A DNA stretch of 59,341 nucleotides from Deltaproteobacteria bacterium (GTDB lineage Bacteria; Myxococcota_A; Polyangia; Polyangiales; Houyiibacteriaceae): NCBI GenBank assembly GCA_034670305.1, contig JAXMNT010000046.1, forward strand, positions 1 through 59,341. The letters run 5' to 3'. The notes beneath the pieces are model-generated. The model saw nothing but the letters and a program-made list of their open reading frames with translations. It was not told the DNA's origin and searched no databases. The translations under genes were made by a program, and so were the position numbers. Positions 1-59,341 of the stretch are shown here, piece after piece. Position 1 is the first letter of the stretch; the number at the start of each line of letters is the position of its first letter.

Positions 1-64
1 CGTCCGCTGGGCATCGCGCTCCGATTCGCGCCTCGCCGTCGCGAAACACACGGCGTCCACGACG

Positions 65-98
65 CGGGCAAGGGCACGGGCAAGGGCAACGGCAAGGG
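65..98. repeat. short imperfect hexamer array (MGGGCA) x~5
   Basis: cgggca agggca cgggca agggca acggca aggg; the CGGGCA unit recurs at 32832-32865. Confidence 0.7.
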
Positions 99-197
99 AG
101 CAGGTCGCTTTTCAGCAACCTGCTAGAGCACATCCTGCGGCGGGCGGTCTGAGTCGATGCCCATCGCGACGCACCACGCGGAGGCCCGGTCCGGCTG

Positions 198-1484
198 TCA
201 CGCTGGCTTGCGTCGGGCGCGGACCGAAGCGGGGCGCTCTTTCGTCTCCACCCAGCCGGGCTTCTGACTCGGGAACAACGTAGAGGACCCAGGCAGTTCG
301 TAGCGGTAGTGCACGTCGGGCTTCAACTCGGCTCCGATCGTCTCTTCCATCCATGAGCCGTCGGGCAGCTCGACCCGCACCCGTCCACCCGCGCCCGCCG
401 CGACGTGGCCGAAGACGCCCGCTTGCGCGACGCCGCGTTTGCCGACGACCGCCACGCCCTCGCGCCCCGCGGTGGCCTGCCCCATGGGACCGGCCGTCGC
501 GACGCCCTCGTCCCCGACAACAGAGACGCCTTTCATGCCGCTCGTCGCGCTCCCCTTGAGTCCCGCGGTCGACCGGCCTCGGTGGCCGCTCACCGCGGTC
601 CCGTGGTCTCCAGCTTCCGCCACGCCATCGCGCCCCACCGTCGCCGTTCCGTGCAGCCCCACCACGACCGTCTCTCCGTCGCCGCCGGTCTTGACCATGT
701 GGGGCGCCAGCGCGTCTTCCGCGGGTGCGCCGGGCAGTCCGCGCACGAACGCGCAGACCTCCTCGTGGCTGCCGACCATCTCCACCCACCCGCCTTGCAC
801 CGTGACCGGACCGCGCGAACTCGACAGCTGCTTCTTCGGAACCGCGAGCGCAGCCCAAGTCGAGCGGCCCGTGGGCGGTGCGCCCATCTGCAACGCCCAT
901 ACATATCCGAGGGTCCCCGTCCGCACGAACGACCCCACCGGCATGAGCCGGGATCCGACCGAGCACACCAGGTAGGCCAGCGCTTCGTCGTCTGGCCGCG
1001 TCGGAGCCTCGCTTGGCGGGACGAACGCCGGCGCGTCGGCGAAGCACGCCACGCTCACGCCCGGCTTCAGCAGCGCGGCCCACGCGTGCGGTGCCGAGTC
1101 GGCGATGCGAAGCCGCGCCGTCGCCCGCGTGACCGCTGTGCCCTCGGCCGAATCCACCCCGTGTTCCGCCGACCACAGATGCGTCGTCGCGTCGTGCATC
1201 GACCAGGACGCCACCCAACCCTCGAGCACCGAAGGCACCGCCTGGTAGGAGACCTCCGCCGCGGCCTGCAGCTCCATCAAGACGCGCGCGAGCGTGTCGT
1301 CTTCCAGCAGGCGGGTGCGATGGCTGCGATCGGCGAGCGCTTGGAGAAGCGCGCCGGCCGTCCACGCACCGTATTCGGGCGCCTCCGGAAGCGGCCGGTC
1401 GAGCGACCCCCACACGAACACATCGAGGTGGAGTTCTTGGCCTTGGACATCGGCCACGCGCATCACGAACAGAGGTTCCGCCAT
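198..1484 (-). CDS. hypothetical protein with C-terminal Gly/Ala/Thr-rich octapeptide repeats (beta-solenoid-like)
   Basis: 428-aa ORF; ~11 repeats of type (A/S)xAGxxG(V/T), followed by IGAELKPDVHYRY. Confidence 0.7.
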   Translation of the reverse strand: MAEPLFVMRVADVQGQELHLDVFVWGSLDRPLPEAPEYGAWTAGALLQALADRSHRTRLLEDDTLARVLMELQAAAEVSYQAVPSVLEGWVASWSMHDATTHLWSAEHGVDSAEGTAVTRATARLRIADSAPHAWAALLKPGVSVACFADAPAFVPPSEAPTRPDDEALAYLVCSVGSRLMPVGSFVRTGTLGYVWALQMGAPPTGRSTWAALAVPKKQLSSSRGPVTVQGGWVEMVGSHEEVCAFVRGLPGAPAEDALAPHMVKTGGDGETVVVGLHGTATVGRDGVAEAGDHGTAVSGHRGRSTAGLKGSATSGMKGVSVVGDEGVATAGPMGQATAGREGVAVVGKRGVAQAGVFGHVAAGAGGRVRVELPDGSWMEETIGAELKPDVHYRYELPGSSTLFPSQKPGWVETKERPASVRARRKPA

Positions 1485-1551
1485 GGCCGCTGGATGGCGT
1501 AGCCAACGCCGCGACGCAACCGACTTCGCTGGACCAGAGCTCGAGCGTGCT

Positions 1552-2169
1552 TCAGGTCGGGCGGCGCGCGATGAGATCGATCAACGCGGACTGGCCGACG
1601 TGACCGGTCCCTTCTTCGAGGACGCGTTCGTAGGACTGCAGCCGCAGCAGTTCCCAACCTGCGAACGCGTCGCGGAGGAGCTTCTCCGAGTAGAGCTGTT
1701 CGCGGATCGGCGGACCTCCGGTCCCGTGTTCGAGCTGCGCTTCGGTGTACCCGTGCAGCAGCACGAGGCCACCCGGCCGCACCGTCCGGCGCATGCCCTC
1801 GAACACCTGGGCGCGTGCCGCTGGCTCGAGGAACTGGATGAAGACGCCCACGATCGCGTCGAAGGCGGCGTCTGGGAACTGCCAATCCTGAATGTCGGCC
1901 TTGAGGTGCTCGACGACGACGCCTCTCGACTTCGCGAGCTGGCGCGCCTTCTCGAGGCCGTGGTCGGAGAGGTCCGTGGCGACCACCGAATGCCCCAGGC
2001 CGGCGAGGAACGCGGAGTTGCGTCCTTCCCCGTCCGCCGGCACGAGGATGCGCGAACCCGGCTCGAGTCGAAGGGCTTGTTCTTGAAGGAAGGCCGTGGC
2101 CTCCGTCCCATACACGAACTGCTCGGTGTCGAACCGCGCGTCCCAGAAGTCTGCTCCGAAGCGCGTCAT
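1552..2169 (-). CDS. class I SAM-dependent methyltransferase
   Basis: FWDARF N-terminus, motif I LVPADGEGRNS, DLSDHGL, ADIQDW; ATG at 2169. Confidence 0.85.
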   Translation of the reverse strand: MTRFGADFWDARFDTEQFVYGTEATAFLQEQALRLEPGSRILVPADGEGRNSAFLAGLGHSVVATDLSDHGLEKARQLAKSRGVVVEHLKADIQDWQFPDAAFDAIVGVFIQFLEPAARAQVFEGMRRTVRPGGLVLLHGYTEAQLEHGTGGPPIREQLYSEKLLRDAFAGWELLRLQSYERVLEEGTGHVGQSALIDLIARRPT

Positions 2170-2418
2170 CGGATCGGCCTCTCGGCCCGGGCCGGCAGCC
2201 CACAGCTTCGGGAGGTACATCGAATCGCCCAGGGGCGTGCGTTCATCGGCATCTTGAGCTCCATCGCGCCGGGCGGAGATGCTGCCCGAGTCGGTCCAGA
2301 GTCGCGTGCGGCGTCCGCCCGTTACGCAAAGTGCTCGGCAAGGTTGAAGGTCCTCTGCGCTGGACCAGCCCACACGACCAGCGTTGACGGGGCTGCATCG
2401 GGCATCTATTCGTTGTTC

Positions 2419-3441
2419 ATGAAGTGGATGGAACGTCTGAGTGTCGCGCTTGTGGTGGTTTGCTCTGTGATCGGATGCGCGGACCCCGCTCCCGCCGAAT
2501 CAGGATGTGTAGAAGGCGAGGCCGAGGACCGATACGACACACCGATCTCCAGCGACTGTTCCCTCCATCTCTTGCGGAGGGAATGCAGCGGAGGTGTGCT
2601 GACGGGCGATGTTGCGTATCAGTTCACCACCTGTACGAGCGAGGCGACACCGTCGTTCTCTTCGGGATTTGAGGCCATCAGCGACTTTGACGGGCACTAC
2701 ATCGTTCCCCCGGATCACCGCGGCACGACGAGCCATGAGTTGTCGACCGAGCAGGTGCACTCTGGAACCTACGCTCACCGGGCTTGGATGTACGGTGTCA
2801 ACGAGGTGGTGCCGGGTGAGAACACCAACCATCGGGGATACCCGACGGTCCAGCTGTCGAGGAACGATGGGGCGCTGCTTGGCCGGGTGCTGGTGGAGTT
2901 CTGGGTGTGGCTCGACGTCGAGCTCAACTCGAGCCCCAACGAGGATTGGTTCAGCTTCGCGACGTTCACGGCCTACGACGACGACCACTGGCTGCGAACC
3001 TATTTGGTCAACCTCGACCCGGAGGGCTTCGTGCACCTGATGCATGTGCCCTCGCAGACGGTCCGGGTTCACGACATCTTTCAGACCGAGGATGTTCGGT
3101 TTCCGCAACGTGAGTGGGTGAAGCTCACGGTCTACGCGGACCACACCTCGGACAACGTCTATGAGAGTCCCTTCATCCGGGTGTGGCAGGACGATGTGCT
3201 GGTTTCGTCCGCTCGCTTTTCGCCGCGCCTGTCCGAGTTCGAGCGAATGGTCGGCCTCGACCGGGATTGTGTCCGCGAGGCAGAGGGCGAAGGCATCGCG
3301 GGTGTGGAAGCGAGCTGCGGGCTGCGGTACGCGGGCGATGGGTTGGCGCAGGCGCACTTCGGCATGTACGCGCCCCCGCTGCTCACAACGGGAACGGTCT
3401 ACAACGACGACCTGAGCATTTACCGAGTGCCCGATTCGTAG
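2419..3441 (+). CDS. secreted lipoprotein, probable beta-jelly-roll (polysaccharide lyase/ConA-like) domain
   Basis: signal peptide with lipobox VIGC; FPQREWVKLTV, IRVWQDDVLV, HFGMY, VYNDDLSI pattern. Confidence 0.6.
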   Translation: MKWMERLSVALVVVCSVIGCADPAPAESGCVEGEAEDRYDTPISSDCSLHLLRRECSGGVLTGDVAYQFTTCTSEATPSFSSGFEAISDFDGHYIVPPDHRGTTSHELSTEQVHSGTYAHRAWMYGVNEVVPGENTNHRGYPTVQLSRNDGALLGRVLVEFWVWLDVELNSSPNEDWFSFATFTAYDDDHWLRTYLVNLDPEGFVHLMHVPSQTVRVHDIFQTEDVRFPQREWVKLTVYADHTSDNVYESPFIRVWQDDVLVSSARFSPRLSEFERMVGLDRDCVREAEGEGIAGVEASCGLRYAGDGLAQAHFGMYAPPLLTTGTVYNDDLSIYRVPDS

Positions 3442-3581
3442 GCGTCCTCGGACTCACGTGATGTCCGCGGGAGCAGCTGCTTCAACATCGCGGCGTCGAT
3501 TGCTCCGCGGGCGCGCTTCTGGTCTTCTCGGCAGGTGCGCTCCCCCCATGCCATTCCGCGGCCTGCGAGAACCCGAGCGCC

Positions 3582-5084
3582 ATGAATCCTGACGTCGGCG
3601 CGGCTCTGAGAGCCGCCGAGCATGGAGACTGCAAGCGCGTCCGTGCACTCCTGAGCACATTGGGGCCGACGTCCGACGAGTTTCTCGCCGTGGCCGTGGT
3701 CGCGTACCTCGCGGGGATCTTGCCAGTTCGGCCGACCTTGAGCGATGCGCGGAGCGAGACGGCGCTGTGGATGGCGTGGCTGGCGATCGTCGAGCGCGAC
3801 GCGCCGCTGTTGCGCGCGGCGCTTGCGAAGGACGCCAGCGACGATGCGCTCAGGCGGCGGGCCTACGAGCACTGGCTGCTGGCGGAAGAAGGAGCGTTGA
3901 CCGCAGCCACGCAAGGCGCCTTGCGAGACCTTGAGTCAGAGGCGCGTCGCGCCGGTCGCGCGTCGCTGGTGTTGGAGCTGGCATGTTTGCAGACACTCGC
4001 CCTCATCGAGAGCGGAGCGATGGCGGAGGCTGTGGCGGTTGGTCGGCGAGCCTCTCGCATGGCCCGCACCGAGAAGCAGCCGCAACACCAGTACCTCGCG
4101 AACCTGGCCCTCGCGAGGGTCCGGCGCGTGAGCGGCTACCCCCACTTCGCGATCCGGATTCTGACATCCCTCGGCGCGGTGGTCTCGCCTCCATGGCTCG
4201 AGTGGGTCCACTCCGAGCTCGCGCTGTGCGGGGCGCCGGTGGTCGAAGGGGCGGAGGTCCCCGGGCGCGCTGCAATCTGGCGTCTTGCGATGCGGTCCGC
4301 CGCCGAAGGAGATCGAGAGGCGTTCGACGGAGCCATCGGTTCGTTGGCCCAGGACCCGGGCGCGCGGATGGTCCGAGAGGACGCGCGCGCCTTTCGCAGC
4401 ACCGTCGACCCGCAGTCCTCGCCCGACGCGTCGACCACCGAGTGGCGGGCCGGTGCGGTGGACGCGGTCCCCCATGGGCTCGTGGCGGTGGCGGATGCGC
4501 TGAGTCCCAAGCCCGCGACGAGCGCCTGCGTCGTGGTCGATCCGAGCGGCCGCGCCACCCGCATCTCGAGCCTTGGGTTGGCGCTGCTGCCCGACGTGCC
4601 GATCGAACAACCGACGGGATCCCGCGGGCGGGCGGCGTCCGGATTTCCCGTGCTCGGTGCGGCGGGCGGAGACGGCCTACGCGACACCGAACTCTTCGAA
4701 GCGGTGTTCGGGTTCCCCTTTGACAAGGTCCTCCACCAGAACTCGCTCAACCTCATGATTCACCGCATGCGCAAGCTGCTTGTCCCGTCGGCGACCATCG
4801 AACGCGACGGTGATCGTGTACAGCTTCATGCAGGTCAAACGCTGTGGATCGCGGACCCACGCTGCGACCGGCCGGTTGAGGACCAGCTGCTCCGGATCAT
4901 GGGCCGAAGCCGGGATGGTACGAGCGCGCGGAGTTTGGCGGGGGCGCTGGGGGTTCCGTTGCGGAGCGCACAGGCGCTGCTTGAGAAGCTCACCCACGAT
5001 GGAGAATGTCGGCGCGTCGGAGCTGGCCGAGACACAGTGTACCGGGTCGAGGACACCACCTTCTCAGAGCCTACCTTCTCGTGA
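3582..5084 (+). CDS. hypothetical regulator: TPR-like helical N-terminus and C-terminal winged-helix-like domains
   Basis: 500-aa ORF; LNLMIHRMRKLL (OmpR/trans_reg_C-like helix) and SARSLAGALGVPLRSAQALLEKL...VGAGRDTVY (wHTH). Confidence 0.6.
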   Translation: MNPDVGAALRAAEHGDCKRVRALLSTLGPTSDEFLAVAVVAYLAGILPVRPTLSDARSETALWMAWLAIVERDAPLLRAALAKDASDDALRRRAYEHWLLAEEGALTAATQGALRDLESEARRAGRASLVLELACLQTLALIESGAMAEAVAVGRRASRMARTEKQPQHQYLANLALARVRRVSGYPHFAIRILTSLGAVVSPPWLEWVHSELALCGAPVVEGAEVPGRAAIWRLAMRSAAEGDREAFDGAIGSLAQDPGARMVREDARAFRSTVDPQSSPDASTTEWRAGAVDAVPHGLVAVADALSPKPATSACVVVDPSGRATRISSLGLALLPDVPIEQPTGSRGRAASGFPVLGAAGGDGLRDTELFEAVFGFPFDKVLHQNSLNLMIHRMRKLLVPSATIERDGDRVQLHAGQTLWIADPRCDRPVEDQLLRIMGRSRDGTSARSLAGALGVPLRSAQALLEKLTHDGECRRVGAGRDTVYRVEDTTFSEPTFS

Positions 5085-5179
5085 AGCGGCTTCCGACGAC
5101 GTGCTCCGGGTCGTTCGCGCTTCTGCTGTAACCCGGCGCCGGTAGACACTGCCCTTCTGCCGCGGCACTCTGACTGTTC

Positions 5180-6634
5180 GTGGGCGAACAGACAGTCACC
5201 AAGGCTTTCGGAGCTGCCTCCACCCACGAGCCCAGTCGTCAGGCCAAGGGGCCAACCAAGTCTGCCGTCGGCTATCGGCCACTCTTCGCGTTGGCGGAGG
5301 GGGGCATGGGTCGGGTGGATCTGGCGCTCCGCGCCGAGGAAGGCTTCGAGCGCATCTACGCGATCAAGCGCCTCCAACCGCAGCTCCAAGAGCACGCCGA
5401 GTTCCGCCAGATGTTTCTCGAGGAGGCACGGCTCGCTGGCCTGCTCCGCCACGCCAACGTGGTGAGTGTGCTCGACGTCGGGGTGGACAAAGACGGGCCC
5501 TACCTGGTGATGGACTACTACGATGGGCTCACGCTCTCGCAGATTCTGCGGCACCACACGAGCACCCAAGAGCCGCTGCCCCTTCAACTCGCGCTCCGCC
5601 TCCTCCAACACGCGGCGCGCGGAATCCACGCGGCGCACGAGCTACGAACACCGGAGGGTCGACATCTTGGGCTGGTGCACCGGGATGTGTCTCCACAGAA
5701 CATCCTCGTCGGCTTCGACGGCGCAGTTCGCGTGATGGATTTCGGGATCGCGAAGGCGGCGGGGTTCGGGGAGCGCACCTCGACTGGCATCCTCAAGGGC
5801 AAGATCGGCTACATGGCGCCCGAGCAGCTGCGCTTCGAGCCGGCGACGCGGGCGTCTGACCTGTTCGCCCTCGGCATCATCCTCTTTCAGCTCGTTGCGC
5901 GGGGGCGGCACCCCTACCCAGGGAAGGGCATGGAGCGCGCGCGTCGCGTGCTCGCCAACGACCCGCAGCCCGACCTGGGCGAAGTGGTGCCCGAGTGCCC
6001 CGTGGAGGTCGTGCGTCTCTCGTTTGAGTTGCTTGCATCGGACCCCGACGCCCGCTTGCAGGACGCCAGCGAAGTGGCCAGCCGCCTGGAGCTGATTGTG
6101 GCGGACCTCGCCGGTCTCGAAGGTCCTCGCTCCATCGCGGAGTACATGCGCCGAGTGCACGGCAAGGTGCAGCTGGAGCGGCGCGAAGCGATCGAGGCCG
6201 CGGTTCGGGCGCTTCCTGTAGTTGAGGCTGCGCCCGTTGAAGATGCAGCCCTTGAGGTCGCAGCCCTTGAGGTCGCAGCACTTGAGGCCGCCGCACCGCA
6301 GCGTGCCCGTTGGAAAGGCGTCGCGTTGGCCGCGCTGGTCGGTCTCGCGGGGGTAGGGGCTGCGCTGGCGTACAGCGCGTCGACCTCGGCCGTGACCCCT
6401 GCGCCGGTGCGTACAGAGGCGCCTGAGCAGGACACGATCCCCGAGTCTGCGTCGCCTCCTGCGACGGAGCGGGAGGCCGCACCCGAAGACGCCCCGCTTG
6501 AAGGACCCTCGGAAGCGGCGACCACCCGTGGGGCGGACGAGCAGACCCCCGAGCGCGGCATGCGGCGTCCCCGCGTCCGAACCCAACCCCGACGCGGTGT
6601 GCCGGTGTGGGAATGGGACGAAGTCCAACGATGA
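5180..6634 (+). CDS. Hanks-type serine/threonine protein kinase, membrane anchored
   Basis: AEGGMGRV, AIK, HRDVSPQN, DFGIAK, GKIGYMAPE, SDLFALG; TM segment near residue 385. Confidence 0.95.
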   Translation: MGEQTVTKAFGAASTHEPSRQAKGPTKSAVGYRPLFALAEGGMGRVDLALRAEEGFERIYAIKRLQPQLQEHAEFRQMFLEEARLAGLLRHANVVSVLDVGVDKDGPYLVMDYYDGLTLSQILRHHTSTQEPLPLQLALRLLQHAARGIHAAHELRTPEGRHLGLVHRDVSPQNILVGFDGAVRVMDFGIAKAAGFGERTSTGILKGKIGYMAPEQLRFEPATRASDLFALGIILFQLVARGRHPYPGKGMERARRVLANDPQPDLGEVVPECPVEVVRLSFELLASDPDARLQDASEVASRLELIVADLAGLEGPRSIAEYMRRVHGKVQLERREAIEAAVRALPVVEAAPVEDAALEVAALEVAALEAAAPQRARWKGVALAALVGLAGVGAALAYSASTSAVTPAPVRTEAPEQDTIPESASPPATEREAAPEDAPLEGPSEAATTRGADEQTPERGMRRPRVRTQPRRGVPVWEWDEVQR

Positions 6635-7581
6635 AGGCCAGGGTTCGCCCCGCTTGGCTCGGCGTCCTGTGCGCGTGGCTGCTGCTCGCGGTGCCGGTTC
6701 ATGCGCAGCCGTCCCCCGACGCCCGCGAGGCGTTCGATCGCGGGCTGGCGGCGATCGAAGCCGGTCGCTTCGCCGACGCGGTCACCCTGTTGCGAGACTC
6801 GCTGGAGCTCAGCCCACGCGCCCCCACCGCGTTCAACCTTGGCGTCGCATTGCGCGGGGTGGGCGATGCGCTCGAGTCCCGCGCGATCTTCGACCGGCTC
6901 CTCGCGGGCGAGTTCGGCTCGTTGCCGCCGGGCAGCGGGTCGCAGGTGCGTTGGCTGCGGGCGGAGGTGGGCGCAGAGGTCTGCACGATCACCGTCTCGC
7001 TCAACCCGGTGCCAGGGCGCGTGGTGAGCCTGGACGGTGTCTCGATGGACGAGACAGAGGCCGGCACCTTCGAAGCAGAGTCGAACCCGGGCGCCCATGT
7101 CCTCCGGGTGAGCGCGCCCGAGCATCGCACCGAGGTCTCACGCCTCTCGCTGGAGTCGGGAGAGCATCGGCGCGTCGAGCTGCAGCTCACGCCAGAAGTC
7201 GACCGGCGCGACGGAACCCTCGTGCTCGACAGCGACGACCCGTCGGCGACGGTGGAGATCGTCGGTGTCGCGTCGGGCGCGCCTCCCTTGACGCGCTCAC
7301 TTGCGCCGGGCGCCTATCGGGTCCGCGTGCTCCTCGATCTCCTCCCGGTTCACGAGGGCACCGTCGATGTCCCTCCCGGGCGCCGGGTTCGCATCGTCCT
7401 CAATCCGCCGGCCGCGACCCGCGGGCGCCGCCCTTGGCTGTGGGCCGGGGTGGTCGTTGCGGTGGTCGCTGCGGCGTCGCTCCTCATCTGGGGGCTGACG
7501 CAGATCCAGACGGATCCGGTTCGGGATCCATTCTGGGGGAACATCCCGGTCGAGTGCGGCGGCACCGAGCGGTGCCCTTGA
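6631..7581 (+). CDS. TPR + PEGA domain membrane protein
   Basis: ATGA overlap with kinase stop; signal peptide, TPR-like helices (AFNLGVAL), two PEGA-like repeats (PGAHVLRVSAP, LAPGAYRVRV), C-terminal TM. Confidence 0.8.
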   Translation: MKARVRPAWLGVLCAWLLLAVPVHAQPSPDAREAFDRGLAAIEAGRFADAVTLLRDSLELSPRAPTAFNLGVALRGVGDALESRAIFDRLLAGEFGSLPPGSGSQVRWLRAEVGAEVCTITVSLNPVPGRVVSLDGVSMDETEAGTFEAESNPGAHVLRVSAPEHRTEVSRLSLESGEHRRVELQLTPEVDRRDGTLVLDSDDPSATVEIVGVASGAPPLTRSLAPGAYRVRVLLDLLPVHEGTVDVPPGRRVRIVLNPPAATRGRRPWLWAGVVVAVVAAASLLIWGLTQIQTDPVRDPFWGNIPVECGGTERCP

Positions 7582-7609
7582 GGCACGCTCGGCCGGCTCG
7601 CTCGTGAGG

Positions 7610-9103
7610 CTACGGACGGTAGACCCAAACCCGGCGCCCGCTGCGTTGCTGCAGCACGACGACGTCGAAGCGGGGGTCGTAGTAGCCAAAGGCGGCGGAG
7701 GTCTGCAGCTCGGGCCCGGTGAATCGGATCTCTTCCCAAGTCTCGGTCGCGACGTCGAACTCAAACAAGCTGCTCTGGCGCTGACTTGGTTTGAGCAGGA
7801 CAAAACGTCCTTTGGCGGACGCATACACGAGCATCCCTGAGGCGTCGCTGACCTGCACGCCCGGCGGGTTGGTCGCGCTCCATTCGTTGGTGTCGAAGCG
7901 GTAGAGGCGGGCGGTCGGCTCGCGGCTGACGAAGTCACCCTGGCCGACGTTCAAGATGGCGTTGTCGTCGGGCGAGTACTCGCCGAGGCCGTCGAGCTGC
8001 GGGAACGCACCTTCGGCGGCGAGCGTCTGGAGGTTCGCGCCATCGTTGGGCCGCATGTTGGTCCAGACGCCTGTGTCCGAGTCCCAGCGGAACATGCCGG
8101 TGACGCCATCCCGCCAGTGGGACTGCGCGTAGACAAACTCGGTGCCGCCGATGGCAACCATGGACAGGGCGGAGTTCGAGGTGACCGGCGGGGCCCCCAC
8201 CTGATCGCGGTACGGGAACCAGGTGCTGGTCTCCAGATCGAAGTAGAGCATGGCGGTGAGCCCCTCGCCGATCTCCGGCCGCTCGGGCAGATCCCAGGCC
8301 CATTGATGGACCTTCATCCCGTACTGACGACTCGCGAGCAGGGGCCAGACGAGCCGGTGGTTGACCGAGTCGTAGGCGAGCGTGTCCCAGCAGTGAGAGG
8401 GGTCGAGCGGTCCGTGGCCCGGGTCGTTGATCGAGAGGTAGCCCGCGTCGTGCAGCATCACGTTCTCGCGCCACCACACGCGGAACTCGTCGGTCATCGC
8501 GAGCTCTTCCGCAGTAAGGGTCTCCCCATCGATGAGCCGCTTGGCGTGCCCCCACTGGATACGTCGGTCGCGCATGTCTCCGCCGGTGGGGGCGTAGAGC
8601 GTCTGCCACGTGTTCGAGCCGAGGTGGAACTCCCACACATCGTTGAGGCGGTGCGGGCTTCCGTGGTTGGCGCCAGCGTACAGGGCGGTCTCGCGTTCGG
8701 GCGCATACGCCATCTGGTTGCTGAAGTCGCGGCCGCCCGGGCCGTAGGTGAACCACGGGCTGCTCTCGTAGCCTTCGGGCGCGTGCACGGTCGGGGACGG
8801 GAGGAACATCGCGTGGCCCGAGGGCAGCTCGTTGATCCGAGCGACGATCGCGGGGTCGTCGTCGGGGGATGGCGTCACCGGTGGGCGGGGCGGGGCTGCG
8901 TCGGCGGCTGCGTCGGCGGGCGTCGCGTCGGCGGGCGTCGCGTCGGCCAGCGTCGCGTCGGTTGCGGGGCTCGCGTCGGCCATGGTCTCGGCGTCCGAAC
9001 CCCCATCGATGGGTGGCGGGTCGACCGTGCCGAGTGCGGCGGGCGCGCACCCGGCGAGGCAAACAAGGGACAGTGCGGCGAAGAGGCGTGTGCTTTTGGA
9101 CAT
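7610..9103 (-). CDS. lipoprotein, Kelch-like beta-propeller
   Basis: MSKSTR...LAGC lipobox, DA-rich linker, NDVWEFHLGSNTW / YRFDTNEW / FDVATETW blades. Confidence 0.7.
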   Translation of the reverse strand: MSKSTRLFAALSLVCLAGCAPAALGTVDPPPIDGGSDAETMADASPATDATLADATPADATPADAAADAAPPRPPVTPSPDDDPAIVARINELPSGHAMFLPSPTVHAPEGYESSPWFTYGPGGRDFSNQMAYAPERETALYAGANHGSPHRLNDVWEFHLGSNTWQTLYAPTGGDMRDRRIQWGHAKRLIDGETLTAEELAMTDEFRVWWRENVMLHDAGYLSINDPGHGPLDPSHCWDTLAYDSVNHRLVWPLLASRQYGMKVHQWAWDLPERPEIGEGLTAMLYFDLETSTWFPYRDQVGAPPVTSNSALSMVAIGGTEFVYAQSHWRDGVTGMFRWDSDTGVWTNMRPNDGANLQTLAAEGAFPQLDGLGEYSPDDNAILNVGQGDFVSREPTARLYRFDTNEWSATNPPGVQVSDASGMLVYASAKGRFVLLKPSQRQSSLFEFDVATETWEEIRFTGPELQTSAAFGYYDPRFDVVVLQQRSGRRVWVYRP

Positions 9104-9218
9104 GGCGAGAGCGTGCGCCGCGCACCCGCTGCCCGCTGTTTCATCCGATGCGAGAAGCAGCGGCTTTCGCGCAGACAGTGAAACGGCCCGTCGAGTCCGA
9201 CCTGCGTAGGGTCTGCCC

Positions 9219-10739
9219 ATGCAAGACATCCGAGGGTGGTTTGGTGTTCTCATCACAGCGGCGGCCTGCGGGGTCGTGCCCAGCGCGCAGGATGCCGCGT
9301 CGGCACCGGACGCGGGCGTCGACCGGGACTCCACCGTCCCCTCGCCGGACTCGGGCGGGCTGGATGGCGGCGTGACCGGGTCCCCGGACGCGTCCCCGCC
9401 CGTACCCCCCACACCCCCCACCGACCTCAACGAGTGGCAGGAGTCCGCCACGTGGCGCGCGTTCAACGGTGCGCTCGAGCTCCGGTGGGCGCACGCAGGG
9501 GGCGACTGGGTCGACGCCGATGGCATGCCACGAGGCGGCGTTCCCTTCTCGTCGGTTCGAGTGACCGACGACAACGAACCCGGCCCAGTCGAGATCGACT
9601 TGCTGCCGCTCATCGAGGCCACTGGCGCAGCCGACGTGTTCCTTCGGCGCTCTGGCGGGACCAACATCGTGTTTCACAGCCGCGAAGCCGCCGCAGGAGG
9701 CCCAATCCTCACGCTCAACGACTCGGTGTCCCTCCCAGCGGTCGCCGACACCTACCTCGCCAGCAGCACCTCTCGCGCGCTCGGTTCGAACGAGACGCTC
9801 GCATCGGAGGGTTCGGTCCTCATTCGTTTTCTCCTCCCTGAGATGGAGGAACCCCTGACCTCGGCGGTGCTCACGCTGCAGTCGACGGGGCGCGAGTTCG
9901 GCGACCAGACGCTCCGTGTGTTCGAACCCGATCCGCGCGTCCGCACGATCGAGCGCCCTGCGTGGCTTGTGACCGACCCCACCGTGATCATCGAGTTCGG
10001 TGCCGAAGACGTCCTGCGGGACGACCTCCCCGTGCGGCAGGAGGGCGACATCGCGACCTCGCAACTCAGCGCGCCCGGGCTGACGTGGATCAACTCGAAC
10101 ATGGTGATCCCCAACCAGACGCAGGCGTGCGTCACCGTCTACCAACGTCTTGGCACCGACTTTCGACCCGGCGACGGTGGCAAGCTCCCAGGCTTCTCCA
10201 ACACGGGGGACTCTCTGCCCGGCTCCGACGTTGTGGGCGGCGTGACCTACCCAGACTCCGGGTGGGGCGGCCGCTCCCCGGATGGACTGCACTGGTCCGC
10301 ACGCACCGGCTACGGGCGGTGGACGTCCAGCCACGTCGCCTCGCACACCTACTTCTACGCGATGGCGCCCCACAACGCGTACGGCTGGGTGGACCCCATC
10401 GGGTTTCCGTTCGCGAAGGGTGAATGGACCGCGTACGTGCAGTGCGTCCGTCTCAACACCATCTCAGGTGCGGTCGGCAACGAGGACGGCGCGCTCTACT
10501 ACGAGATGAGCGGGGTCGGTCCGCTCTACTCCCGCGAGAACATTCGCTGGCGCGACATCGACGCGCCCGAGTCCGAGATCCGCGAGTTCTGGATCGACTA
10601 CTACTGCGGAGGGACCTCCTGCGGCGACATCGAGAACCGCGGCACGGTCGACTTCGGCGGCGCGGTCGTCACGCGCGGACTGCCGGACATGTCGGCGGTT
10701 GCCGCCGAGGTCGAGCGCTTGAACCGGACACATCCGTAG
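9219..10739 (+). CDS. secreted (lipo)protein with DNRLRE-like domain and PL14-like polysaccharide lyase domain
   Basis: AAAC lipobox-like; ADTYL...VLIRF...SAVLTL; GGKLPGF, WSAR, YYCGG motifs. Confidence 0.65.
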   Translation: MQDIRGWFGVLITAAACGVVPSAQDAASAPDAGVDRDSTVPSPDSGGLDGGVTGSPDASPPVPPTPPTDLNEWQESATWRAFNGALELRWAHAGGDWVDADGMPRGGVPFSSVRVTDDNEPGPVEIDLLPLIEATGAADVFLRRSGGTNIVFHSREAAAGGPILTLNDSVSLPAVADTYLASSTSRALGSNETLASEGSVLIRFLLPEMEEPLTSAVLTLQSTGREFGDQTLRVFEPDPRVRTIERPAWLVTDPTVIIEFGAEDVLRDDLPVRQEGDIATSQLSAPGLTWINSNMVIPNQTQACVTVYQRLGTDFRPGDGGKLPGFSNTGDSLPGSDVVGGVTYPDSGWGGRSPDGLHWSARTGYGRWTSSHVASHTYFYAMAPHNAYGWVDPIGFPFAKGEWTAYVQCVRLNTISGAVGNEDGALYYEMSGVGPLYSRENIRWRDIDAPESEIREFWIDYYCGGTSCGDIENRGTVDFGGAVVTRGLPDMSAVAAEVERLNRTHP

Positions 10740-10813
10740 TCCCCGTTGGCCAGTGTGGCGTTCGCGCAAACGGAGAAATGGTTGCGTGCTCCGGCATCAG
10801 GCAGGTTCAAATC

Positions 10814-13800
10814 ATGACTCGATACATCTCCTTCGCCCTGGTTGTGGTCGTCTTCGTACTTCCCGAGATCTTCGTGCAAGTGGCACGCGCCCAAGCGTTC
10901 GAAACCGTGGAGCTTCCGTACGCCATCGTTTACGTACAGTGCCCACGTACGGAGGGGTTCGATGTTTCTGCCGAGGTAAGGGTTGGCGGAGAGCGGGTGA
11001 CGAGGACCCGATCGTTCAATGTGGCGGACAGTCCGGATCGTTTGCCAGAAGTGACGCGGTTCTTCGGCGGGTTTCAGGCTCGCTGCGACCTGATTCTGCG
11101 GCATCCCGATGGGTCTGAAGAGACCCTGTTCGAGTGCGCCGAATCACCGGACGACGACGCATGCTCCGCGATGGACCCCGCGGTCAGCTTCGACGGACGC
11201 CAGATCGCGTTTTCGGTCTTTCGCGGGAGGGCGCGCCGCTCGGTGCAGAACGTCGACGCGACCTTCTTCGACCCGGCCGCCGCGTCGGAGTCGATCCCAG
11301 TCACCTGGCCGAACACCCACCTCGGCGCGCGCGGTGCCCACCTCTTGGTTTACGACCTGGAGAGCCGCACGACCCGTGAAGTCACCACGTACCAAGCCGG
11401 GATCTGGGACAGCGGCCCGGCGTGGCTCTCCACTGGCCGCCTGGCGTTCACATCCACGCGCAACAACGTCTACCAAACCCTGACGCACGGCGAGTCTGGC
11501 CGCGCCTCGCAGCTGCACACCGTCGACCCGGATGGCGAGAACATCGAGGTGGCCAGCCACCATGGGCTCGCGGCGGAGCAGCACCCCTACCAGCTGCGCG
11601 ACGGCCGAGTCGCTTACTCCGCGTGGCAGGTGTTTGGAATGCTGCCCTTCCGGAAGAACAATGGTTCGATCCGCGCGGCGGGCAGCACCGACAACCTCTT
11701 CCATCTTTATGTACAGAGCCCGGACGGTGCGGAACCGTTTGCGCTCTACGGCCAGCACACCGGGTCGGGGCCCCAGATGTCCCACAACGCCGCCCACTTC
11801 CTGACTCAAAGCGGCGACGGCTGGGTGTGGACGGGCGAGTACTACCGCGCGAACAACAACGGGCTGGCGAACATCCTGGGGTTTGAGCCGCCGCCGGAGG
11901 GTCAGGAGGGCTACGGCTACCACGAGTTGGAAGCGTTGCCCGTCCCGTACTGGGAGCGCGCGCGCTACCTCTACCACCCACGCAACTCGATGATCGTTGC
12001 CCCGTGGTCGTCTCCTGGCAACGACCTCCCCGCGCCGGCGGCCGAGCCTGCGTTCATGCATCCCAACTACGACGATCCCATCCGGCGCGTGGGCAAGATC
12101 GGGTTCCCCGCTGCCGTGCCCGAGGGCCTGTTGCTCTCCTGGGGGCTCGGCGCGTGCCACATCCGGACGCTGGCTCGGGACGCCATCCCCAGCGCGTCCG
12201 GCGGCACCGACAACCCAAGCTGCGACGTGGGCATCTACCGAGCGACCTCGCTCCCGGTCGGGTCCCCGCACGATCTCGAGCGGGTCGTCGACCGGCGCGA
12301 GTTTCACGAGTTCATGGTTCGTCCGGTGATCCCCTACCGGGAACTGTTCGGCGTCGAGCAGCCCGACATCATCGAACGCGCCGAGGTTCGGTACCGCAAC
12401 ACGCCGGGGCTGCCGCCAGGCACGCCCTTCGGCATGCTCGGCGCAGCGTCACTCATTCACCGCGAGACCGCCCACCATTCGATCGGGTCCGAGGGCGTGC
12501 GCGAGACCCGCTTCTCGTTCCAGAGTCACACTCAGCTTGCCCAGCGAGGGGGCGACCTCATCGACTACGAGGACGACGAGATCTGCGGCGTGCGGATCCT
12601 GGGCGTGATGCCCAACGACGACGAGGTCGAAGAAGAGGGCAACGGGAGCCGGCTCGGAGAACGTGTGGTGGTGCTCGGTGAAGTGCCGGCCCGCCACCGA
12701 GACGAAGCCGGAGCACCGATCCTCGACGCGATGGGGAACCCAGACACGTCGTTCCTGCTTCGGATGCCGGCCAACATGCCCTACCTGATGCAATCGGTGG
12801 ACTGCGACGGACGCGCGCTCGCGACCGACCAGGTGTGGCAGTCGGTACGTCCAGGCGAGCGCAAGACCTGCGGCGGCTGCCACGTCCACAGCCAGGAGTC
12901 GATGCCGTTCGAGGGCACTGTGGCCGACTCGATCGACTTCCCCGTCGCGGAGCTGGGCGAAGGGGTGGTGCCGTTGATGGATGGCCTCGACGCGGACGGC
13001 GATCCGATCGTGCGCGAGGTGCCCGGCCAGGGGCTGGCGGTGGAGCTGCGACGCGACGTCATGCCGATTCTCGAGCGCCGCTGCGCGCGCTGCCACTCCG
13101 AGAGCGACCCCGCGGGGGACCTCCGCCTCGACGACGCCAGCGCGGTCGCGCGGTGCGTCTTCGGCGACCCCTCCCAAACGTGTGTGCCCGAGGCGCGCCG
13201 CGTGGCGGGGCCGCGCGACAACAGGCTCAACTGGCCCAACTACTCGCGCTACGCGCGCTTCATGAATGCCCGCGGCTCGCTGCTCTACTGGAAGGCCGTC
13301 AACGCCCGCACCGATGGGATCACGGACGAGCTGCGCGACAGCGACATCGACTTTGGCGCCGACCACCCGACCGACATCACAAGCGAGGAGCTCGATACGC
13401 TCGCGATGTGGATCGAGCTCGGGGGACCGGCGGGCGAACGCTACCTCGTGGACTCGCAACCCCCGACGCTCAATGTGTTCGGAGAGGTGTCGGACGAAGG
13501 CGCGGTCACAGGCTTCCGGATCGGCACGACGGACTTGGGCAGCGGCGTCGACCCGGACAGCCTTGAGCTCTGCGAACTCGCGGGCGACGAGTGCGCGGGC
13601 ACATGGACACCCACCGCCGATCCACACGGCGTCGTCGAGTTCCCGCTGCCTGCGCCTGTCAGCGACCAGACGACACGCTTCCAGTTCACGGTACGCGACC
13701 AAGCCGGCAACCAGCGTCGCATGGTCCGCAACGTGCGCTGGTTTGTTCAGCTCTCGCAGGCCTGGGGTCTGTCGGAGACCCCGCCTCCGTTGCCCGGCGT

Positions 13801-14002
13801 GGACGCGGGGCCCAACGACGGGGGCGTGGGAGTTGTGGACGCTTCCGGTCCGACGAGTCCGGGTCCGACGGCAGGTATGGGTTGCTCCTGTCGCGTTGCG
13901 CCCTCACCCTCTTCGATGTGGTCGGCCACATGGATGGGTCTGGGGGCGTTGGTCTGGTTGCGCCGGCGTCGTCGGTTTGGGGTCGGAGCGGCGCGAGATT
14001 GA
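10814..14002 (+). CDS. HzsA (hydrazine synthase alpha)-like beta-propeller/diheme cytochrome c protein with MYXO-CTERM anchor
   Basis: signal peptide, PD40-like DPAVSFDG, SFLLRMPANMP...QSVD.DGRA middle domain, CGGCH and CARCH, C-terminal GCSCRV-TM-RRRRR. Confidence 0.75.
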   Translation: MTRYISFALVVVVFVLPEIFVQVARAQAFETVELPYAIVYVQCPRTEGFDVSAEVRVGGERVTRTRSFNVADSPDRLPEVTRFFGGFQARCDLILRHPDGSEETLFECAESPDDDACSAMDPAVSFDGRQIAFSVFRGRARRSVQNVDATFFDPAAASESIPVTWPNTHLGARGAHLLVYDLESRTTREVTTYQAGIWDSGPAWLSTGRLAFTSTRNNVYQTLTHGESGRASQLHTVDPDGENIEVASHHGLAAEQHPYQLRDGRVAYSAWQVFGMLPFRKNNGSIRAAGSTDNLFHLYVQSPDGAEPFALYGQHTGSGPQMSHNAAHFLTQSGDGWVWTGEYYRANNNGLANILGFEPPPEGQEGYGYHELEALPVPYWERARYLYHPRNSMIVAPWSSPGNDLPAPAAEPAFMHPNYDDPIRRVGKIGFPAAVPEGLLLSWGLGACHIRTLARDAIPSASGGTDNPSCDVGIYRATSLPVGSPHDLERVVDRREFHEFMVRPVIPYRELFGVEQPDIIERAEVRYRNTPGLPPGTPFGMLGAASLIHRETAHHSIGSEGVRETRFSFQSHTQLAQRGGDLIDYEDDEICGVRILGVMPNDDEVEEEGNGSRLGERVVVLGEVPARHRDEAGAPILDAMGNPDTSFLLRMPANMPYLMQSVDCDGRALATDQVWQSVRPGERKTCGGCHVHSQESMPFEGTVADSIDFPVAELGEGVVPLMDGLDADGDPIVREVPGQGLAVELRRDVMPILERRCARCHSESDPAGDLRLDDASAVARCVFGDPSQTCVPEARRVAGPRDNRLNWPNYSRYARFMNARGSLLYWKAVNARTDGITDELRDSDIDFGADHPTDITSEELDTLAMWIELGGPAGERYLVDSQPPTLNVFGEVSDEGAVTGFRIGTTDLGSGVDPDSLELCELAGDECAGTWTPTADPHGVVEFPLPAPVSDQTTRFQFTVRDQAGNQRRMVRNVRWFVQLSQAWGLSETPPPLPGVDAGPNDGGVGVVDASGPTSPGPTAGMGCSCRVAPSPSSMWSATWMGLGALVWLRRRRRFGVGAARD

Positions 14003-16287
14003 GTCCTGCCGCAGGCAGCGAGCGTGACTGGCGGCGCGTCGCGCTGCTCGTGCTCCTCGCCGGTTGCCAGCCCCCCACCCAATACCTCGTCGACGTCGAC
14101 GCGGAAGAAGGGGTCCGCCGCGAAGCGCGCATTTTCTGTGCGCGCGTCACGCCTGGCTTCCCGGAAGAAGGGCGGTTTCAGACCGAGCTTCCCGCCGCGA
14201 TCCCAGAGGACGTGACGTGGCCGACGACCGTTCCCATCGTGCCGGGCGCGAGCTTGAGCCAGCGTGGCATCTTCACTTTCGAGGCCGCGGCTTGCCGGAG
14301 CGGATGCAACGACTGTTTCGTCTCGACGTCGTTTCGTAGGGCGTTCAGCCCGGGAGAACTCCGGCGCCAATCGCTGTTGCTCACCGACCAATGCGTCAAC
14401 GTCGTGTGCCCGGAAGGCACGACGTGCCGGGGCGCGGGGGTGTGCGTTGATCCAGTGGTCCCGCCGGGAGACGAGGACGAGCCCTCAGACGTCCACCCCG
14501 CGTTGTGCAACGGTCCGCTCTGCTACGAACACCCACGCCCGGGCCGCTTCGTATTCGCCGCGTGTCTCGACGACGAGTTCGCGTTGCTCACCGGCGACCA
14601 AGGGGTGTTGACCGACGCCTCCGGTGGGTGGGAACGCGAGCAGGAGACCGCGGCCGATCTGCGGTCGGCAGTGTGTCTCGGTGGCGGCCGCGCGTTGGTC
14701 GCGGGGCAGGGCGGTTACCTCGCGGAACGTGGCTCCGACGGGACGTGGCGCGAGCTGGACGTTGGCGCACCAAGCGATGCTTCGCTCGTCGTCCGTGGAG
14801 GCGGCGATGAGGTCTGGCTCTCGTCGGGCGCTTTCCTCCGCCGGCGCGCAGCCGATGGTTCGTGGGCCGAGGTGGTGCCGCCCGGGTCGGGGACCACCGT
14901 GGTGGTCTCACCGGACGGATCGCACGTCTGGGCCATCGCAGGTGGCCTGGCCTACCGATGGGAAGGCGATGGGTGGGGCGCGCCGAGTGCGCCGTTGGCC
15001 ATTGCGCCTGGAGAGACCTTGGAAGCCGCGACGTTCACCGATCGGCTGGAGGTGGGCGACAGCGAAGGCACCCTGCACCGGCTGGCAGCCGATGGGTCGT
15101 GGTCGGTCACGGCCCGCCCATGCCCGGCCATGGACATCCACGCGATGAGCGGAGCGTCCGATGGCCAGCTTGTTGTTGGCGGCGGCCGGGGGCAGCTCAC
15201 TCGACGCGGGGTGGCGGGAGATTGGCACTGTGCGACCCCGCTCAGCGGTCTCCTCGCCCCAGTCACGGTCGCGCTGGCACCGAACCCGGCCGGCGGGCTC
15301 CGGGGCATCGCCGCGAGCGACAAGGGTGTGATTGTACGCTGGACCGTGGAAGACGGCGTCGAGAACTTCGCGCGCGACGGTGCCTATCAGTTCCATGGCG
15401 ACCTGCTCGACGTCGCTTGGATCGAGGGCGATCGGTTCGTGGCGGTGGGCAACACGATCGATGGCAGCACAACGGAGCCGCTGCTCATCGAACGCATCGA
15501 CGCCGATGGCCACTGGCGGGTGCGCGCGATCCCCGATGTCCGGGAGCGTTTGGTGCGGGTCGCTGCCTCCACCACCCGCGTGGTGGCCGTGGGAGAGGGC
15601 GGCGCACTCCTGGAGCGAGACCTCACCTCCGCCGCCGGGTACCTGCGGGTTGCGACCGGCACGACGCACACGTTGTCCCGCGTCGTCACCCGCGACGGCC
15701 GATGGCTGGTGGCGGGCGGCGACGTGCTGCTGGAACGCGGAGACGCAGGCTGGGCCCCGGTCACCCCGGCGGTCCCTGGAGGACGATCCATTCGCGCGCT
15801 GGCGATCGACGAAGGAGGCAACATCTGGGTTGGGACCGGGCACCTCGACGGCGAGACGGAGTGCGCAGGCGGCCCTGAGATCCTTCGGCTGCGCGACGGG
15901 GGGGCGTGGGAGACCGTGGCCCCGTCGCGTTGCCCCGTTCGCGAGCTGGTTCCGCGCCCAGGCGGCGGCGCGTGGGTGCTCGCGACCGGCGACACCGGCC
16001 ATGGCATTCACCGGCTCGGCGCCGCGCCGGGTTCCACCCTCGTGTTGCTCACGCCCGAGGAGCTCGCCCCGCTCGACTTCGGGCTCGACTCGGACGTCGC
16101 TGCCAGCCGCATGTGGGTGGTCGACGACGCAGTCGTGGCGGCCCGCCTCGCGGACGAGGGCACCTTCCACTACCGCGGCTCGCGCATCACGTCGGCCCAA
16201 CACGGGCCGCTCCGAGGGTTTGCGGCCAGGGGCGATGCCTCGGTGGTGATGCTGGTCGGCGACAACTCGACCGTGCTGCAGCGCTGA
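13999..16287 (+). CDS. lipoprotein, WD40/YVTN/BNR-like beta-propeller
   Basis: TTGA overlap with upstream stop; LLAGC lipobox; repeated (V/L)AVG.GG...W blades. Confidence 0.7.
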   Translation: MSPAAGSERDWRRVALLVLLAGCQPPTQYLVDVDAEEGVRREARIFCARVTPGFPEEGRFQTELPAAIPEDVTWPTTVPIVPGASLSQRGIFTFEAAACRSGCNDCFVSTSFRRAFSPGELRRQSLLLTDQCVNVVCPEGTTCRGAGVCVDPVVPPGDEDEPSDVHPALCNGPLCYEHPRPGRFVFAACLDDEFALLTGDQGVLTDASGGWEREQETAADLRSAVCLGGGRALVAGQGGYLAERGSDGTWRELDVGAPSDASLVVRGGGDEVWLSSGAFLRRRAADGSWAEVVPPGSGTTVVVSPDGSHVWAIAGGLAYRWEGDGWGAPSAPLAIAPGETLEAATFTDRLEVGDSEGTLHRLAADGSWSVTARPCPAMDIHAMSGASDGQLVVGGGRGQLTRRGVAGDWHCATPLSGLLAPVTVALAPNPAGGLRGIAASDKGVIVRWTVEDGVENFARDGAYQFHGDLLDVAWIEGDRFVAVGNTIDGSTTEPLLIERIDADGHWRVRAIPDVRERLVRVAASTTRVVAVGEGGALLERDLTSAAGYLRVATGTTHTLSRVVTRDGRWLVAGGDVLLERGDAGWAPVTPAVPGGRSIRALAIDEGGNIWVGTGHLDGETECAGGPEILRLRDGGAWETVAPSRCPVRELVPRPGGGAWVLATGDTGHGIHRLGAAPGSTLVLLTPEELAPLDFGLDSDVAASRMWVVDDAVVAARLADEGTFHYRGSRITSAQHGPLRGFAARGDASVVMLVGDNSTVLQR

Positions 16288-16465
16288 GCGCGTCAGCCCT
16301 CGTCCGACCCCCGCCACAGCGATCGATCGCGAGCCGGCGGTGGGCGACCGGCGCCGGGTCGCGGTGGATGTCCTGGCGGCGGGCGGATAGATTGGCCCGG
16401 CCGTGCCCGGGTGACCGTAGAACCGCCCGAACCTGGCTGCGTGACCGTACTCGGAGAACGACCTC

Positions 16466-17602
16466 ATGAGCGAGCCGAAGACACCCGAGCCGGACACCGC
16501 CAGACGCTGGCTGGTTGCGCCCATGCTCGGGGTCCTCCTGGTCGCCGGAGGCATGGCCCTGCGCGGCCACCTCCAGCGGGCAGAGACTAGGCGGGCCCAC
16601 CTCGCCGCGGTCGAGGCGCAGAACGTTGGCGCGCCGGCTGAACTCGAGCGCTTCGGCGCGGGCACGACGGCCCGGCGGTCGTGCGGCGAGCCGTGCACGA
16701 CCCGGGGGGCCTGCACCCTGCGGGATGGGCGATGCGTCGCCACGAGCGCCGAATCGTGCCGCGAGTCCCAGCTCTGCGGTGACGACGGGATGTGCTCGCT
16801 CGTCGACGAGCGGTGCGAGCCGGCGAGTGACGCGGATTGCGCCGCGAGCGAGGCGTGCGCGGCGCGCGGCGAGTGCTCGTTCGACGCGACGTGGAACGAC
16901 TGCGCGGTGCGGGGCCCAGAGGACTGCGCAGCTTCGCGCCGATGCCGGGAGGAGTCGCTCGGCTGCGAGTTTCGAGAGGTCGAGCGCGACGTCCACGGGC
17001 GAGCGCAGGTGAACCGTGCGTGCCATGGGGCGACGGATGCGACCTGTGCGGCGTCGAGGGAGTGCGCGAGTGACGGACGGTGCGCCGCGCTCACCACGGA
17101 CGGTCAGGTCAGCTGTGCGGCGACGGAGGCCGCACACTGTCGCGACTCCGAGGCATGCGCGGTCTTCGGCGCGTGCACCGCGCGCAACGGCCGCTGCTTC
17201 CCGGGGTCCGAGGACGACTGTCGCGCATCGCAGGTCTGCGCCCGGCTGCTCCTCTGCGAGCTGCACCGCGGCAGCGACGGCCTCGGCCTCTCCTGCGTGC
17301 CCCGCCAGCCAGGGGAGAGCGCCAACACTCCGGACGACCTCGTGGCGCGGCTCGACGTGGGCATGGCGGCTGACGCCGTGCGGAACATCTTCGGCGAACC
17401 CGACATCGTCGGCCTGGTCGACGGCGCGTCGAACCTCGGCTGCGAGCTCGAGCACGACGGCATCCGGAGCTTCACGCGTTGCCCGACGTCGCACTACTAC
17501 CGGCTGGTGAGCGGAGCACTCATCCGGATCGACTATTCGCCGCGCGGGGTATTGCGGGAGTGGGCCGCCGGCGTGCCTTCACCGTTGGGCCGGGCGAACT
17601 GA
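16466..17602 (+). CDS. membrane-anchored cysteine-rich repeat protein
   Basis: N-terminal TM; ~7 CxxSxxCxxxGxC repeats; C-terminal LDVGMAADAVRNIFGEPD (SmpA/BamE-like motif). Confidence 0.65.
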   Translation: MSEPKTPEPDTARRWLVAPMLGVLLVAGGMALRGHLQRAETRRAHLAAVEAQNVGAPAELERFGAGTTARRSCGEPCTTRGACTLRDGRCVATSAESCRESQLCGDDGMCSLVDERCEPASDADCAASEACAARGECSFDATWNDCAVRGPEDCAASRRCREESLGCEFREVERDVHGRAQVNRACHGATDATCAASRECASDGRCAALTTDGQVSCAATEAAHCRDSEACAVFGACTARNGRCFPGSEDDCRASQVCARLLLCELHRGSDGLGLSCVPRQPGESANTPDDLVARLDVGMAADAVRNIFGEPDIVGLVDGASNLGCELEHDGIRSFTRCPTSHYYRLVSGALIRIDYSPRGVLREWAAGVPSPLGRAN

Positions 17603-17804
17603 CTCCGCCGGCGGCGCGACGAGCCGCTTGACCCGTCTCGGCACGGCGACTTCATGAGTGGGGCTGAGATTGACGGCCGACGCCGAGAGTCGCCGCGACC
17701 CACTCGTTCAGGACTGCGTGGGGCGAAGTCACTGCCGAGCGGGCGACCCCCCGGCCACTCGAGTGCGCTGCAGAGCGGCCGGAGGGACTTGGCGCGGGTC
17801 TGCC

Positions 17805-18023
17805 TCAGCGCCCCTTCTCGGTGGCGTCGCGGCGACGGAGCTCTGTCACGGTCTCGCCCGCGACCCCCCAGTTGTCGGTCGGGACCTCGTCGATGACCAC
17901 GAAGGTGGTCCGCGGGTCCTTGCCGAGCACGCGCACCAAGAGGTCCGTGGTCCCTCCCACCAGCGCCTGCTTCTGTTCGCGCGTCACACCTTCATCGGTC
18001 ACTTGAATCAATACGTAGGGCAT
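17805..18023 (-). CDS. 4-oxalocrotonate tautomerase family protein
   Basis: catalytic N-terminal Pro (MPYVLIQV), TREQKQAL, IDEVPTDNWGVAG. Confidence 0.92.
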   Translation of the reverse strand: MPYVLIQVTDEGVTREQKQALVGGTTDLLVRVLGKDPRTTFVVIDEVPTDNWGVAGETVTELRRRDATEKGR

Positions 18024-18026
18024 GGC

Positions 18027-18410
18027 TCACCGCTCTCTCTGGGGTTGGACGTCTGTGAAGTTCTTGTGGATGATCGACCAGCGTTGGCCGTCGTGGATAA
18101 GCGACAGGAAGTCGATGTACTCCTTGCCCATGAACGCGAGGCGCGCGTGGACGTGGCCGATGCGCCCCTGGACTGCGGTGGTCTCGATGCGCATTCGGCG
18201 CGTCTCCCCGCGTGCTTCGGGCGATACGCGCTCGGCCACGGCGTTCAGGTAGGTGTCGAGGTCGCGCTCATAGGGCTCGCCGCCGACGATCCCAGTGAGC
18301 CTCGCGTGTGGATGGAATGCGCGCCGGAGCTGGGCGACGTCCCCGTGGAAGATGCCGTCGAAGTAGTCCTCGATGCACCCCTCGAGTGTGGATTCGGTGA
18401 TGGCAGTCAC
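18027..18410 (-). CDS. NTF2-like (lumazine-binding family) protein
   Basis: YFDGIFHGD...LRRAFHPHARL, YIDFLSL...WSIIHK. Confidence 0.85.
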   Translation of the reverse strand: MTAITESTLEGCIEDYFDGIFHGDVAQLRRAFHPHARLTGIVGGEPYERDLDTYLNAVAERVSPEARGETRRMRIETTAVQGRIGHVHARLAFMGKEYIDFLSLIHDGQRWSIIHKNFTDVQPQRER

Positions 18411-19150
18411 TAGAACCTCCCCGCGCTCATCCCGCCGTCGACCGGCAGCACAACCCCGGTGGTGAACGTGGCGTCCGCGAGATACAGCACGGCCTCGGCA
18501 ATCTCGTCGGGTGTGGCGATGCGGCCGAAGGGCTGCAATCCGTTCAGGAACTCTTGCATGTCGGGGGTGTAGAGAGGGGTGTCCACGATGCCCGGTGCGA
18601 CCGAGGACACGTGAATGCGGTCAGGGGCGAGCTCGAGCGCCAGCGCACGCGTGGCTGCGTTGATTCCCCCCTTGATCAGAATCGGCAGCGACGCCGGTAC
18701 CGCGTCCTGCGGCTGGAGCGCGATGCTCGCCGTCACATTGACGACGTGGCCGCCTCCATGGGCGCGCATGTGTCGGGCCGCTCGGCGGGTGGCGTACACG
18801 AAGCCTCGCAGGTTGGTGTCCACCAGGGCATCCAAGTCCTCGTTGGTGTAGTCGACGATGGGCTTGGCGAGGAAGATGCCCGCGTTGTTCACGAGGACGT
18901 CGGCACGGCCGAACGCCTCCTCGACTCGGTCGAAGAGGCGCTCTGAAGTCTCCGGGCGACCGATGTCGCCGGCGACCGGCAGGAACCGTGAGCCGGCGTC
19001 GAGCGCCGCGGCTGCGCTCGCCAGTCGGTCGGCGGATCGACCGCTGCCGACGACGGTGTCGCCGCGCGATAGAAACGCGCGGGCGACGGCGAAGCCGATG
19101 CCGCTCGAGGCGCCGGTGACGACGGCAGTGATGGGACGAGGTTTGGACAT
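18410..19150 (-). CDS. SDR family oxidoreductase
   Basis: TGASSGIG, NNAG, VAPG, LPVDGG; ATG at 19150; catalytic YxxxK is atypical (PILIK). Confidence 0.92.
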   Translation of the reverse strand: MSKPRPITAVVTGASSGIGFAVARAFLSRGDTVVGSGRSADRLASAAAALDAGSRFLPVAGDIGRPETSERLFDRVEEAFGRADVLVNNAGIFLAKPIVDYTNEDLDALVDTNLRGFVYATRRAARHMRAHGGGHVVNVTASIALQPQDAVPASLPILIKGGINAATRALALELAPDRIHVSSVAPGIVDTPLYTPDMQEFLNGLQPFGRIATPDEIAEAVLYLADATFTTGVVLPVDGGMSAGRF

Positions 19151-19330
19151 AAGGGTGCTCCTGCCTCGTGCGTGCACGAGGCCATGAACCGGCGAGAGAC
19201 CGTCCACAGCACTCCCCGCATGGGAGGGTTGGGATGGGCTCGCTCGGTGGGTGAACACAATCTGCGCCGCGCAGCGGACTCCGTAAATGACGGGTTCCAC
19301 AAGTCAGTTGTTCTCTGATGTAATCAGTGC

Positions 19331-20254
19331 ATGGCGCACGGATTCGATGATGTTCAGCTGGGGACCCTCGAGATCTTCTGCGCGGCGGCCGAGCTCGGCA
19401 GCTTCACCGCCGCGGCCAAGGCCCGAAAGGTGACGCCCTCCTCCGTCAGCCGCGCCATTGGCCGCCTTGAAGAGCGTCTGGGCGCGCAGTTGTTCGTCCG
19501 GACCACACGCTCGGTCCGGCTCACCGACGTGGGCCGCCTCTACGCGGAGCGGTGTGAGCGCGCCCTGGCCGACCTGGCCGACGCCGAGCGCGACATCGGA
19601 GGCAGGCACAGCGCCACCACCGGTCAGGTCCGGGTCAGCGTCCCCACGACGTACGCGCACTACCGCCTGCTCCCCCGCATGAACGCGTTCCGTCTCCGCT
19701 ACCCTGGCATTCGCGTGGACCTGCACGTCAGCAACCGCAACGTCGACTTCGTGGGCGAGGACTTTGACGGGGTGGTCCGCGTTCGCGTCCCCCCCGACTC
19801 ACAGATGGTGGTCCGAAAGCTCGAGGACGCCCCGCTCGTGCTCGTGGCCGCCCCCTCCTACCTCGCGCGGACGGGAGTGCCCTTGGCCGTGGCGGAACTC
19901 GAGGCGCACGAGTGCATCCAGTTCGAGCTACCGAGCAGCGGTCGACCCATCCCGTGGCCGCTCCTGGTCGCAGGGCAAATCGTCGACGTGCCCACGCGTG
20001 GATCGCTCTCGTGCGCCGACGATGTGCTGGCTGGCGTGACCCTTGCGGTGGCGGGGGTGGGCATCTTCCAGGCCTACCGGTTTGTCGTGGAGGACGCGCT
20101 CGCCGATGGGCGGCTCGTGGAGGTGCTGCCCGAGACCCGCGGCGCGACCCGGCCCTTCAATGTTCTGTACCCCCACGCGAAGCGGCTGCCGGCCCGGGTG
20201 CGTGCATTCGTCGACTTCCTACTGGAGCAGCGCCGCGCCCCCCGGCGCACGTGA
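19331..20254 (+). CDS. LysR family transcriptional regulator (CrgA-like)
   Basis: SFTAAA...SSVSRAIGRLEERLG.QLFVRTTR HTH; RVRAFVDFL; divergent from the SDR operon. Confidence 0.95.
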   Translation: MAHGFDDVQLGTLEIFCAAAELGSFTAAAKARKVTPSSVSRAIGRLEERLGAQLFVRTTRSVRLTDVGRLYAERCERALADLADAERDIGGRHSATTGQVRVSVPTTYAHYRLLPRMNAFRLRYPGIRVDLHVSNRNVDFVGEDFDGVVRVRVPPDSQMVVRKLEDAPLVLVAAPSYLARTGVPLAVAELEAHECIQFELPSSGRPIPWPLLVAGQIVDVPTRGSLSCADDVLAGVTLAVAGVGIFQAYRFVVEDALADGRLVEVLPETRGATRPFNVLYPHAKRLPARVRAFVDFLLEQRRAPRRT

Positions 20255-20389
20255 GCGCGCACCTGCCTGAAGCGCTGCTGGACCGGTCATCCCAAAACGC
20301 AGCTCGGAAACGGACCCGACACCATCGACGTCAGCGGGTCAGACGCTCGGCGGAATACACACGAAGCGGTCGGTTCGCTCGTCGGGCAA

Positions 20390-20665
20390 CTACCAAGGCA
20401 GCAGTCGCGCGAACCCGTGCGCGAGAACGACAGGTTGCGCGACAGCGCATGAAGCCAAGACCAACGCAGTCTGTTCCGTATCGTCCGACACGAACCCGGT
20501 CCGGCCGACGAGCCGAAACCGATCCGCGCCCCGAAACCGGCGCGCCACCCGCCGCATCGAGAGGCCTTCGAACGGAAGCCCAAGCGCGTCGCCAAGCGCC
20601 ACCCCAAGAAGCGCCCCAAGCACCCGGTCCTGACGGTCCACGAGTGAGCGCATTGCGAACTTCAT
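20390..20665 (-). pseudogene. ADP-ribosylglycohydrolase family remnant (large internal deletion)
   Basis: GALLGVALGDALGLPFEG and SDDTEQT N-terminal motifs, but only ~91 codons long. Confidence 0.7.
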
Positions 20666-20853
20666 GCCGAGCTTGGTTGAGTCCCCGCGCGAGGATTCGG
20701 TTCGAAGCGGCTCCGTCGCGTCGTCAAGCTGGCGCTGCTGCCGACTTGGGCTGCCAGACTGCCAGAGCAACGGGCAGTCTACGTACTCGACGCGCTCCGG
20801 CGAACGTTGGGCCTCCGTGGGACACGGCCATGCTTTGCCATGGCCCCAGACGA

Positions 20854-22449
20854 TCAGCGCCAGTGGTGGGCTTCGTAGTCTCCAGCCAGGAAGTGCCAGT
20901 AGATCTCGCGCCAGCTGTAGAGGCGTTCGCCGGTGGGTGCGCCGCCGCGGTAGCCGGTCCGTTCGTAGGTGCCGCCGGCGAACTCTCGGTTGTCGAAGCG
21001 CAGGCCGTCGATGACGAACGACTCCGGCTGGTCGTCCGCGTTCTCGATGCCGTGCGCGGCCTCGAAGTCGTCGGCGATGTAGTTGTCGTTGGCGTCGACG
21101 GGCAGGGCGCCCGAGGCGAGCGGCGGGGGCGTGCCGTCGAACATGCCCGCCTCGCCGTCGCGGTCGAGGTAGTGCTGCACCAGACGTTGGTCCACCGCGT
21201 CGCGCGCCCATGGGAAAGCGCCGAGGTGCGGGAGCATCTCGTCCAGGCTGGAGGCCGCGGCGATCAGGTCGTCGCGCAGGTCGGTCTCCTCGAAGGGCGC
21301 GTCGCGCAGGTGGCTGTCGAGGTTGGCTTGCTCGACCTGGCCTTCGGGGAAGAGGTTGTCGGAGAGGAACACGTGGCCTTCCTCTGGGGTGCCGCCTCCC
21401 AGGCGCTCACCGCGCAGGAACCCGTTCGCGTAGGGCGGGTCTTGTTCCGTGCTCAGGGTCCACACGTTGCCGCTCGCGCGCACGATGCCGCCGACCCCCA
21501 TGTTCATCGCGCCGCGCGCGTTGTGCACGATGTTGTTGATGTTCTCGAACTGCTGCGAGCCGTCGGGGATGTCGTCCGGGTAGTTGGCGAGCGGGTTGCG
21601 CTCGTTGTTCGAGACCCAGAGGTTTCGGTAGAACGTGGCGCTGTGGGCGCCTTTGTAGAGCAGGGACCCACGGGTCGACTCACCGAGGATCGACGCCTGC
21701 ACGGTGAACGAGTGCGCGATCTCGTCCGGGTGGCCCGAGGGCGAGGCCGCGTCGCCCGAGAAGGAGATGTTCATCTCGCTCACGTCCGGAGGCGAGCTCG
21801 GCCAGGAGAACGAACAGTGGTCGACCATCACGTTCGTCAGCGCCCGGTCGCGGGCGCGCGCGATGATCCGCAGGTTGGACACCACCGCGCTCCCGCGGAA
21901 CCGCAGGTGGCGCCAGATCCCTTCGCCGGCCCGGCTCTCGACGCCGCCCCGATCGCTGAAGACCGCCACGCCCTCGCCGGGTGCGGTCTGCCCCAGCACC
22001 GAGTAGTGGTCGTCTCGAATGAAGATGGTCTCGGCGAACTCGATGTTGCCGGCCACCTCGAACACGATGATGCGCGGGCCGCTCGCGGTGAGCGCCGCGC
22101 GAAACGATCCGGGCCCGTCGGGGTTGGTGTTCGTGACCGGGATGATCGTGCCGCCGCGCCCGCCGGTGGTGTGGCGCGCGTACCCATGTGCAGTGGGAAA
22201 CGCTTTGCGTTCCCCGAGCACCACCAGGTCCTCCGTACCCGCATCCTGCGTCCCCGCGTCGCCGGTCGCGTCGGCAGCCGCATCCGAACCCGCGGCGTCG
22301 GATCCGCCCGCGTCTCGGTCGCCACCGTCCAAGCGACTCGAGTCCGCGCGACCGCCGTCGATCGGTTCGGACGGGCTGTGGCAATGCACACAGAAGAGCA
22401 GGGCCGCGCAGAACGCGGCCGACGCAAGAGGAGAGAAGCGGGTTGGCAT
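20854..22449 (-). CDS. pectate lyase (PL1-like) secreted/lipoprotein
   Basis: AFPTAHGYARHTTGGRGG, GPGSFRAA, IIVFEVAG, GQTAPG, DHCSFSW, RNP. Confidence 0.85.
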   Translation of the reverse strand: MPTRFSPLASAAFCAALLFCVHCHSPSEPIDGGRADSSRLDGGDRDAGGSDAAGSDAAADATGDAGTQDAGTEDLVVLGERKAFPTAHGYARHTTGGRGGTIIPVTNTNPDGPGSFRAALTASGPRIIVFEVAGNIEFAETIFIRDDHYSVLGQTAPGEGVAVFSDRGGVESRAGEGIWRHLRFRGSAVVSNLRIIARARDRALTNVMVDHCSFSWPSSPPDVSEMNISFSGDAASPSGHPDEIAHSFTVQASILGESTRGSLLYKGAHSATFYRNLWVSNNERNPLANYPDDIPDGSQQFENINNIVHNARGAMNMGVGGIVRASGNVWTLSTEQDPPYANGFLRGERLGGGTPEEGHVFLSDNLFPEGQVEQANLDSHLRDAPFEETDLRDDLIAAASSLDEMLPHLGAFPWARDAVDQRLVQHYLDRDGEAGMFDGTPPPLASGALPVDANDNYIADDFEAAHGIENADDQPESFVIDGLRFDNREFAGGTYERTGYRGGAPTGERLYSWREIYWHFLAGDYEAHHWR

Positions 22450-22542
22450 GGCCGCAGCTTGCAGCAAACCACCCGGCGTCCGACGGGGCCGAATCGGACG
22501 GTGTCCGGCCGTCCTCTTACATGAACGAGCCGATACGGCGAC

Positions 22543-24792
22543 CTACACCCGCAGCGCGACTGGGGTGGCCAGTGTCGTCCGGTATTGGTTTGGCACTTCT
22601 GTTCGGATGGCCGCGAGGATGTCGATTTGTGGGTCGTTTCGCGGGTCCTCCACGGTCAACACAGCGGCGACGGGCAATGACTTGTCTTTGAGAGTCCAGC
22701 GAGACTCGTGCTCCATCAGGAGTCGCCAGTAGCCACCAGTGAGGTGGCTGGAGAAGGTCTTCTCCAGTCGGACCAACCCCGCGTACCGATTCCTTAGGAC
22801 CGTGTCGCCATCGTTCTTCTGCACCTCCTTTAGCTGCCCCTTCGCATCGCGCTTCACAAGCTTGCACCGAACGTTGCTCTTGCAATATCCCGCCTTGAGC
22901 GTGCGGTCGGTTTCCGGTGTGCATGCAACAGTTGCTCGGATGGTCACACGGTTCTTTCCAGAGCGACTGCATAGGGCCTTGGGAACATAGAAATCAATGT
23001 ATCGAATCTCGCGGTGCGGCAGGTCGGAAGTGTGAACGAACGTTTGCGACCATTGGGTCGACTGAAGGAGCCGTGGCCCGTCCGGTTGCCCATTCCCAAC
23101 TAGGTCATCCAGATTGCTAACTGTCACATCGCTCGGGAACGCCGCGAAGTGAACCATAAGAGCGCGAACTAGCTCGGGGGTTGCGTCGGGAACCGAGTCG
23201 AACAGCTGGGCGGCAAGTCGGGTAATGAGCGGAGCGGCGTAGCTGGTGCCGCACCCCAGGCTCAAATGGTCGCCGTGACTTCCAATGCCCGCTGTTGCGA
23301 GGTCATCGGTTGCCTGCCAGTTTTGCCCATAGTTCCCGCCATGGGCAACAAGGTCCGGCTTCCGAAAGGCGGCGAACCCTGGACCGCGTCGCGTGAACGG
23401 AGAAGGGGCGCCTTGCGGAGCCAGGCTACCCGCGTTCGCCCGTTGAGCGATCGAACCTACTGTGAGAGCGAGGACGGCCTCCCCAGGGGGAAGTAGGCGA
23501 GCCCTCGTGCTGGAAAAGTAGTGAGGGTACTTCTGGGGTGGGTTTGGTTCGCCTGGTCGTGGATAGTTCCCGGAGGTGAGAACAAACAGTACGTTGTACC
23601 GTCGCGCCAGCTTGTCGAGTTCAGATGCGAGAGGCCCCACAACATCATCGGCAATTGTGCAGTCAACGCTTAGGTCTCTCGCAATAAGATTCTGAGAGAT
23701 GTTGTACACTCGGATCTGTTTATGCCATCGTTGCACAGTGTCACGGATAAGGCGCATCAGTTCCTCAGTACTCGCGCTCTTACGGTTTCCGATATCATCG
23801 TATGTTGCGGTGCATACAGAAAGAACTCTTACCTCAGGTATCAGTACTCCAGCGGCCTCTTGATCTCGCAGTGTATCGCCATAGATTACGCGGCTTGCTA
23901 CGAAACTTCCATGATCGGTGGAATACGGGGGGCCAAGAGGCTCTTCGCGGTCAATAATGCTGGCGTCTAGGTAGCGCGATCCCTTCACTACCCCGCTATC
24001 GAAGACGCAGGCCATTGCTTGACTCTTACTCGGTACGACTTGCAGCTGGCTATCGAGTTTGTGGCCTTTTCTTGAAGAGAGTTCGAGGGAGTACTCGACT
24101 GGGTCGACGCTCTGCACCGTCAAGAAGAGCTCGGCAATCTGCTCAATCGCCTTGGGTCGCGCCTGAACACGTAAGTAGAATCCGCTCTCAACATCTGTCG
24201 TCGAAACAACGATTCCTTGACTGCTTTGAAGCCAGATTCTCACTGCCTGGGTGACTGACTGCTTCTCCCGGCTAGTTAAATCTGGAAACAGTGCAAGAAG
24301 GAAGTCGCCTGAGTCGCCTTGCGTCAGTGCCTCACGAGCCCTGTCGCTGATCTTTTCGGCGGCTGGAATCGGAGCTAGTGCTTCCAAGATGGCAAACTTC
24401 GACTTGCCTGTTCCCTTCGGTGCCGCGTAGCGCTTGAGTTCTTCTAGCGCCAGCTTGAGTCCAGACTCGGTGGTGCTCACGTGGCCGACTGTCTTGGAAG
24501 GGGCACCCACGATCTCACCCTTGAGTGCTTCCGCGAGCTTGCGGGCTGTGGATGTCCATGTGGACTCGTCCGATGGCAACTCCATGCGGAAGTATCTTCG
24601 GTCGGTCCTCGCGGCATCAGCTCTGCTGGAGATGAACTGTTCGATCTTCTGTGCTTCTGCGTACACCTTGGCTGCGTGGCGGGCGTAGCTGGCTCTAGGG
24701 TAGGTGCCGCCTCCACCACCACTGTAGACCCGTGGCTGAACGCTCGACGGGGATTCAATGACAAGGTGTGGCCTATTCACTTCGTTGCTCAT
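22543..24792 (-). CDS. ietS: S8 (subtilisin-like) peptidase, IetS-type
   Basis: catalytic triad VFDSG / DHGSFVA / GTSYAAP, SGN oxyanion motif, KPDLVAHGG; overlaps the upstream AAA ATPase; no signal peptide; low GC. Confidence 0.8.
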   Translation of the reverse strand: MSNEVNRPHLVIESPSSVQPRVYSGGGGGTYPRASYARHAAKVYAEAQKIEQFISSRADAARTDRRYFRMELPSDESTWTSTARKLAEALKGEIVGAPSKTVGHVSTTESGLKLALEELKRYAAPKGTGKSKFAILEALAPIPAAEKISDRAREALTQGDSGDFLLALFPDLTSREKQSVTQAVRIWLQSSQGIVVSTTDVESGFYLRVQARPKAIEQIAELFLTVQSVDPVEYSLELSSRKGHKLDSQLQVVPSKSQAMACVFDSGVVKGSRYLDASIIDREEPLGPPYSTDHGSFVASRVIYGDTLRDQEAAGVLIPEVRVLSVCTATYDDIGNRKSASTEELMRLIRDTVQRWHKQIRVYNISQNLIARDLSVDCTIADDVVGPLASELDKLARRYNVLFVLTSGNYPRPGEPNPPQKYPHYFSSTRARLLPPGEAVLALTVGSIAQRANAGSLAPQGAPSPFTRRGPGFAAFRKPDLVAHGGNYGQNWQATDDLATAGIGSHGDHLSLGCGTSYAAPLITRLAAQLFDSVPDATPELVRALMVHFAAFPSDVTVSNLDDLVGNGQPDGPRLLQSTQWSQTFVHTSDLPHREIRYIDFYVPKALCSRSGKNRVTIRATVACTPETDRTLKAGYCKSNVRCKLVKRDAKGQLKEVQKNDGDTVLRNRYAGLVRLEKTFSSHLTGGYWRLLMEHESRWTLKDKSLPVAAVLTVEDPRNDPQIDILAAIRTEVPNQYRTTLATPVALRV

Positions 24793-25928
24793 GATGCAGC
24801 AGCCTTGGCGCGGTGGTGGAGGGTGGAGTGAGATATTCCACTCAGTCGCTCAAGTTGTTTGAAGGAGTAGGAAGAAGAACCCGCAATGCTCCGCAACGCA
24901 AGTGCCACTCGAATGATCTGGTTGGGCTCGTGGGCCTCGCCGGGACGTGAGCGCGAGACCAAGTGTTCCAGAGCTGAGAGCAGCAGTGCAATCTCAGCGC
25001 TCAGTTCACCTTGCAGAACCTGTCGCCGTCGGGCGCCATCTCCGATTCGTATGATGTCAGCTCCCGACAGGCCGACGGTTGCATGCTCCAGAACACCGAG
25101 CGCCTGTTCGCTGATATTCGAGCCTACCTCATTACAGAGAACTGTTCGGCGGGCCGCGGCGTCGGGCAGTGGAACCCCCCAGACAACCTCAAATCGACGC
25201 CAGAGTGCGGGATCGAGGAGGTGTGGATGGTTAGTTGCCGCGACAAGCAGCGACCTTGTCTCGGCGTAGTCGATCCCTTGTAGAAGTGCGATTACCACGC
25301 GCTTTAGTTCGCCGAGTTCATTGCGGTCGTCCCGCATTTTTCCAATAGCGTCGATTTCATCTATCAGGAGGATACACCGGTTTGTACTGAAGAATTCAAA
25401 GACGCGCGCTAAGTTGGATGCTGTCTCGCCCAGATACGCTGAGACGAGTCCATCAAAGCGGAGTAGATAGATCGGCATCGAAAGGGCGTGCGAGAGATGC
25501 CGCGCGATGTGAGTCTTGCCGCAACCTGGTGGCCCATACATTAGGAGAGTGTTGCGCGGATGGAGCCCCTCGTCTCGGAGCAGCGTCTCATGCTGCCATT
25601 CGGACACCAACTCACGCAGTGAGGCACTCAGCTCCTTCGGGAGGACCGGAGTTGGCACGGCTGAAACATCGAGCCTCCTCAAGTACTCAAGCGGGGGAGA
25701 GCTGGGAGAGGGGGTGGTGAACGCCAGGGTACCGACCCGATCGTAGCCACTGTCTGACTCTGCGATCTCCAGCGCGGATAGGAGGCGGTGGGCTGCGGTG
25801 AAGTGGCTTCTCGTTCGTTCCTCTTCCGCGACTTCCCGGACGACGGCCGATACATCGGCCCAGTTTCGCCGGGAGATCGCCTCCAGGAGCTCCAGGAATC
25901 GTCCAACGGATGGCAACTGTCCCCTCAA
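24789..25928 (-). CDS. ietA: AAA+ ATPase, IetA-type, with C-terminal HTH
   Basis: Walker A GPPGCGKT, Walker B LLIDEID, ELGELKRVV, AATNHP.LLD.ALWRRF; C-terminal YSFKQLERLSGISHSTL. Confidence 0.85.
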   Translation of the reverse strand: MRGQLPSVGRFLELLEAISRRNWADVSAVVREVAEEERTRSHFTAAHRLLSALEIAESDSGYDRVGTLAFTTPSPSSPPLEYLRRLDVSAVPTPVLPKELSASLRELVSEWQHETLLRDEGLHPRNTLLMYGPPGCGKTHIARHLSHALSMPIYLLRFDGLVSAYLGETASNLARVFEFFSTNRCILLIDEIDAIGKMRDDRNELGELKRVVIALLQGIDYAETRSLLVAATNHPHLLDPALWRRFEVVWGVPLPDAAARRTVLCNEVGSNISEQALGVLEHATVGLSGADIIRIGDGARRRQVLQGELSAEIALLLSALEHLVSRSRPGEAHEPNQIIRVALALRSIAGSSSYSFKQLERLSGISHSTLHHRAKAAAS

Positions 25929-26047
25929 TCCCGGAGCCGAGCGGCTCCTGTTCCTATTTTAACCCGGATTTTGCAGCATCCAACTTGAGGCGCCGCGCCA
26001 GCTGGTTGGATAGCCTATCTCAGACGGGGTGTCCACGTCGGGTGTAG

Positions 26048-26082
26048 AAAGCAGAAAGGCCCAGGCGTTTCTGCCTGGGCCT
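26048..26082 (-). terminator. intrinsic terminator downstream of tRNA-Asn
   Basis: perfect 10-bp stem AGGCCCAGGC/GCCTGGGCCT, 6-nt loop, then TTCTGCTTT on the minus strand. Confidence 0.7.
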
Positions 26083-26090
26083 CTCCGTAG

Positions 26091-26163
26091 CTCCGGATGC
26101 TGGACTTGAACCAGCGACAAGTCGGTTAACAGCCGACTGCTCTACCAACTGAGCTAATCCGGA
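26091..26163 (-). tRNA. tRNA-Asn (GTT), CCA not encoded
   Basis: TCCGGAT/ATCCGGA acceptor stem, AGCTCAGTTGGTAGAGC D-arm, GTCGG-CTGTTAA-CCGAC anticodon arm, GGTTCAAGTCC T-arm; followed by CTA. Confidence 0.97.
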
Positions 26164-26177
26164 ATGTTGGGTCGCTG

Positions 26178-26205
26178 AAAATAGCCAGCGGAGGACCTCT
26201 GTCAA
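26178..26205 (-). promoter_or_regulatory. sigma70-type promoter of tRNA-Asn
   Basis: TTGACA-N16-TATTTT ending 14 nt upstream of the tRNA 5' end. Confidence 0.7.
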
Positions 26206-26280
26206 GCAGCGATGGGGCTTGGGGTCGAGGTTCTCGGAGGGTGCGGTTTTTGTGGGGGAAGGGGGCGCTTGGCGACCGGC

Positions 26281-26931
26281 TCAGGCGCGGGGGTGCGGTT
26301 CGGGGTGGTGGGCCACGGTCCACTCGTGCTCGTGGTGGTCCAACAGGGTGTCGAACTCGGGCGGCTCGAAGGTGGGGTCGAGTTTGGTTCGGAGACGGGC
26401 GAGGGTGCGGAAGTCGCGTTGGCTGACGACGGGGATGCCGGCCTCGAGCAGCACCGCGGTCGCGACGCCGACGCCCTTCTGGTAGGCGCGCTCTTCGACC
26501 ATGCGGCAGCCGAGCGAGATGACCTGGCTCCCACACGCGGCGCTCATGTCGGTGAGCACCGCCAGCTCGACGTCGTTCGCCTTGGCGAACGCGAGCATGG
26601 CGTGGGCGCCTTCGATCATCTTGTCGGTGAGGTCGGCGCCGTGTTGGTCGAACACCTTCGCCCGCCCCGCGAGCACGTCGAAGCCATCGCCGTCGTGAAT
26701 GTCCGGCATCGTGCGCGGCGTGCCGAGCGCGTGCTGCTCGGGACAGAACGGCAGGGCCTTCAGCGGGGGCAACGCGAGCAGATCGACGAGGATGGAACCA
26801 AGCCCGTAGTCGTCTCCGTCCACCCCGCACTGCCAGCCGGCGAGACAACCGCTGACGAGGACGCGAAGTGGCGCGTCGGGGGTGGGGGCGCGGAGCGCGT
26901 CGAGCGCGGCGGGGTGGTGCGGCAGCAGCAT
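26281..26931 (-). CDS. DUF523 / 2-thiouracil desulfurase family protein
   Basis: VLVSGCLAG..C, FCPE..LGTPR, S.ACG, GVGV.TA.L motifs. Confidence 0.85.
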   Translation of the reverse strand: MLLPHHPAALDALRAPTPDAPLRVLVSGCLAGWQCGVDGDDYGLGSILVDLLALPPLKALPFCPEQHALGTPRTMPDIHDGDGFDVLAGRAKVFDQHGADLTDKMIEGAHAMLAFAKANDVELAVLTDMSAACGSQVISLGCRMVEERAYQKGVGVATAVLLEAGIPVVSQRDFRTLARLRTKLDPTFEPPEFDTLLDHHEHEWTVAHHPEPHPRA

Positions 26932-27000
26932 GACCGAATGCTGGGGCCGTTCGGCGCCGAAGGGAATGGGGGCCGCGCAGCGCGGATCCGAAGGACAGGA

Positions 27001-27160
27001 GCTGTCGCTATATCTGGTGCTGTAGCTGTAGCTGGTAGCTGTCGCTGTCGCTGTTGCTGTCGCTGTAGCTGGTAGCTGTTGCTGTCGCTGTCGCTGTCGC
27101 TGTTGCTGTCGCTGTCGCTGTCGCTGTCGCTGCCGCTGCCTCTGCCTCTGCCTCTGCCTC
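27001..27160 (+). repeat. imperfect hexamer array (CTGTAG/CTGTCG/CTGTTG, then CTGCCG, then CTGCCT)
   Basis: read directly; preceded by TCCGAAGGA at 26987-26995. Confidence 0.92.
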
Positions 27161-27320
27161 GACTCGCGGCCAAGGATGCGGACGTCCCCCGGCACCGTGT
27201 GGTGCGACGGAACTCCCCCACACTCCCCCTCAACTCCCCCGAACTCTCCCCAAAACGAACCAGGAGCTCGCGCTGGGCTGGCACCCAACAGGAGCGTCCC
27301 GGGCACCAGCAAGACTTCAG

Positions 27321-27524
27321 GCCCGAGCCGAAGCCGAATCCGAATCCGACGCCGACGCCGACGCCGAAGCCGACGCCGACGCCGAAGCCGAAGCCGAAGC
27401 CGATGCCGACGCCGAAGCCGACGCCGACGCCGAAGCCGAAGCCGACGCCGATGCCGATGCCGAAGCCGATGCCGAATCCGAAGCCGAAGCCGCAGCCGAA
27501 ACCGAATCTGACGCCGAAGCCGCC
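27321..27524 (+). repeat. imperfect hexamer array (CCGAAG/CCGACG/CCGATG/CCGAAT) x~33
   Basis: read directly; lies upstream of the four-helix-bundle leader. Confidence 0.92.
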
Positions 27525-27593
27525 CTTGATCCTCCAGCGTGCGCCCCTTCTCGTGGAGGTTGGGCGCTGGCCCGATGGATGGTCCAGCGTAGC

Positions 27594-27740
27594 GGTCGGC
27601 GGGGTGGCGCCTCAAGGAGGCCTTCGGCCCGGCGGGATGCCCGCCGCTTCGCTGGCGCGCTTCGCGCTTGCTCGTCCTTGACCCGCCACCCCGCCGACCA
27701 CTGGGGGCGCTTCGCGCCCTCGGGCGAGTTCACGCTCGGC
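27594..27740 (+). ncRNA. putative structured leader (RNA or ssDNA) of four-helix-bundle gene A
   Basis: perfect 16-bp IR 27594-27609/27684-27699 enclosing a TCAAGGA/TCCTTGA stem and hairpins GGCCTTCGGCC, CGGCGGG-ATG-CCCGCCG, GCGCTTCGCGC; then GGGCGC-TTC-GCGCCC. Confidence 0.55.
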
Positions 27741-27760
27741 GCACACAAGGCAGGTTCTCG

Positions 27761-28072
27761 ATGCTGGTATTCGACAAGTCGCTTCTACTTCTCTCGCTCC
27801 TGGTGCGTGAGGTCTTGCCTCGCATTCGCGAGGCGTCGCTGAAGTCGCAGCTGCGGCGGGCCGCGCAGGCTGTTCCTCTACTGATTGCGGAGTCTCGGAG
27901 TGCGCGGGGCGGGAGGAACCCGGACGGGTTCTCGCGTGCTCTCGGGGAGGCGCGCGAGGTAAAGGCCGCCCTGCAGGTCGCGGCGGTCATGGGGTACGTC
28001 GAGGCAGGGGAGGACGTGTACGACCTCGCGGACCACGTCTGCGCGATGTTGTTCAAGCTGAGTCGGTCCTAG
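27761..28072 (+). CDS. four-helix-bundle protein (23S rRNA-IVP/Avd-like), copy A
   Basis: 103 aa; SLKSQLRRAAQAVPLLIAE, FSRALGEAREVKAAL, VCAMLFKL. Confidence 0.8.
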   Translation: MLVFDKSLLLLSLLVREVLPRIREASLKSQLRRAAQAVPLLIAESRSARGGRNPDGFSRALGEAREVKAALQVAAVMGYVEAGEDVYDLADHVCAMLFKLSRS

Positions 28073-28079
28073 GCCGCGC

Positions 28080-28107
28080 GGGCGGTGCGTCTCCGGACGC
28101 ACTGCCC
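28080..28107. terminator. 12-bp hairpin right after four-helix-bundle copy A
   Basis: GGGCGGTGCGTC-TCCG-GACGCACTGCCC (one G-U pair); weak U-tract. Confidence 0.45.
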
Positions 28108-28127
28108 TGTTCCCGGCATCCCGACCT

Positions 28128-28287
28128 CGAAGCCGAAGCCGAAGCCGAAGCCGAAGCCGAAGCCGATCCCGACTCCGAATCCGAATCCGAAGCCGAATCC
28201 GAAGCCGAAGCCGACGCCGAATCCGACGCCGACTCCGACTCCGCTTCCGCTTCCGCGTCCGCGTCCGCTTCCGCGTCCGCTTCCGTC
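28128..28287 (+). repeat. imperfect hexamer array (CCGAAG/CCGAAT/CCGACT, then CCGCTT/CCGCGT)
   Basis: read directly; between copy A and the convergent EGF gene. Confidence 0.92.
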
Positions 28288-28294
28288 CCTGATC

Positions 28295-29641
28295 TCAGAT
28301 GCGGCGGCGGCGGCCGGCGACGCAGAGGAACAGAAGTACGCCGGCGCCGGGGAGGGCGCCGGTGCCCGTCGTCCGACACTCACACCCGCTGCTGCTGGGC
28401 GGTGGCGTGCCGGGGCCGGCGTCGGTGCCCATCGGGCCTGCGTCGGTGCCCATCGGCCCGGCGTCCGTACCCATCGGTCCGGCGTCCGGGCCGGGGCCGG
28501 CGTCGGGGTCGACGGCGTCGGGGAGACACGTCACTCCGTCGCCGGTGAAGCCGTCGTTGCACGCGCACTCGAAGGTGCCGGCGGTGTTCGTGCAGGTGGC
28601 GTTCGTGTCGCAGTCGTCGGTTCCGTCCGCGCACTCGTCGATGTCCGGACACGTGACGCCGTCGCCCATGAAGCCGTCGTTGCACGCGCAGCTGAAGTCG
28701 CCGTCGCCGTTGGTGCAGGTCGCGTTCTCGTCGCAGTCGTCGGTTGCGGTCAGGCACTCGTCGATGTCCGAACACGCGCCCGCGCCGTCGAGCACGTAGC
28801 CCTCGTCGCAGGGGCAGCTGAAGGTGCCCGGTTCGTTCACGCACATCGCGTGTTCGCCGCAGTCGTAGTCGACGCATTCGTCGATGTCCTCACAGCGGGT
28901 TCCGTTGCCCATGTAGCCCTCGTTGCATTCGCAGGAGAAGCCGGGGACTTCGTTCGTGCAGGTCGCGTTCTCGTCGCAGGCGGTCTCGTCCGCGCACTCG
29001 TCGATGTCGACGCACGCGGCGCCCGCGGTCGGGCACTCGTAGCCGTCGTCGATCTCGCACGAGGAACATCCATCGTCCGCCATGAGGTTGCCGTCGTCGC
29101 ACGCTTCGCCGTCGCCCAGAATGCCGTCGCCACAGCCACCGGTGATCGACGCGAAGTCGATGCGCGCGTCGTTCGCGGCCGTCCTCAGGTCCGTGCCGAT
29201 GTAAACCGTGGTGCTGGCCGCCGTAGCGACGAAGTTCCCCATCACTTGCATGTAGCCCGGCACGATCGTCTCCATCGCGACAAGGGTGCCGGTCCGGTTG
29301 CCCAAGCGGATCTCTGCGAGCCCCCCGTTGCCAGCCACGAAGTACGACACGGTGTAGGTGCCGCCGATGTTGGTCGGGACGGCCTGGGTGATGCCTTCGA
29401 CGTGTCCCGCTTGGGTGCGCGGCGAACGGGCGCCTTCGTAGAGGCCGGGGTCCGTTCCGGTCGCCCAGTAGTCGCAGTCGATGCCGACCGAGCTGGAGTC
29501 GCTGCCCCACCCGGTGGGGGCGGTGTTGTGCGGAAGGGCGGGGCAGTCCTCCATGTCGCCGTTCATGAAGAGGTTCTGCGCGTCCACGGGGGACGCGAAC
29601 GCGACGAGGACGAGGGCACCAAGCGCACGCTGCAAGTTCAT
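28295..29641 (-). CDS. calcium-binding EGF-repeat surface protein with myxobacterial Cys-rich repeat and MYXO-CTERM
   Basis: signal peptide; [16 protein letters not shown]; four DIDEC...C..NA.C.N..G.F.C.C..G(F/Y) repeats; GCECR-TM-RRRR. Confidence 0.9.
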
Positions 29642-29698
29642 GCCGCGGATTCTACATGCGCCGTGAGAACGAGGGAACGAGGCTCAGCGCTGCAGCCC

Positions 29699-30184
29699 TC
29701 AGCGCTGCAGCCAGGCGCGTGCGACTTCGGTGTGCAGCGGGAACGCGAGTTCTTCTTCGGTGCTCGTGAACACCACGATCTCAGTGGTCTCGACCGTGGG
29801 TTCGAAGCCCTCGAGCGCCTTCGGATCGAGCTCGGTGTCGAGCACGCCGAAGATGAGCAGGTTCGAGCCCGCGCTGTGCACGGCGCGCAGCTCGTAGCCC
29901 TGAGCCGGTGTGTCGATGCCGGTCTCTTCGAGCAGCTCGCGGGCGCAGGCGTCTTGCCAGGTCTCGTCGAAGTCGACGAAACCGCCGGGGAGGGCGAGTT
30001 TGCCGACCTCCGGCTCGATGCCGCGTCGGATGGTGAGCAGGCCGCCCCCGGTCATGGGGATCAGCGCGACGGCGACCGGCGTCGGGTTGCGGTAGGTCAT
30101 GGCGCCGCATTCATCGCAAGCGCGCGGCCAGGCGTCGTTGCCGTAGGCGGAACCACAATGGTGGCAGTGAACGAAAGCAGTCAT
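29699..30184 (-). CDS. NUDIX hydrolase with N-terminal zinc ribbon
   Basis: CHHCG...CDECG, YRNP, Nudix box [23 protein letters not shown]. Confidence 0.92.
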
Positions 30185-30310
30185 CGCGAAGAACACTACC
30201 AGGCGCGTTCGCCCTTCGCTGAGGTTCTCACGGCTGCCGTCCTGCCTGCGCCGTCCTGCGCCTGCGCCGACTTCCCCGCGTCGGCGGCCAAGGGGTGCTA
30301 GGAGAAGGCG

Positions 30311-30730
30311 ATGAACATCCTCTTCCTCTGCGTCGCGAACTCGGCCCGAAGTCAGATGGCGGAAGCGCTGGCGCGGGCGCGGTTCGGGGACCGGGCGACG
30401 GTGCAAAGCGCGGGCTCGCTGCCCTCGCGGGTGAACCCGTTCGCGCTCGCGGTCATGGCGGAGCGCGGCGTCTCGATGGAGGGCCACGCGTCCAAGTCGG
30501 TGGACTCGATCGATCCCGCGACCGTGGATCTCGTGATCACACTCTGCGCCGAAGAGGTGTGTCCGGTGTTCCTCGGCAAGGCGCGTCGGCTGCACTGGCC
30601 GTTCCCCGATCCGGCGCCGCCGGGGGCGGACGACGTGAAGCGGGAACTCGTGATGGGGCGGTTCCGCGAGGCCGCAGATGGCATCGACGCGAAGCTGGCG
30701 GCACTCGAGTCCGAGCTGCCAGCCGGTTGA
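30311..30730 (+). CDS. arsC: arsenate reductase / LMW-PTP family
   Basis: [16 protein letters not shown]-loop, [26 protein letters not shown] upstream. Confidence 0.85.
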
Positions 30731-30747
30731 GGATTGCTCGAGCCGCC

Positions 30748-31302
30748 TCAGGCGGGGTGGCAGCGCCAAAACGTGAAGGTGACCTCGTCGTCGACTCGGC
30801 GTTCTTCGTCGATGACGAACCCCGCCGCTTCGCACGCAGCCCGGAAGGCGACGCACGAGCCATCGTGCTGCGGCACGCTCGCGTCCTTGAGCGCCGCAAA
30901 GGTTCCGCCCGACCGCAGCACCCGGCGCACCTCGGCCATGCCGGCGGCGTGGTCGGTCCAGTGGTCGAACGTGTCGAACGCAATCACGAAGTCCGCGAAG
31001 TCGTCGTCGACCGGAAGCGCTTTGGCGTGGCCGAGCCGGAAGTCGAACCGGTCGCGCGCAGGGTGCTCCGCACACCACTCCTTGGCGATCTCCAACATGC
31101 GCGGCAGCGGGTCCACACCGACGAGCGCGCCCGACGTGACCCGCACCGACGCATGTCGCAGCGCTTCCCCAGTGCCGGGCCCGATGTCGACGACGTTGCT
31201 GTCCGGTTGGAGATCGAGCGCCTCGATCCCAAGCCGATTGGTGGCGTACGCGCCGTACTTCTCTGCGTACCAATCACAGGCTTCGATGGTCCATTTCGTC
31301 AT
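30748..31302 (-). CDS. class I SAM-dependent methyltransferase
   Basis: VDIGPGTG, GVDP...ML, FDHW.D...EVRRVLRSGG. Confidence 0.85.
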   Translation of the reverse strand: MTKWTIEACDWYAEKYGAYATNRLGIEALDLQPDSNVVDIGPGTGEALRHASVRVTSGALVGVDPLPRMLEIAKEWCAEHPARDRFDFRLGHAKALPVDDDFADFVIAFDTFDHWTDHAAGMAEVRRVLRSGGTFAALKDASVPQHDGSCVAFRAACEAAGFVIDEERRVDDEVTFTFWRCHPA

Positions 31303-31369
31303 GCAGGAATCGTTGCGCACGAGAGGGCGGGTTGGCCAACTCATTGTGAGGGTGCGCTACCTTCGGCCG

Positions 31370-32485
31370 ATGTCTTCGGTGGCGTTCGAGATCGATGCAC
31401 CCCCGGTCGCCTTCTTTCACTCCAACCCGTACGCCGTGGTCTTCTCGCCGAACGGCTCGCGGTTGGCGGTGGGCACGGGCGGTTGGTACGGAGGCGGCGG
31501 GGTTTCGCTCGTGGACCTGCAGACGGGGAGGGACACCACGGTTCGATTCGTCGTTCCCATGCACGCCGAGGGCGTGGTGGTGGCGCCTTTTGACTGGGGC
31601 GAGCGCCCTCTGACCATCTCGGGGGTGGCCTTCGATGCGTCTGGCGATTTTCTCTCGGCGTGCGCTTGGTCGAGCGGCCAGCGTCCGGCACCCGCGTTCC
31701 TCTTTGGGGTGGCAGAGAACACACTGGAGCATCTGGAGACCTTTCCCCCGCCCCCTCCGCCCGACCCCATCTTTGACATCTGTACGACCGGACTGTGTTT
31801 CTTGAGCGGCCGCCTCCACCTTCGTCACAACGCACGTCGACTCGACCAGGTCTTCTCGTCAGTGGCCCTGCCCGCGGACGTGGACACGGCAGTGCGCCAT
31901 GGTCATCGCGCCCACCGTCGCGTGGCGTGCGCGGGAGAGGAGTTGATCACCGGTGGAGGAGGCTCGCTGAAGCTTGGTGGGTGGAGCTCTCTGGAGGGCG
32001 AGACGGAAGCGTTCAAAGCTGCGCCAGGGTTGGTGGTAGGCCCGACCGCTCGCCAGGTCGCTGCACCCAGTGCGCGGGTCACCGCGGTCCTCGCCCGCCC
32101 GGATGGAAAGTTGGTCACCGGCGGACTGGAAGGCGAGGTCGTGCTCTGGGAACGCGAAGAGGAATGGCGTCCGGTGAAGCGGCTCCGGGGAGAGACCAAG
32201 CGGGAGCGGCCGACGGGCGACGGCGCGTGGGCGACTTACCACCCGGAAAGTGTGGTGGGGCTGTGTGCACTCGAAGACGGCCGGTTCTTCTCGGTCGATG
32301 CGAGCGGCGAAGTCCTCGAGTGGCATGGCGATTCGGTCGCGCGTTCCCACGTCCTCCCGCGACCCGGCACACCGCGCTGTATTGCCGTGCATCCGGAGAC
32401 GCCGCACGGGCCGCTGCTCGCGGTCGGGGTGAAGGTTGACCATCCGCCGGACCATCGCGGGTACGTGGCGTGCTTCTCGGTGTAG
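31370..32485 (+). CDS. WD40-like beta-propeller protein
   Basis: VFSPNGSRLAVG, AFDASGDFL, RPDGKLVTGGLEGEVVLW. Confidence 0.7.
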   Translation: MSSVAFEIDAPPVAFFHSNPYAVVFSPNGSRLAVGTGGWYGGGGVSLVDLQTGRDTTVRFVVPMHAEGVVVAPFDWGERPLTISGVAFDASGDFLSACAWSSGQRPAPAFLFGVAENTLEHLETFPPPPPPDPIFDICTTGLCFLSGRLHLRHNARRLDQVFSSVALPADVDTAVRHGHRAHRRVACAGEELITGGGGSLKLGGWSSLEGETEAFKAAPGLVVGPTARQVAAPSARVTAVLARPDGKLVTGGLEGEVVLWEREEEWRPVKRLRGETKRERPTGDGAWATYHPESVVGLCALEDGRFFSVDASGEVLEWHGDSVARSHVLPRPGTPRCIAVHPETPHGPLLAVGVKVDHPPDHRGYVACFSV

Positions 32486-32511
32486 CGGGGCGACTCCGAA
32501 GGAGAGCATGG

Positions 32512-32865
32512 GCCGTCGCTGGTTCTGCAGCTGAGCCTGTGCTGATTCTGTAGCTGTCGCTGTCGCTGATTCTGTAGCTGCCTCTGCCTCTGCCTCTGTC
32601 TCTGCCTCTGCCTCTGCCTCTGCCTCTGCCTCTGCCTCTGCCTCTGCCTCTGCCTCTGCCTCTGCCTCTGCCTCTGCCTCTGCCTCTGCCTCTGCCTCTG
32701 CCTCTGTCTCTGCCTCTGCCTCTGCCTCTGCCTCTGCCTCTGCCTCTGCCTCTGCCTCTGCCTCTGCCTCTGCCTCTGCCTCTGCCTCTGCCTCTGCCTC
32801 TGCTTCTGCTTCTGCTTCTGGACCCGACACTCGGGCACGGGCACGGGCACGGGCACGGGCACGGG
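32512..32865. repeat. compound hexamer array: degenerate CTGNNN lead-in, (CTGCCT)x37 including two CTGTCT variants, (CTGCTT)x3, then (CGGGCA)x5
   Basis: read directly; preceded by TCCGAAGGA at 32495-32503. Confidence 0.95.
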
Positions 32866-32935
32866 TTCTTCGGCATCGCTTGTCCTTCAGCGGTTCTGCT
32901 TGTCCGGCACCCGTGTTGCTGGTTGACTGCTGCCG

Positions 32936-33415
32936 GTGAAAGAAAAGCATGTCCGGATCCGCATCGAGCAGTGTCTGGCGCTCGCCAAAGCGTCGAACTG
33001 TCCGCGCCGCACGTTCGGTGCGCTCCTGCTCGACCCGGTGCGCAACGTGGTGCTCATGGACGGGTACAACGGCGGGCCCCGCGGCGGCGGTCACCTGTGC
33101 GGTGGCGACGTGTGTCTGCGGGACACGATGGAGATCAAGTCCGGCACCCGCATGGAGATCGGCTGCCACCACGCGGAGATGAACGTGGTCTGCAACGCGG
33201 CGGCGAGTGGGGTCGCCACCGCCGGGGCGTGGCTCATCGTGACGGGTGAGCCCTGCACGATGTGCGCGAAGCTTCTGCACCACGCGGGCATCACGCGCGT
33301 GATCATCGTCGAGGGCGGCTACATGGGCGCGAACGGGGTGCAGTACCTCGAAGCGCACGGCGTCGAAGTCATCGCGGTCGAAGGGCCGAAAGACCCGCGC
33401 CTCTCGCAGGTCTGA
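32936..33415 (+). CDS. dCMP deaminase family protein
   Basis: GYNG, HAEMN, PCTMCAK zinc motifs. Confidence 0.92.
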
Positions 33416-33484
33416 TCACCTGCATGCGATGCATCTTCATGAAGGGCACGCGTTCGATGAACGGCGCACTGTGAACGGCACAGC

Positions 33485-35551
33485 ATGAGCCGGTCACCCA
33501 CCGAACAAGACGCGCTCTGGCTCGGCATCGCGCAGTTCGTCTGCAGCATCGCGGTGCTCACGCCGGTGTGGTCGCCGGAGCTCTTGCCGCTGCTCGACTG
33601 GCCGCAGCACGAAGCGATGGTGCGCGCGCTCGCGGATGTGACCACGGAACCGTTCCGCCCCTACTACGCGTTCGAACCCCAGCTGAGCACCTACCTCGGC
33701 TTCTACGGCGTCGGCGCGTTGCTCGCCAAGGGCATCGGGGTCGAGGCGGCGCTGCGGGTGCTCGTCTCGCTCGCGTTCGTCGGCACGCCGCTGGCGCTCG
33801 AGCGGCTGCTCAAGGTCTTGAAACGTTCGCCCTGGGCGAGCTTGCTCGCGTTCCCGATCGTCTTCTCGTGGCCCTTCTACATGGGCTTCGGCGCGTACGT
33901 GCTCGCGGTGCCGCTCGCGCTCTGGACCATCGCCGCGTGCGTGCGCCACGCCGAGTCGGACGCGCCGCAGATCGGGCGCATCGAAGTCGTCGTCAGCTCC
34001 ACGCTGCTCTTCCTCACCCACGCGCTCGCCTTCGGCGCGGCGCTCTTGGTCGCTGGCCTGGCGCTGGCCATCTTTCATCACTGGGTGCGCTACAAACGCC
34101 TCGCGCGTGTCGCGTTGGCACTCGTGCCTTCGTTGCTCTGTTTCGGGTGGTGGTTCGGGACCAACTTCGGCGCGCAGCACGAAGACCGGCTCGGTGCGGC
34201 GACCGCATCGGTGCACGCACAGGGTGGCGGCGGGACCGAGTTCGAGAGCTTCGAGCGCAAGGTCGCGGACCTGCCGATGTGGTTCAACGAAGCGTTCCGG
34301 GACGAGAGCGACCGGCAGATCCTGGACGGCTGGCTCGTCGCGCTGGGGCTCGTGTTCTTCGTCGGCTTCTTGTCCGCGATGTGGCGGCGCAAGAAGGGGG
34401 TGCGCGACATCCCCTGGCAGACCTGGGTCGTTGGGCTGCTCCTGATGATGCTGTACTGGGTGATGCCGATGAGCGCGGCGAACATCTGGGCGATCAGCCC
34501 GCGCATGATCCTGTTCGGCGCCTGCGGTCTCGCGCTGCTCGTGCCGAACCCGCCCGGCCGCTACTGGCAGAACGCGCTCACGTACGCGCCCGTGGTCGCG
34601 CTGACCTGTTGGGTGGGCTGGGTGAACCACCAGAAGTTCGGTTCGATGGACGAGGACGCACGCAACCTCGAAGCGACCCTGGCCGAAGCGGAACCGGGGC
34701 AGCGGCTCTACGGATTGATGTACCACCCGGCGTCCGCAGAGCTCTCCCAGGCGGTGATGTTGCACTGGGGCTCCTACTACATGGCGCAGCGGGGTGGACT
34801 GACGGGTTTCACGTTCATCAACAGCCCGACCGTGCCGCTCCGGCTGCGCACCGTCGGCTCGAGCCCGTACCCGGGGCGCCGCGGCGAGTGGGAACACGCG
34901 CGGTTTCGGTACGATCTCTACGGGGACTTCTACGACTACTTCCTGACCCACGGCAGCACCAACCTCGGGCCGCGCATCGGTGCGCCGCGTGGCGCCATCG
35001 AACAGGTGACCAACCACGGGCGGTTCTCGCTCTGGCGCAACACCCAGCCGCGGCGCACCGTCGCGTACTCGTTTCGGGAGAACGTGCACCACGCGGTCGC
35101 GTACGTGGGCACCGGGGAAGGGCGGACCGCGTGCGCGCCCTGGGCCGACGGCCGGCTCCAGTGTCCGAACGAGGAGTGGACGTGGGTCGGGCCGAGCGAG
35201 CAGACCTTCGACGGCATCGTCGTGCCCTGCACGTGGGCGCATCCGGTCGCTGGGGAGCCGCTCGAGATCGTGTACGACGCGGTGCCGCCGGGCGACGTCA
35301 TCGTCGGGTTCGCGGGGGTCGCCGACAGTGGCCAAGCCGCGCGGGCGGCGGACGTCGATCTCGCGGTCCGCATCGGGGAGCTGCGGGTGCCGGTGATCTC
35401 GGTGGGGTCGAACCGTGGCTACCGGCGCTTCGAGATGCCGATGCCCCAGAGCGACCAGGCGCAGCGGGTGACGTTCCGAATCACCGCCGAGAGCGACGCG
35501 GCGCGCCACTACTGCTTTGGTGCCACGTTGTTCCACGAAGCGTCCGACTGA
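33485..35551 (+). CDS. polytopic membrane protein, possible GT-C-type glycosyltransferase
   Basis: PLLDWPQH N-terminal loop, ~10 TM segments, soluble C-terminal domain; adjacent to polysaccharide genes. Confidence 0.6.
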   Translation: MSRSPTEQDALWLGIAQFVCSIAVLTPVWSPELLPLLDWPQHEAMVRALADVTTEPFRPYYAFEPQLSTYLGFYGVGALLAKGIGVEAALRVLVSLAFVGTPLALERLLKVLKRSPWASLLAFPIVFSWPFYMGFGAYVLAVPLALWTIAACVRHAESDAPQIGRIEVVVSSTLLFLTHALAFGAALLVAGLALAIFHHWVRYKRLARVALALVPSLLCFGWWFGTNFGAQHEDRLGAATASVHAQGGGGTEFESFERKVADLPMWFNEAFRDESDRQILDGWLVALGLVFFVGFLSAMWRRKKGVRDIPWQTWVVGLLLMMLYWVMPMSAANIWAISPRMILFGACGLALLVPNPPGRYWQNALTYAPVVALTCWVGWVNHQKFGSMDEDARNLEATLAEAEPGQRLYGLMYHPASAELSQAVMLHWGSYYMAQRGGLTGFTFINSPTVPLRLRTVGSSPYPGRRGEWEHARFRYDLYGDFYDYFLTHGSTNLGPRIGAPRGAIEQVTNHGRFSLWRNTQPRRTVAYSFRENVHHAVAYVGTGEGRTACAPWADGRLQCPNEEWTWVGPSEQTFDGIVVPCTWAHPVAGEPLEIVYDAVPPGDVIVGFAGVADSGQAARAADVDLAVRIGELRVPVISVGSNRGYRRFEMPMPQSDQAQRVTFRITAESDAARHYCFGATLFHEASD

Positions 35552-35665
35552 GCCCGCCCCCGCGACCAGGGAGAAGAGGCGGTTGAGGGGCCCTTCCGAA
35601 GGTGCCAAGCTCTGCCGCCGTCGCGTTTTCCCGCTTCGCCAGGTCGATTCTCTCGGCATTTCCGT

Positions 35666-37972
35666 ATGTCTTCCCACCCCTTCTCTCAGAGCCCGTCCGC
35701 CTCCGAGCACCCGCGGCCGGAACTCTCCGTCATCGTGCCCTGCTTCAACGAGGAGCTGAACCTCGCGGAGCTGTCCCGGCGCGTGCTGCGGACCTTCGAA
35801 CACGGGGAGATCGCTGGGGAGCTCGTGCTGGTCGACGACGGCTCGAGCGACCAGACCGCGGAGGTCATCCGGAAGCTCGCCGAGAGCGACGCGCAGATCA
35901 CCGGCGCGTACCACCCACAGAACCGGGGCATCTCGGCGGCGTGGCGCACCGGTCTCGAAGCATCTTCGGGGCGCACGGTCGCGATCATCGACGCGGACTT
36001 GCAGTACCAGCCGGAAGACGTGCTGCGGCTGCACCGGACGCTGCTCGAGACCCAGGTCGACGTCGTGCAAGGCTGGCGCAGTCCGGTCGGGCGTGAGCGC
36101 GGTCAGCGCTACTGGATCAGCCGCGGCTTCAACACCCTGCTCAACGCGACGTTCGGCATGTCGCTGCAGGACAACAAGAGCGGCTTCGTGTGCTGTGCGC
36201 GCGAAGTGCTCGCGGATCTGCTGACCTTCGACGGGGCGTACCGCTACTGGCAGTCGTTCATCATGGTCGCGGCGCACGCCAAGGGCTACGAGTACCGCGA
36301 GGTCGAGACCCTCTTCGAGCCGCGCAAAGCAGGCACCTCGTTCCTGGACGGCGCGCGCACGCTGCAGGTCTCCGCCGAGAGCATCACCGACCTCGCCAAA
36401 GCCGCGTTCGAGTACGGCATCAAGAAGCGCGCGCGCGACCCGGCGGAGAGTTTTCTTCGGCGGCATCCTGTCGATGCGCCGCCCGCGCCGTCGCCGCGCA
36501 AACACCCGGTCCGCTGGCGCACGTACATGTCGACGTTCGAGCAGACCCACTGGATGATCACCCGCAACGTCGAGCGGCACTACGAGACGTTGAACAAGAC
36601 CCAGTGGCTCGACGGCGACCAGCTGAAGGAGCTGCAGGACGAGAAGCTGCGGCGGCTCGTGCGGCATGCGTGGCGCAACGTGCCGTTCTACCGGCAGCGC
36701 ATGAAGGACGCCGGGCTGCGGCCCGAAGACATCCACGGCCAGGCGGATCTCGCGCGCCTTCCGTACCTGACGAAGGACGACGTTCGGGAGAACCTCTACT
36801 TCGACATCCGCGCCGAGAACATGGACCACCGCGAGGTGCTGCGGATCGCGACGAGCGGCAGCACCGGTCGGCCCTTCGTGTGTTTCGCGGACCGGCAGCA
36901 GCTCGAGTTCCGCTGGGCGGCGACCCTGCGCTCGCAGGAGTGGACCGGCTACGTGTGGGGCGACCCGACGGTGCGGCTCTGGCACCAGACGCTCGGCATG
37001 ACGAGCAAACAGGCATTCCAAGAGCGTGCGGACGCGGCGCTCTCGAACCGGTCGTTCGTGCCGATCTTCGAGATGAAAGAAGACGGGCTCGACGACATGG
37101 TGCGGGTGCTCGACCGGGTGAAGCCGGTGCTCGTCGATGGCTACGCCGAGGCGTTCGATTTTCTCGCGCGCTACATCCGCGAACACGGCGGCGCGACGAG
37201 CCTCGGCCACACGCCGCGTGCGCTCATGAGCAGCGCCCAGAGTCTGCCCGCGCACTCGCGCGCGAAGATCGAAGAAGCGTTCGGCTGTAAGGTGTTCGAC
37301 AAGTACGGCAGCCGCGAGTTCAGCGGCATCGCCTACGAGTGCGACGCGCACGCCGGCCACCACGTCGTCAGCGAGGGGTACATCGTCGAGATCCTCGTCG
37401 ACGGCCGCCCCGCGCTTCCGGGGGAGACCGGCGAGCTCGTGATCACGGATCTGAACAACTATGCGATGCCGTTTCTCCGCTACCGCATCGGCGACCTGGC
37501 GGTGGCGATGGCCGACGAGCCGTGCGCGTGTGGCCGCGGCGCCCCCCGCATCGGCGAGATCCACGGGCGGGTGCAGGCGATCATCCAGGGCACCGACGGC
37601 CGCTACGTGCCGGGCACGTTCTTCCCGCACCTGCTCAAGGACTACGAGTTCGCCATCGAACGGTTCCAGATCGTGCAGGACGCGCCCGGCGCCATCCGGC
37701 TGCGCATCGTGCGCGGCGGCCGCTACTCCGACACCGTGCTCGAAGAGGTGAAGACCAAGGTGCGCGATCATCTGGGCGACGACCTTCGGATCGAAGTCGA
37801 ACACATCGAGAAGGTGGAGATGGTCCGCACCGGCAAGCGCATGACCAGCGTGAGCACGCTGCAGGTCGACTTCCAGGCGGACGCGCCCGCGCGCTCGGAG
37901 TCCGTCGTGGTGGGCGAGGGCACGCTGCCGACCGAAGCCGAAGGGCCCAACGCCGGCGGTTCGAACGCGTGA
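35666..37972 (+). CDS. GT2 glycosyltransferase fused to a PaaK/CapK-like adenylate-forming domain
   Basis: SVIVPCFNE, VDDGSSD, DADLQY; then TSGSTG, YGSRE, RYRIGD, GR. Confidence 0.88.
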   Translation: MSSHPFSQSPSASEHPRPELSVIVPCFNEELNLAELSRRVLRTFEHGEIAGELVLVDDGSSDQTAEVIRKLAESDAQITGAYHPQNRGISAAWRTGLEASSGRTVAIIDADLQYQPEDVLRLHRTLLETQVDVVQGWRSPVGRERGQRYWISRGFNTLLNATFGMSLQDNKSGFVCCAREVLADLLTFDGAYRYWQSFIMVAAHAKGYEYREVETLFEPRKAGTSFLDGARTLQVSAESITDLAKAAFEYGIKKRARDPAESFLRRHPVDAPPAPSPRKHPVRWRTYMSTFEQTHWMITRNVERHYETLNKTQWLDGDQLKELQDEKLRRLVRHAWRNVPFYRQRMKDAGLRPEDIHGQADLARLPYLTKDDVRENLYFDIRAENMDHREVLRIATSGSTGRPFVCFADRQQLEFRWAATLRSQEWTGYVWGDPTVRLWHQTLGMTSKQAFQERADAALSNRSFVPIFEMKEDGLDDMVRVLDRVKPVLVDGYAEAFDFLARYIREHGGATSLGHTPRALMSSAQSLPAHSRAKIEEAFGCKVFDKYGSREFSGIAYECDAHAGHHVVSEGYIVEILVDGRPALPGETGELVITDLNNYAMPFLRYRIGDLAVAMADEPCACGRGAPRIGEIHGRVQAIIQGTDGRYVPGTFFPHLLKDYEFAIERFQIVQDAPGAIRLRIVRGGRYSDTVLEEVKTKVRDHLGDDLRIEVEHIEKVEMVRTGKRMTSVSTLQVDFQADAPARSESVVVGEGTLPTEAEGPNAGGSNA

Positions 37973-38961
37973 CCGACCATCCGCGCATTCGCACGCGGGC
38001 AGACGGCCAACGGATCCTGGTGACCGGCAGCGAAGGCTTCGTCGGGCACCACCTGCGGGCGGCGATCGAAGCGCGTGGCGCGGAGTGCGTCGGCGTGGAC
38101 CTTCCGGGCAGCGGGGCCGAACTCGAAGTCGATCTCTCAGCGCCGGACTTCGACCCGGCCGGTTTGGCGAAGTTGGCCGGCGACGTCGATCTGGTGATCT
38201 ACATGGCGGCGAAGATCACCCGCGGCTCGAGCGTCGATGCCGATGCGCGGAACAACCTGCGGGCGATCGCGGAAGCCCCGGCGCGGCTCATCGAAGCGCT
38301 CCCGAAGAACGACGTGCATCTCGTCTTGTGCAGCACCTTCAAGATGTACGGGCCGCCCGACCACGACGGACCGATCGATCCTTCGAACCCGCCGCAGTCG
38401 CCGGACCCGCACAGCTACGGCTCGGCGAAGTTCCTCGCGGAGCGCCTGATGGAGATCTCTTCGGCGAGGCACGGTCACCGGTTCGCGGTGGTGCGGCCCT
38501 CGTGCATCTACGGACCGGGACAGCATGCGCACAACGCGATCCCTCGGTTCCTTCGCGCGCTGATCGATGGCGATCCGCCGATGCTCTTCGGTGAGGGGTC
38601 GAGCGTGCGGGACGATGTGCTTGCCGCGGACCTGTCGTGGTTGATGGTGGAGGCGGGGCTGCAGAAGGCGGAAGGCGCGTACCACGCGGCCGGCGAGTGT
38701 TCGCGCTCCGTGCGCGAGGTCGCCGAGCTCTGCTGTGAGGTGGCGGCCGAAGAAGGGCTCGAGACGCGGACGCCGACGTTCGACACGTCCCGCGCGCCGA
38801 AGTGGTGGATCGACCAGGACTTCGACCTCGGGTCTTCGAAGACGCTCGGCTACGCGCCGACCCCCCTCCGTGAAGGGCTGCGGGCCCAGCTGCGTTGGAC
38901 CCGCGCCGGTTCCGATCCCTCGAAGACGGCATCGTTCGTCTCGCCCACGAGGGACCTGTGA
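37969..38961 (+). CDS. NAD-dependent epimerase/dehydratase
   Basis: GTGA overlap; TGSEGFVG, YGSAK, IYGPG. Confidence 0.9.
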   Translation: MTDHPRIRTRADGQRILVTGSEGFVGHHLRAAIEARGAECVGVDLPGSGAELEVDLSAPDFDPAGLAKLAGDVDLVIYMAAKITRGSSVDADARNNLRAIAEAPARLIEALPKNDVHLVLCSTFKMYGPPDHDGPIDPSNPPQSPDPHSYGSAKFLAERLMEISSARHGHRFAVVRPSCIYGPGQHAHNAIPRFLRALIDGDPPMLFGEGSSVRDDVLAADLSWLMVEAGLQKAEGAYHAAGECSRSVREVAELCCEVAAEEGLETRTPTFDTSRAPKWWIDQDFDLGSSKTLGYAPTPLREGLRAQLRWTRAGSDPSKTASFVSPTRDL

Positions 38962-39911
38962 CCTCTGCCAAGACCGTCCTGGTCAGCGGCGCGACCGGAC
39001 ACCTCGGACGCTGGGCCTGCCACCGACTCGCGTCGAATGGCTGGTCGGTGATCGCGGCATCCCGGAGCGGCGCCGTGCCCGAGGCTCCGTTCGGCCAAAC
39101 CGCAGTTTCGATGGGGGCCCTGAAGGTCGACCTGTGTTCGGACGCGGCGGTCGATGTCCTGAAGCGCGTGCTCACGCCCGAGATGCGCCTGGTGCACTTG
39201 GCCGCTTGGCATCCGCCGGCGACCGCTTCGACCGGACCGGGCGAGCGGCGCGCGCTCATCGAGACCAACGTGCTCGGCACCATGCGGCTGCTCGACGCCG
39301 CGAAGGCCGCGGGCACCCCGCACGTGGTCTACGCGTCCACCTTCGAAGTCTACGGGGAGCCGCAGCAAACACCCATCGCCGAGACCCACCGCACCTATCC
39401 GCTCACCGACTACGGGGCGACCAAACTCAGCGGCGAACACCACCTCGCGGCGTTCGCGTACGAAGAGAAGCGGACCGGTGTCTCGCTGCGCATGCCGGCG
39501 GTCTACGGCCCGGGCGAAGTCACGAAGCGCGCGCTCCCGAACTTCCTCTCGCAGTGCGCGGCGGGGGTGCGGCCGACGGTGTTCGGCGACGGACTCGATC
39601 AGCGCGACCAGCTTCACGTGCGCGATGCGGCGAGGGCGATCGAATGCGCGCTCGGCGTCGACTTCGCGGCCCAGTTCGCGATTGGCTGCAACGTCTCGGA
39701 CGGCGCCGCACACACCATCGAGGCCCTCGCCCGAGAAGCGATGCGGGCGGCCGCGCTCGAGGGCGAACCCGAGCGCAAGGAACGGCAGAAGCCGCGGCGC
39801 GACTACCACATGTCGATCGCGCGGGCGCAGACGCTGCTCGGGTTCGAGCCGTCGGTGTCGCTCGCAGAGGGCATGGCGGAGCAGCTCGCGTGGCTGACGG
39901 CGAAGAAGTAG
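38958..39911 (+). CDS. NAD-dependent epimerase/dehydratase
   Basis: GTGA overlap; SGATGHLG, HLAA, YGATK, VYGPG, RDQLHVRD. Confidence 0.9.
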   Translation: MTSAKTVLVSGATGHLGRWACHRLASNGWSVIAASRSGAVPEAPFGQTAVSMGALKVDLCSDAAVDVLKRVLTPEMRLVHLAAWHPPATASTGPGERRALIETNVLGTMRLLDAAKAAGTPHVVYASTFEVYGEPQQTPIAETHRTYPLTDYGATKLSGEHHLAAFAYEEKRTGVSLRMPAVYGPGEVTKRALPNFLSQCAAGVRPTVFGDGLDQRDQLHVRDAARAIECALGVDFAAQFAIGCNVSDGAAHTIEALAREAMRAAALEGEPERKERQKPRRDYHMSIARAQTLLGFEPSVSLAEGMAEQLAWLTAKK

Positions 39912-40840
39912 CGGCGCCTTCGGGCACCGCGCCGCCGCTCTGGCGCCGCGCGTTGCCGTGGGTGATCGCCATCGGCTTGCTGGTGGTCGTCTTCCTGCGG
40001 GTGGACGTCGGCGAAGTGCTCACGCGCATGGGCGACGTGCCGCTGCCGCTCTACTGCGGGTTCGTCGCGGTGAGCTTGTTGTCCAACCTGACGCTGGATT
40101 CGTTGGCCAGCTGGAAGGTCTACCTGGGCGTGGCGCCGAAGGTCACGTTCCGAGAGCTCTTCGTGGTGCGCGGCGCGAGCTACCTGCCCGCGACGATCAA
40201 CTTCCACGTCGGGCAGGCGTACCTGACCTACCTGCTCTCCCGCGGTCACCAGGTCGCACTCACCCGAGTGGCGGGCGCGACGCTGCTTTCGTACGGGACC
40301 TTCTTCGGCGGCGTCATCGCGGTGACCGCGGTCGCTTTGCCGCTCGCGTGGGTCGGGGCCGCCGGCGGCGCCACCGGGGTGCTCGAGTGGGCCCCGAGTT
40401 ACATCGGGCTCTTGGTGGTGGCGGGGCTTCTGTACCTCGTGGTGCTGCGGCTGAACCCAGCGTTTCTGCGGGACCGATCGCTGCTCGCGCCGCTCTTCGC
40501 GGCCGGTCCGCTCGGACACATGCGGCTGCTCGCGTGGCGGCTGCCGTACGTGGTTGTCTTGGTCGCGCAGCTCTGGGGCGCGTACGCATTCTTCGGGGTG
40601 AGCTTGCCGGCCGGCGCCGCGCTCGTCCTGATGCCGATGGTGCTGCTGGTGAGCGCGCTCCCGATCACGCCGCAGGGGCTCGGCGCGCGGGAACTCGTCG
40701 CGATCCAGCTGCTTGCACCGTGGAGCGATGGCGACGCGGCGATCGTCGCGGCGGGTACGGCGTGGAGTTTGGCGTCCATGGTGGCGCAGGCGATCAGCGG
40801 GTTGGCGTTTGCGCCGGCTGCGGCGAAGTACCTTCGCTGA
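39890..40840 (+). CDS. lysylphosphatidylglycerol synthase TM / UPF0104 flippase-like membrane protein
   Basis: multiple TM helices; LPITPQGLGARE motif; start codon inferred (GTG). Confidence 0.8.
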   Translation: MADGEEVAAPSGTAPPLWRRALPWVIAIGLLVVVFLRVDVGEVLTRMGDVPLPLYCGFVAVSLLSNLTLDSLASWKVYLGVAPKVTFRELFVVRGASYLPATINFHVGQAYLTYLLSRGHQVALTRVAGATLLSYGTFFGGVIAVTAVALPLAWVGAAGGATGVLEWAPSYIGLLVVAGLLYLVVLRLNPAFLRDRSLLAPLFAAGPLGHMRLLAWRLPYVVVLVAQLWGAYAFFGVSLPAGAALVLMPMVLLVSALPITPQGLGARELVAIQLLAPWSDGDAAIVAAGTAWSLASMVAQAISGLAFAPAAAKYLR

Positions 40841-40869
40841 CGCCGTCGCCCGTCGCCGCGAGCAGAGGG

Positions 40870-41066
40870 CTGTCTCTGCCGCTGTCGCTGTCTCTGCCGC
40901 TGCCGCTGTCTCTGCGGCTGTCGCTGTCTCTGCTGCTGCCGCTGTCTCTGCCGCTGTCTCTGCGCCTGTCTCTGCGGCTGTCTCTGCGGCTGTCTCTGCC
41001 GCTGTCTCTGCCGCTGTCCCTGCCGCTGTCCCTGCCGCTGTCCCCGCCGCTGTCCCTGACTCCGGC
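40870..41066 (+). repeat. imperfect hexamer/dodecamer array (CTGTCT-CTGCCG) between convergent genes
   Basis: read directly; runs up to the M20 peptidase stop codon. Confidence 0.92.
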
Positions 41067-42491
<1,425 letters not shown>

Positions 42492-42530
42492 GCGCGCCCT
42501 TATACACCGCCCAGAGGCCGCGGTCGCTCG

Positions 42531-42740
42531 TGTCGCGGTCGCGGTCGCGGTCGCTGGTTCTGCCGCTGGTTCTGCCGCTGGTTCTGCCGCTGCTTCTGCC
42601 GCTGGTTCTGCCGCTGCTTCTGCCGCTGGTTCTGCCGCTGCTTCTGCCGCTGCTTCTGCCGCTGATTCTGCCGCTGAATCTGCCGCTGATTCTGCCGCTG
42701 ATTCTGCCGCTGATTCTGCCGCTGATTCTGCAGCTGATTC
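42531..42740 (+). repeat. (GTCGCG)x3, then dodecamer array CTGCCG-CTG(G/C/A)TT
   Basis: read directly. Confidence 0.92.
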
Positions 42741-42751
42741 AACAGCCAAAG

Positions 42752-43837
42752 CTACGGAACCGAGTTCCAGTCCACGTCTCGGCAATCGAAGTCGTCCGGG
42801 TAGAGCGCCCGGTACTGCCGGCAGGAGTCCACGTACGTTATCCAGCCACCGACCGGCTCCTCGTCGCCGAGCTCCACCAAACAAGCGGTCGCGCCGCGGT
42901 AGATCTCGGTGTTGGAGAGTGCGAAGTCACCCGGCGTGCAGTGGTTGGTTGGGCTGAACGTACACTGCCCGATGCCCCGCCCCGCATTGACTCCGATACA
43001 TGGCACTTGGAAGAGATCCAGTTCGCCGGGCAGCACCACCGGACAGTCCCCACACGTCGGCCCACACAGCGGTGTCCGTGCGTTGTCCGAGGTCGGACAG
43101 GCCTCAACTGGCGGAGGCTCAGTCGCTACGCTGAGATCGTAGTAGAGACAATCGACCTGGAGGTCGAACAGGACCGCATCTTCGCACGCCTCGCGCGGCA
43201 CGCACTGACCGCTGATTCTTCCCGTCGCGCCGCCATCTGGATAGTCGTCGGTCATGCAAACGCGGTCACCGTGGTAGCAGGGACGCTGACTGATCGGCGC
43301 GTCGAGGTTGTAGTCGCACCCAGCCGACCGGTGGTCCCCTGCGGGCTGCGAGTCGAAGCAGAAGTCCAACTCGAACTCGCAGAAGTGCCCAGGACCACAA
43401 AGGGCCCCGCCGCACCGCTCGCTGCAGGCGTCGTAGGGTCCAAGGGTGGGACACGCGGCTGCATCGACGGTCGCATCGAGGTTCGCATCGATGGCGGAGT
43501 CGGCCGTTTCGGCGTCGGCCGTGCCCGCATCTGTGCCGGCGTCCACGCTTTGGCTTCGTCCGCATCCGAGCGTGCCAAGCAGCGCAATGACTGCCCAAGA
43601 AATGTGTCGGCGGCCAACACCACAGACTCCGTCCACGCAAGGCAGACCTCCACACTCATTGTCACAAGCGCCGCCGCCCGCTCCAGTGGTGAGGGCGGAG
43701 AGACCGGAGAAGATGGCGGGTGCTGGCACCGCACTCGGTGGCGTCCGGTTGCTCGTACTCCTTCGGGAAACAGTCAAGAGTTCCAGTGGATCGGGAACAC
43801 GTCCTGGGTATCGATCTGGCGCACAGAACCACTCCAT
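42752..43837 (-). CDS. Cys-rich putative lipoprotein (true start probably near 43620)
   Basis: internal signal/lipobox RRHISWAVIALLGTLGC, DA-rich linker, many Cys. Confidence 0.55.
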   Translation of the reverse strand: MEWFCAPDRYPGRVPDPLELLTVSRRSTSNRTPPSAVPAPAIFSGLSALTTGAGGGACDNECGGLPCVDGVCGVGRRHISWAVIALLGTLGCGRSQSVDAGTDAGTADAETADSAIDANLDATVDAAACPTLGPYDACSERCGGALCGPGHFCEFELDFCFDSQPAGDHRSAGCDYNLDAPISQRPCYHGDRVCMTDDYPDGGATGRISGQCVPREACEDAVLFDLQVDCLYYDLSVATEPPPVEACPTSDNARTPLCGPTCGDCPVVLPGELDLFQVPCIGVNAGRGIGQCTFSPTNHCTPGDFALSNTEIYRGATACLVELGDEEPVGGWITYVDSCRQYRALYPDDFDCRDVDWNSVP

Positions 43838-43953
43838 TCAAGCCCGCCGACCTGACATCGACTGACCGTATCTGAGTGGAGGTGGGCTGACCAGACCCGT
43901 TCCGTTGATTGCATCGTGCGAAGTTGGTCTGGGCGAACACATACGCCCTGCGT

Positions 43954-44193
43954 TCACCCGGGTGGAACTGGGGGGCAGCTGAACTGGAGGGGGCAGCTTT
44001 CGAGTTGCATGACTTCGCCGGGGCACTGGGCTTCGCGTTCGCGGCAGGCGGCGAGGTTGGCTTCGGTGATGCACGGGTCGCCCACGGTGAACTGGTCGCA
44101 GGAGTTGCCGCTCTGGTCGGGGGTCTCGGTGGTGGTTTCGCTGCCGCCGCAGGCGAAACCGAAGCAGAGGCAGAGCAGGGTGAGTGTCTTCAT
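43954..44193 (-). CDS. small Cys-rich lipoprotein
   Basis: MKTLTLLCLCFGFAC lipobox; ESCPLQFSC. Confidence 0.7.
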   Translation of the reverse strand: MKTLTLLCLCFGFACGGSETTTETPDQSGNSCDQFTVGDPCITEANLAACREREAQCPGEVMQLESCPLQFSCPPVPPG

Positions 44194-44230
44194 GCTGCTG
44201 CATACCAGAGTTGTTCGGCGGCCCTGCCCA

Positions 44231-44557
44231 TCAAAGATGTTCGCGCACGACGGCCAACCAGAAGTCGTCGCCGCGGAACTCCGACATCTGTCCGAGGCGC
44301 TTGCCGTTCTTCCAGAGATCAAAGCGCGGGATGCCCGCCACCGCGAACCGCGTCGCGACCTGCGGCTCGGCGTAGGCGTCGAACTTCACGAGCCGCACTG
44401 CTTCGCCGCTCAGCGCGTCGATCAAGCCGGGCAGCCGGGTCGCGAAGAAGTCGCAGTTGGGGCAGCCGGGCCCGCGGAAGTAGACCACCACGAGCTCGCC
44501 CCGCACGTTGCGTACGAGCGCGTCGAAGGTGGCGTCGGTGCCTTGATGAACCTCCAT
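44231..44557 (-). CDS. thioredoxin family protein
   Basis: CPNC motif, VAGIP cis-Pro loop. Confidence 0.85.
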   Translation of the reverse strand: MEVHQGTDATFDALVRNVRGELVVVYFRGPGCPNCDFFATRLPGLIDALSGEAVRLVKFDAYAEPQVATRFAVAGIPRFDLWKNGKRLGQMSEFRGDDFWLAVVREHL

Positions 44558-44570
44558 CGGGACCCGGCGA

Positions 44571-45788
44571 TCAGTGGGGCACGAAGCCGGCGTTGCGGAT
44601 GAGGGCGCGGACTTCGTCCGACGGAAGCGAACCGACGACGGTCGCTTTGCCCGCAGGCTCGAGCACCACCGTCGCCGACGCCACTCCGTCGGCCGACTCG
44701 AGCACCCCGGTGAGTTTTCGGACGCAGCCGTTGCAGGTCATGCCGTCGACCAGCACCTCGACCGCGTCTTCGGTGGCGGCGGCGCTTCGCATCGAACGCC
44801 ACTTGCTGCGCAAGTCGTCGGCGAGGAACCACGCCACCATGGCGCAGAGCACGGCCGCGCCCGCGAGCGCGACGAACCCGGCGCCGTGGGCATGCGGGTG
44901 CAGGTGGCCGATGGTGGCGCCCTCGAGCAACGACTCGAACGCGTAGCCGAGGCCCACGCTGCCGATCACGATGGTGCCGAGGTAGATCGCGAGGACGCGG
45001 CCTCCGAACTCGCTGCGGACGACCCCGAGGGTGGCGAGGTTGGTCGCCGGCCCGGCCATGAGGAAGACGAGCGCTGCGCCCGCTGGGAACCCACCTGCGA
45101 CGAGCGCAGCGGCGATCGGCACCGACGCGGTGGCGCAGACGTAGAGCGGCACCGAGACCCCGAGCATCGCGACCATCGCCAGGAGCCCGCCCGCCGCGCC
45201 GAGGCCTGCGAAGGCGTCTTGCGGCACGAAGACCGTCAACGCCGCGGAGGCGGCGACACCGAAGAGCAGCCACTTCCAGATGCTCCGGATCATCTCGACC
45301 GCGTGCGCCACGCCTTCTCGAATGGTCGGACGCGCGGCTTCGGTCTGGGCGGCTTCGGTCTCCTGCGCACTTGGCTGCAGCCGGTCGACCAACCCGCCGC
45401 CCACGAGCCCGAGCACGAACGCGGAGGCCACTTTGAAGATGGCGAAAGGCCACCCGAGCATCGAGCCGCTCACCAGGATGGAGTCGACGCCGGTCTGCGG
45501 TGTGGCGATCAAGAAGGCGACGGTGGCGCCATCGCTCGCGCCTTGTTTGCGCAAACTCAGCCCGGCGGGAATGACGCCGCAGGAGCAGAGCGGGAGCGGT
45601 ACGCCGAGCAGCACCGAACGCATCACCGCGAACCGGCCCGTGAGGTGGCGGCGCACGAACCCCGGCGGCACCACCACGTGCAGCACGCCCGCAACGAACG
45701 CACCGAGCAACAGCCAGGGCGCGAGCTCGAGGGTCACGGCCCACGCGGCTTCGGCGAGTGCACCCAGGGTGGCGGAGAGGTCGTTCAC
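44571..45788 (-). CDS. ArsP/DUF318-type permease with C-terminal heavy-metal-associated domain
   Basis: PLPLCSCGVIP, PQTGVDS, PLYVCATASVP, GPATN; GMTCNGC. Confidence 0.9.
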   Translation of the reverse strand: MNDLSATLGALAEAAWAVTLELAPWLLLGAFVAGVLHVVVPPGFVRRHLTGRFAVMRSVLLGVPLPLCSCGVIPAGLSLRKQGASDGATVAFLIATPQTGVDSILVSGSMLGWPFAIFKVASAFVLGLVGGGLVDRLQPSAQETEAAQTEAARPTIREGVAHAVEMIRSIWKWLLFGVAASAALTVFVPQDAFAGLGAAGGLLAMVAMLGVSVPLYVCATASVPIAAALVAGGFPAGAALVFLMAGPATNLATLGVVRSEFGGRVLAIYLGTIVIGSVGLGYAFESLLEGATIGHLHPHAHGAGFVALAGAAVLCAMVAWFLADDLRSKWRSMRSAAATEDAVEVLVDGMTCNGCVRKLTGVLESADGVASATVVLEPAGKATVVGSLPSDEVRALIRNAGFVPH

Positions 45789-45875
45789 GACGGCTTCAAT
45801 CTGGTGCTGCGGCCGGCCCCACGCAATGCCAGTCTCGTGACGCGCGCCGGTCCTTCGCGGGCACGTGCGGCCGGC

Positions 45876-47621
45876 TCAACGCTCGACCACGATGCGAATC
45901 GGCTGGGTGGCGTAGATGCACAGGCCACCCGCTCCGCTGGTTCCCGCATGAAACGAGAGCCGGTGCCGCGGGCCGGCGAGCAACCGCGTCACGATCTGGG
46001 GGTCGTCGACGACGAAACGTTCGAGTGCGCCACGCCCGTCGTCGCTGCGCGCCATCGCGGTGCCGATCGTTTCGCCATCCCAGCGCACCGTCACCTCGCT
46101 GCCGTCTGCGGGATCGTTGTCGCCGACGCCAGGCAGCTCGCTGGAGAGGACCGCTTCGACCACGATCCGCACCGCACCCGTCCACACTGCGCGCGGCGCT
46201 CTCCACGCGTACTCGAAGACGCCCGCGCCATGGCCCCACACGTGTTCGGGTGGGCCGAGCGCGTGGCCGGTGCGCTCGAACGACGCGCGACGAAACGCCG
46301 CGGGCGACATCGTGAGCGAACGCTGATTCGGGGCAGACTCGGAGACCGCCCAGCCAGCGTGGACCCGGGCGCCCCGCAAGGTGTGCCGTGCCGTCCACCG
46401 CCTCGGGGCCACTGCGCGGCGCACGGGCGCCTGCCTCGCTGCGCGTCGCAGCGCGCGTCGCACCCGGAGCTCCGCACCGGTCGCGTCGGCGGTGAGCAGG
46501 TGCGGGCGGGGAGAAGGTGCCGTGGGCCCGTACACCCACGCGAGCACCCCCGACGCGCCCAACGCCCGACTCGCCCGCAAGAACGCGCGCATCCACTGGT
46601 CTGGGTGGCGGACCGCGCGCTCGCCGTGGAGCGCGAATCCGACTTCCCCGAAGACGAAGGGTTTCGGAGCGCCGGCCGTTGCCGTCCGCCACGCGTGCAC
46701 TTGGTCGCTGACCCAGGCCCGCAGCACCGAGGGCGACGTGACCCGGGGATCGCCCGACGGGTACGCGTGCGCGTCGCAGTACCCGACCTCCGGCAACGCA
46801 CAGACGCGCGACCAGACCTGACGTCCGCGGCTGCCGCGGAAACCGATGTGGCCGGCCGAGATCAGGTGGTTCGGGTCGAGCGAACGGATCCGTGCGCTCA
46901 TCGATTGCACCCATTCGAGGAGTTGCTGTTCGCCGCGCTGGGTGAACGCGGAGATCTCGTTGACGAGCTCCCAGGCGAGGATGGTCGGGTCGTCCCGGTA
47001 CGCGACGCCGGTGCGCTGGTTGGTCCGCGTCACCACCCGCCGCACGTGCGCGCGGTACGCCTCGTTGCACCGGTCGCAGACGAAGAACGCGTCGAGTTCG
47101 TTCCCGGTCAGGTCGGGTGGCCGCGCGCCGGTGGAGGCGCCCTGGCCGCGCGTCCATCGCGTGTACTCGGGGAAGCCGCCGTAGTCCGCCCAGCGGTTCG
47201 CGAGCACGACCACGACGCGCAGGTCGCGTGCGCGGGCGGCCTCGAGCACGGCGTCGAGGTGTTCGAACGACGCTTCGACCCAGCCCGAGGGTCCGAGTCG
47301 AAAAGCGAACTCGCGTTTCCACTCGGGCGCGTCGGCGGGCGCTTCCCCGAGTGCCCAGATCCGGACGACCCGCAGGCCATCCTGCACCATCGCGTCCAGC
47401 GTGGAACCGAGCGCTGCGCGCGCGGCGGCTCCGTGCATCACGGCCGCGTTGCCGCCCACGAACGCGAAGGTCTCGCCTTCCACCACGAATCGGTCGCCCC
47501 CGGTCCGCACAAACGCCGCGTCCGAGGGGGTGTTCGGTGGATCCGCGCGCGTTGGTGTCGGTTGAGCCGATGCAGCGGACGCCATCACCCACCCACAGAC
47601 ACACAGACAGGCGACGCGCAC
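45876..47621 (-). CDS. GH5 family endo-beta-mannanase-like glycoside hydrolase
   Basis: RVVRIWA, N.W.DYGG, YRDDPTILAWELVNE (acid/base), HAY, GEVG (nucleophile); start inferred. Confidence 0.85.
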   Translation of the reverse strand: MRVACLCVCGWVMASAASAQPTPTRADPPNTPSDAAFVRTGGDRFVVEGETFAFVGGNAAVMHGAAARAALGSTLDAMVQDGLRVVRIWALGEAPADAPEWKREFAFRLGPSGWVEASFEHLDAVLEAARARDLRVVVVLANRWADYGGFPEYTRWTRGQGASTGARPPDLTGNELDAFFVCDRCNEAYRAHVRRVVTRTNQRTGVAYRDDPTILAWELVNEISAFTQRGEQQLLEWVQSMSARIRSLDPNHLISAGHIGFRGSRGRQVWSRVCALPEVGYCDAHAYPSGDPRVTSPSVLRAWVSDQVHAWRTATAGAPKPFVFGEVGFALHGERAVRHPDQWMRAFLRASRALGASGVLAWVYGPTAPSPRPHLLTADATGAELRVRRALRRAARQAPVRRAVAPRRWTARHTLRGARVHAGWAVSESAPNQRSLTMSPAAFRRASFERTGHALGPPEHVWGHGAGVFEYAWRAPRAVWTGAVRIVVEAVLSSELPGVGDNDPADGSEVTVRWDGETIGTAMARSDDGRGALERFVVDDPQIVTRLLAGPRHRLSFHAGTSGAGGLCIYATQPIRIVVER

Positions 47622-47697
47622 GTCACCAGCGTAGCAAGTCGACGCGGTGTCGCTCGACGGTTGAAGCACTTCGGCTGCGCTGTCAGACTCGCCGCCC

Positions 47698-47964
47698 ATG
47701 CCGCCCAGTCCCGTCAGCACCCTCTTCCATGCGCTCGTCATCGTGGGCGCATCCATGGGGTGCGCGAAACACCACGTGGTCGAAGGCGTGGATGCAGGCC
47801 GCGATGCGGGTCGAGACGGTGGCCGGGACGCAGCTCCGCCCGACACGGGTCCGCCCGATGCGGGTGTCGATGCAGACGCGGGCTGCGCGCCGGACTGTGA
47901 CCCGTGTGGCTTCGACGAGCGCATGGAATGTCTGGGCTGCGAGTTCGTCGGCTGCATTCTCTGA
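47698..47964 (+). CDS. small secreted/lipo-peptide with DAG linker and Cys-rich C-terminus
   Basis: LFHALVIVGASMGC; DAG repeats; C-terminal CAPDCDPC...CLGCEFVGCIL. Confidence 0.6.
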   Translation: MPPSPVSTLFHALVIVGASMGCAKHHVVEGVDAGRDAGRDGGRDAAPPDTGPPDAGVDADAGCAPDCDPCGFDERMECLGCEFVGCIL

Positions 47965-47971
47965 ACGGCGC

Positions 47972-48706
47972 ATGAACGTGATCCCGAGACGCCTCGACTC
48001 CATTCAACTCCCCGCCGACGACAGCCCCCAGGGCCTCGACGCGGATGCCCGCGCGGTCGTCGCGTCGGTGTGGGCGGAGCGCGCGTCCTCTGAGTTGCAA
48101 GCGTCGCTCGCGTTCAATGCGATCGCGTCGCGCCTGGTGGCGACGAATGCGCCTCCGGACGTGCAGTATCTCGCCGCGCGCGCGGTCTCCGACGAAGTGC
48201 GCCACGCGTCGCTGTGTCTCTCGCTGGCGCAGCGCTACGGCTCGACCGCTGGGTGGCCGCGCGCGATGCCGGCCGACGGAGACGATGCAACCGACCTGCT
48301 CGTGCTCGGCACCTGCTGCGTGAACGAGAGCCTCGGCACCGCGTTCCTCGACGCCACGTTGAAGCGCACCACGGCGCCGGCGGTTCTCTTCGTCGTGCAG
48401 TCGTTGCTCGCCGACGAAGTCGATCACGGCCGCATCGGCTGGGCGCATCTGGCGGGCATGACGGACGCGCAACGCGCGGCGATCGGGCGCACGTTGCCGG
48501 CGCTGCTCGAAGCGTGTCTGCGCCCTTGGCGCACCCGGCTGCGCGTGCTGCCCGTCGAAGGCGTGCCCGAACACGGCGTGCTGGAACCTCGGGACATTCG
48601 CAACGTGCTCAACGAAGCGCTGCTCACGTTGGTGTTGCCGGGGTTCGACCACGTCGGCGTCAACATCGAACAAGGCGCGGAGTGGCTGGGAGCCGGCATC
48701 ACGTGA
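47972..48706 (+). CDS. ferritin-like (di-iron) domain protein
   Basis: W..RA.SE, DEVRH, VNES, DEVDHGRIGW. Confidence 0.8.
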   Translation: MNVIPRRLDSIQLPADDSPQGLDADARAVVASVWAERASSELQASLAFNAIASRLVATNAPPDVQYLAARAVSDEVRHASLCLSLAQRYGSTAGWPRAMPADGDDATDLLVLGTCCVNESLGTAFLDATLKRTTAPAVLFVVQSLLADEVDHGRIGWAHLAGMTDAQRAAIGRTLPALLEACLRPWRTRLRVLPVEGVPEHGVLEPRDIRNVLNEALLTLVLPGFDHVGVNIEQGAEWLGAGIT

Positions 48707-49533
48707 ACCCGATCGAGGACCTGCTCGGCGACGCGGCGGCGGAGAAGATCGCGTCCTACTTCGACCCACGCGAGTTCGCGGAGCGGGAGTCGCTCGAGTC
48801 GTCGCACTACTGGCACCTCTACCGACGCGAGGTGCTTCGCACGTTGATCGAATCGGACGGCACACCAGCGCGGGCGATCGAGCTCGGCTGCGGTACGGGC
48901 AACGTGGCCACCCACCTCAACCGCAACGGCCACCATGTGGACTACGGCGACGTGCACACCGAAGGGCTCGAGGCGGCGCGGCGTCGGTTGTCCGCGGCGC
49001 TCGGTGCCGACGCCGACCGCCGGTTCGTGCGGCTCGACGTGACCGCGCAGTTCCCGAAGCCGGCGGACTACGACGCGGTCTACTTCTTTGACGTGCTCGA
49101 ACACCTGCCGGACGACGTGGCGACGCTCAAGAGCGTGCGCGCGAACATCCCGTCTGGCACCCGGCTGGTCTTCACGGTGCCGGCGTTCCAGGCCCTTTGG
49201 TCGCCGTGGGATGATCTTCAGCACCACAAGCGCCGCTACACGACGGCGTCGGCGAGAGCGCTCGCGACCGAGAGTGGCTTCGAAGTCGAGCGGGCGACCT
49301 ATTTCTTCTTTCCGCTCTTCTTCGCGGCGGGTGGGGTGAAGGTGCTCCGCCAGCTGCGGTCGCGCCTGTTCGGGGAGCCGCCGCCGGTGGAGTTCACCGA
49401 GCTGACCGAAGCCAAGAGCAACGCCGCGCTGAACGCGGCGATGCTCCGGCTCCTCTCGCTCGAGTCCCGCTGGCTGCGGTCGCGCGACCTGCCGTGCGGC
49501 ACAAGCGTCTACGTGACCGCGCGCGCCAGGTGA
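48703..49533 (+). CDS. class I SAM-dependent methyltransferase
   Basis: GTGA overlap; ELGCGTG, DVLEHL, VPAF..LWS.WD...HHKRRY. Confidence 0.88.
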   Translation: MNPIEDLLGDAAAEKIASYFDPREFAERESLESSHYWHLYRREVLRTLIESDGTPARAIELGCGTGNVATHLNRNGHHVDYGDVHTEGLEAARRRLSAALGADADRRFVRLDVTAQFPKPADYDAVYFFDVLEHLPDDVATLKSVRANIPSGTRLVFTVPAFQALWSPWDDLQHHKRRYTTASARALATESGFEVERATYFFFPLFFAAGGVKVLRQLRSRLFGEPPPVEFTELTEAKSNAALNAAMLRLLSLESRWLRSRDLPCGTSVYVTARAR

Positions 49534-50565
49534 TCACCACTTGCCGTCGAGGGCATCGAGCACCTTCTTGACGAAGGGCACGCCGACCGGCTCGTCGTCT
49601 TGGAGCGGCAGGGTGCTCTTCTCGGTGTCGATGTGCTTCACGCTCTTGACGGACGCGAGCGGACCGGGCGTCGCGTGCGTGGGCATGTGATCGTCGTAGA
49701 GGTCGAACCACGGCAGCCCGTGTTTCGCGTACGTCTTCGCGGTGACCGGTGTCTTCAGGGCCGCTTCGCCGGTGATCTCGCTCCACTGCATGGCGTCGAC
49801 GATGTGTACGAAGACGCGACCGCTTCGGGTGACGTCCCACGTGCTCACGCCGTGGGGGTCCGGGTAGATCTTCTGCTTCATGCGGCCACCAGCAGCGACA
49901 CCCATCGAAGCGGACTTGCTGGCCCGCGCGCGACCGGCGGACGCCCCCGAAGGGCCGGCCATCGGCGCGGGTGCACAAGGCGCGCACGGGACTGGGCCTC
50001 CGCTCGAGCCGCCGAACGACGAGATGCTTCGGACCTGGGGCGGGGGCCGATGGAACCGACCGGGCTTCGGCTCGAACGCCATGAGCTGCAGTCCGCCCAC
50101 GCGTTCTTCGCCGGTGACCTGGCCTTCGACGGTGTAGCCCTGGCCAAGCGGCATCGCGACGAACTGACGAATGGTGCCGTGCCCGTTGTGGATGCCATCG
50201 AGCCACGGCTGCGGCGGCGTGACCACGTAGTCTTGCGGGCTCGTGCGCAGCGCGTCGCTCCAGGGCTGGCCGGTGAGCGCGCAGACCTTGCCGACGCCCA
50301 CCTTGAGCGCGAACGGTTTCCACGCAGGGCCAGAGAAGCTCAGCCACATGGCCTCGCGTTGAAATAGCGGTAGGAAAACGCCGCCCTTGTCGAGCCACTC
50401 GCGCGGCACGGTGTCTGCGTAGTCGGAGACCTTGCGGACTGGGAGGGCGCCGAGGCCGGGCGGCAGCGGGTAGGCGCGGCCGTCGTCCGGAATGCGGAGC
50501 GTGCGCTGGAAGGTGATGCTGAGTTCGCCGAAGTGAAGGGCGGTCTGGTCGTTGTGAAAGGTCAT
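49534..50565 (-). CDS. conserved hypothetical protein
   Basis: 343 aa; FQRTLRIPDD, LPPGLG, QREAMW, QPWLDG, RQFVAMPLG.GYTVE.Q.TG, GGRMKQKIYPD. Confidence 0.75.
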   Translation of the reverse strand: MTFHNDQTALHFGELSITFQRTLRIPDDGRAYPLPPGLGALPVRKVSDYADTVPREWLDKGGVFLPLFQREAMWLSFSGPAWKPFALKVGVGKVCALTGQPWSDALRTSPQDYVVTPPQPWLDGIHNGHGTIRQFVAMPLGQGYTVEGQVTGEERVGGLQLMAFEPKPGRFHRPPPQVRSISSFGGSSGGPVPCAPCAPAPMAGPSGASAGRARASKSASMGVAAGGRMKQKIYPDPHGVSTWDVTRSGRVFVHIVDAMQWSEITGEAALKTPVTAKTYAKHGLPWFDLYDDHMPTHATPGPLASVKSVKHIDTEKSTLPLQDDEPVGVPFVKKVLDALDGKW

Positions 50566-50609
50566 CTCGGTTGTCCTGTTTGGGTGGTCCCTTGCGGGTC
50601 GATTCCCAT

Positions 50610-50636
50610 GACGAGACCTGAACCCGCGCTGTCACA
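50610..50636 (-). promoter_or_regulatory. putative ECF-sigma promoter of the hypothetical gene
   Basis: TGTGACA-N16-CGTC on the minus strand. Confidence 0.5.
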
Positions 50637-50701
50637 CGTCTGGACAAACTTTCTTGCAAACCTCTGTAAACACTCGGGTTTTATGGCTCTCGTACTTTCT
50701 C

Positions 50702-50727
50702 TGTGACAAACCCGAGGCTCGTCCGTC
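50702..50727 (+). promoter_or_regulatory. putative autoregulatory ECF-sigma promoter
   Basis: TGTGACA-N15-CGTC on the plus strand. Confidence 0.45.
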
Positions 50728-50763
50728 CGCGGGTTGGGCTGCGGGGGTCGGAGGCTGTGGCCT

Positions 50764-51690
50764 ATGCTCCGGGCGTTGGACGAGACCGAGTTCAGTGCCG
50801 CGTTGGATCGCGGCGACACGCGTGCGGCGACGACCTGGCTCGTCCGGGCGTACGCCACCGATGTGCTCTCGCTCTGCCGATCGCTCGTGCGGGACGAAGC
50901 GCTCGCCGAGGACCTTGCCCAGGACGTGTTCGCGAAAGCGCTCGCGGGGCTCTCGAGTTTTCGCGGCGAGTCTTCCCCCCGGCGATGGCTGATGTCGATC
51001 GCGCGCAACCACTGCCTGGACGCGTTGCGGCGCGGCACGAAGCGGCCGTGGGAACTCGGCGACGAGGATTCGGTGAGCGAGACGGTGGACCCAGCGCCCA
51101 TCGGCGCCGACCTGTTGATGGATCGAGACGAGGTCGCGGCGGCGCTCGCGTCGCTCGACGAAGCATCGCGGGCGATGGTGGTGCTCCGGTTTCGACACGG
51201 CCTCGGGTACCCGGAGCTCGCGGACGCGTTTCAGGTGAAAGAGGGCGCGGTGCGCATGCGCATCAGTCGCGCGCTGGCGCGGATGCGGATCGCGCTCGAA
51301 CAACCCTTGGCGGTGCGTTCGATCTCTGGTCCCTCGGGTGCGCGGGCTTCCCGTGCGCGCAGCCCGATGCCGGTACCGTCCGCCCCGCCGGCGCCCGCAC
51401 CGGCCGCACCGCCAAGCCCATCTGCGCCCAGTCCCGCAGCGCCTGAATCGGGCGGTGGCCTGCCACCTCCCGCGGTCCCCCAAGTGCCTCGATCCGCGCC
51501 GGCCGCACCTGGGCCGATGGGCGCGCCGCCTCCGATGGGTGCGCCGCCTCCGATGGGTGCGCCGGCGTCCACGGGGTTTGGCAGGCGCGTCTCGACTTTC
51601 GGCGCGGTGCTCGGCCGTTTGGACGCACCTGCCTCCGCGACCTTCTTGCAGCGGCTCGAAGCGTTCGTGCTTAACGCAGAGCCCACCTGA
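50764..51690 (+). CDS. ECF RNA polymerase sigma factor with Pro-rich C-terminal extension
   Basis: AEDLAQDVF, WL.SIARN.CLD..RR (region 2), Y.ELA......GAVRMRISRA (region 4). Confidence 0.92.
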   Translation: MLRALDETEFSAALDRGDTRAATTWLVRAYATDVLSLCRSLVRDEALAEDLAQDVFAKALAGLSSFRGESSPRRWLMSIARNHCLDALRRGTKRPWELGDEDSVSETVDPAPIGADLLMDRDEVAAALASLDEASRAMVVLRFRHGLGYPELADAFQVKEGAVRMRISRALARMRIALEQPLAVRSISGPSGARASRARSPMPVPSAPPAPAPAAPPSPSAPSPAAPESGGGLPPPAVPQVPRSAPAAPGPMGAPPPMGAPPPMGAPASTGFGRRVSTFGAVLGRLDAPASATFLQRLEAFVLNAEPT

Positions 51691-51742
51691 GCCCATGCTT
51701 CACCTTCTTCCCAACCCTGCCGATCGAACGGCCACCTGACCC

Positions 51743-52600
51743 ATGGGACTCATCACCGAAGTTCAGGCGGGCCCGTACCGCGTGCGCGGCGTCTCGCTCG
51801 GCGGCGTCTACACGTCGATCCAGATCCCGGAGCTCGGGGTGCTGCTGGACGTGGGTCTGCCGATGCGCGCGTTCGCGTCCTCGGACCACATCTTCATCAG
51901 CCATGGGCACGGCGACCACATCGGTTCGCTCCCAGCGCTGCTTGGCATCCGGGGCCTCCTCAGTGGCAAGAAGCCTCCGAAGGTCTACCTCCCGGAACCG
52001 ATCGTCGACACGCTGCTCGCGGCGCTTGCGCAGATGTCGAAGATGCAGCGCTACGAACTCGCGATCGATCCGGTGCCGATGGCGGCGGGCACCGAGGTGC
52101 GTTTGCGGAGCGACCTCTTCGCGCGCGCGTTCAAGACCCACCACCCGGTGCCCTCACTCGGCTACCTGTTCTTCGACCGGGTCGAGAAACTCCGCGACGA
52201 GTTCAAGAACCTACCCGGCGCCGAGATCGGCCGCCGCCGCAAAGCCGGTGAAGATCTCTTCGACCGCGAAGAACGTCTCGAAGTGGCCTACGCCACCGAC
52301 ACCCTGGTCCGCGTGCTCGACACCGCCCCGGAGATCCGAAACGCCCGCGTGCTCATCCTCGAGTGTACGTTCCTCGACGAACGCAAGACGCTCGAGACCG
52401 CACGCGCCGGTTGCCACATCCACCTCGACGAGCTGCTCGAGATCGCCGACTCGTTCGAGAACGAACACGTCGTGCTCATGCACTTCTCGCAGATCTACAA
52501 ACCGAGCGAAGTGCACGAGATCCTCGCCAAACGCTGCCCGCCGGGTTTGAAAGAAAAACTTGTCGTCTTCGCGCCGAAGCGCGGCCCCTGGCCGGGGTAG
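51743..52600 (+). CDS. MBL-fold hydrolase, RNase Z (TM-type)-like
   Basis: [30 protein letters not shown]. Confidence 0.85.
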
Positions 52601-52606
52601 GGGGCA

Positions 52607-52846
<240 letters not shown>

Positions 52847-52880
52847 TCGGAGGCGAATCCGCTCCGAAGGAGAGGATGAG

Positions 52881-53025
52881 CTGTAGCTGTAGCTGTAGCT
52901 GTAGCTGTAGCTGTAGCTGTAGCTGTAGCTGTAGCTGTAGCTGTAGCTGTAGCTGTAGCTGTAGCTGTAGCTGTAGCTGTAGCTGCCGCTGCCGCTGCCG
53001 CCGCCGCTGCCGCTGCCTCTGCCCC
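52881..53025 (+). repeat. (CTGTAG)x17 perfect, then CTGCCG units
   Basis: read directly; preceded by TCCGAAGGA at 52863-52871. Confidence 0.95.
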
Positions 53026-53158
53026 GTGTCACACCCATCCGGTAGTCTCCCGGCGCTCACGGGTCCGTGCGCCCATTCCCCACCTTCCGGCCCCTTCTCC
53101 CCACCCCGGCCGATGACCCCGGGCCCGCTCCCTTGCGGGCTGCTATGAGGCTCCCCTG

Positions 53159-56200
<3,042 letters not shown>

Positions 56201-56215
56201 CCAGGCGGCTCGGTC

Positions 56216-56602
56216 TCAGTCGGTCAGGGCGCCTTCGATGCGGGCGAGGGCGGCTTCTTCTTGTTCGCGCAGGTGCCCGTCGGCGACGATCGCGATCTGG
56301 GCGGCGCGGAAGATGAGGTCGTGGCGGCGGCACTTGCGCAGCACGGCCAGACACACGAACCAGCCTTGTTCGGGATCGTCGAGCACGCCCTGGGCGAGTT
56401 TGCGGAATGCGTTCTCGAGGCCGAGGTCGGTGGCGCGGGCGAGCGCGGGGTCTTCTTTGACCACCTGCATGAACCGGTCGATCTCGGACTCGGCCAAGTC
56501 GCGGTCCGCGGTGGCCACAAGCGCGAAGGCCGCGGCGACGGCGCGGACGAGCTCGTCGTCGAGCGCGTTCTTCAACTCTTCCCAATCGATCGGCTTGGTC
56601 AT
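56216..56602 (-). CDS. TerB-like (tellurite resistance family) protein
   Basis: ALVATAD..L..SE, IAIVADG.L...EE..L.RI. Confidence 0.75.
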   Translation of the reverse strand: MTKPIDWEELKNALDDELVRAVAAAFALVATADRDLAESEIDRFMQVVKEDPALARATDLGLENAFRKLAQGVLDDPEQGWFVCLAVLRKCRRHDLIFRAAQIAIVADGHLREQEEAALARIEGALTD

Positions 56603-56626
56603 CGGTTGCAGGGTATACCGTGCGTC

Positions 56627-57490
56627 ATGGAACACGTCGTCACTTCTCCCCGACCGCCGTTTCGCACCGCTTCGGGCGCGCTCGAGATCCATCAGGTGCC
56701 TTCGTTCCGGGACAACCTCATCTGGCTCCTGGTTTGCACGAAGACCGGCGCCGCCGCCGCCATCGATGGACCCGAAGCGAAGTCCGCGCTCGCGTACTGC
56801 GAGACGCATGGCATCGAGCTCGGCGCGGTGTTCAACACCCACACGCACCCGGACCACATCGGCATCAACTTCGGGCTCGTGAAGTCCGTGCCGTCGCTGC
56901 GCGTGGCGGGCGCGAAGACCCGTGCGAAAGAGATCCCTGGATTGACGGAAGGGCTGCAGGCGGGCGACACGCTGACGCTCGGCGCGTCGACCGGTCGGGT
57001 CTTGCTCACCGAAGGCCACATCGACGACCACCTCTCGTTCGTGTTCGAAGACGTGGTGTTCTGTGGCGACACCATGTTCGGTGCGGGGTGCGGCTACCTC
57101 TTCGACGGGCCACCGGCGAAGATGATGGGCAGCCTCGCGCAGCTCGCGGAACTCGAGGGCTCGACCCGGGTCTGCTGCGCGCACGAGTACACCGAGGACA
57201 ACCTGCGCTTCGCGTGGAGCGTCGAACCGGACAACGACGCATTGGCCGCCCGCATCCGCGACACGTGGGCGTTGCGCGCGCGGGGGGAGTGTTCGGTGCC
57301 CTCCACGATCGAGACCGAGCGGGCCACGAATCCCTTTCTCCGTCACCACAGCGCGACGTTGCGGGGCCGGGTCGCGGCCGCGTTTCCAGACCAGACGTTG
57401 AAAACCGACCTCGACTTCTTTGCTGCCACGCGAGCGCTCAAAGACCGCAAAGACCACCAGGCCCTGACCGACGCGGACCTGCCTCTCTGA
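56627..57490 (+). CDS. gloB: hydroxyacylglutathione hydrolase (glyoxalase II)
   Basis: DNLIW, THTHPDHIG, GDTMF.AGCG, C.HEYT..NL.FA, PSTI..ER.TNPFLR. Confidence 0.9.
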   Translation: MEHVVTSPRPPFRTASGALEIHQVPSFRDNLIWLLVCTKTGAAAAIDGPEAKSALAYCETHGIELGAVFNTHTHPDHIGINFGLVKSVPSLRVAGAKTRAKEIPGLTEGLQAGDTLTLGASTGRVLLTEGHIDDHLSFVFEDVVFCGDTMFGAGCGYLFDGPPAKMMGSLAQLAELEGSTRVCCAHEYTEDNLRFAWSVEPDNDALAARIRDTWALRARGECSVPSTIETERATNPFLRHHSATLRGRVAAAFPDQTLKTDLDFFAATRALKDRKDHQALTDADLPL

Positions 57491-57506
57491 CGGTGGGGGG
57501 GTCGGC

Positions 57507-57739
57507 GCCGGACTCGGGACTCGGCTTTGGGTTCGGCTTCAGGAGTCAGGTAGAGACAGCAACAGGGGCAGGGACCAGAGACAGCGGCAGGCAGCGGCAG
57601 CGGCAGCGACAGCGACAGGACAGCGACAGGACAGCGACAGCGGCAGCGGCAGCGACAGCGACAGCGGCAGCGGCAGCGGCAGCGACAGCGGCAGAAGCAG
57701 AAGCAGAAGCAGAAGCAGCAACAGCAACAGCAACAGCCT
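57507..57739 (-). repeat. imperfect hexamer array (CAGCGG/CAGCGA/CAGAAG/CAGCAA on +, CTGNNN on -)
   Basis: read directly; minus-strand TCCGAAGGA at 57749-57757 precedes it. Confidence 0.92.
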
Positions 57740-57818
57740 GTAGCCTCTTCCTTCGGAAATCGGCTCCCTTCAATCCTCCGGATTTCGGGAACACCCCAAT
57801 TGTCTGGGGGGGGTTCTG

Positions 57819-57966
57819 GCTCGGCGGCAATTTCATCGTGGCGGAGTGCTCGGTCGCGTCAAGGGTGCCTTCGGCCCCAGCCTTCGGAAGGCTGGCTTCG
57901 CCCTGGACCCGCCCTGCGCTCTCCACCGGGGGCGCACGGGGTGCGCCGCCGAGCAATGTCGCTCTG
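57819..57966 (+). ncRNA. putative structured leader of four-helix-bundle gene B
   Basis: outer stem GTGGCGGAGTGC/GCGCTCTCCAC, TCAAGGG/CCCTGGA, GCCTTCGGC, CCAGCCTTC-G-GAAGGCTGG, GGCGCAC-GGG-GTGCGCC; also a 10-bp IR GCTCGGCGGC/GCCGCCGAGC. Confidence 0.55.
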
Positions 57967-57990
57967 GTGTGTGGCGCGTTGGAGGCTCTG

Positions 57991-58302
57991 ATGATTGTTC
58001 TCGAATCTAGTTTTGTTCTCGTTGGTGAGTTGCGCGGACTGTTGGCTCAAGTTTCTCGCAAGGACCGTTCGCTCGCGGAGCAGATGCGGCGGGCGGCGCA
58101 GTCCGTCTGTCTGAACTGCGCGGAAGCGAAGAACGCGCGGGGCAAGCGGAGCGTCGATCGATTCTCCATTGCCTACGGTGAGGCCAGTGAACTGAAGGCG
58201 GCTCTTCGGTTGGTGCGGCTGTTTCGGTACGCGGAGGTTGGCGAGGAGGTCGAGCGACGCTGCGATGAGGTTTGCGCGATGCTGTATCGGCTCAGTCGGT
58301 AG
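57991..58302 (+). CDS. four-helix-bundle protein (23S rRNA-IVP/Avd-like), copy B
   Basis: RBS GGAGG at 57981-57985; [44 protein letters not shown]. Confidence 0.85.
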
Positions 58303-58329
58303 TCGGCTGCGAGGCCCGCGCGAGTCGCT

Positions 58330-58750
58330 GGCCTCGGCTTCGGCCTCGGCTTCGGCCTCGGCTTCGGCCTCGGCTTCGGCTTCGGCTTCGGCCTCGGCTT
58401 CGGACTCGGCTTCGGCCTCGGCTTCGGCCTCGGCTTCGGCCTCGGCTTCGGCTTCGGCTTCGGCCTCGGCTTCGGCTTCGGCCTCGGCCTCGGCCAGCAG
58501 AGTCAGCAGCAGAGTCAGCAGCAGACACAGCGGCAGAGTCAGCAGCAGAGTCAGCAGCAGAGTCAGCAGCAGAGTCAGCAGCAGAGTCAGCAGCAGAGGT
58601 CAGCAGCGGAGTCAGCAGCGGAGTCAGCAGCGGAGTCAGCAGCGGAGTCAGCAGCGGAGTCAGCAGCAGAGTCAGCAGCAGAGTCAGCAGCAGAGTCAGC
58701 AGCAGACACAGCGGCAGCGGCAGCGGCAGAAGCAGCAACAGCAACAGCCT
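58330..58750 (-). repeat. compound array: (TCGGCY)x~27, then dodecamer AGTCAGCAGC(A/G)G, then CAGCGG/CAGCAA
   Basis: read directly; minus-strand TCCGAAGGA at 58760-58768 precedes it. Confidence 0.93.
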
Positions 58751-58828
58751 GTAGCCTCTTCCTTCGGAAATCGGCTCCCTTCAATCCTCCGGATTTCGGG
58801 AACACCCCAATTGTCTGGTGGGGCTCTG

Positions 58829-58976
58829 GCTCGGCGGCAATTTCATCGTGGCGGAGTGCTCGGTCGCGTCAAGGGTGCCTTCGGCCCCAGCCTTCGGAAG
58901 GCTGGCTTCGCCCTTGACCCGCCCTGCGCTCTCCACCGGGGGCGCACGGGGTGCGCCGCCGAGCAATGTCGCTCTG
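58829..58976 (+). ncRNA. putative structured leader of four-helix-bundle gene C
   Basis: as copy B, but with a perfect TCAAGGG (58869-58875) / CCCTTGA (58911-58917) stem. Confidence 0.55.
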
Positions 58977-59000
58977 GTGTGTGGCGCGTTGGAGGCTCTG

Positions 59001-59312
59001 ATGATTGTTCTCGAATCTAGTTTTGTTCTCGTTGGTGAGTTGCGCGGGGTGCTGGCGGCTGTTTCTCGCAAGGACCGTTCGCTGGGTGAGCAGATGCGGC
59101 GGGCGGCTCAGTCCGTTGTTCTGAACTGCGCGGAAGCGAAGAACGCTCGCGGGAAGCGGAGCGTGGATAGGTTTTCCATTGCTTACGGTGAGGCGAGCGA
59201 GCTGAAGGCGGCTCTTCGGTTGGTGCGGCTGTTTGGGTATGCCGAGGTTGGCGAGGAGGTGGTGCAGCGCTGCGATGAGGTTTGCGCGATGTTGTATCGG
59301 TTGAGTCGCTAG
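59001..59312 (+). CDS. four-helix-bundle protein (23S rRNA-IVP/Avd-like), copy C
   Basis: RBS GGAGG; 103 aa, 7 substitutions relative to copy B. Confidence 0.85.
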   Translation: MIVLESSFVLVGELRGVLAAVSRKDRSLGEQMRRAAQSVVLNCAEAKNARGKRSVDRFSIAYGEASELKAALRLVRLFGYAEVGEEVVQRCDEVCAMLYRLSR

Positions 59313-59341
59313 AGCGGCGCGAGGCCCGCGCGAGTCGCGGG

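Follow-up and report, generated by a model that had tools for sequence, protein, structure and literature searches.

The window, that is, the whole stretch of 59,341 nucleotides that was analysed, contains three open reading frames of 103 amino acids, designated here copies A, B and C, and the motifs quoted for them in an earlier note are present in the translations (Table 1). They belong to a unit that reads, from 5' to 3', hexamer array, folded leader, helix-bundle gene and GC hairpin, the last often followed by a second array. By using TRF, arrays were located upstream of copies A and B, downstream of A and between B and C, as the note had described, and its gene-less array sites in the window were also recovered; the first of these (32578..32865) gave no match to the leader model R1 and no cassette blast match. 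The 3' hairpin of copy A is terminator-like, lacks a T run and was not called by a consensus terminator scan, and copy C, as noted earlier, runs off the window, whose end severs its terminator hairpin. The copy B leader carries four CTTCGG hairpin loops and a GGAGG Shine-Dalgarno sequence 5 nt before the ATG, and the copy C leader is 98.5% identical to it (blastn). A search for sigma-70-like promoters and canonical terminators found none in either cassette. The earlier statements that the window holds no rRNA and no reverse transcriptase (RT) agree with an Rfam search, which returned a tRNA only, and with the three RVT_1 matches of the genome, which sit on other contigs. On the Rfam result and on RT type and position, a DGR, an rRNA intervening sequence (IVS) and a CRISPR locus were each rejected as the home of the unit.

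Table 1. Cassette components and gene-less arrays in the window, with positions, strand and evidence.
Feature	Position	Strand	Evidence
Distal upstream block of copy A, arrays (GCTGTC)n + (CTGCCT)n	27001..27160	.	TRF
Upstream array of copy A, (GCCGAN)n on sense strand, family-A type	27326..27522	+	TRF
Leader of copy A, conserved multi-helix core 27566-27729	27523..27760	+	R1 106.3 bits, alifold, covariation, MFE z -5.46
Family-A four-helix-bundle gene, 103 aa, motif RxxxAxxxLxxE	27761..28072	+	PF05635, TIGR02436, family dN/dS 0.06
3' spacer of copy A, GC-rich hairpin GGTGCGTC-TCCG-GACGCAC	28073..28127	+	Alignment of 14 family-A copies
Downstream arrays of copy A, (CGAAGC)n + (TCCGCT)n	28128..28285	+	TRF
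Gene-less arrays (CTGCCT)n + (CGGGCA)n	32578..32865	.	TRF
Gene-less array (GCTGTCTCTGCC)n	40869..41058	.	TRF
Gene-less array (CGCTGATTCTGC)n	42552..42740	.	TRF
Gene-less composite arrays (TCGGCK)n, then (AGCTGT)n + (GCTGCC)n, upstream of uvrA	52608..53023	.	TRF; Pfam on neighbours
Upstream array of copy B, (GNCAGC)n on sense strand, passing to (AACAGC)n	57555..57737	+	TRF, sequence
Leader of copy B, start CCTGTAGCCTC, core 57815-57958	57738..57990	+	R1 125.6 bits, alignment
Family-B four-helix-bundle gene (copy B), 103 aa, pI 9.3	57991..58302	+	PF05635, TIGR02436, AF2, Foldseek
GC hairpin of copy B, GAGGCCCGCG-CGAGT-CGCTGGCCTC	58303..58336	+	Kept in 12/13 family-B copies
Downstream array of copy B, (GGCYTC)n on sense strand	58330..58494	+	TRF
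Upstream array of copy C, (CAGCAGAGTCAG)n, passing to (GGCAGC)n and (AACAGC)n	58495..58747	+	TRF, sequence
Leader of copy C, core 58825-58968	58748..59000	+	R1 132.2 bits, blastn
Family-B four-helix-bundle gene (copy C), 103 aa; protein 93% identical to that of copy B	59001..59312	+	PF05635, TIGR02436
Start of terminator hairpin of copy C, severed at contig end	59313..59341	+	Sequence, alignment

About 40 copies of the cassette are present in this one myxobacterial genome, and related genera also carry the unit. A genome-wide collection of paralogues by tblastn, as the earlier note had suggested, gave 37 cassette loci in three families (A, 14 loci; B, 13; D, 10), with homology blocks of approximately 590-605 nt ending at arrays, and its dispersed unit was thereby borne out. 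The dN/dS values of the three families were 0.06, 0.13 and 0.09, the first being that of A, at dS of 0.45-0.63; judged from these rates, the copies arose long ago and purifying selection acts on each of them. Such a history is more in keeping with retention as a gene family than with recent activity as a selfish element, although it would suit a host-retained family and a mobile one equally well. Two family-D leaders contain a B-type inner hairpin, and three segments of the B leader occur in 6 combinations, with all four combinations found in every segment pair; the leaders are therefore mosaic, and the copies recombine. Five gene-less loci are internal-deletion derivatives, in which a leader fragment is fused to the terminator hairpin and the arrays are kept. 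The proposal that gene-less arrays are scars holds for these five, but remnants are detectable at only a handful of the 1190 arrays of the genome, so it does not generalise.

All three proteins of the window score above the curated cut-offs of PF05635 (41.9, 54.6 and 52.5 bits for copies A, B and C; cut-off 33.8) and TIGR02436 (42.5, 58.9 and 58.3 bits; cut-off 24), which secures their proposed membership of the four-helix-bundle family. The cassette proteins are basic, with pI of 9.3-9.4. The AF2 model of the family-B protein (57991..58302) predicts four helices with a pLDDT of 96.6, and Foldseek ranked 2RLD first (TM 0.88) and 2GSC second (0.82), then Avd 4DWL (0.74), with TM of 0.74-0.78 for the Avd chains of the DGR ribonucleoprotein 8UB7/8UBE. 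The available part of PMC3936711 quotes the motif GxxRxxxSxxxNxxE for the family. Its RxxxSxxxNxxE core is retained in families B and D, with Q replacing the leading G, and family A has lost the S and N; if the motif were a nucleic-acid contact, family A should behave differently.

The multi-hairpin leader described in the earlier note is upheld by covariation, but single-sequence thermodynamics supports it unevenly, with MFE z of -5.46 for copy A and, for copy B, -1.07 (sense strand) and -2.23 (antisense strand). In an alifold analysis of 30 leaders, 27 pairs were predicted, 10 of them with compensatory changes. When 50 rows from four genomes were aligned to the model, 98.0% of cells paired vs 76.3% in shuffles, double changes occurred in 18 of the 22 leader pairs, and the covariation score was 0.416 vs 0.097 shuffled and at most 0.095 when slid; these counts come from an alignment fitted to the model, and many compensatory changes separate families and so represent few independent events. 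Identity within families is 84-86% in the leaders vs 69-76% for third codon positions. On the sense strand, a leader contains CTTCGG 1.0-3.8 times and its complement 0-0.44 times. Since the conserved core has 3 G-U and 3 A-C cells, the acting strand is assigned from co-orientation with the gene and from the UUCG loops. The leader has no match in Rfam, and for the family as a whole neither Rfam nor the literature searched gave a known RNA or a published description.

Of the 37 cassettes, 32 have an array 180-350 nt upstream vs 70 of 4184 other genes (1.7%; binomial p ~6e-52), so that the enrichment check put forward earlier came out clearly positive. An array at most 75 nt downstream accompanies 21/37 cassettes vs 11.3% of other genes (p ~3e-11), and both together 17/37 vs 0.2%, all baselines being approximate, as the crude, GC3-based gene calls behind them cover 70% of the genome. 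Repeat unit and strand are specific to each family. Upstream, family A carries (GCCGAN)n on the sense strand in 12/12 loci with an array within 500 nt, and family B the (GNCAGC)n type at 12/13 loci; downstream, an array is found at 4/14 family-A and 10/13 family-B loci, with CGGCTT as the top sense-strand unit in 9/10 of the latter. The array unit of family D is (CCGCTT)n. Genome-wide, the 1190 arrays make up 2.3% of the sequence and are enriched at convergent-gene 3' ends, with no strand bias; given this distribution, the association could partly reflect where cassettes are tolerated.

In relatives, the leader model R2 found matches in 17 of the 151 genomes screened within the order, compared with 3 of 151 in a set spanning the phylum. 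Cross-checked R1 and R2 matches in genomes G005, G013, G012, G015 and G027 lie directly upstream of TIGR02436 genes. Among 19 such genes retrieved from G012, 18 have an upstream hexamer array and 16 an R1 match, and in further genomes the leader was found 5' of a four-helix-bundle ORF in 7/8 loci and the upstream array in 6/8.

We tentatively favour, with somewhat less than even confidence, a dispersed protein-plus-leader-RNA module. The unit, probably transcribed as one RNA, starts with hexamer microsatellites, followed by a leader of about 200-260 nt, the gene for a basic 103-aa protein of the IVS-protein/Avd type and, last, a GC hairpin, and the leader is predicted to fold into a conserved multi-helix junction with UUCG-type hairpin caps. 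It has been copied into many intergenic sites of this Polyangia-type myxobacterial lineage, giving rise to families that differ in leader variant and array unit, and recombination still moves segments between copies. By analogy with its solved relatives, the protein is probably an oligomer and may bind the structured leader of its own family. The outcome could be cis autoregulation, or a stable RNA-protein particle as with Avd and the structured DGR RNA. The arrays would serve as recombination-prone boundaries for copying, converting and deleting units.

A mobile or recently mobile element is possible, though rather unlikely. Here, the leader-to-hairpin unit would be copied by machinery acting in trans (a transposase, array-guided recombination, or a retron-type RT that uses the transcript), the arrays would be a preferred target or an insertion by-product, and the four-helix-bundle protein would be an accessory factor of the element. 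The copies do stand in unrelated contexts, with homology ending abruptly at the arrays and with ends retained in the deletion derivatives, yet no terminal inverted repeats (TIRs), conserved termini or target duplications were found outside the arrays of the A, B and D copies. In the filled-versus-empty comparison that had been proposed, made at one locus, none of 19 relatives has a cassette or hexamer array around its homologue of the gene that precedes copy B, and TIGR02436 matches vary from 0 to 50 between genera; however, the dS values argue against a recent burst, and the dN/dS of 0.06-0.13 given by every pairwise comparison suggests that the copies are maintained in place. A fourth four-helix-bundle subfamily resides in a genuine MITE-like element, and ORF-bearing 23S rRNA IVS are regarded as selfish and horizontally acquired, with protein function unknown, in the available part of PMC4990558. 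As to machinery, one of the 11 Y1-transposase genes is near an array and one near a cassette, and the suggested genome search for an RT found three, all retron type XIII-like and non-adjacent to cassettes, the nearest approximately 5 kb from one cassette; none in the genome is of DGR type. Thus, the earlier suggestion of mobility is borne out as non-synteny at the locus tested but not by machinery, TIRs or target duplications in A, B and D.

It is distinctly unlikely, in our estimate, that the arrays are themselves the ligand. The oligomeric protein would then bind the phased hexamers beside its gene, as DNA or RNA, in the manner of TRAP on spaced triplets or of a repressor on iterated operators, and could provide family-specific autoregulation, possibly acting also on matching gene-less arrays. 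The family-specific unit and strand would suit such binding, as would the array directly 5' of the leader in other genera, where the units differ (GACACG, CAGTCT, CGTCCG, GGAATC, CCGAGT). However, families B and D have the same helix-2 motif residues and different arrays, which counts against simple array recognition by the motif, and a length of 49 to 440 nt within one family is odd for a fixed operator. Rare classes lie mostly beside cassettes, with about 8 of 40 AGCGGC-class arrays upstream of B copies, whereas the commonest class, AAGCCG/CGGCTT (426 of 1190), is overwhelmingly far from cassettes and has no strand bias relative to genes (155 vs 125).

A low probability is likewise given to an ordinary family of paralogues that share a conserved cis-regulatory 5' UTR. 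The arrays would then be incidental, intergenic DNA being full of hexamer microsatellites and strong end hairpins seeding slippage. About one third of convergent intergenic regions have an array, and the 3' arm of the copy B terminator hairpin passes seamlessly into the downstream (GGCYTC)n; nevertheless, cassettes are enriched for arrays about 50-fold relative to other genes, at a fixed distance, and cassette arrays are family- and strand-specific, unlike those genome-wide. The sequence (TCGGCN)5 occurs at 4799 positions in this genome, 351 in G012 and at most 21 in 29 other relatives, a concentration that makes array load a lineage trait, but cassette-adjacent arrays persist in G005 and G013 despite low counts of this one class. 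The fourth subfamily, which is leaderless, has long arrays nearby in at most 1/11 cases.

The protein-plus-leader module favoured here has partial likenesses among known systems. Avd acts bound to a structured non-coding RNA encoded beside its gene. It shares with the cassette protein the fold (4DWL; 8UB7/8UBE), small size and basic character, whereas the cassettes are without an adjacent RT, the genome is without a DGR-type RT, and cassette sequence and structure are nearer the IVS-protein branch (2RLD, 2GSC). The E. coli LDR and other type I toxin-antitoxin repeats are dispersed or tandem intergenic loci of about 0.5 kb in which a long structured 5' UTR precedes a small ORF. The cassette resembles them in size, location, small ORF and structured leader, but it encodes a soluble four-helix bundle where they encode a small hydrophobic toxin, and those loci are not known to have microsatellite arrays. 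Stand-alone TIGR02436 proteins (Xcc0516, 2GSC; BT_0352, 2RLD; also in cas loci) share the HMM family and are multi-copy in some genomes; the literature searched describes no conserved leader RNA or flanking arrays for their genes. Like the 23S rRNA IVS, e.g., the 428-nt Coxiella burnetii IVS with its S23p ORF, the cassette falls within about 0.4-0.8 kb and combines a sole PF05635 ORF with highly structured RNA. It differs in being intergenic, multi-copy and outside rRNA (Rfam), in having a multi-helix leader 5' of the ORF instead of one long enclosing stem cut by RNase III, and in being bounded by hexamer microsatellites that are direct or unrelated here, not inverted. Its ORFs are also under purifying selection, whereas the Coxiella ORF is reported as decaying in the available part of the source.

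The fourth subfamily of the same genome lies inside the MITE-like E element (reference copy G000:C14:16223-16833), which has sharp ends, imperfect TIRs, (C)TAG on both flanks and subterminal inverted hexamer arrays. More than 100 ends were found, many at contig breaks, and the element forms a size series of 181 to 669 bp with truncated ORFs and no R1 leader. It shares with the cassettes a TIGR02436-type ORF, short flanking hexamer arrays and dispersal in the genome; its TIRs and (C)TAG set it apart from A, B and D, which are without transposon hallmarks. The window itself opens, at bases 1-125, with the end of a MITE-like repeat.

All three 103-aa ORFs that the earlier note had taken for four-helix-bundle paralogues (copies A, B and C) translate and score above the curated cut-offs of both PF05635 (33.8 bits) and TIGR02436 (24 bits). 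The cassette proteins are basic, with pI values of 9.3–9.4. An AlphaFold (AF2) model of the copy B protein, built from 30 homologues, reached a pLDDT of 96.6 and places helices at residues 3–24, 26–48, 52–78 and 85–101, a predicted four-helix up-down bundle like those of 2GSC and 2RLD. Foldseek ranked BT_0352 first against this model (2RLD, TM 0.88) and Xcc0516 second (2GSC, TM 0.82), with Avd next, both as 4DWL (TM 0.74) and as chains of the DGR ribonucleoprotein (8UB7/8UBE, TM 0.74–0.78); in the sequence search, 2GSC alone reached an E value of 5.5e-4. Both the 2GSC and 2RLD entries are homo-oligomers of five chains. The helix-2 motif GxxRxxxSxxxNxxE is described as conserved in the PF05635/TIGR02436 family (PMC3936711). 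Families B and D, to the first of which copies B and C belong, retain RxxxSxxxNxxE but carry Q instead of G at the first motif position, and in family A the motif reads RAAQAVPLLIAE, in which A takes the place of S and L that of N.

Features located in the window, with strand and profile scores where available
Feature	Position	Strand	Remarks
E element end	1-125		
Subtilase gene	22543-24792	-	Within lower-G+C stretch
AAA ATPase gene	24789-25928	-	Within lower-G+C stretch
tRNA gene	26091-26163	-	Adjoins lower-G+C stretch
Copy A ORF	27761-28072	+	103 aa; PF05635 41.9 bits, TIGR02436 42.5 bits
448-aa protein gene	28295-29641	-	Four EGF-like/calcium-binding EGF repeats; downstream of copy A
123-nt coding repeat	28525-28828		TRF; inside EGF-repeat gene
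uvrA	53159-56200		
Copy B ORF	57991-58302	+	103 aa; PF05635 54.6 bits, TIGR02436 58.9 bits
Copy C ORF	59001-59312	+	103 aa; PF05635 52.5 bits, TIGR02436 58.3 bits

These proteins recur throughout the source genome (7.93 Mb, 105 contigs, G+C about 68%), of which the window is contig C46. The TIGR02436 profile matched 50 places, and tblastn with the three window proteins returned 37 loci, namely 14 of family A, 13 of family B and 10 of family D, the last sharing 59–69% amino-acid identity with family B. The cassettes sit between protein-coding genes, and the gene upstream has the same orientation in 22/34 cases (10/11 for family B). Within a family, nucleotide identity of 79–98% spans the full 590–605-nt block of leader, gene and GC hairpin and homology ends where the arrays begin; beyond the arrays, neither a shared conserved sequence nor any inverted repeat or duplication was found at the 37 loci.

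Arrays flank the window cassettes and occupy four more window sites without the gene, according to TRF. Across the whole genome, 1190 arrays (TRF period 6, 12, 18 or 24, length at least 40 bp) make up 2.3% of the DNA, so that arrays in themselves are a trait of this genome. With crude gene calls, convergent intergenic regions are richer in arrays (272 in 823 regions) than divergent ones (116 in 841), and no strand bias relative to genes is apparent (155 vs 125). The enrichment beside the paralogues that the earlier note had predicted was confirmed genome-wide: an upstream array at 180–350 nt accompanies 32/37 cassettes vs 70/4184 other genes, a downstream array within 75 nt accompanies 21/37 vs 11.3%, and arrays on both sides by these two measures are present at 17/37 vs 0.2%. 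Array unit and strand are tied to the protein family. The upstream unit of family A is (GCCGAN)n on the sense strand at all 12 loci with an array within 500 nt; that of family B is (GNCAGC)n at 12/13 loci, with (GGCYTC)n as the top downstream unit in 9/10; and family D is flanked on either side by arrays of the (CCGCTT)n type. Flanking arrays in the source genome are direct (families A and D) or unrelated (family B), and inverted ones occur at two single cassettes (L097 and L102) of G012, the closed genome of a relative. The sequence (TCGGCN)5 has 4799 positions in the source genome, 351 in G012 and at most 21 in the remaining 29 relatives.

Aligned with MAFFT, 30 leaders drawn from families A, B and D show invariant blocks, and RNAalifold on the same leaders gave 27 pairs, 10 of them with compensatory double changes, which fall in the outer helix P1, the long helix P2 and the inner helix P4 (TCAAGGR/YCCTTGA). 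The covariance model R1, covering a core of 140–160 nt, matched 39 places in the source genome; on cross-checking, 35 lie 5' of tblastn loci and 4 are gene-less. In 50 rows from four genomes, an alignment fitted to the model and including four weak rows that stem from spurious antisense or off-target matches, pairing cells amount to 98.0% vs 76.3% after shuffling, double changes occur in 18 of the 22 base pairs (many of the changes separate families), and the covariation score is 0.416 vs 0.097 for shuffled and at most 0.095 for slid alignments. Leader identity (84–86%) exceeds that at third codon positions (69–76%), and CTTCGG loops number 1.0–3.8 per leader on the sense strand vs 0–0.44 on the complement. 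Folding of single sequences was strong for the copy A leader (z = -5.46) and not for that of copy B (z = -1.07 sense, -2.23 antisense). Covariation supports the multi-hairpin leader of the earlier note, the evidence from single-sequence folding being less clear. As a test of the acting strand, counts of G-U vs A-C on the family alifold structures (224 vs 23) are biased by the predictor, and the conserved core, with 3 vs 3, favours neither strand.

No Rfam 15 family matched the leader at its gathering score, the window yielding a tRNA alone, and permissive filters over 57500–58400 gave as best match isrG, whose 13.8 bits fall short of its gathering score of 100. Consensus scans for promoters and terminators found nothing in either of the two window cassettes scanned. 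A conserved ‘TTGACCC’ box was considered as a -35 element and dropped: it is the 3' strand of P4 with compensatory variants present, and the -35-like TTGACC is accounted for by P4 pairing. The exact pattern TCAAGGR..YCCTTGACCC has 31 matches in the source genome and three single matches in relatives, none a confirmed leader; it is too strict for the leaders of other genera.

Conservation of the cassette beyond the window is evident from several relatives. TIGR02436 genes are multi-copy in many genomes of the source’s family (32 in G012, 17 in G013, 16 in G002 and 15 in G008). R1 matches in the relatives G005 and G013 lie directly 5' of such genes, in the order hexamer (or 12-/18-mer) array, leader, gene and GC hairpin, followed by either an array or a convergent partner, with the leader core GTCAAGG...CCTTGACCC. 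The closed genome of the G012 genus carries at least 21 leaders. Of 19 genes examined in G012, a hexamer array lies upstream of 18 and an R1 match accompanies 16, P4 occurring there as AAGGCC/GGCCTT, AACCCC/GGGGTT and AAGGGC/GCCCTT; three gene pairs converge on a common hairpin. Cassettes of this genus often form such convergent pairs (L103, L104 and L105), in which members of two different protein subfamilies share one bidirectional GC hairpin while each keeps a separate leader and a distinct array type, (GCCGAN)n vs (CAGTCT)n. A second leader model (R2) had matches in at least 17/151 genomes of an order sample, representing 14/77 genera and six families and usually in several copies, and in at least 3/151 genomes of a phylum sample, these counts being lower bounds with 21 candidates scored per genome. 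Of eight loci inspected in further genomes, seven have a four-helix-bundle ORF just 3' of the leader and the eighth ends at a contig end; six have an upstream array, with a different unit each.

The site occupied by copies B and C is itself not conserved among relatives. When filled and empty sites were compared, as the earlier note had advised, neither cassette nor hexamer array was present within 1.5 kb on either side of the homologue of the upstream hydrolase at any of 19 loci, three of them truncated at contig ends and roughly half with distant hydrolase homologues; the genome set includes no second genome of the source genus, and the comparison is therefore between genera. A search of genome contigs with the copy B protein gave no confirmed relative, and Logan contigs of four DNA runs over 56900–59341 break inside arrays and mix paralogous copies, none spanning a cassette or an empty site. 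A search of sequencing runs turned up no RNA run containing the sequence. The closest relatives of the window’s UvrA are 77–79% identical and come from MAGs labelled Polyangiaceae, Sandaracinus, Polyangiales and Myxococcota, which places the source organism among the Polyangia-type myxobacteria.

The cassette copies are old and each one is maintained by purifying selection, with dN/dS of 0.06 and dS of 0.63 in family A (12 copies), 0.13 and 0.45 in family B (13 copies), and 0.09 and 0.53 in family D (8 copies). Leader segments are mosaic between copies: two family-D leaders contain the B-type inner hairpin, and three multi-nucleotide segments of the family-B leader occur in six combinations, with all four combinations for every segment pair. 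Cassette copies therefore recombine. A few copies bear insertions or truncations, and five loci are decayed (C1:200929, C22:10038, C18:54464, C54:5127 and C22:43643, by contig and position), keeping the array and a leader fragment fused to the terminator hairpin, or at one locus to the opening codons of the ORF. The suggestion that gene-less arrays are derivatives of the cassette holds for these five deletion loci. A 72-nt hairpin-rich insert (CCAGATTGGGAGGAG...GGGGATGTCCCATCCCC) breaks two family-B leaders (C28:6971-7042 and C68:36197-36268), and a similar one lies within a family-A copy on C19 near 96400. A 26-nt piece of it is common to about 10 more loci, and the insert may be a small separate repeat family.

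The IVS-protein/Avd-like family is very widespread and structures of it have been solved; to our knowledge, it has no known function outside DGRs. In the papers searched, it is treated only as rRNA IVS ORFs (PMC4990558), as Avd relatives (PMC10053308) or as part of cas loci (PMC3936711). A published description of the array-leader-protein cassette was not found in the literature covered, which lay outside subscription journals and supplements.

Several known identities were dropped. The search for a co-occurring reverse transcriptase succeeded for the genome and failed for the cassette: the three RVT_1 hits (C23:86418, C10:168437 and C67:18832) have their best scores against retron RTs (PADLOC RT_XIII, 504–517 bits) and none adjoins a cassette, which disposes of a DGR with Avd beside its reverse transcriptase. 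The nearest RT, that on C67, is separated by about 5 kb from a cassette of family A; the same contig has a solo leader fragment of 64 nt (C67:22625-22684). A 23S rRNA IVS is contradicted by Rfam, which detected rRNA neither in the window nor near four further copies; moreover, inverted repeats enclose the ORF of an IVS as one long processing stem, whereas the cassette arrays of the source genome are direct or unrelated. The absence of inverted repeats or conserved sequence outside the arrays at the 37 loci argues against a TIR transposon or MITE. Type III toxin-antitoxin systems of the ToxIN type have tandem repeats of about 34–36 nt upstream of an endoribonuclease toxin gene, and the cassette differs in its units of 6, 12 or 18 nt, its IVS-protein fold and its lack of a PADLOC hit. 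A defence system was likewise abandoned, PADLOC giving no match to the cassette proteins.

What has been observed of the cassette is its architecture, its association with arrays, the structure of its RNA, and its selection, recombination and cross-genus conservation; transcription, binding of the protein to RNA or arrays, and the mode of spread are inferred. The favoured reading, drawn by analogy with Avd on DGR RNA, is that the cassette would be a protein-plus-leader-RNA module, autoregulatory or ribonucleoprotein in nature. Cassettes would have dispersed in the past and would be retained now, with the arrays as boundaries prone to recombination. As a rival, the arrays may be the ligand of the protein, with the pairing of unit and protein family on its side and the distance of the commonest array class from cassettes against it; the genome-wide abundance of arrays would suit incidental arrays, a reading at odds with the upstream enrichment at cassettes. 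The cassette may also still be mobilised in trans, in keeping with its dispersed copies; against this stand the dS values, and the 11 paralogous Y1 (IS200/RAYT-like) transposase genes of about 235–249 aa (e.g., C20:45721 and C31:83470) were dropped as mobilisers, 1/11 being near an array and 1/11 within 10 kb of a cassette. It is improbable, again by analogy with Avd and DGR RNA, that the cassette is a new self-propagating RNP element, in which a leader-to-hairpin transcript would be inherited, the four-helix-bundle oligomer would clamp the leader, and the complex would direct copying into the end hexamer arrays, or their templated or slippage synthesis. Were it so, the thousand-odd arrays of the genome would be largely the footprint of the system and rRNA IVS proteins one particular instance of this type of element.

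In these cassettes, the four-helix-bundle family has two fixed partners, a structured RNA that is conserved, covaries well and is not in Rfam, and phased hexamer arrays whose unit varies from one protein family to another. With dozens of natural replicates per genome, in several families of one myxobacterial order, the function of the four-helix-bundle proteins is open to direct experiments on leader binding, array binding and expression coupling. The cassettes also offer a handle on why hexamer microsatellites fill some Polyangia genomes, and they may be a non-rRNA relative of the ORF-bearing intervening sequences of rRNA, a long-standing puzzle.

A fourth TIGR02436 subfamily of the source genome has truncated ORFs, no leader and long arrays nearby in at most 1/11 cases. 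It is housed in the E element, a separate repeat of 611 bp (reference copy C14:16223-16833) with ends TAGCAGGTCGCTGAA...TTCAGCAGCCTGCTAG. These ends are sharp and bear imperfect terminal inverted repeats, (C)TAG lies at either flank, and the subterminal inverted arrays (CCCTTG)n/(CAAGGG)n are short. There are 149 left and 118 right ends in the genome, of which 63 and 67, respectively, are cut by contig ends, and the repeat therefore fragments the assembly; 35 paired copies measure 181–669 bp. Such a series is typical of MITE-like elements and demonstrates that a true mobile element of this genome can carry a four-helix-bundle gene, whereas the A, B and D cassettes lack such hallmarks, terminal inverted repeats at sharp ends being confined to the E element. 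Elsewhere in the window, the stretch 22000–26000 has a G+C content of 58–61% vs about 68% and is possibly an island acquired next to the tRNA gene.

Follow-up and report, generated by a model that had tools for sequence, protein, structure and literature searches.

The window, the whole 59,341-nt stretch analysed here, carries at 27594-27740 the core of a structured 5′ leader that lies ahead of a 103-aa gene of the PF05635/TIGR02436 family. The leader, which is about 150 nt long and has six helices, is very probably a real, selected RNA structure, and its standing as a new candidate RNA family, fit for Rfam submission, is well supported. We propose, with a probability of roughly 0.4, that it is a cis-acting mRNA leader of a multi-copy Polyangia gene cassette, bound by the cassette's own Avd-like product and/or cut by RNase III.

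In the leader core, a long arm and the hairpin P5 extend from a junction that is closed by an additional outer helix, P0. Along the arm, P1a is separated from P1b by a conserved internal loop (GUGCUCGG / CCUGCGCGCG) with a U.G wobble that is likewise conserved; the nearly invariant P2 (UCAAGG / CCUUGA) follows P1b. The hairpins P3 and P4, both with C-UNC-G loops, cap the arm, and three to four such loops occur per leader. The conserved junction nucleotides are CC, CUUCG and CCC, whereas conservation peaks inside the helices P2 and P1a rather than at the junctions in the two multi-genome alignments described below (A7 and A10). An SD sequence and an ATG follow about 20-60 nt beyond the folded part. 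Three leaders, their genes and the neighbouring repeat arrays are located in the window as follows, with matches to our covariance model R1 (see below) given for each leader.

27326..27522: (GCCGAN)n hexanucleotide array found with TRF, directly upstream of leader A; this array type precedes A-type copies
27570..27760, + strand: leader A (A-type), defined from the sequence; fold z = -5.1; R1 match 27572-27763, 122 bits
27570-27575 with 27720-27725: P0 of leader A, 5′ strand GCCCGA and 3′ strand TCGGGC
27594-27609 with 27684-27699: P1 (outer stem) of leader A, GGTCGGCGGGGTGGCG with CGCCACCCCGCCGACC, perfect over 16 bp
27612-27618 with 27675-27681: P2 (central helix) of leader A, TCAAGGA with TCCTTGA
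27619-27629: P3 hairpin of leader A, GGCC-TTC-GGCC
27630-27646: P4 hairpin of leader A, CGGCGGG-ATG-CCCGCCG
~27651-27673: P4′, an extra inner hairpin exclusive to A-type copies
27703-27719: P5 hairpin of leader A, GGGGGCGC-TTC-GCGCCC
27725-27738: last hairpin of leader A, CGAG...CTCG
~27747-27754: SD-like purine-rich stretch of leader A, with the ATG start codon at 27761
27761..28072, + strand: gene A, a 312-nt ORF of 103 aa; PF05635 E = 1.3e-10, TIGR02436 E = 6e-11
28128..28285: (GCCGAA)n array followed by an array of 18-nt period, downstream of gene A; the (GCCGAA)n part is oriented as the upstream array
57555..57706: (CAGCGR)n array upstream of leader B, typical of B-type copies
57819..57990, + strand: leader B (B-type); R1 match 57821-57993, 152 bits
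57819-57828 with 57945-57954: P0 of leader B, GCTCGGCGGC with GCCGCCGAGC, a perfect 10-bp helix; equal length in 0 of 300 shuffles
57843 to 57924: P1 of leader B, from the start of its 5′ strand to the end of its 3′ strand; P3, P4 and P5 are inside the leader
57859-57865 with 57901-57907: P2 of leader B; the 3′ side, CCCTGGA, gives one mismatch
57991..58302, + strand: gene B, a 103-aa four-helix-bundle protein; PF05635 E = 1.5e-14
58330..58741: (GGCTTC)n and (CAGCAGAGTCAG)n arrays found with TRF, between gene B and leader C
58829..59000, + strand: leader C (B-type), a tandem copy of B; R1 match 58831-59003, 158 bits
59001..59312, + strand: gene C, a 103-aa four-helix-bundle protein; PF05635 E = 6.5e-14

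The minimum-free-energy fold of leader A is the structure listed above, with P1 stacked on P2, and has an energy of -112.6 kcal/mol (z = -5.1; none of 200 shuffles is as stable). Leader C folds into the same architecture with z = -2.0, and 7 of 200 shuffles are as stable. The original prediction held that copy A and copies B and C share one order of elements despite differing stem letters, and each of the elements it listed is located at its place, including, on inspection of the sequence, a CTTCG element after the inner hairpins of leader A. Likewise, the outer stem of A is indeed a perfect 16-bp inverted repeat, and the stems of B and C have other sequence. The covariation claimed for the central helix holds between A (TCAAGGA/TCCTTGA) and C (TCAAGGG/CCCTTGA), whereas B, with CCCTGGA, breaks one pair. 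At the level of letters, the pattern TCAAGGNGGCCTTCGGCC (≤3 mismatches) is found at 6 places in the window, where 0.37 would be expected, and three of the six are the three leaders; the 13-mer CCACYGGGGGCGC (≤2 mismatches) is at chance level in the window, with 16 found against 14.1 expected, and its three exact matches are leaders A, B and C.

The genes behind the leaders had been described as four-helix-bundle genes, and all three score above both curated cut-offs, with E = 1e-10 to 1e-14 for PF05635 (41.9-54.6 bits, cut-off 33.8) and E = 6e-11 to 5e-16 for TIGR02436 (42.5-58.9 bits, cut-off 24). The two profiles are those of the 23S rRNA intervening-sequence protein (PF05635) and of the 'four helix bundle protein' (TIGR02436). 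By sequence, the product of gene A additionally matches the solved protein XCC0516 (PDB 2GSC, E = 1.5e-5). No PADLOC defence family matches the four-helix-bundle proteins. A fourth four-helix-bundle subfamily in the genome has a different leader, so that the six-helix fold is not required by the protein family.

Leader and gene are repeated throughout the source genome. A tblastn search of the 7.9-Mb assembly locates the gene at 37 places, which fall into the subfamilies A, B and D; the D protein is about 62% identical to B. In a DNA search of the same assembly, near-full leaders of the A type number about 15 (88-97% identical) and those of the B/C type about 16 (83-100%). RNAalifold on an alignment of 32 complete leaders (A2) predicts 25 pairs, 10 of them changed on both sides, with compensated pairs in P1, P2 and P4. 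The covariance model R1, built on a 37-pair structure that was set by hand after a pair-by-pair check, recovers 40 copies from all three subfamilies at E ≤ 0.01. A full-length ORF directly follows 33 of the 40; three more have a gene (tblastn) or a disrupted remnant (C19:90930, C4:128384 and C19:96522), and four are shortened units that have lost the gene (C1:200935, C22:10044, C18:54470 and C54:5133). One gene copy, C15:123147, is without a leader. Whole hairpins are swapped between upstream regions with the architecture kept; P4, for instance, appears as CGGCGGG/CCCGCCG, CGGCGCG/CGCGCCG, CGGCGC/GCGCCG, CGACGCG/CGCGTCG, CCAGC/GCTGG and CCAGCCTTC/GAAGGCTGG.

Beyond the source genome, R1 matches 8 of 40 relatives, 11 of 150 sampled genomes of the order and 2 of 150 sampled genomes of the phylum, counts that are lower bounds since the large searches scored few candidates per genome under strict filters. 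One of the two phylum matches (L113) is outside the order, among 128 out-of-order genomes; no four-helix-bundle ORF is found after it, and its status is uncertain. The motif lies 50-110 nt ahead of an SD and start codon in 34 of the 35 matches inspected outside the source genome, and 27 of 28 ORFs downstream of the relatives' motifs match PF05635 (E ≤ 5e-4; 21 exceed the cut-off), the 28th being a truncated copy. With 36 of the 40 own copies standing beside a gene or remnant, the motif is tied to these genes and is not equally common elsewhere, in agreement with the original prediction. One match, L068, scored on both strands; it is an unrelated 128-nt palindrome and is excluded from all counts.

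A sample chosen independently of the RNA gives a comparable picture. From 324 tblastn-confirmed relatives, 80 were picked by protein similarity with a five-protein alignment; they are labelled as Polyangiales, Polyangiaceae, Nannocystaceae, Byssovorax, Sorangium, Labilithrix and unclassified myxobacterial MAGs, and 76 of them have at least 130 nt of upstream DNA. In 54 of the 76, an R1 match on the gene's strand extends right up to the start of the gene. Among the 22 misses, five Sorangium-type loci (four Sorangium isolates and one Polyangiaceae MAG) have an architecture alike by eye, with the GUGCUCGG/CCUGCGCGCG loop conserved, P2 as CAAGGCC/GGCCTTG and larger inner hairpins; another clade has a different leader with a long outer helix that contains the SD.

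The pairing is kept while the letters change. In A7, which combines own and relatives' leaders (63 distinct sequences), 92.8% of pair cells are paired against 71.2% in shuffled alignments, with 0 of 500 shuffles reaching the value; 30 of 37 pairs are changed on both sides, and sliding the partners by 1-3 columns lowers pairing to 36-50%. In A10, which consists of 73 sequences from other genomes found via the protein, 95.1% are paired against 72.5% (again 0 of 500), 35 of 37 pairs are changed on both sides, and slid partners give 33-45%. These counts lean towards the structure, both alignments having been fitted to R1, and the shuffle tests are inflated by related sequences; A10 also includes a small number of weak rows from the minus strand. 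At several positions of P1, three or four kinds of pair occur, and the innermost pair of P2 varies among C-G (38), A-U (16), G-C (16) and U-A (2). The covariation that was to be sought among homologous leaders is strong, and the view that conserved pairing with changed sequence reflects a functional RNA or single-stranded DNA structure is borne out, with RNA favoured.

P0 connects a segment 9-19 nt before P1 with one 9-20 nt after it. RNAduplex energies against non-cognate partners or dinucleotide shuffles discriminate poorly in such GC-rich sequence and were replaced by a search for the longest perfect helix that joins the 40 nt preceding P1 to the 75 nt following it. Of 36 distinct sequences, 23 have such a helix with 8 bp or more, and 20 attain p ≤ 0.05 in the comparison with shuffles. 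Its letters differ by lineage with constant geometry, as in GCCCGTCGTCCGGCATC, CCGCCGCTCGGGG, CTCTCGGCGGGCTC and GCCTCCTTTTCG, and in the own B (GCTCGGCGGC) and D (TGCCCGGCGG) copies, each pairing with its complement. P0 is 17 bp long in L096 and L103, is only 6 bp (GCCCGA/TCGGGC) in A-type copies, and is weak or interrupted in about one third of the sequences. In several lineages P5 shares 3-5 nt with the P0 3′ strand, so the structure is partly ambiguous there. In L065 the P0 3′ strand, CGAAAAGGAGGC, is the ribosome-binding site, and the SD is within or abuts this strand in L094/L095 and L102, as it does in the variant leaders L156, L181, L162 and L193. In the three subfamilies of the source genome P0 ends 35-50 nt before the SD, and direct occlusion is thus not general. 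A further pairing, in which the sequence preceding P1 would engage the start codon (in A, CCAGCGU with AUGCUGG), was dropped, as it is not kept in B-type variants.

Wobble counts, together with the fixed orientation and spacing relative to SD and ATG, favour an RNA on the strand of the gene. Of the 73 sequences of A10, 50 retain the U.G wobble in P1a, and G.U exceeds A.C in relatives by 34 to 9. Over all 63 sequences the numbers are 44 and 53, the missing excess being due to one recurrent C.A in own copies, chiefly B-type (18 of 32 rows). The P1a wobble, the G.U excess in relatives and the SD in the outer helix of some lineages favour RNA over single-stranded DNA. A sigma-70-like promoter, the promoter type scanned for, is absent from 27100-28350. 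In public data the stretch is found in DNA-type metagenome contigs; RNA runs share 0.07-0.12 of its words, and two of them show cover only on the microsatellite 27334-27503, which is uninformative on transcription.

None of the 4227 families of Rfam 15 other than tRNA (26091-26163) reaches its threshold on the whole window. Leader plus gene, searched at E up to 10, gives at best 20.6 bits against a cut-off of 38.3, from unrelated families, and ten relatives' loci return only tRNA and a sub-threshold microsatellite artefact. The leader is hence not a known Rfam family, as had been suspected, and it matches no known REP, IS or RNA family. No description of such a leader was found in the literature searched, which consisted of sources outside subscription journals.

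Several known arrangements were considered and rejected. ORF-bearing intervening sequences of 23S rRNA are ruled out, the units being outside rRNA, without an enclosing stem and with flanking arrays that are not mirror images. Specifically, the genome has one 23S rRNA match (C85:11277-14289, 3013 nt for 2925 model positions), which holds no PF05635 gene; none of the 48 PF05635 matches of the genome is on that contig, and leaders A and B share only chance 10-16-nt matches with it in blastn-short. A stem enclosing the ORF, between the 140 nt upstream of the leader and the 140 nt past the stop, reaches p ≤ 0.05 in only 6 of 36 cases, with no shared sequence. A diversity-generating retroelement (DGR), judged by reverse transcriptases alone, is rejected since no DGR-type reverse transcriptase is adjacent: the genome has three RVT_1 genes, none of them adjacent to any four-helix-bundle gene (the smallest distance, about 5 kb, is on C67), and all three best match the retron type RT_XIII in PADLOC (E ~1e-152 to 1e-155). 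An integron attC site is an imperfect palindrome 3′ of the cassette ORF, with RYYYAAC ... GTTRRRY cores and used by an integron integrase; it is rejected by inspection, as the element here is 5′ of the ORF and GTCAAGG ... CCTTGAC has the opposite order.

Leader and gene together form a unit of about 0.6 kb that is probably a mobile cassette of Polyangia. Each subfamily has its own hexamer array upstream (GCCGAN in A, CAGCGR in B and CCGCTT in D), and an array lies within 250 nt upstream of 37 of 40 leaders against 4.9% of random 250-nt genome windows, a null to which intergenic DNA would be the fairer alternative; the genome has 969 such arrays, amounting to 2.1% of its length. Among 35 copies compared, the flanking arrays are direct-dominant in 19, inverted-dominant in 3 and neither in the rest. 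Other small repeats are inserted into some leaders and genes, and gutted, decayed copies exist. In both of two congeneric comparisons, the flank of the unit is found at 90-91% identity in the sister genome with no unit beside it, about 0.55 kb of the G024 interval being outside the comparison. The subfamily alignment shows neither a target-site duplication nor sharp element ends.

The exclusive tie to one small-protein family argues for a self-regulatory protein-binding leader or a processing signal rather than a metabolite sensor. We propose that the leader would be transcribed with the PF05635 gene and act on it in cis, offering a binding site to the cassette's own product, a basic multimer like Avd; the long perfect helices P0 and P1 may be RNase III substrates, and access to the ribosome-binding site would set protein dosage post-transcriptionally. 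Binding by the own product, with or without RNase III, is a tentative element of this proposal that we hold at somewhat less than even odds. Avd is a homologue of the PF05635 family (PMC10053308), and is described as a pentameric, positively charged barrel whose five protomers all make contact with a UNCG-capped stem of 11 bp (bioRxiv 10.1101/2023.10.23.563531). It is plausible by analogy that the C-UNC-G loops and the wobble-bearing internal loop are protein contacts; by best pairing the loops here are C-UNC-G triloops, unlike the UNCG tetraloop bound by Avd. RNase III cuts the stems of those intervening sequences of 23S rRNA in which genes of the PF05635 family are found. Leader type and protein type are co-inherited, so their co-variation is uninformative on binding.

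Part of this evidence would also fit a bare maturation signal, in which RNase III cuts the P0/P1 duplex and thereby sets the mRNA 5′ end, its stability or exposure of the ribosome-binding site, and binding by the own product is unneeded. The perfect 16-bp P1 of copy A stacked on P2, the P0 of up to 17 bp in L096 and L103, and the membership of the gene in the family of RNase III-excised rRNA intervening sequences are all consistent with it, and the ~19-bp outer helix with the SD in some clades would block translation unless opened or cut. We nevertheless consider this explanation unlikely, because the layout of an intervening sequence is absent, with no ORF-enclosing stem (6/36 at p ≤ 0.05), arrays that are direct- rather than inverted-dominant (19 versus 3 among 35) and a 23S rRNA gene without such a gene, and because a bare cleavage site needs no invariant P2, no conserved internal loop and no capping three-way junction. 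A riboswitch-like sensor, whose junction would bind a small molecule or ion and switch between P5 and P0 pairing to control expression, appears very unlikely. Among the features looked for in a riboswitch, the leader has a conserved multi-helix fold, one downstream gene family, possible P5/P0 alternative pairing and no terminator-like platform. Six helices and conserved junction nucleotides do resemble aptamers in size and complexity, and the 3-5-nt overlap of P5 with the P0 3′ strand in several lineages could be a toggle. Against this, the sole downstream family consists of small, probably nucleic-acid-binding proteins and not of transporters or enzymes, the strongest conservation is in P2 and P1a rather than at the junctions, the genome has 40 copies, and the missing terminator-like platform counts in the same direction.

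The cassette behaviour itself could point to propagation, with the leader as a folded single-stranded DNA recombination site in the manner of attC, or as an RNA recognised for copying, for example by one of the genome's retron-type reverse transcriptases together with the Avd-like protein. Multi-copy units of 83-100% identity, gutted and truncated copies, non-syntenic positions in 2/2 congeneric comparisons and units embedded in arrays (37/40) all suit such an element, as do the three reverse transcriptases of the genome and the joint action of Avd with a reverse transcriptase in DGRs (bioRxiv 10.1101/2023.10.23.563531). We regard this as quite unlikely, in that no reverse transcriptase, integrase or transposase adjoins any copy, the three reverse transcriptases are of retron type XIII by PADLOC, target-site duplications and sharp ends are missing, the core half-site order is opposite to attC with the element 5′ of the ORF, and the fixed SD/ATG spacing and SD-containing P0 indicate an mRNA role. 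A related and similarly long shot is that the leader and the Avd-like protein form the RNP core of an undescribed class of selfish cassette, a free-living relative of rRNA intervening sequences; the leader would then be the cis signal for copying or moving into microsatellite-rich intergenic DNA, possibly via an RNA intermediate, and the hexanucleotide arrays might be by-products or landing pads of propagation. Finally, the fold could have no function of its own and be a by-product of GC-rich, hairpin-prone DNA copied with a repeated gene, given that the genome is rich in hairpin-forming small repeats and microsatellites and that near-identical copies within a subfamily are not independent evidence. 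This is extremely improbable and already largely refuted by covariation and by the protein-picked loci: compensatory changes separate subfamilies and families of the order, with up to four pair types per position, the architecture is kept through whole-hairpin swaps, and the motif lies upstream of 54/76 protein-picked genes.

The leader matters for the protein family it accompanies. PF05635 has very many members and solved structures, and to our knowledge no role has been established for it beyond DGRs. A conserved RNA partner some 150 nt long is a testable handle on it and a concrete candidate ligand for binding and structural work, and Sorangium is a cultured carrier of the motif that is amenable to reporter work. 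Additionally, the multi-copy cassette is tied to the unusual hexanucleotide arrays of these myxobacterial genomes.

ORF-bearing intervening sequences of 23S rRNA occur in Leptospira, Coxiella and others. The cassettes resemble them in the PF05635 protein, in a gene carried with strongly structured RNA with long stems, and in being small self-contained units. Unlike them, the units are outside rRNA, the structure is wholly 5′ of the ORF rather than enclosing it, and the leader includes a conserved arm with a three-way junction, which would be superfluous in an excision stem; the leader has no similarity to rRNA, so mimicry of an rRNA site is not supported. Ribosomal-protein autoregulatory leaders (L1, L10, S15) are structured 5′ UTRs tied to a single gene family. 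The present leader is like them in its one gene family, its likely nucleic-acid-binding product and, in some lineages, the involvement of the ribosome-binding site, and unlike them in its 40 copies per genome and its cassette behaviour. The third parallel is the Avd stem-loop of the Bordetella phage BPP-1 DGR, where a homologous multimer recognises a GC-rich U-N-C-G-type stem-loop in an RNA that adjoins its gene (bioRxiv 10.1101/2023.10.23.563531). The cassettes differ in having no adjacent reverse transcriptase, in a leader that is upstream of the gene whereas the Avd RNA is downstream, and in a far larger fold, and binding by their own product is putative. Taken together, the leader links the RNA binding of Avd in DGRs with the intervening sequences of rRNA.

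The window is dense in hexamer and dodecamer tandem arrays, which are listed here together with the neighbouring features of the three units, each unit being a folded 5' leader with its four-helix-bundle gene.

Tandem arrays and neighbouring features in the window
26091-26163, minus strand, tRNA gene (69.8 bits)
27001-27138, tandem array
27326-27522, tandem array
28128-28285, tandem array
28413-28828, period-21 and period-123 tandem repeats, directly 3' of unit A
32578-32820, tandem array
40869-41058, tandem array
42552-42740, tandem array
52632-52985, tandem array
57555-57706, tandem array
57735-57800, conserved piece between array and leader
58330-58741, tandem array
58745-58810, conserved piece between array and leader

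Across the bacterium's own genome, 969 such arrays make up 2.1% of the DNA, and an array lies within 250 nt upstream of 37 of the 40 leaders matched by the covariance model. In this genome, the type of array is specific to each gene subfamily. Homologous four-helix-bundle genes of other genera are also flanked by arrays (fetched loci L156, L162, L193, L196, L127 and L148). The period-21 and period-123 repeats next to unit A probably belong to a minus-strand coding region that is rich in repeats.

Leaders and arrays also have a short word in common. Each leader carries the pentamer CUUCG (or CUGCG) three to four times, in the P3, P4 and P5 loops and in the strand joining P4 to P2. The array 3' of gene B (58330-58494) has the sense-strand sequence (CUUCGG)n, and that 5' of gene A is the complement of (CUUCGG)n. 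The pentamer may serve as a shared protein-recognition word. In B- and D-type copies, the further conserved piece between array and leader reads TGTAGCCTC-TCCTTCGGAAG-TCGGC...TCCTTCGGA, and it includes two additional small UUC-loop hairpins.

Units are often paired convergently, tail-to-tail, each with its own leader, as in 11 of the 76 eligible loci among the 80 fetched by protein similarity (L132, L133, L136, L152, L167, L170, L178, L180, L185, L186 and L189). An additional pair outside this count, L102, came from the RNA-model matches; its convergent genes, 876-1190 (+) and 1189-1503 (-), overlap by 2 nt. Unlike these convergent pairs of relatives, units B and C form a head-to-tail tandem. 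The tRNA gene lies approximately 1.4 kb upstream of unit A, with almost nothing but tandem array in between, and a tRNA likewise directly precedes a unit in L128.

Other small repeats interrupt leaders or genes of own-genome units (C10:57113-57339, C19:96076-96697, C28:6824-6996 and C68:36053-36222). Specifically, P3 of one leader copy is interrupted by an insert of approximately 80 nt, one gene holds a MITE-like insert whose ends read GTCTCTCGCG...CGCGAGAGAC, and in two B-type leaders a GGAGGGGATGTCCCATCCCCTC hairpin element takes the place of the 5' part. In genus g27, a short repeat of another kind, forming a hairpin around GTCAGCGAGCGCCTGAC, lies directly upstream of leaders (L064:1356-1446, genome G033) and recurs at many places, more than 10 others, in the sister genome G105. 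L068:1501-1628 (genome G029) was rejected as a leader; it is a 128-nt near-perfect palindrome, tandemly repeated and scored by the model on both strands.

A fourth four-helix-bundle subfamily, E, occurs in the own genome outside the window (L197:215-420, equal to G000:C14:16214-16419), and its conserved leader differs from the A/B/D type. Seven loci were inspected, the others being C15:131727, C1:298705, C83:18949, C32:46375, C5:239589 and C63:24547, and several are broken. The leader starts with CTAGCAGGTCGCTGAAAAGCGACCTGC, followed by a (CCCTTGCC)n array and further hairpins, with a fold z of -2.0. In five of the seven loci, the preceding gene's TAG stop codon falls at this start, and the CTAG formed at the junction may reflect site-specific insertion.

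The own genome encodes three reverse transcriptases of the retron type, matched by PADLOC to RT_XIII (E about 1e-152 to 1e-155), at C23:86418, C10:168437 and C67:18832 (L114-L116), of which the one on C67 lies approximately 5 kb from an A-type unit.
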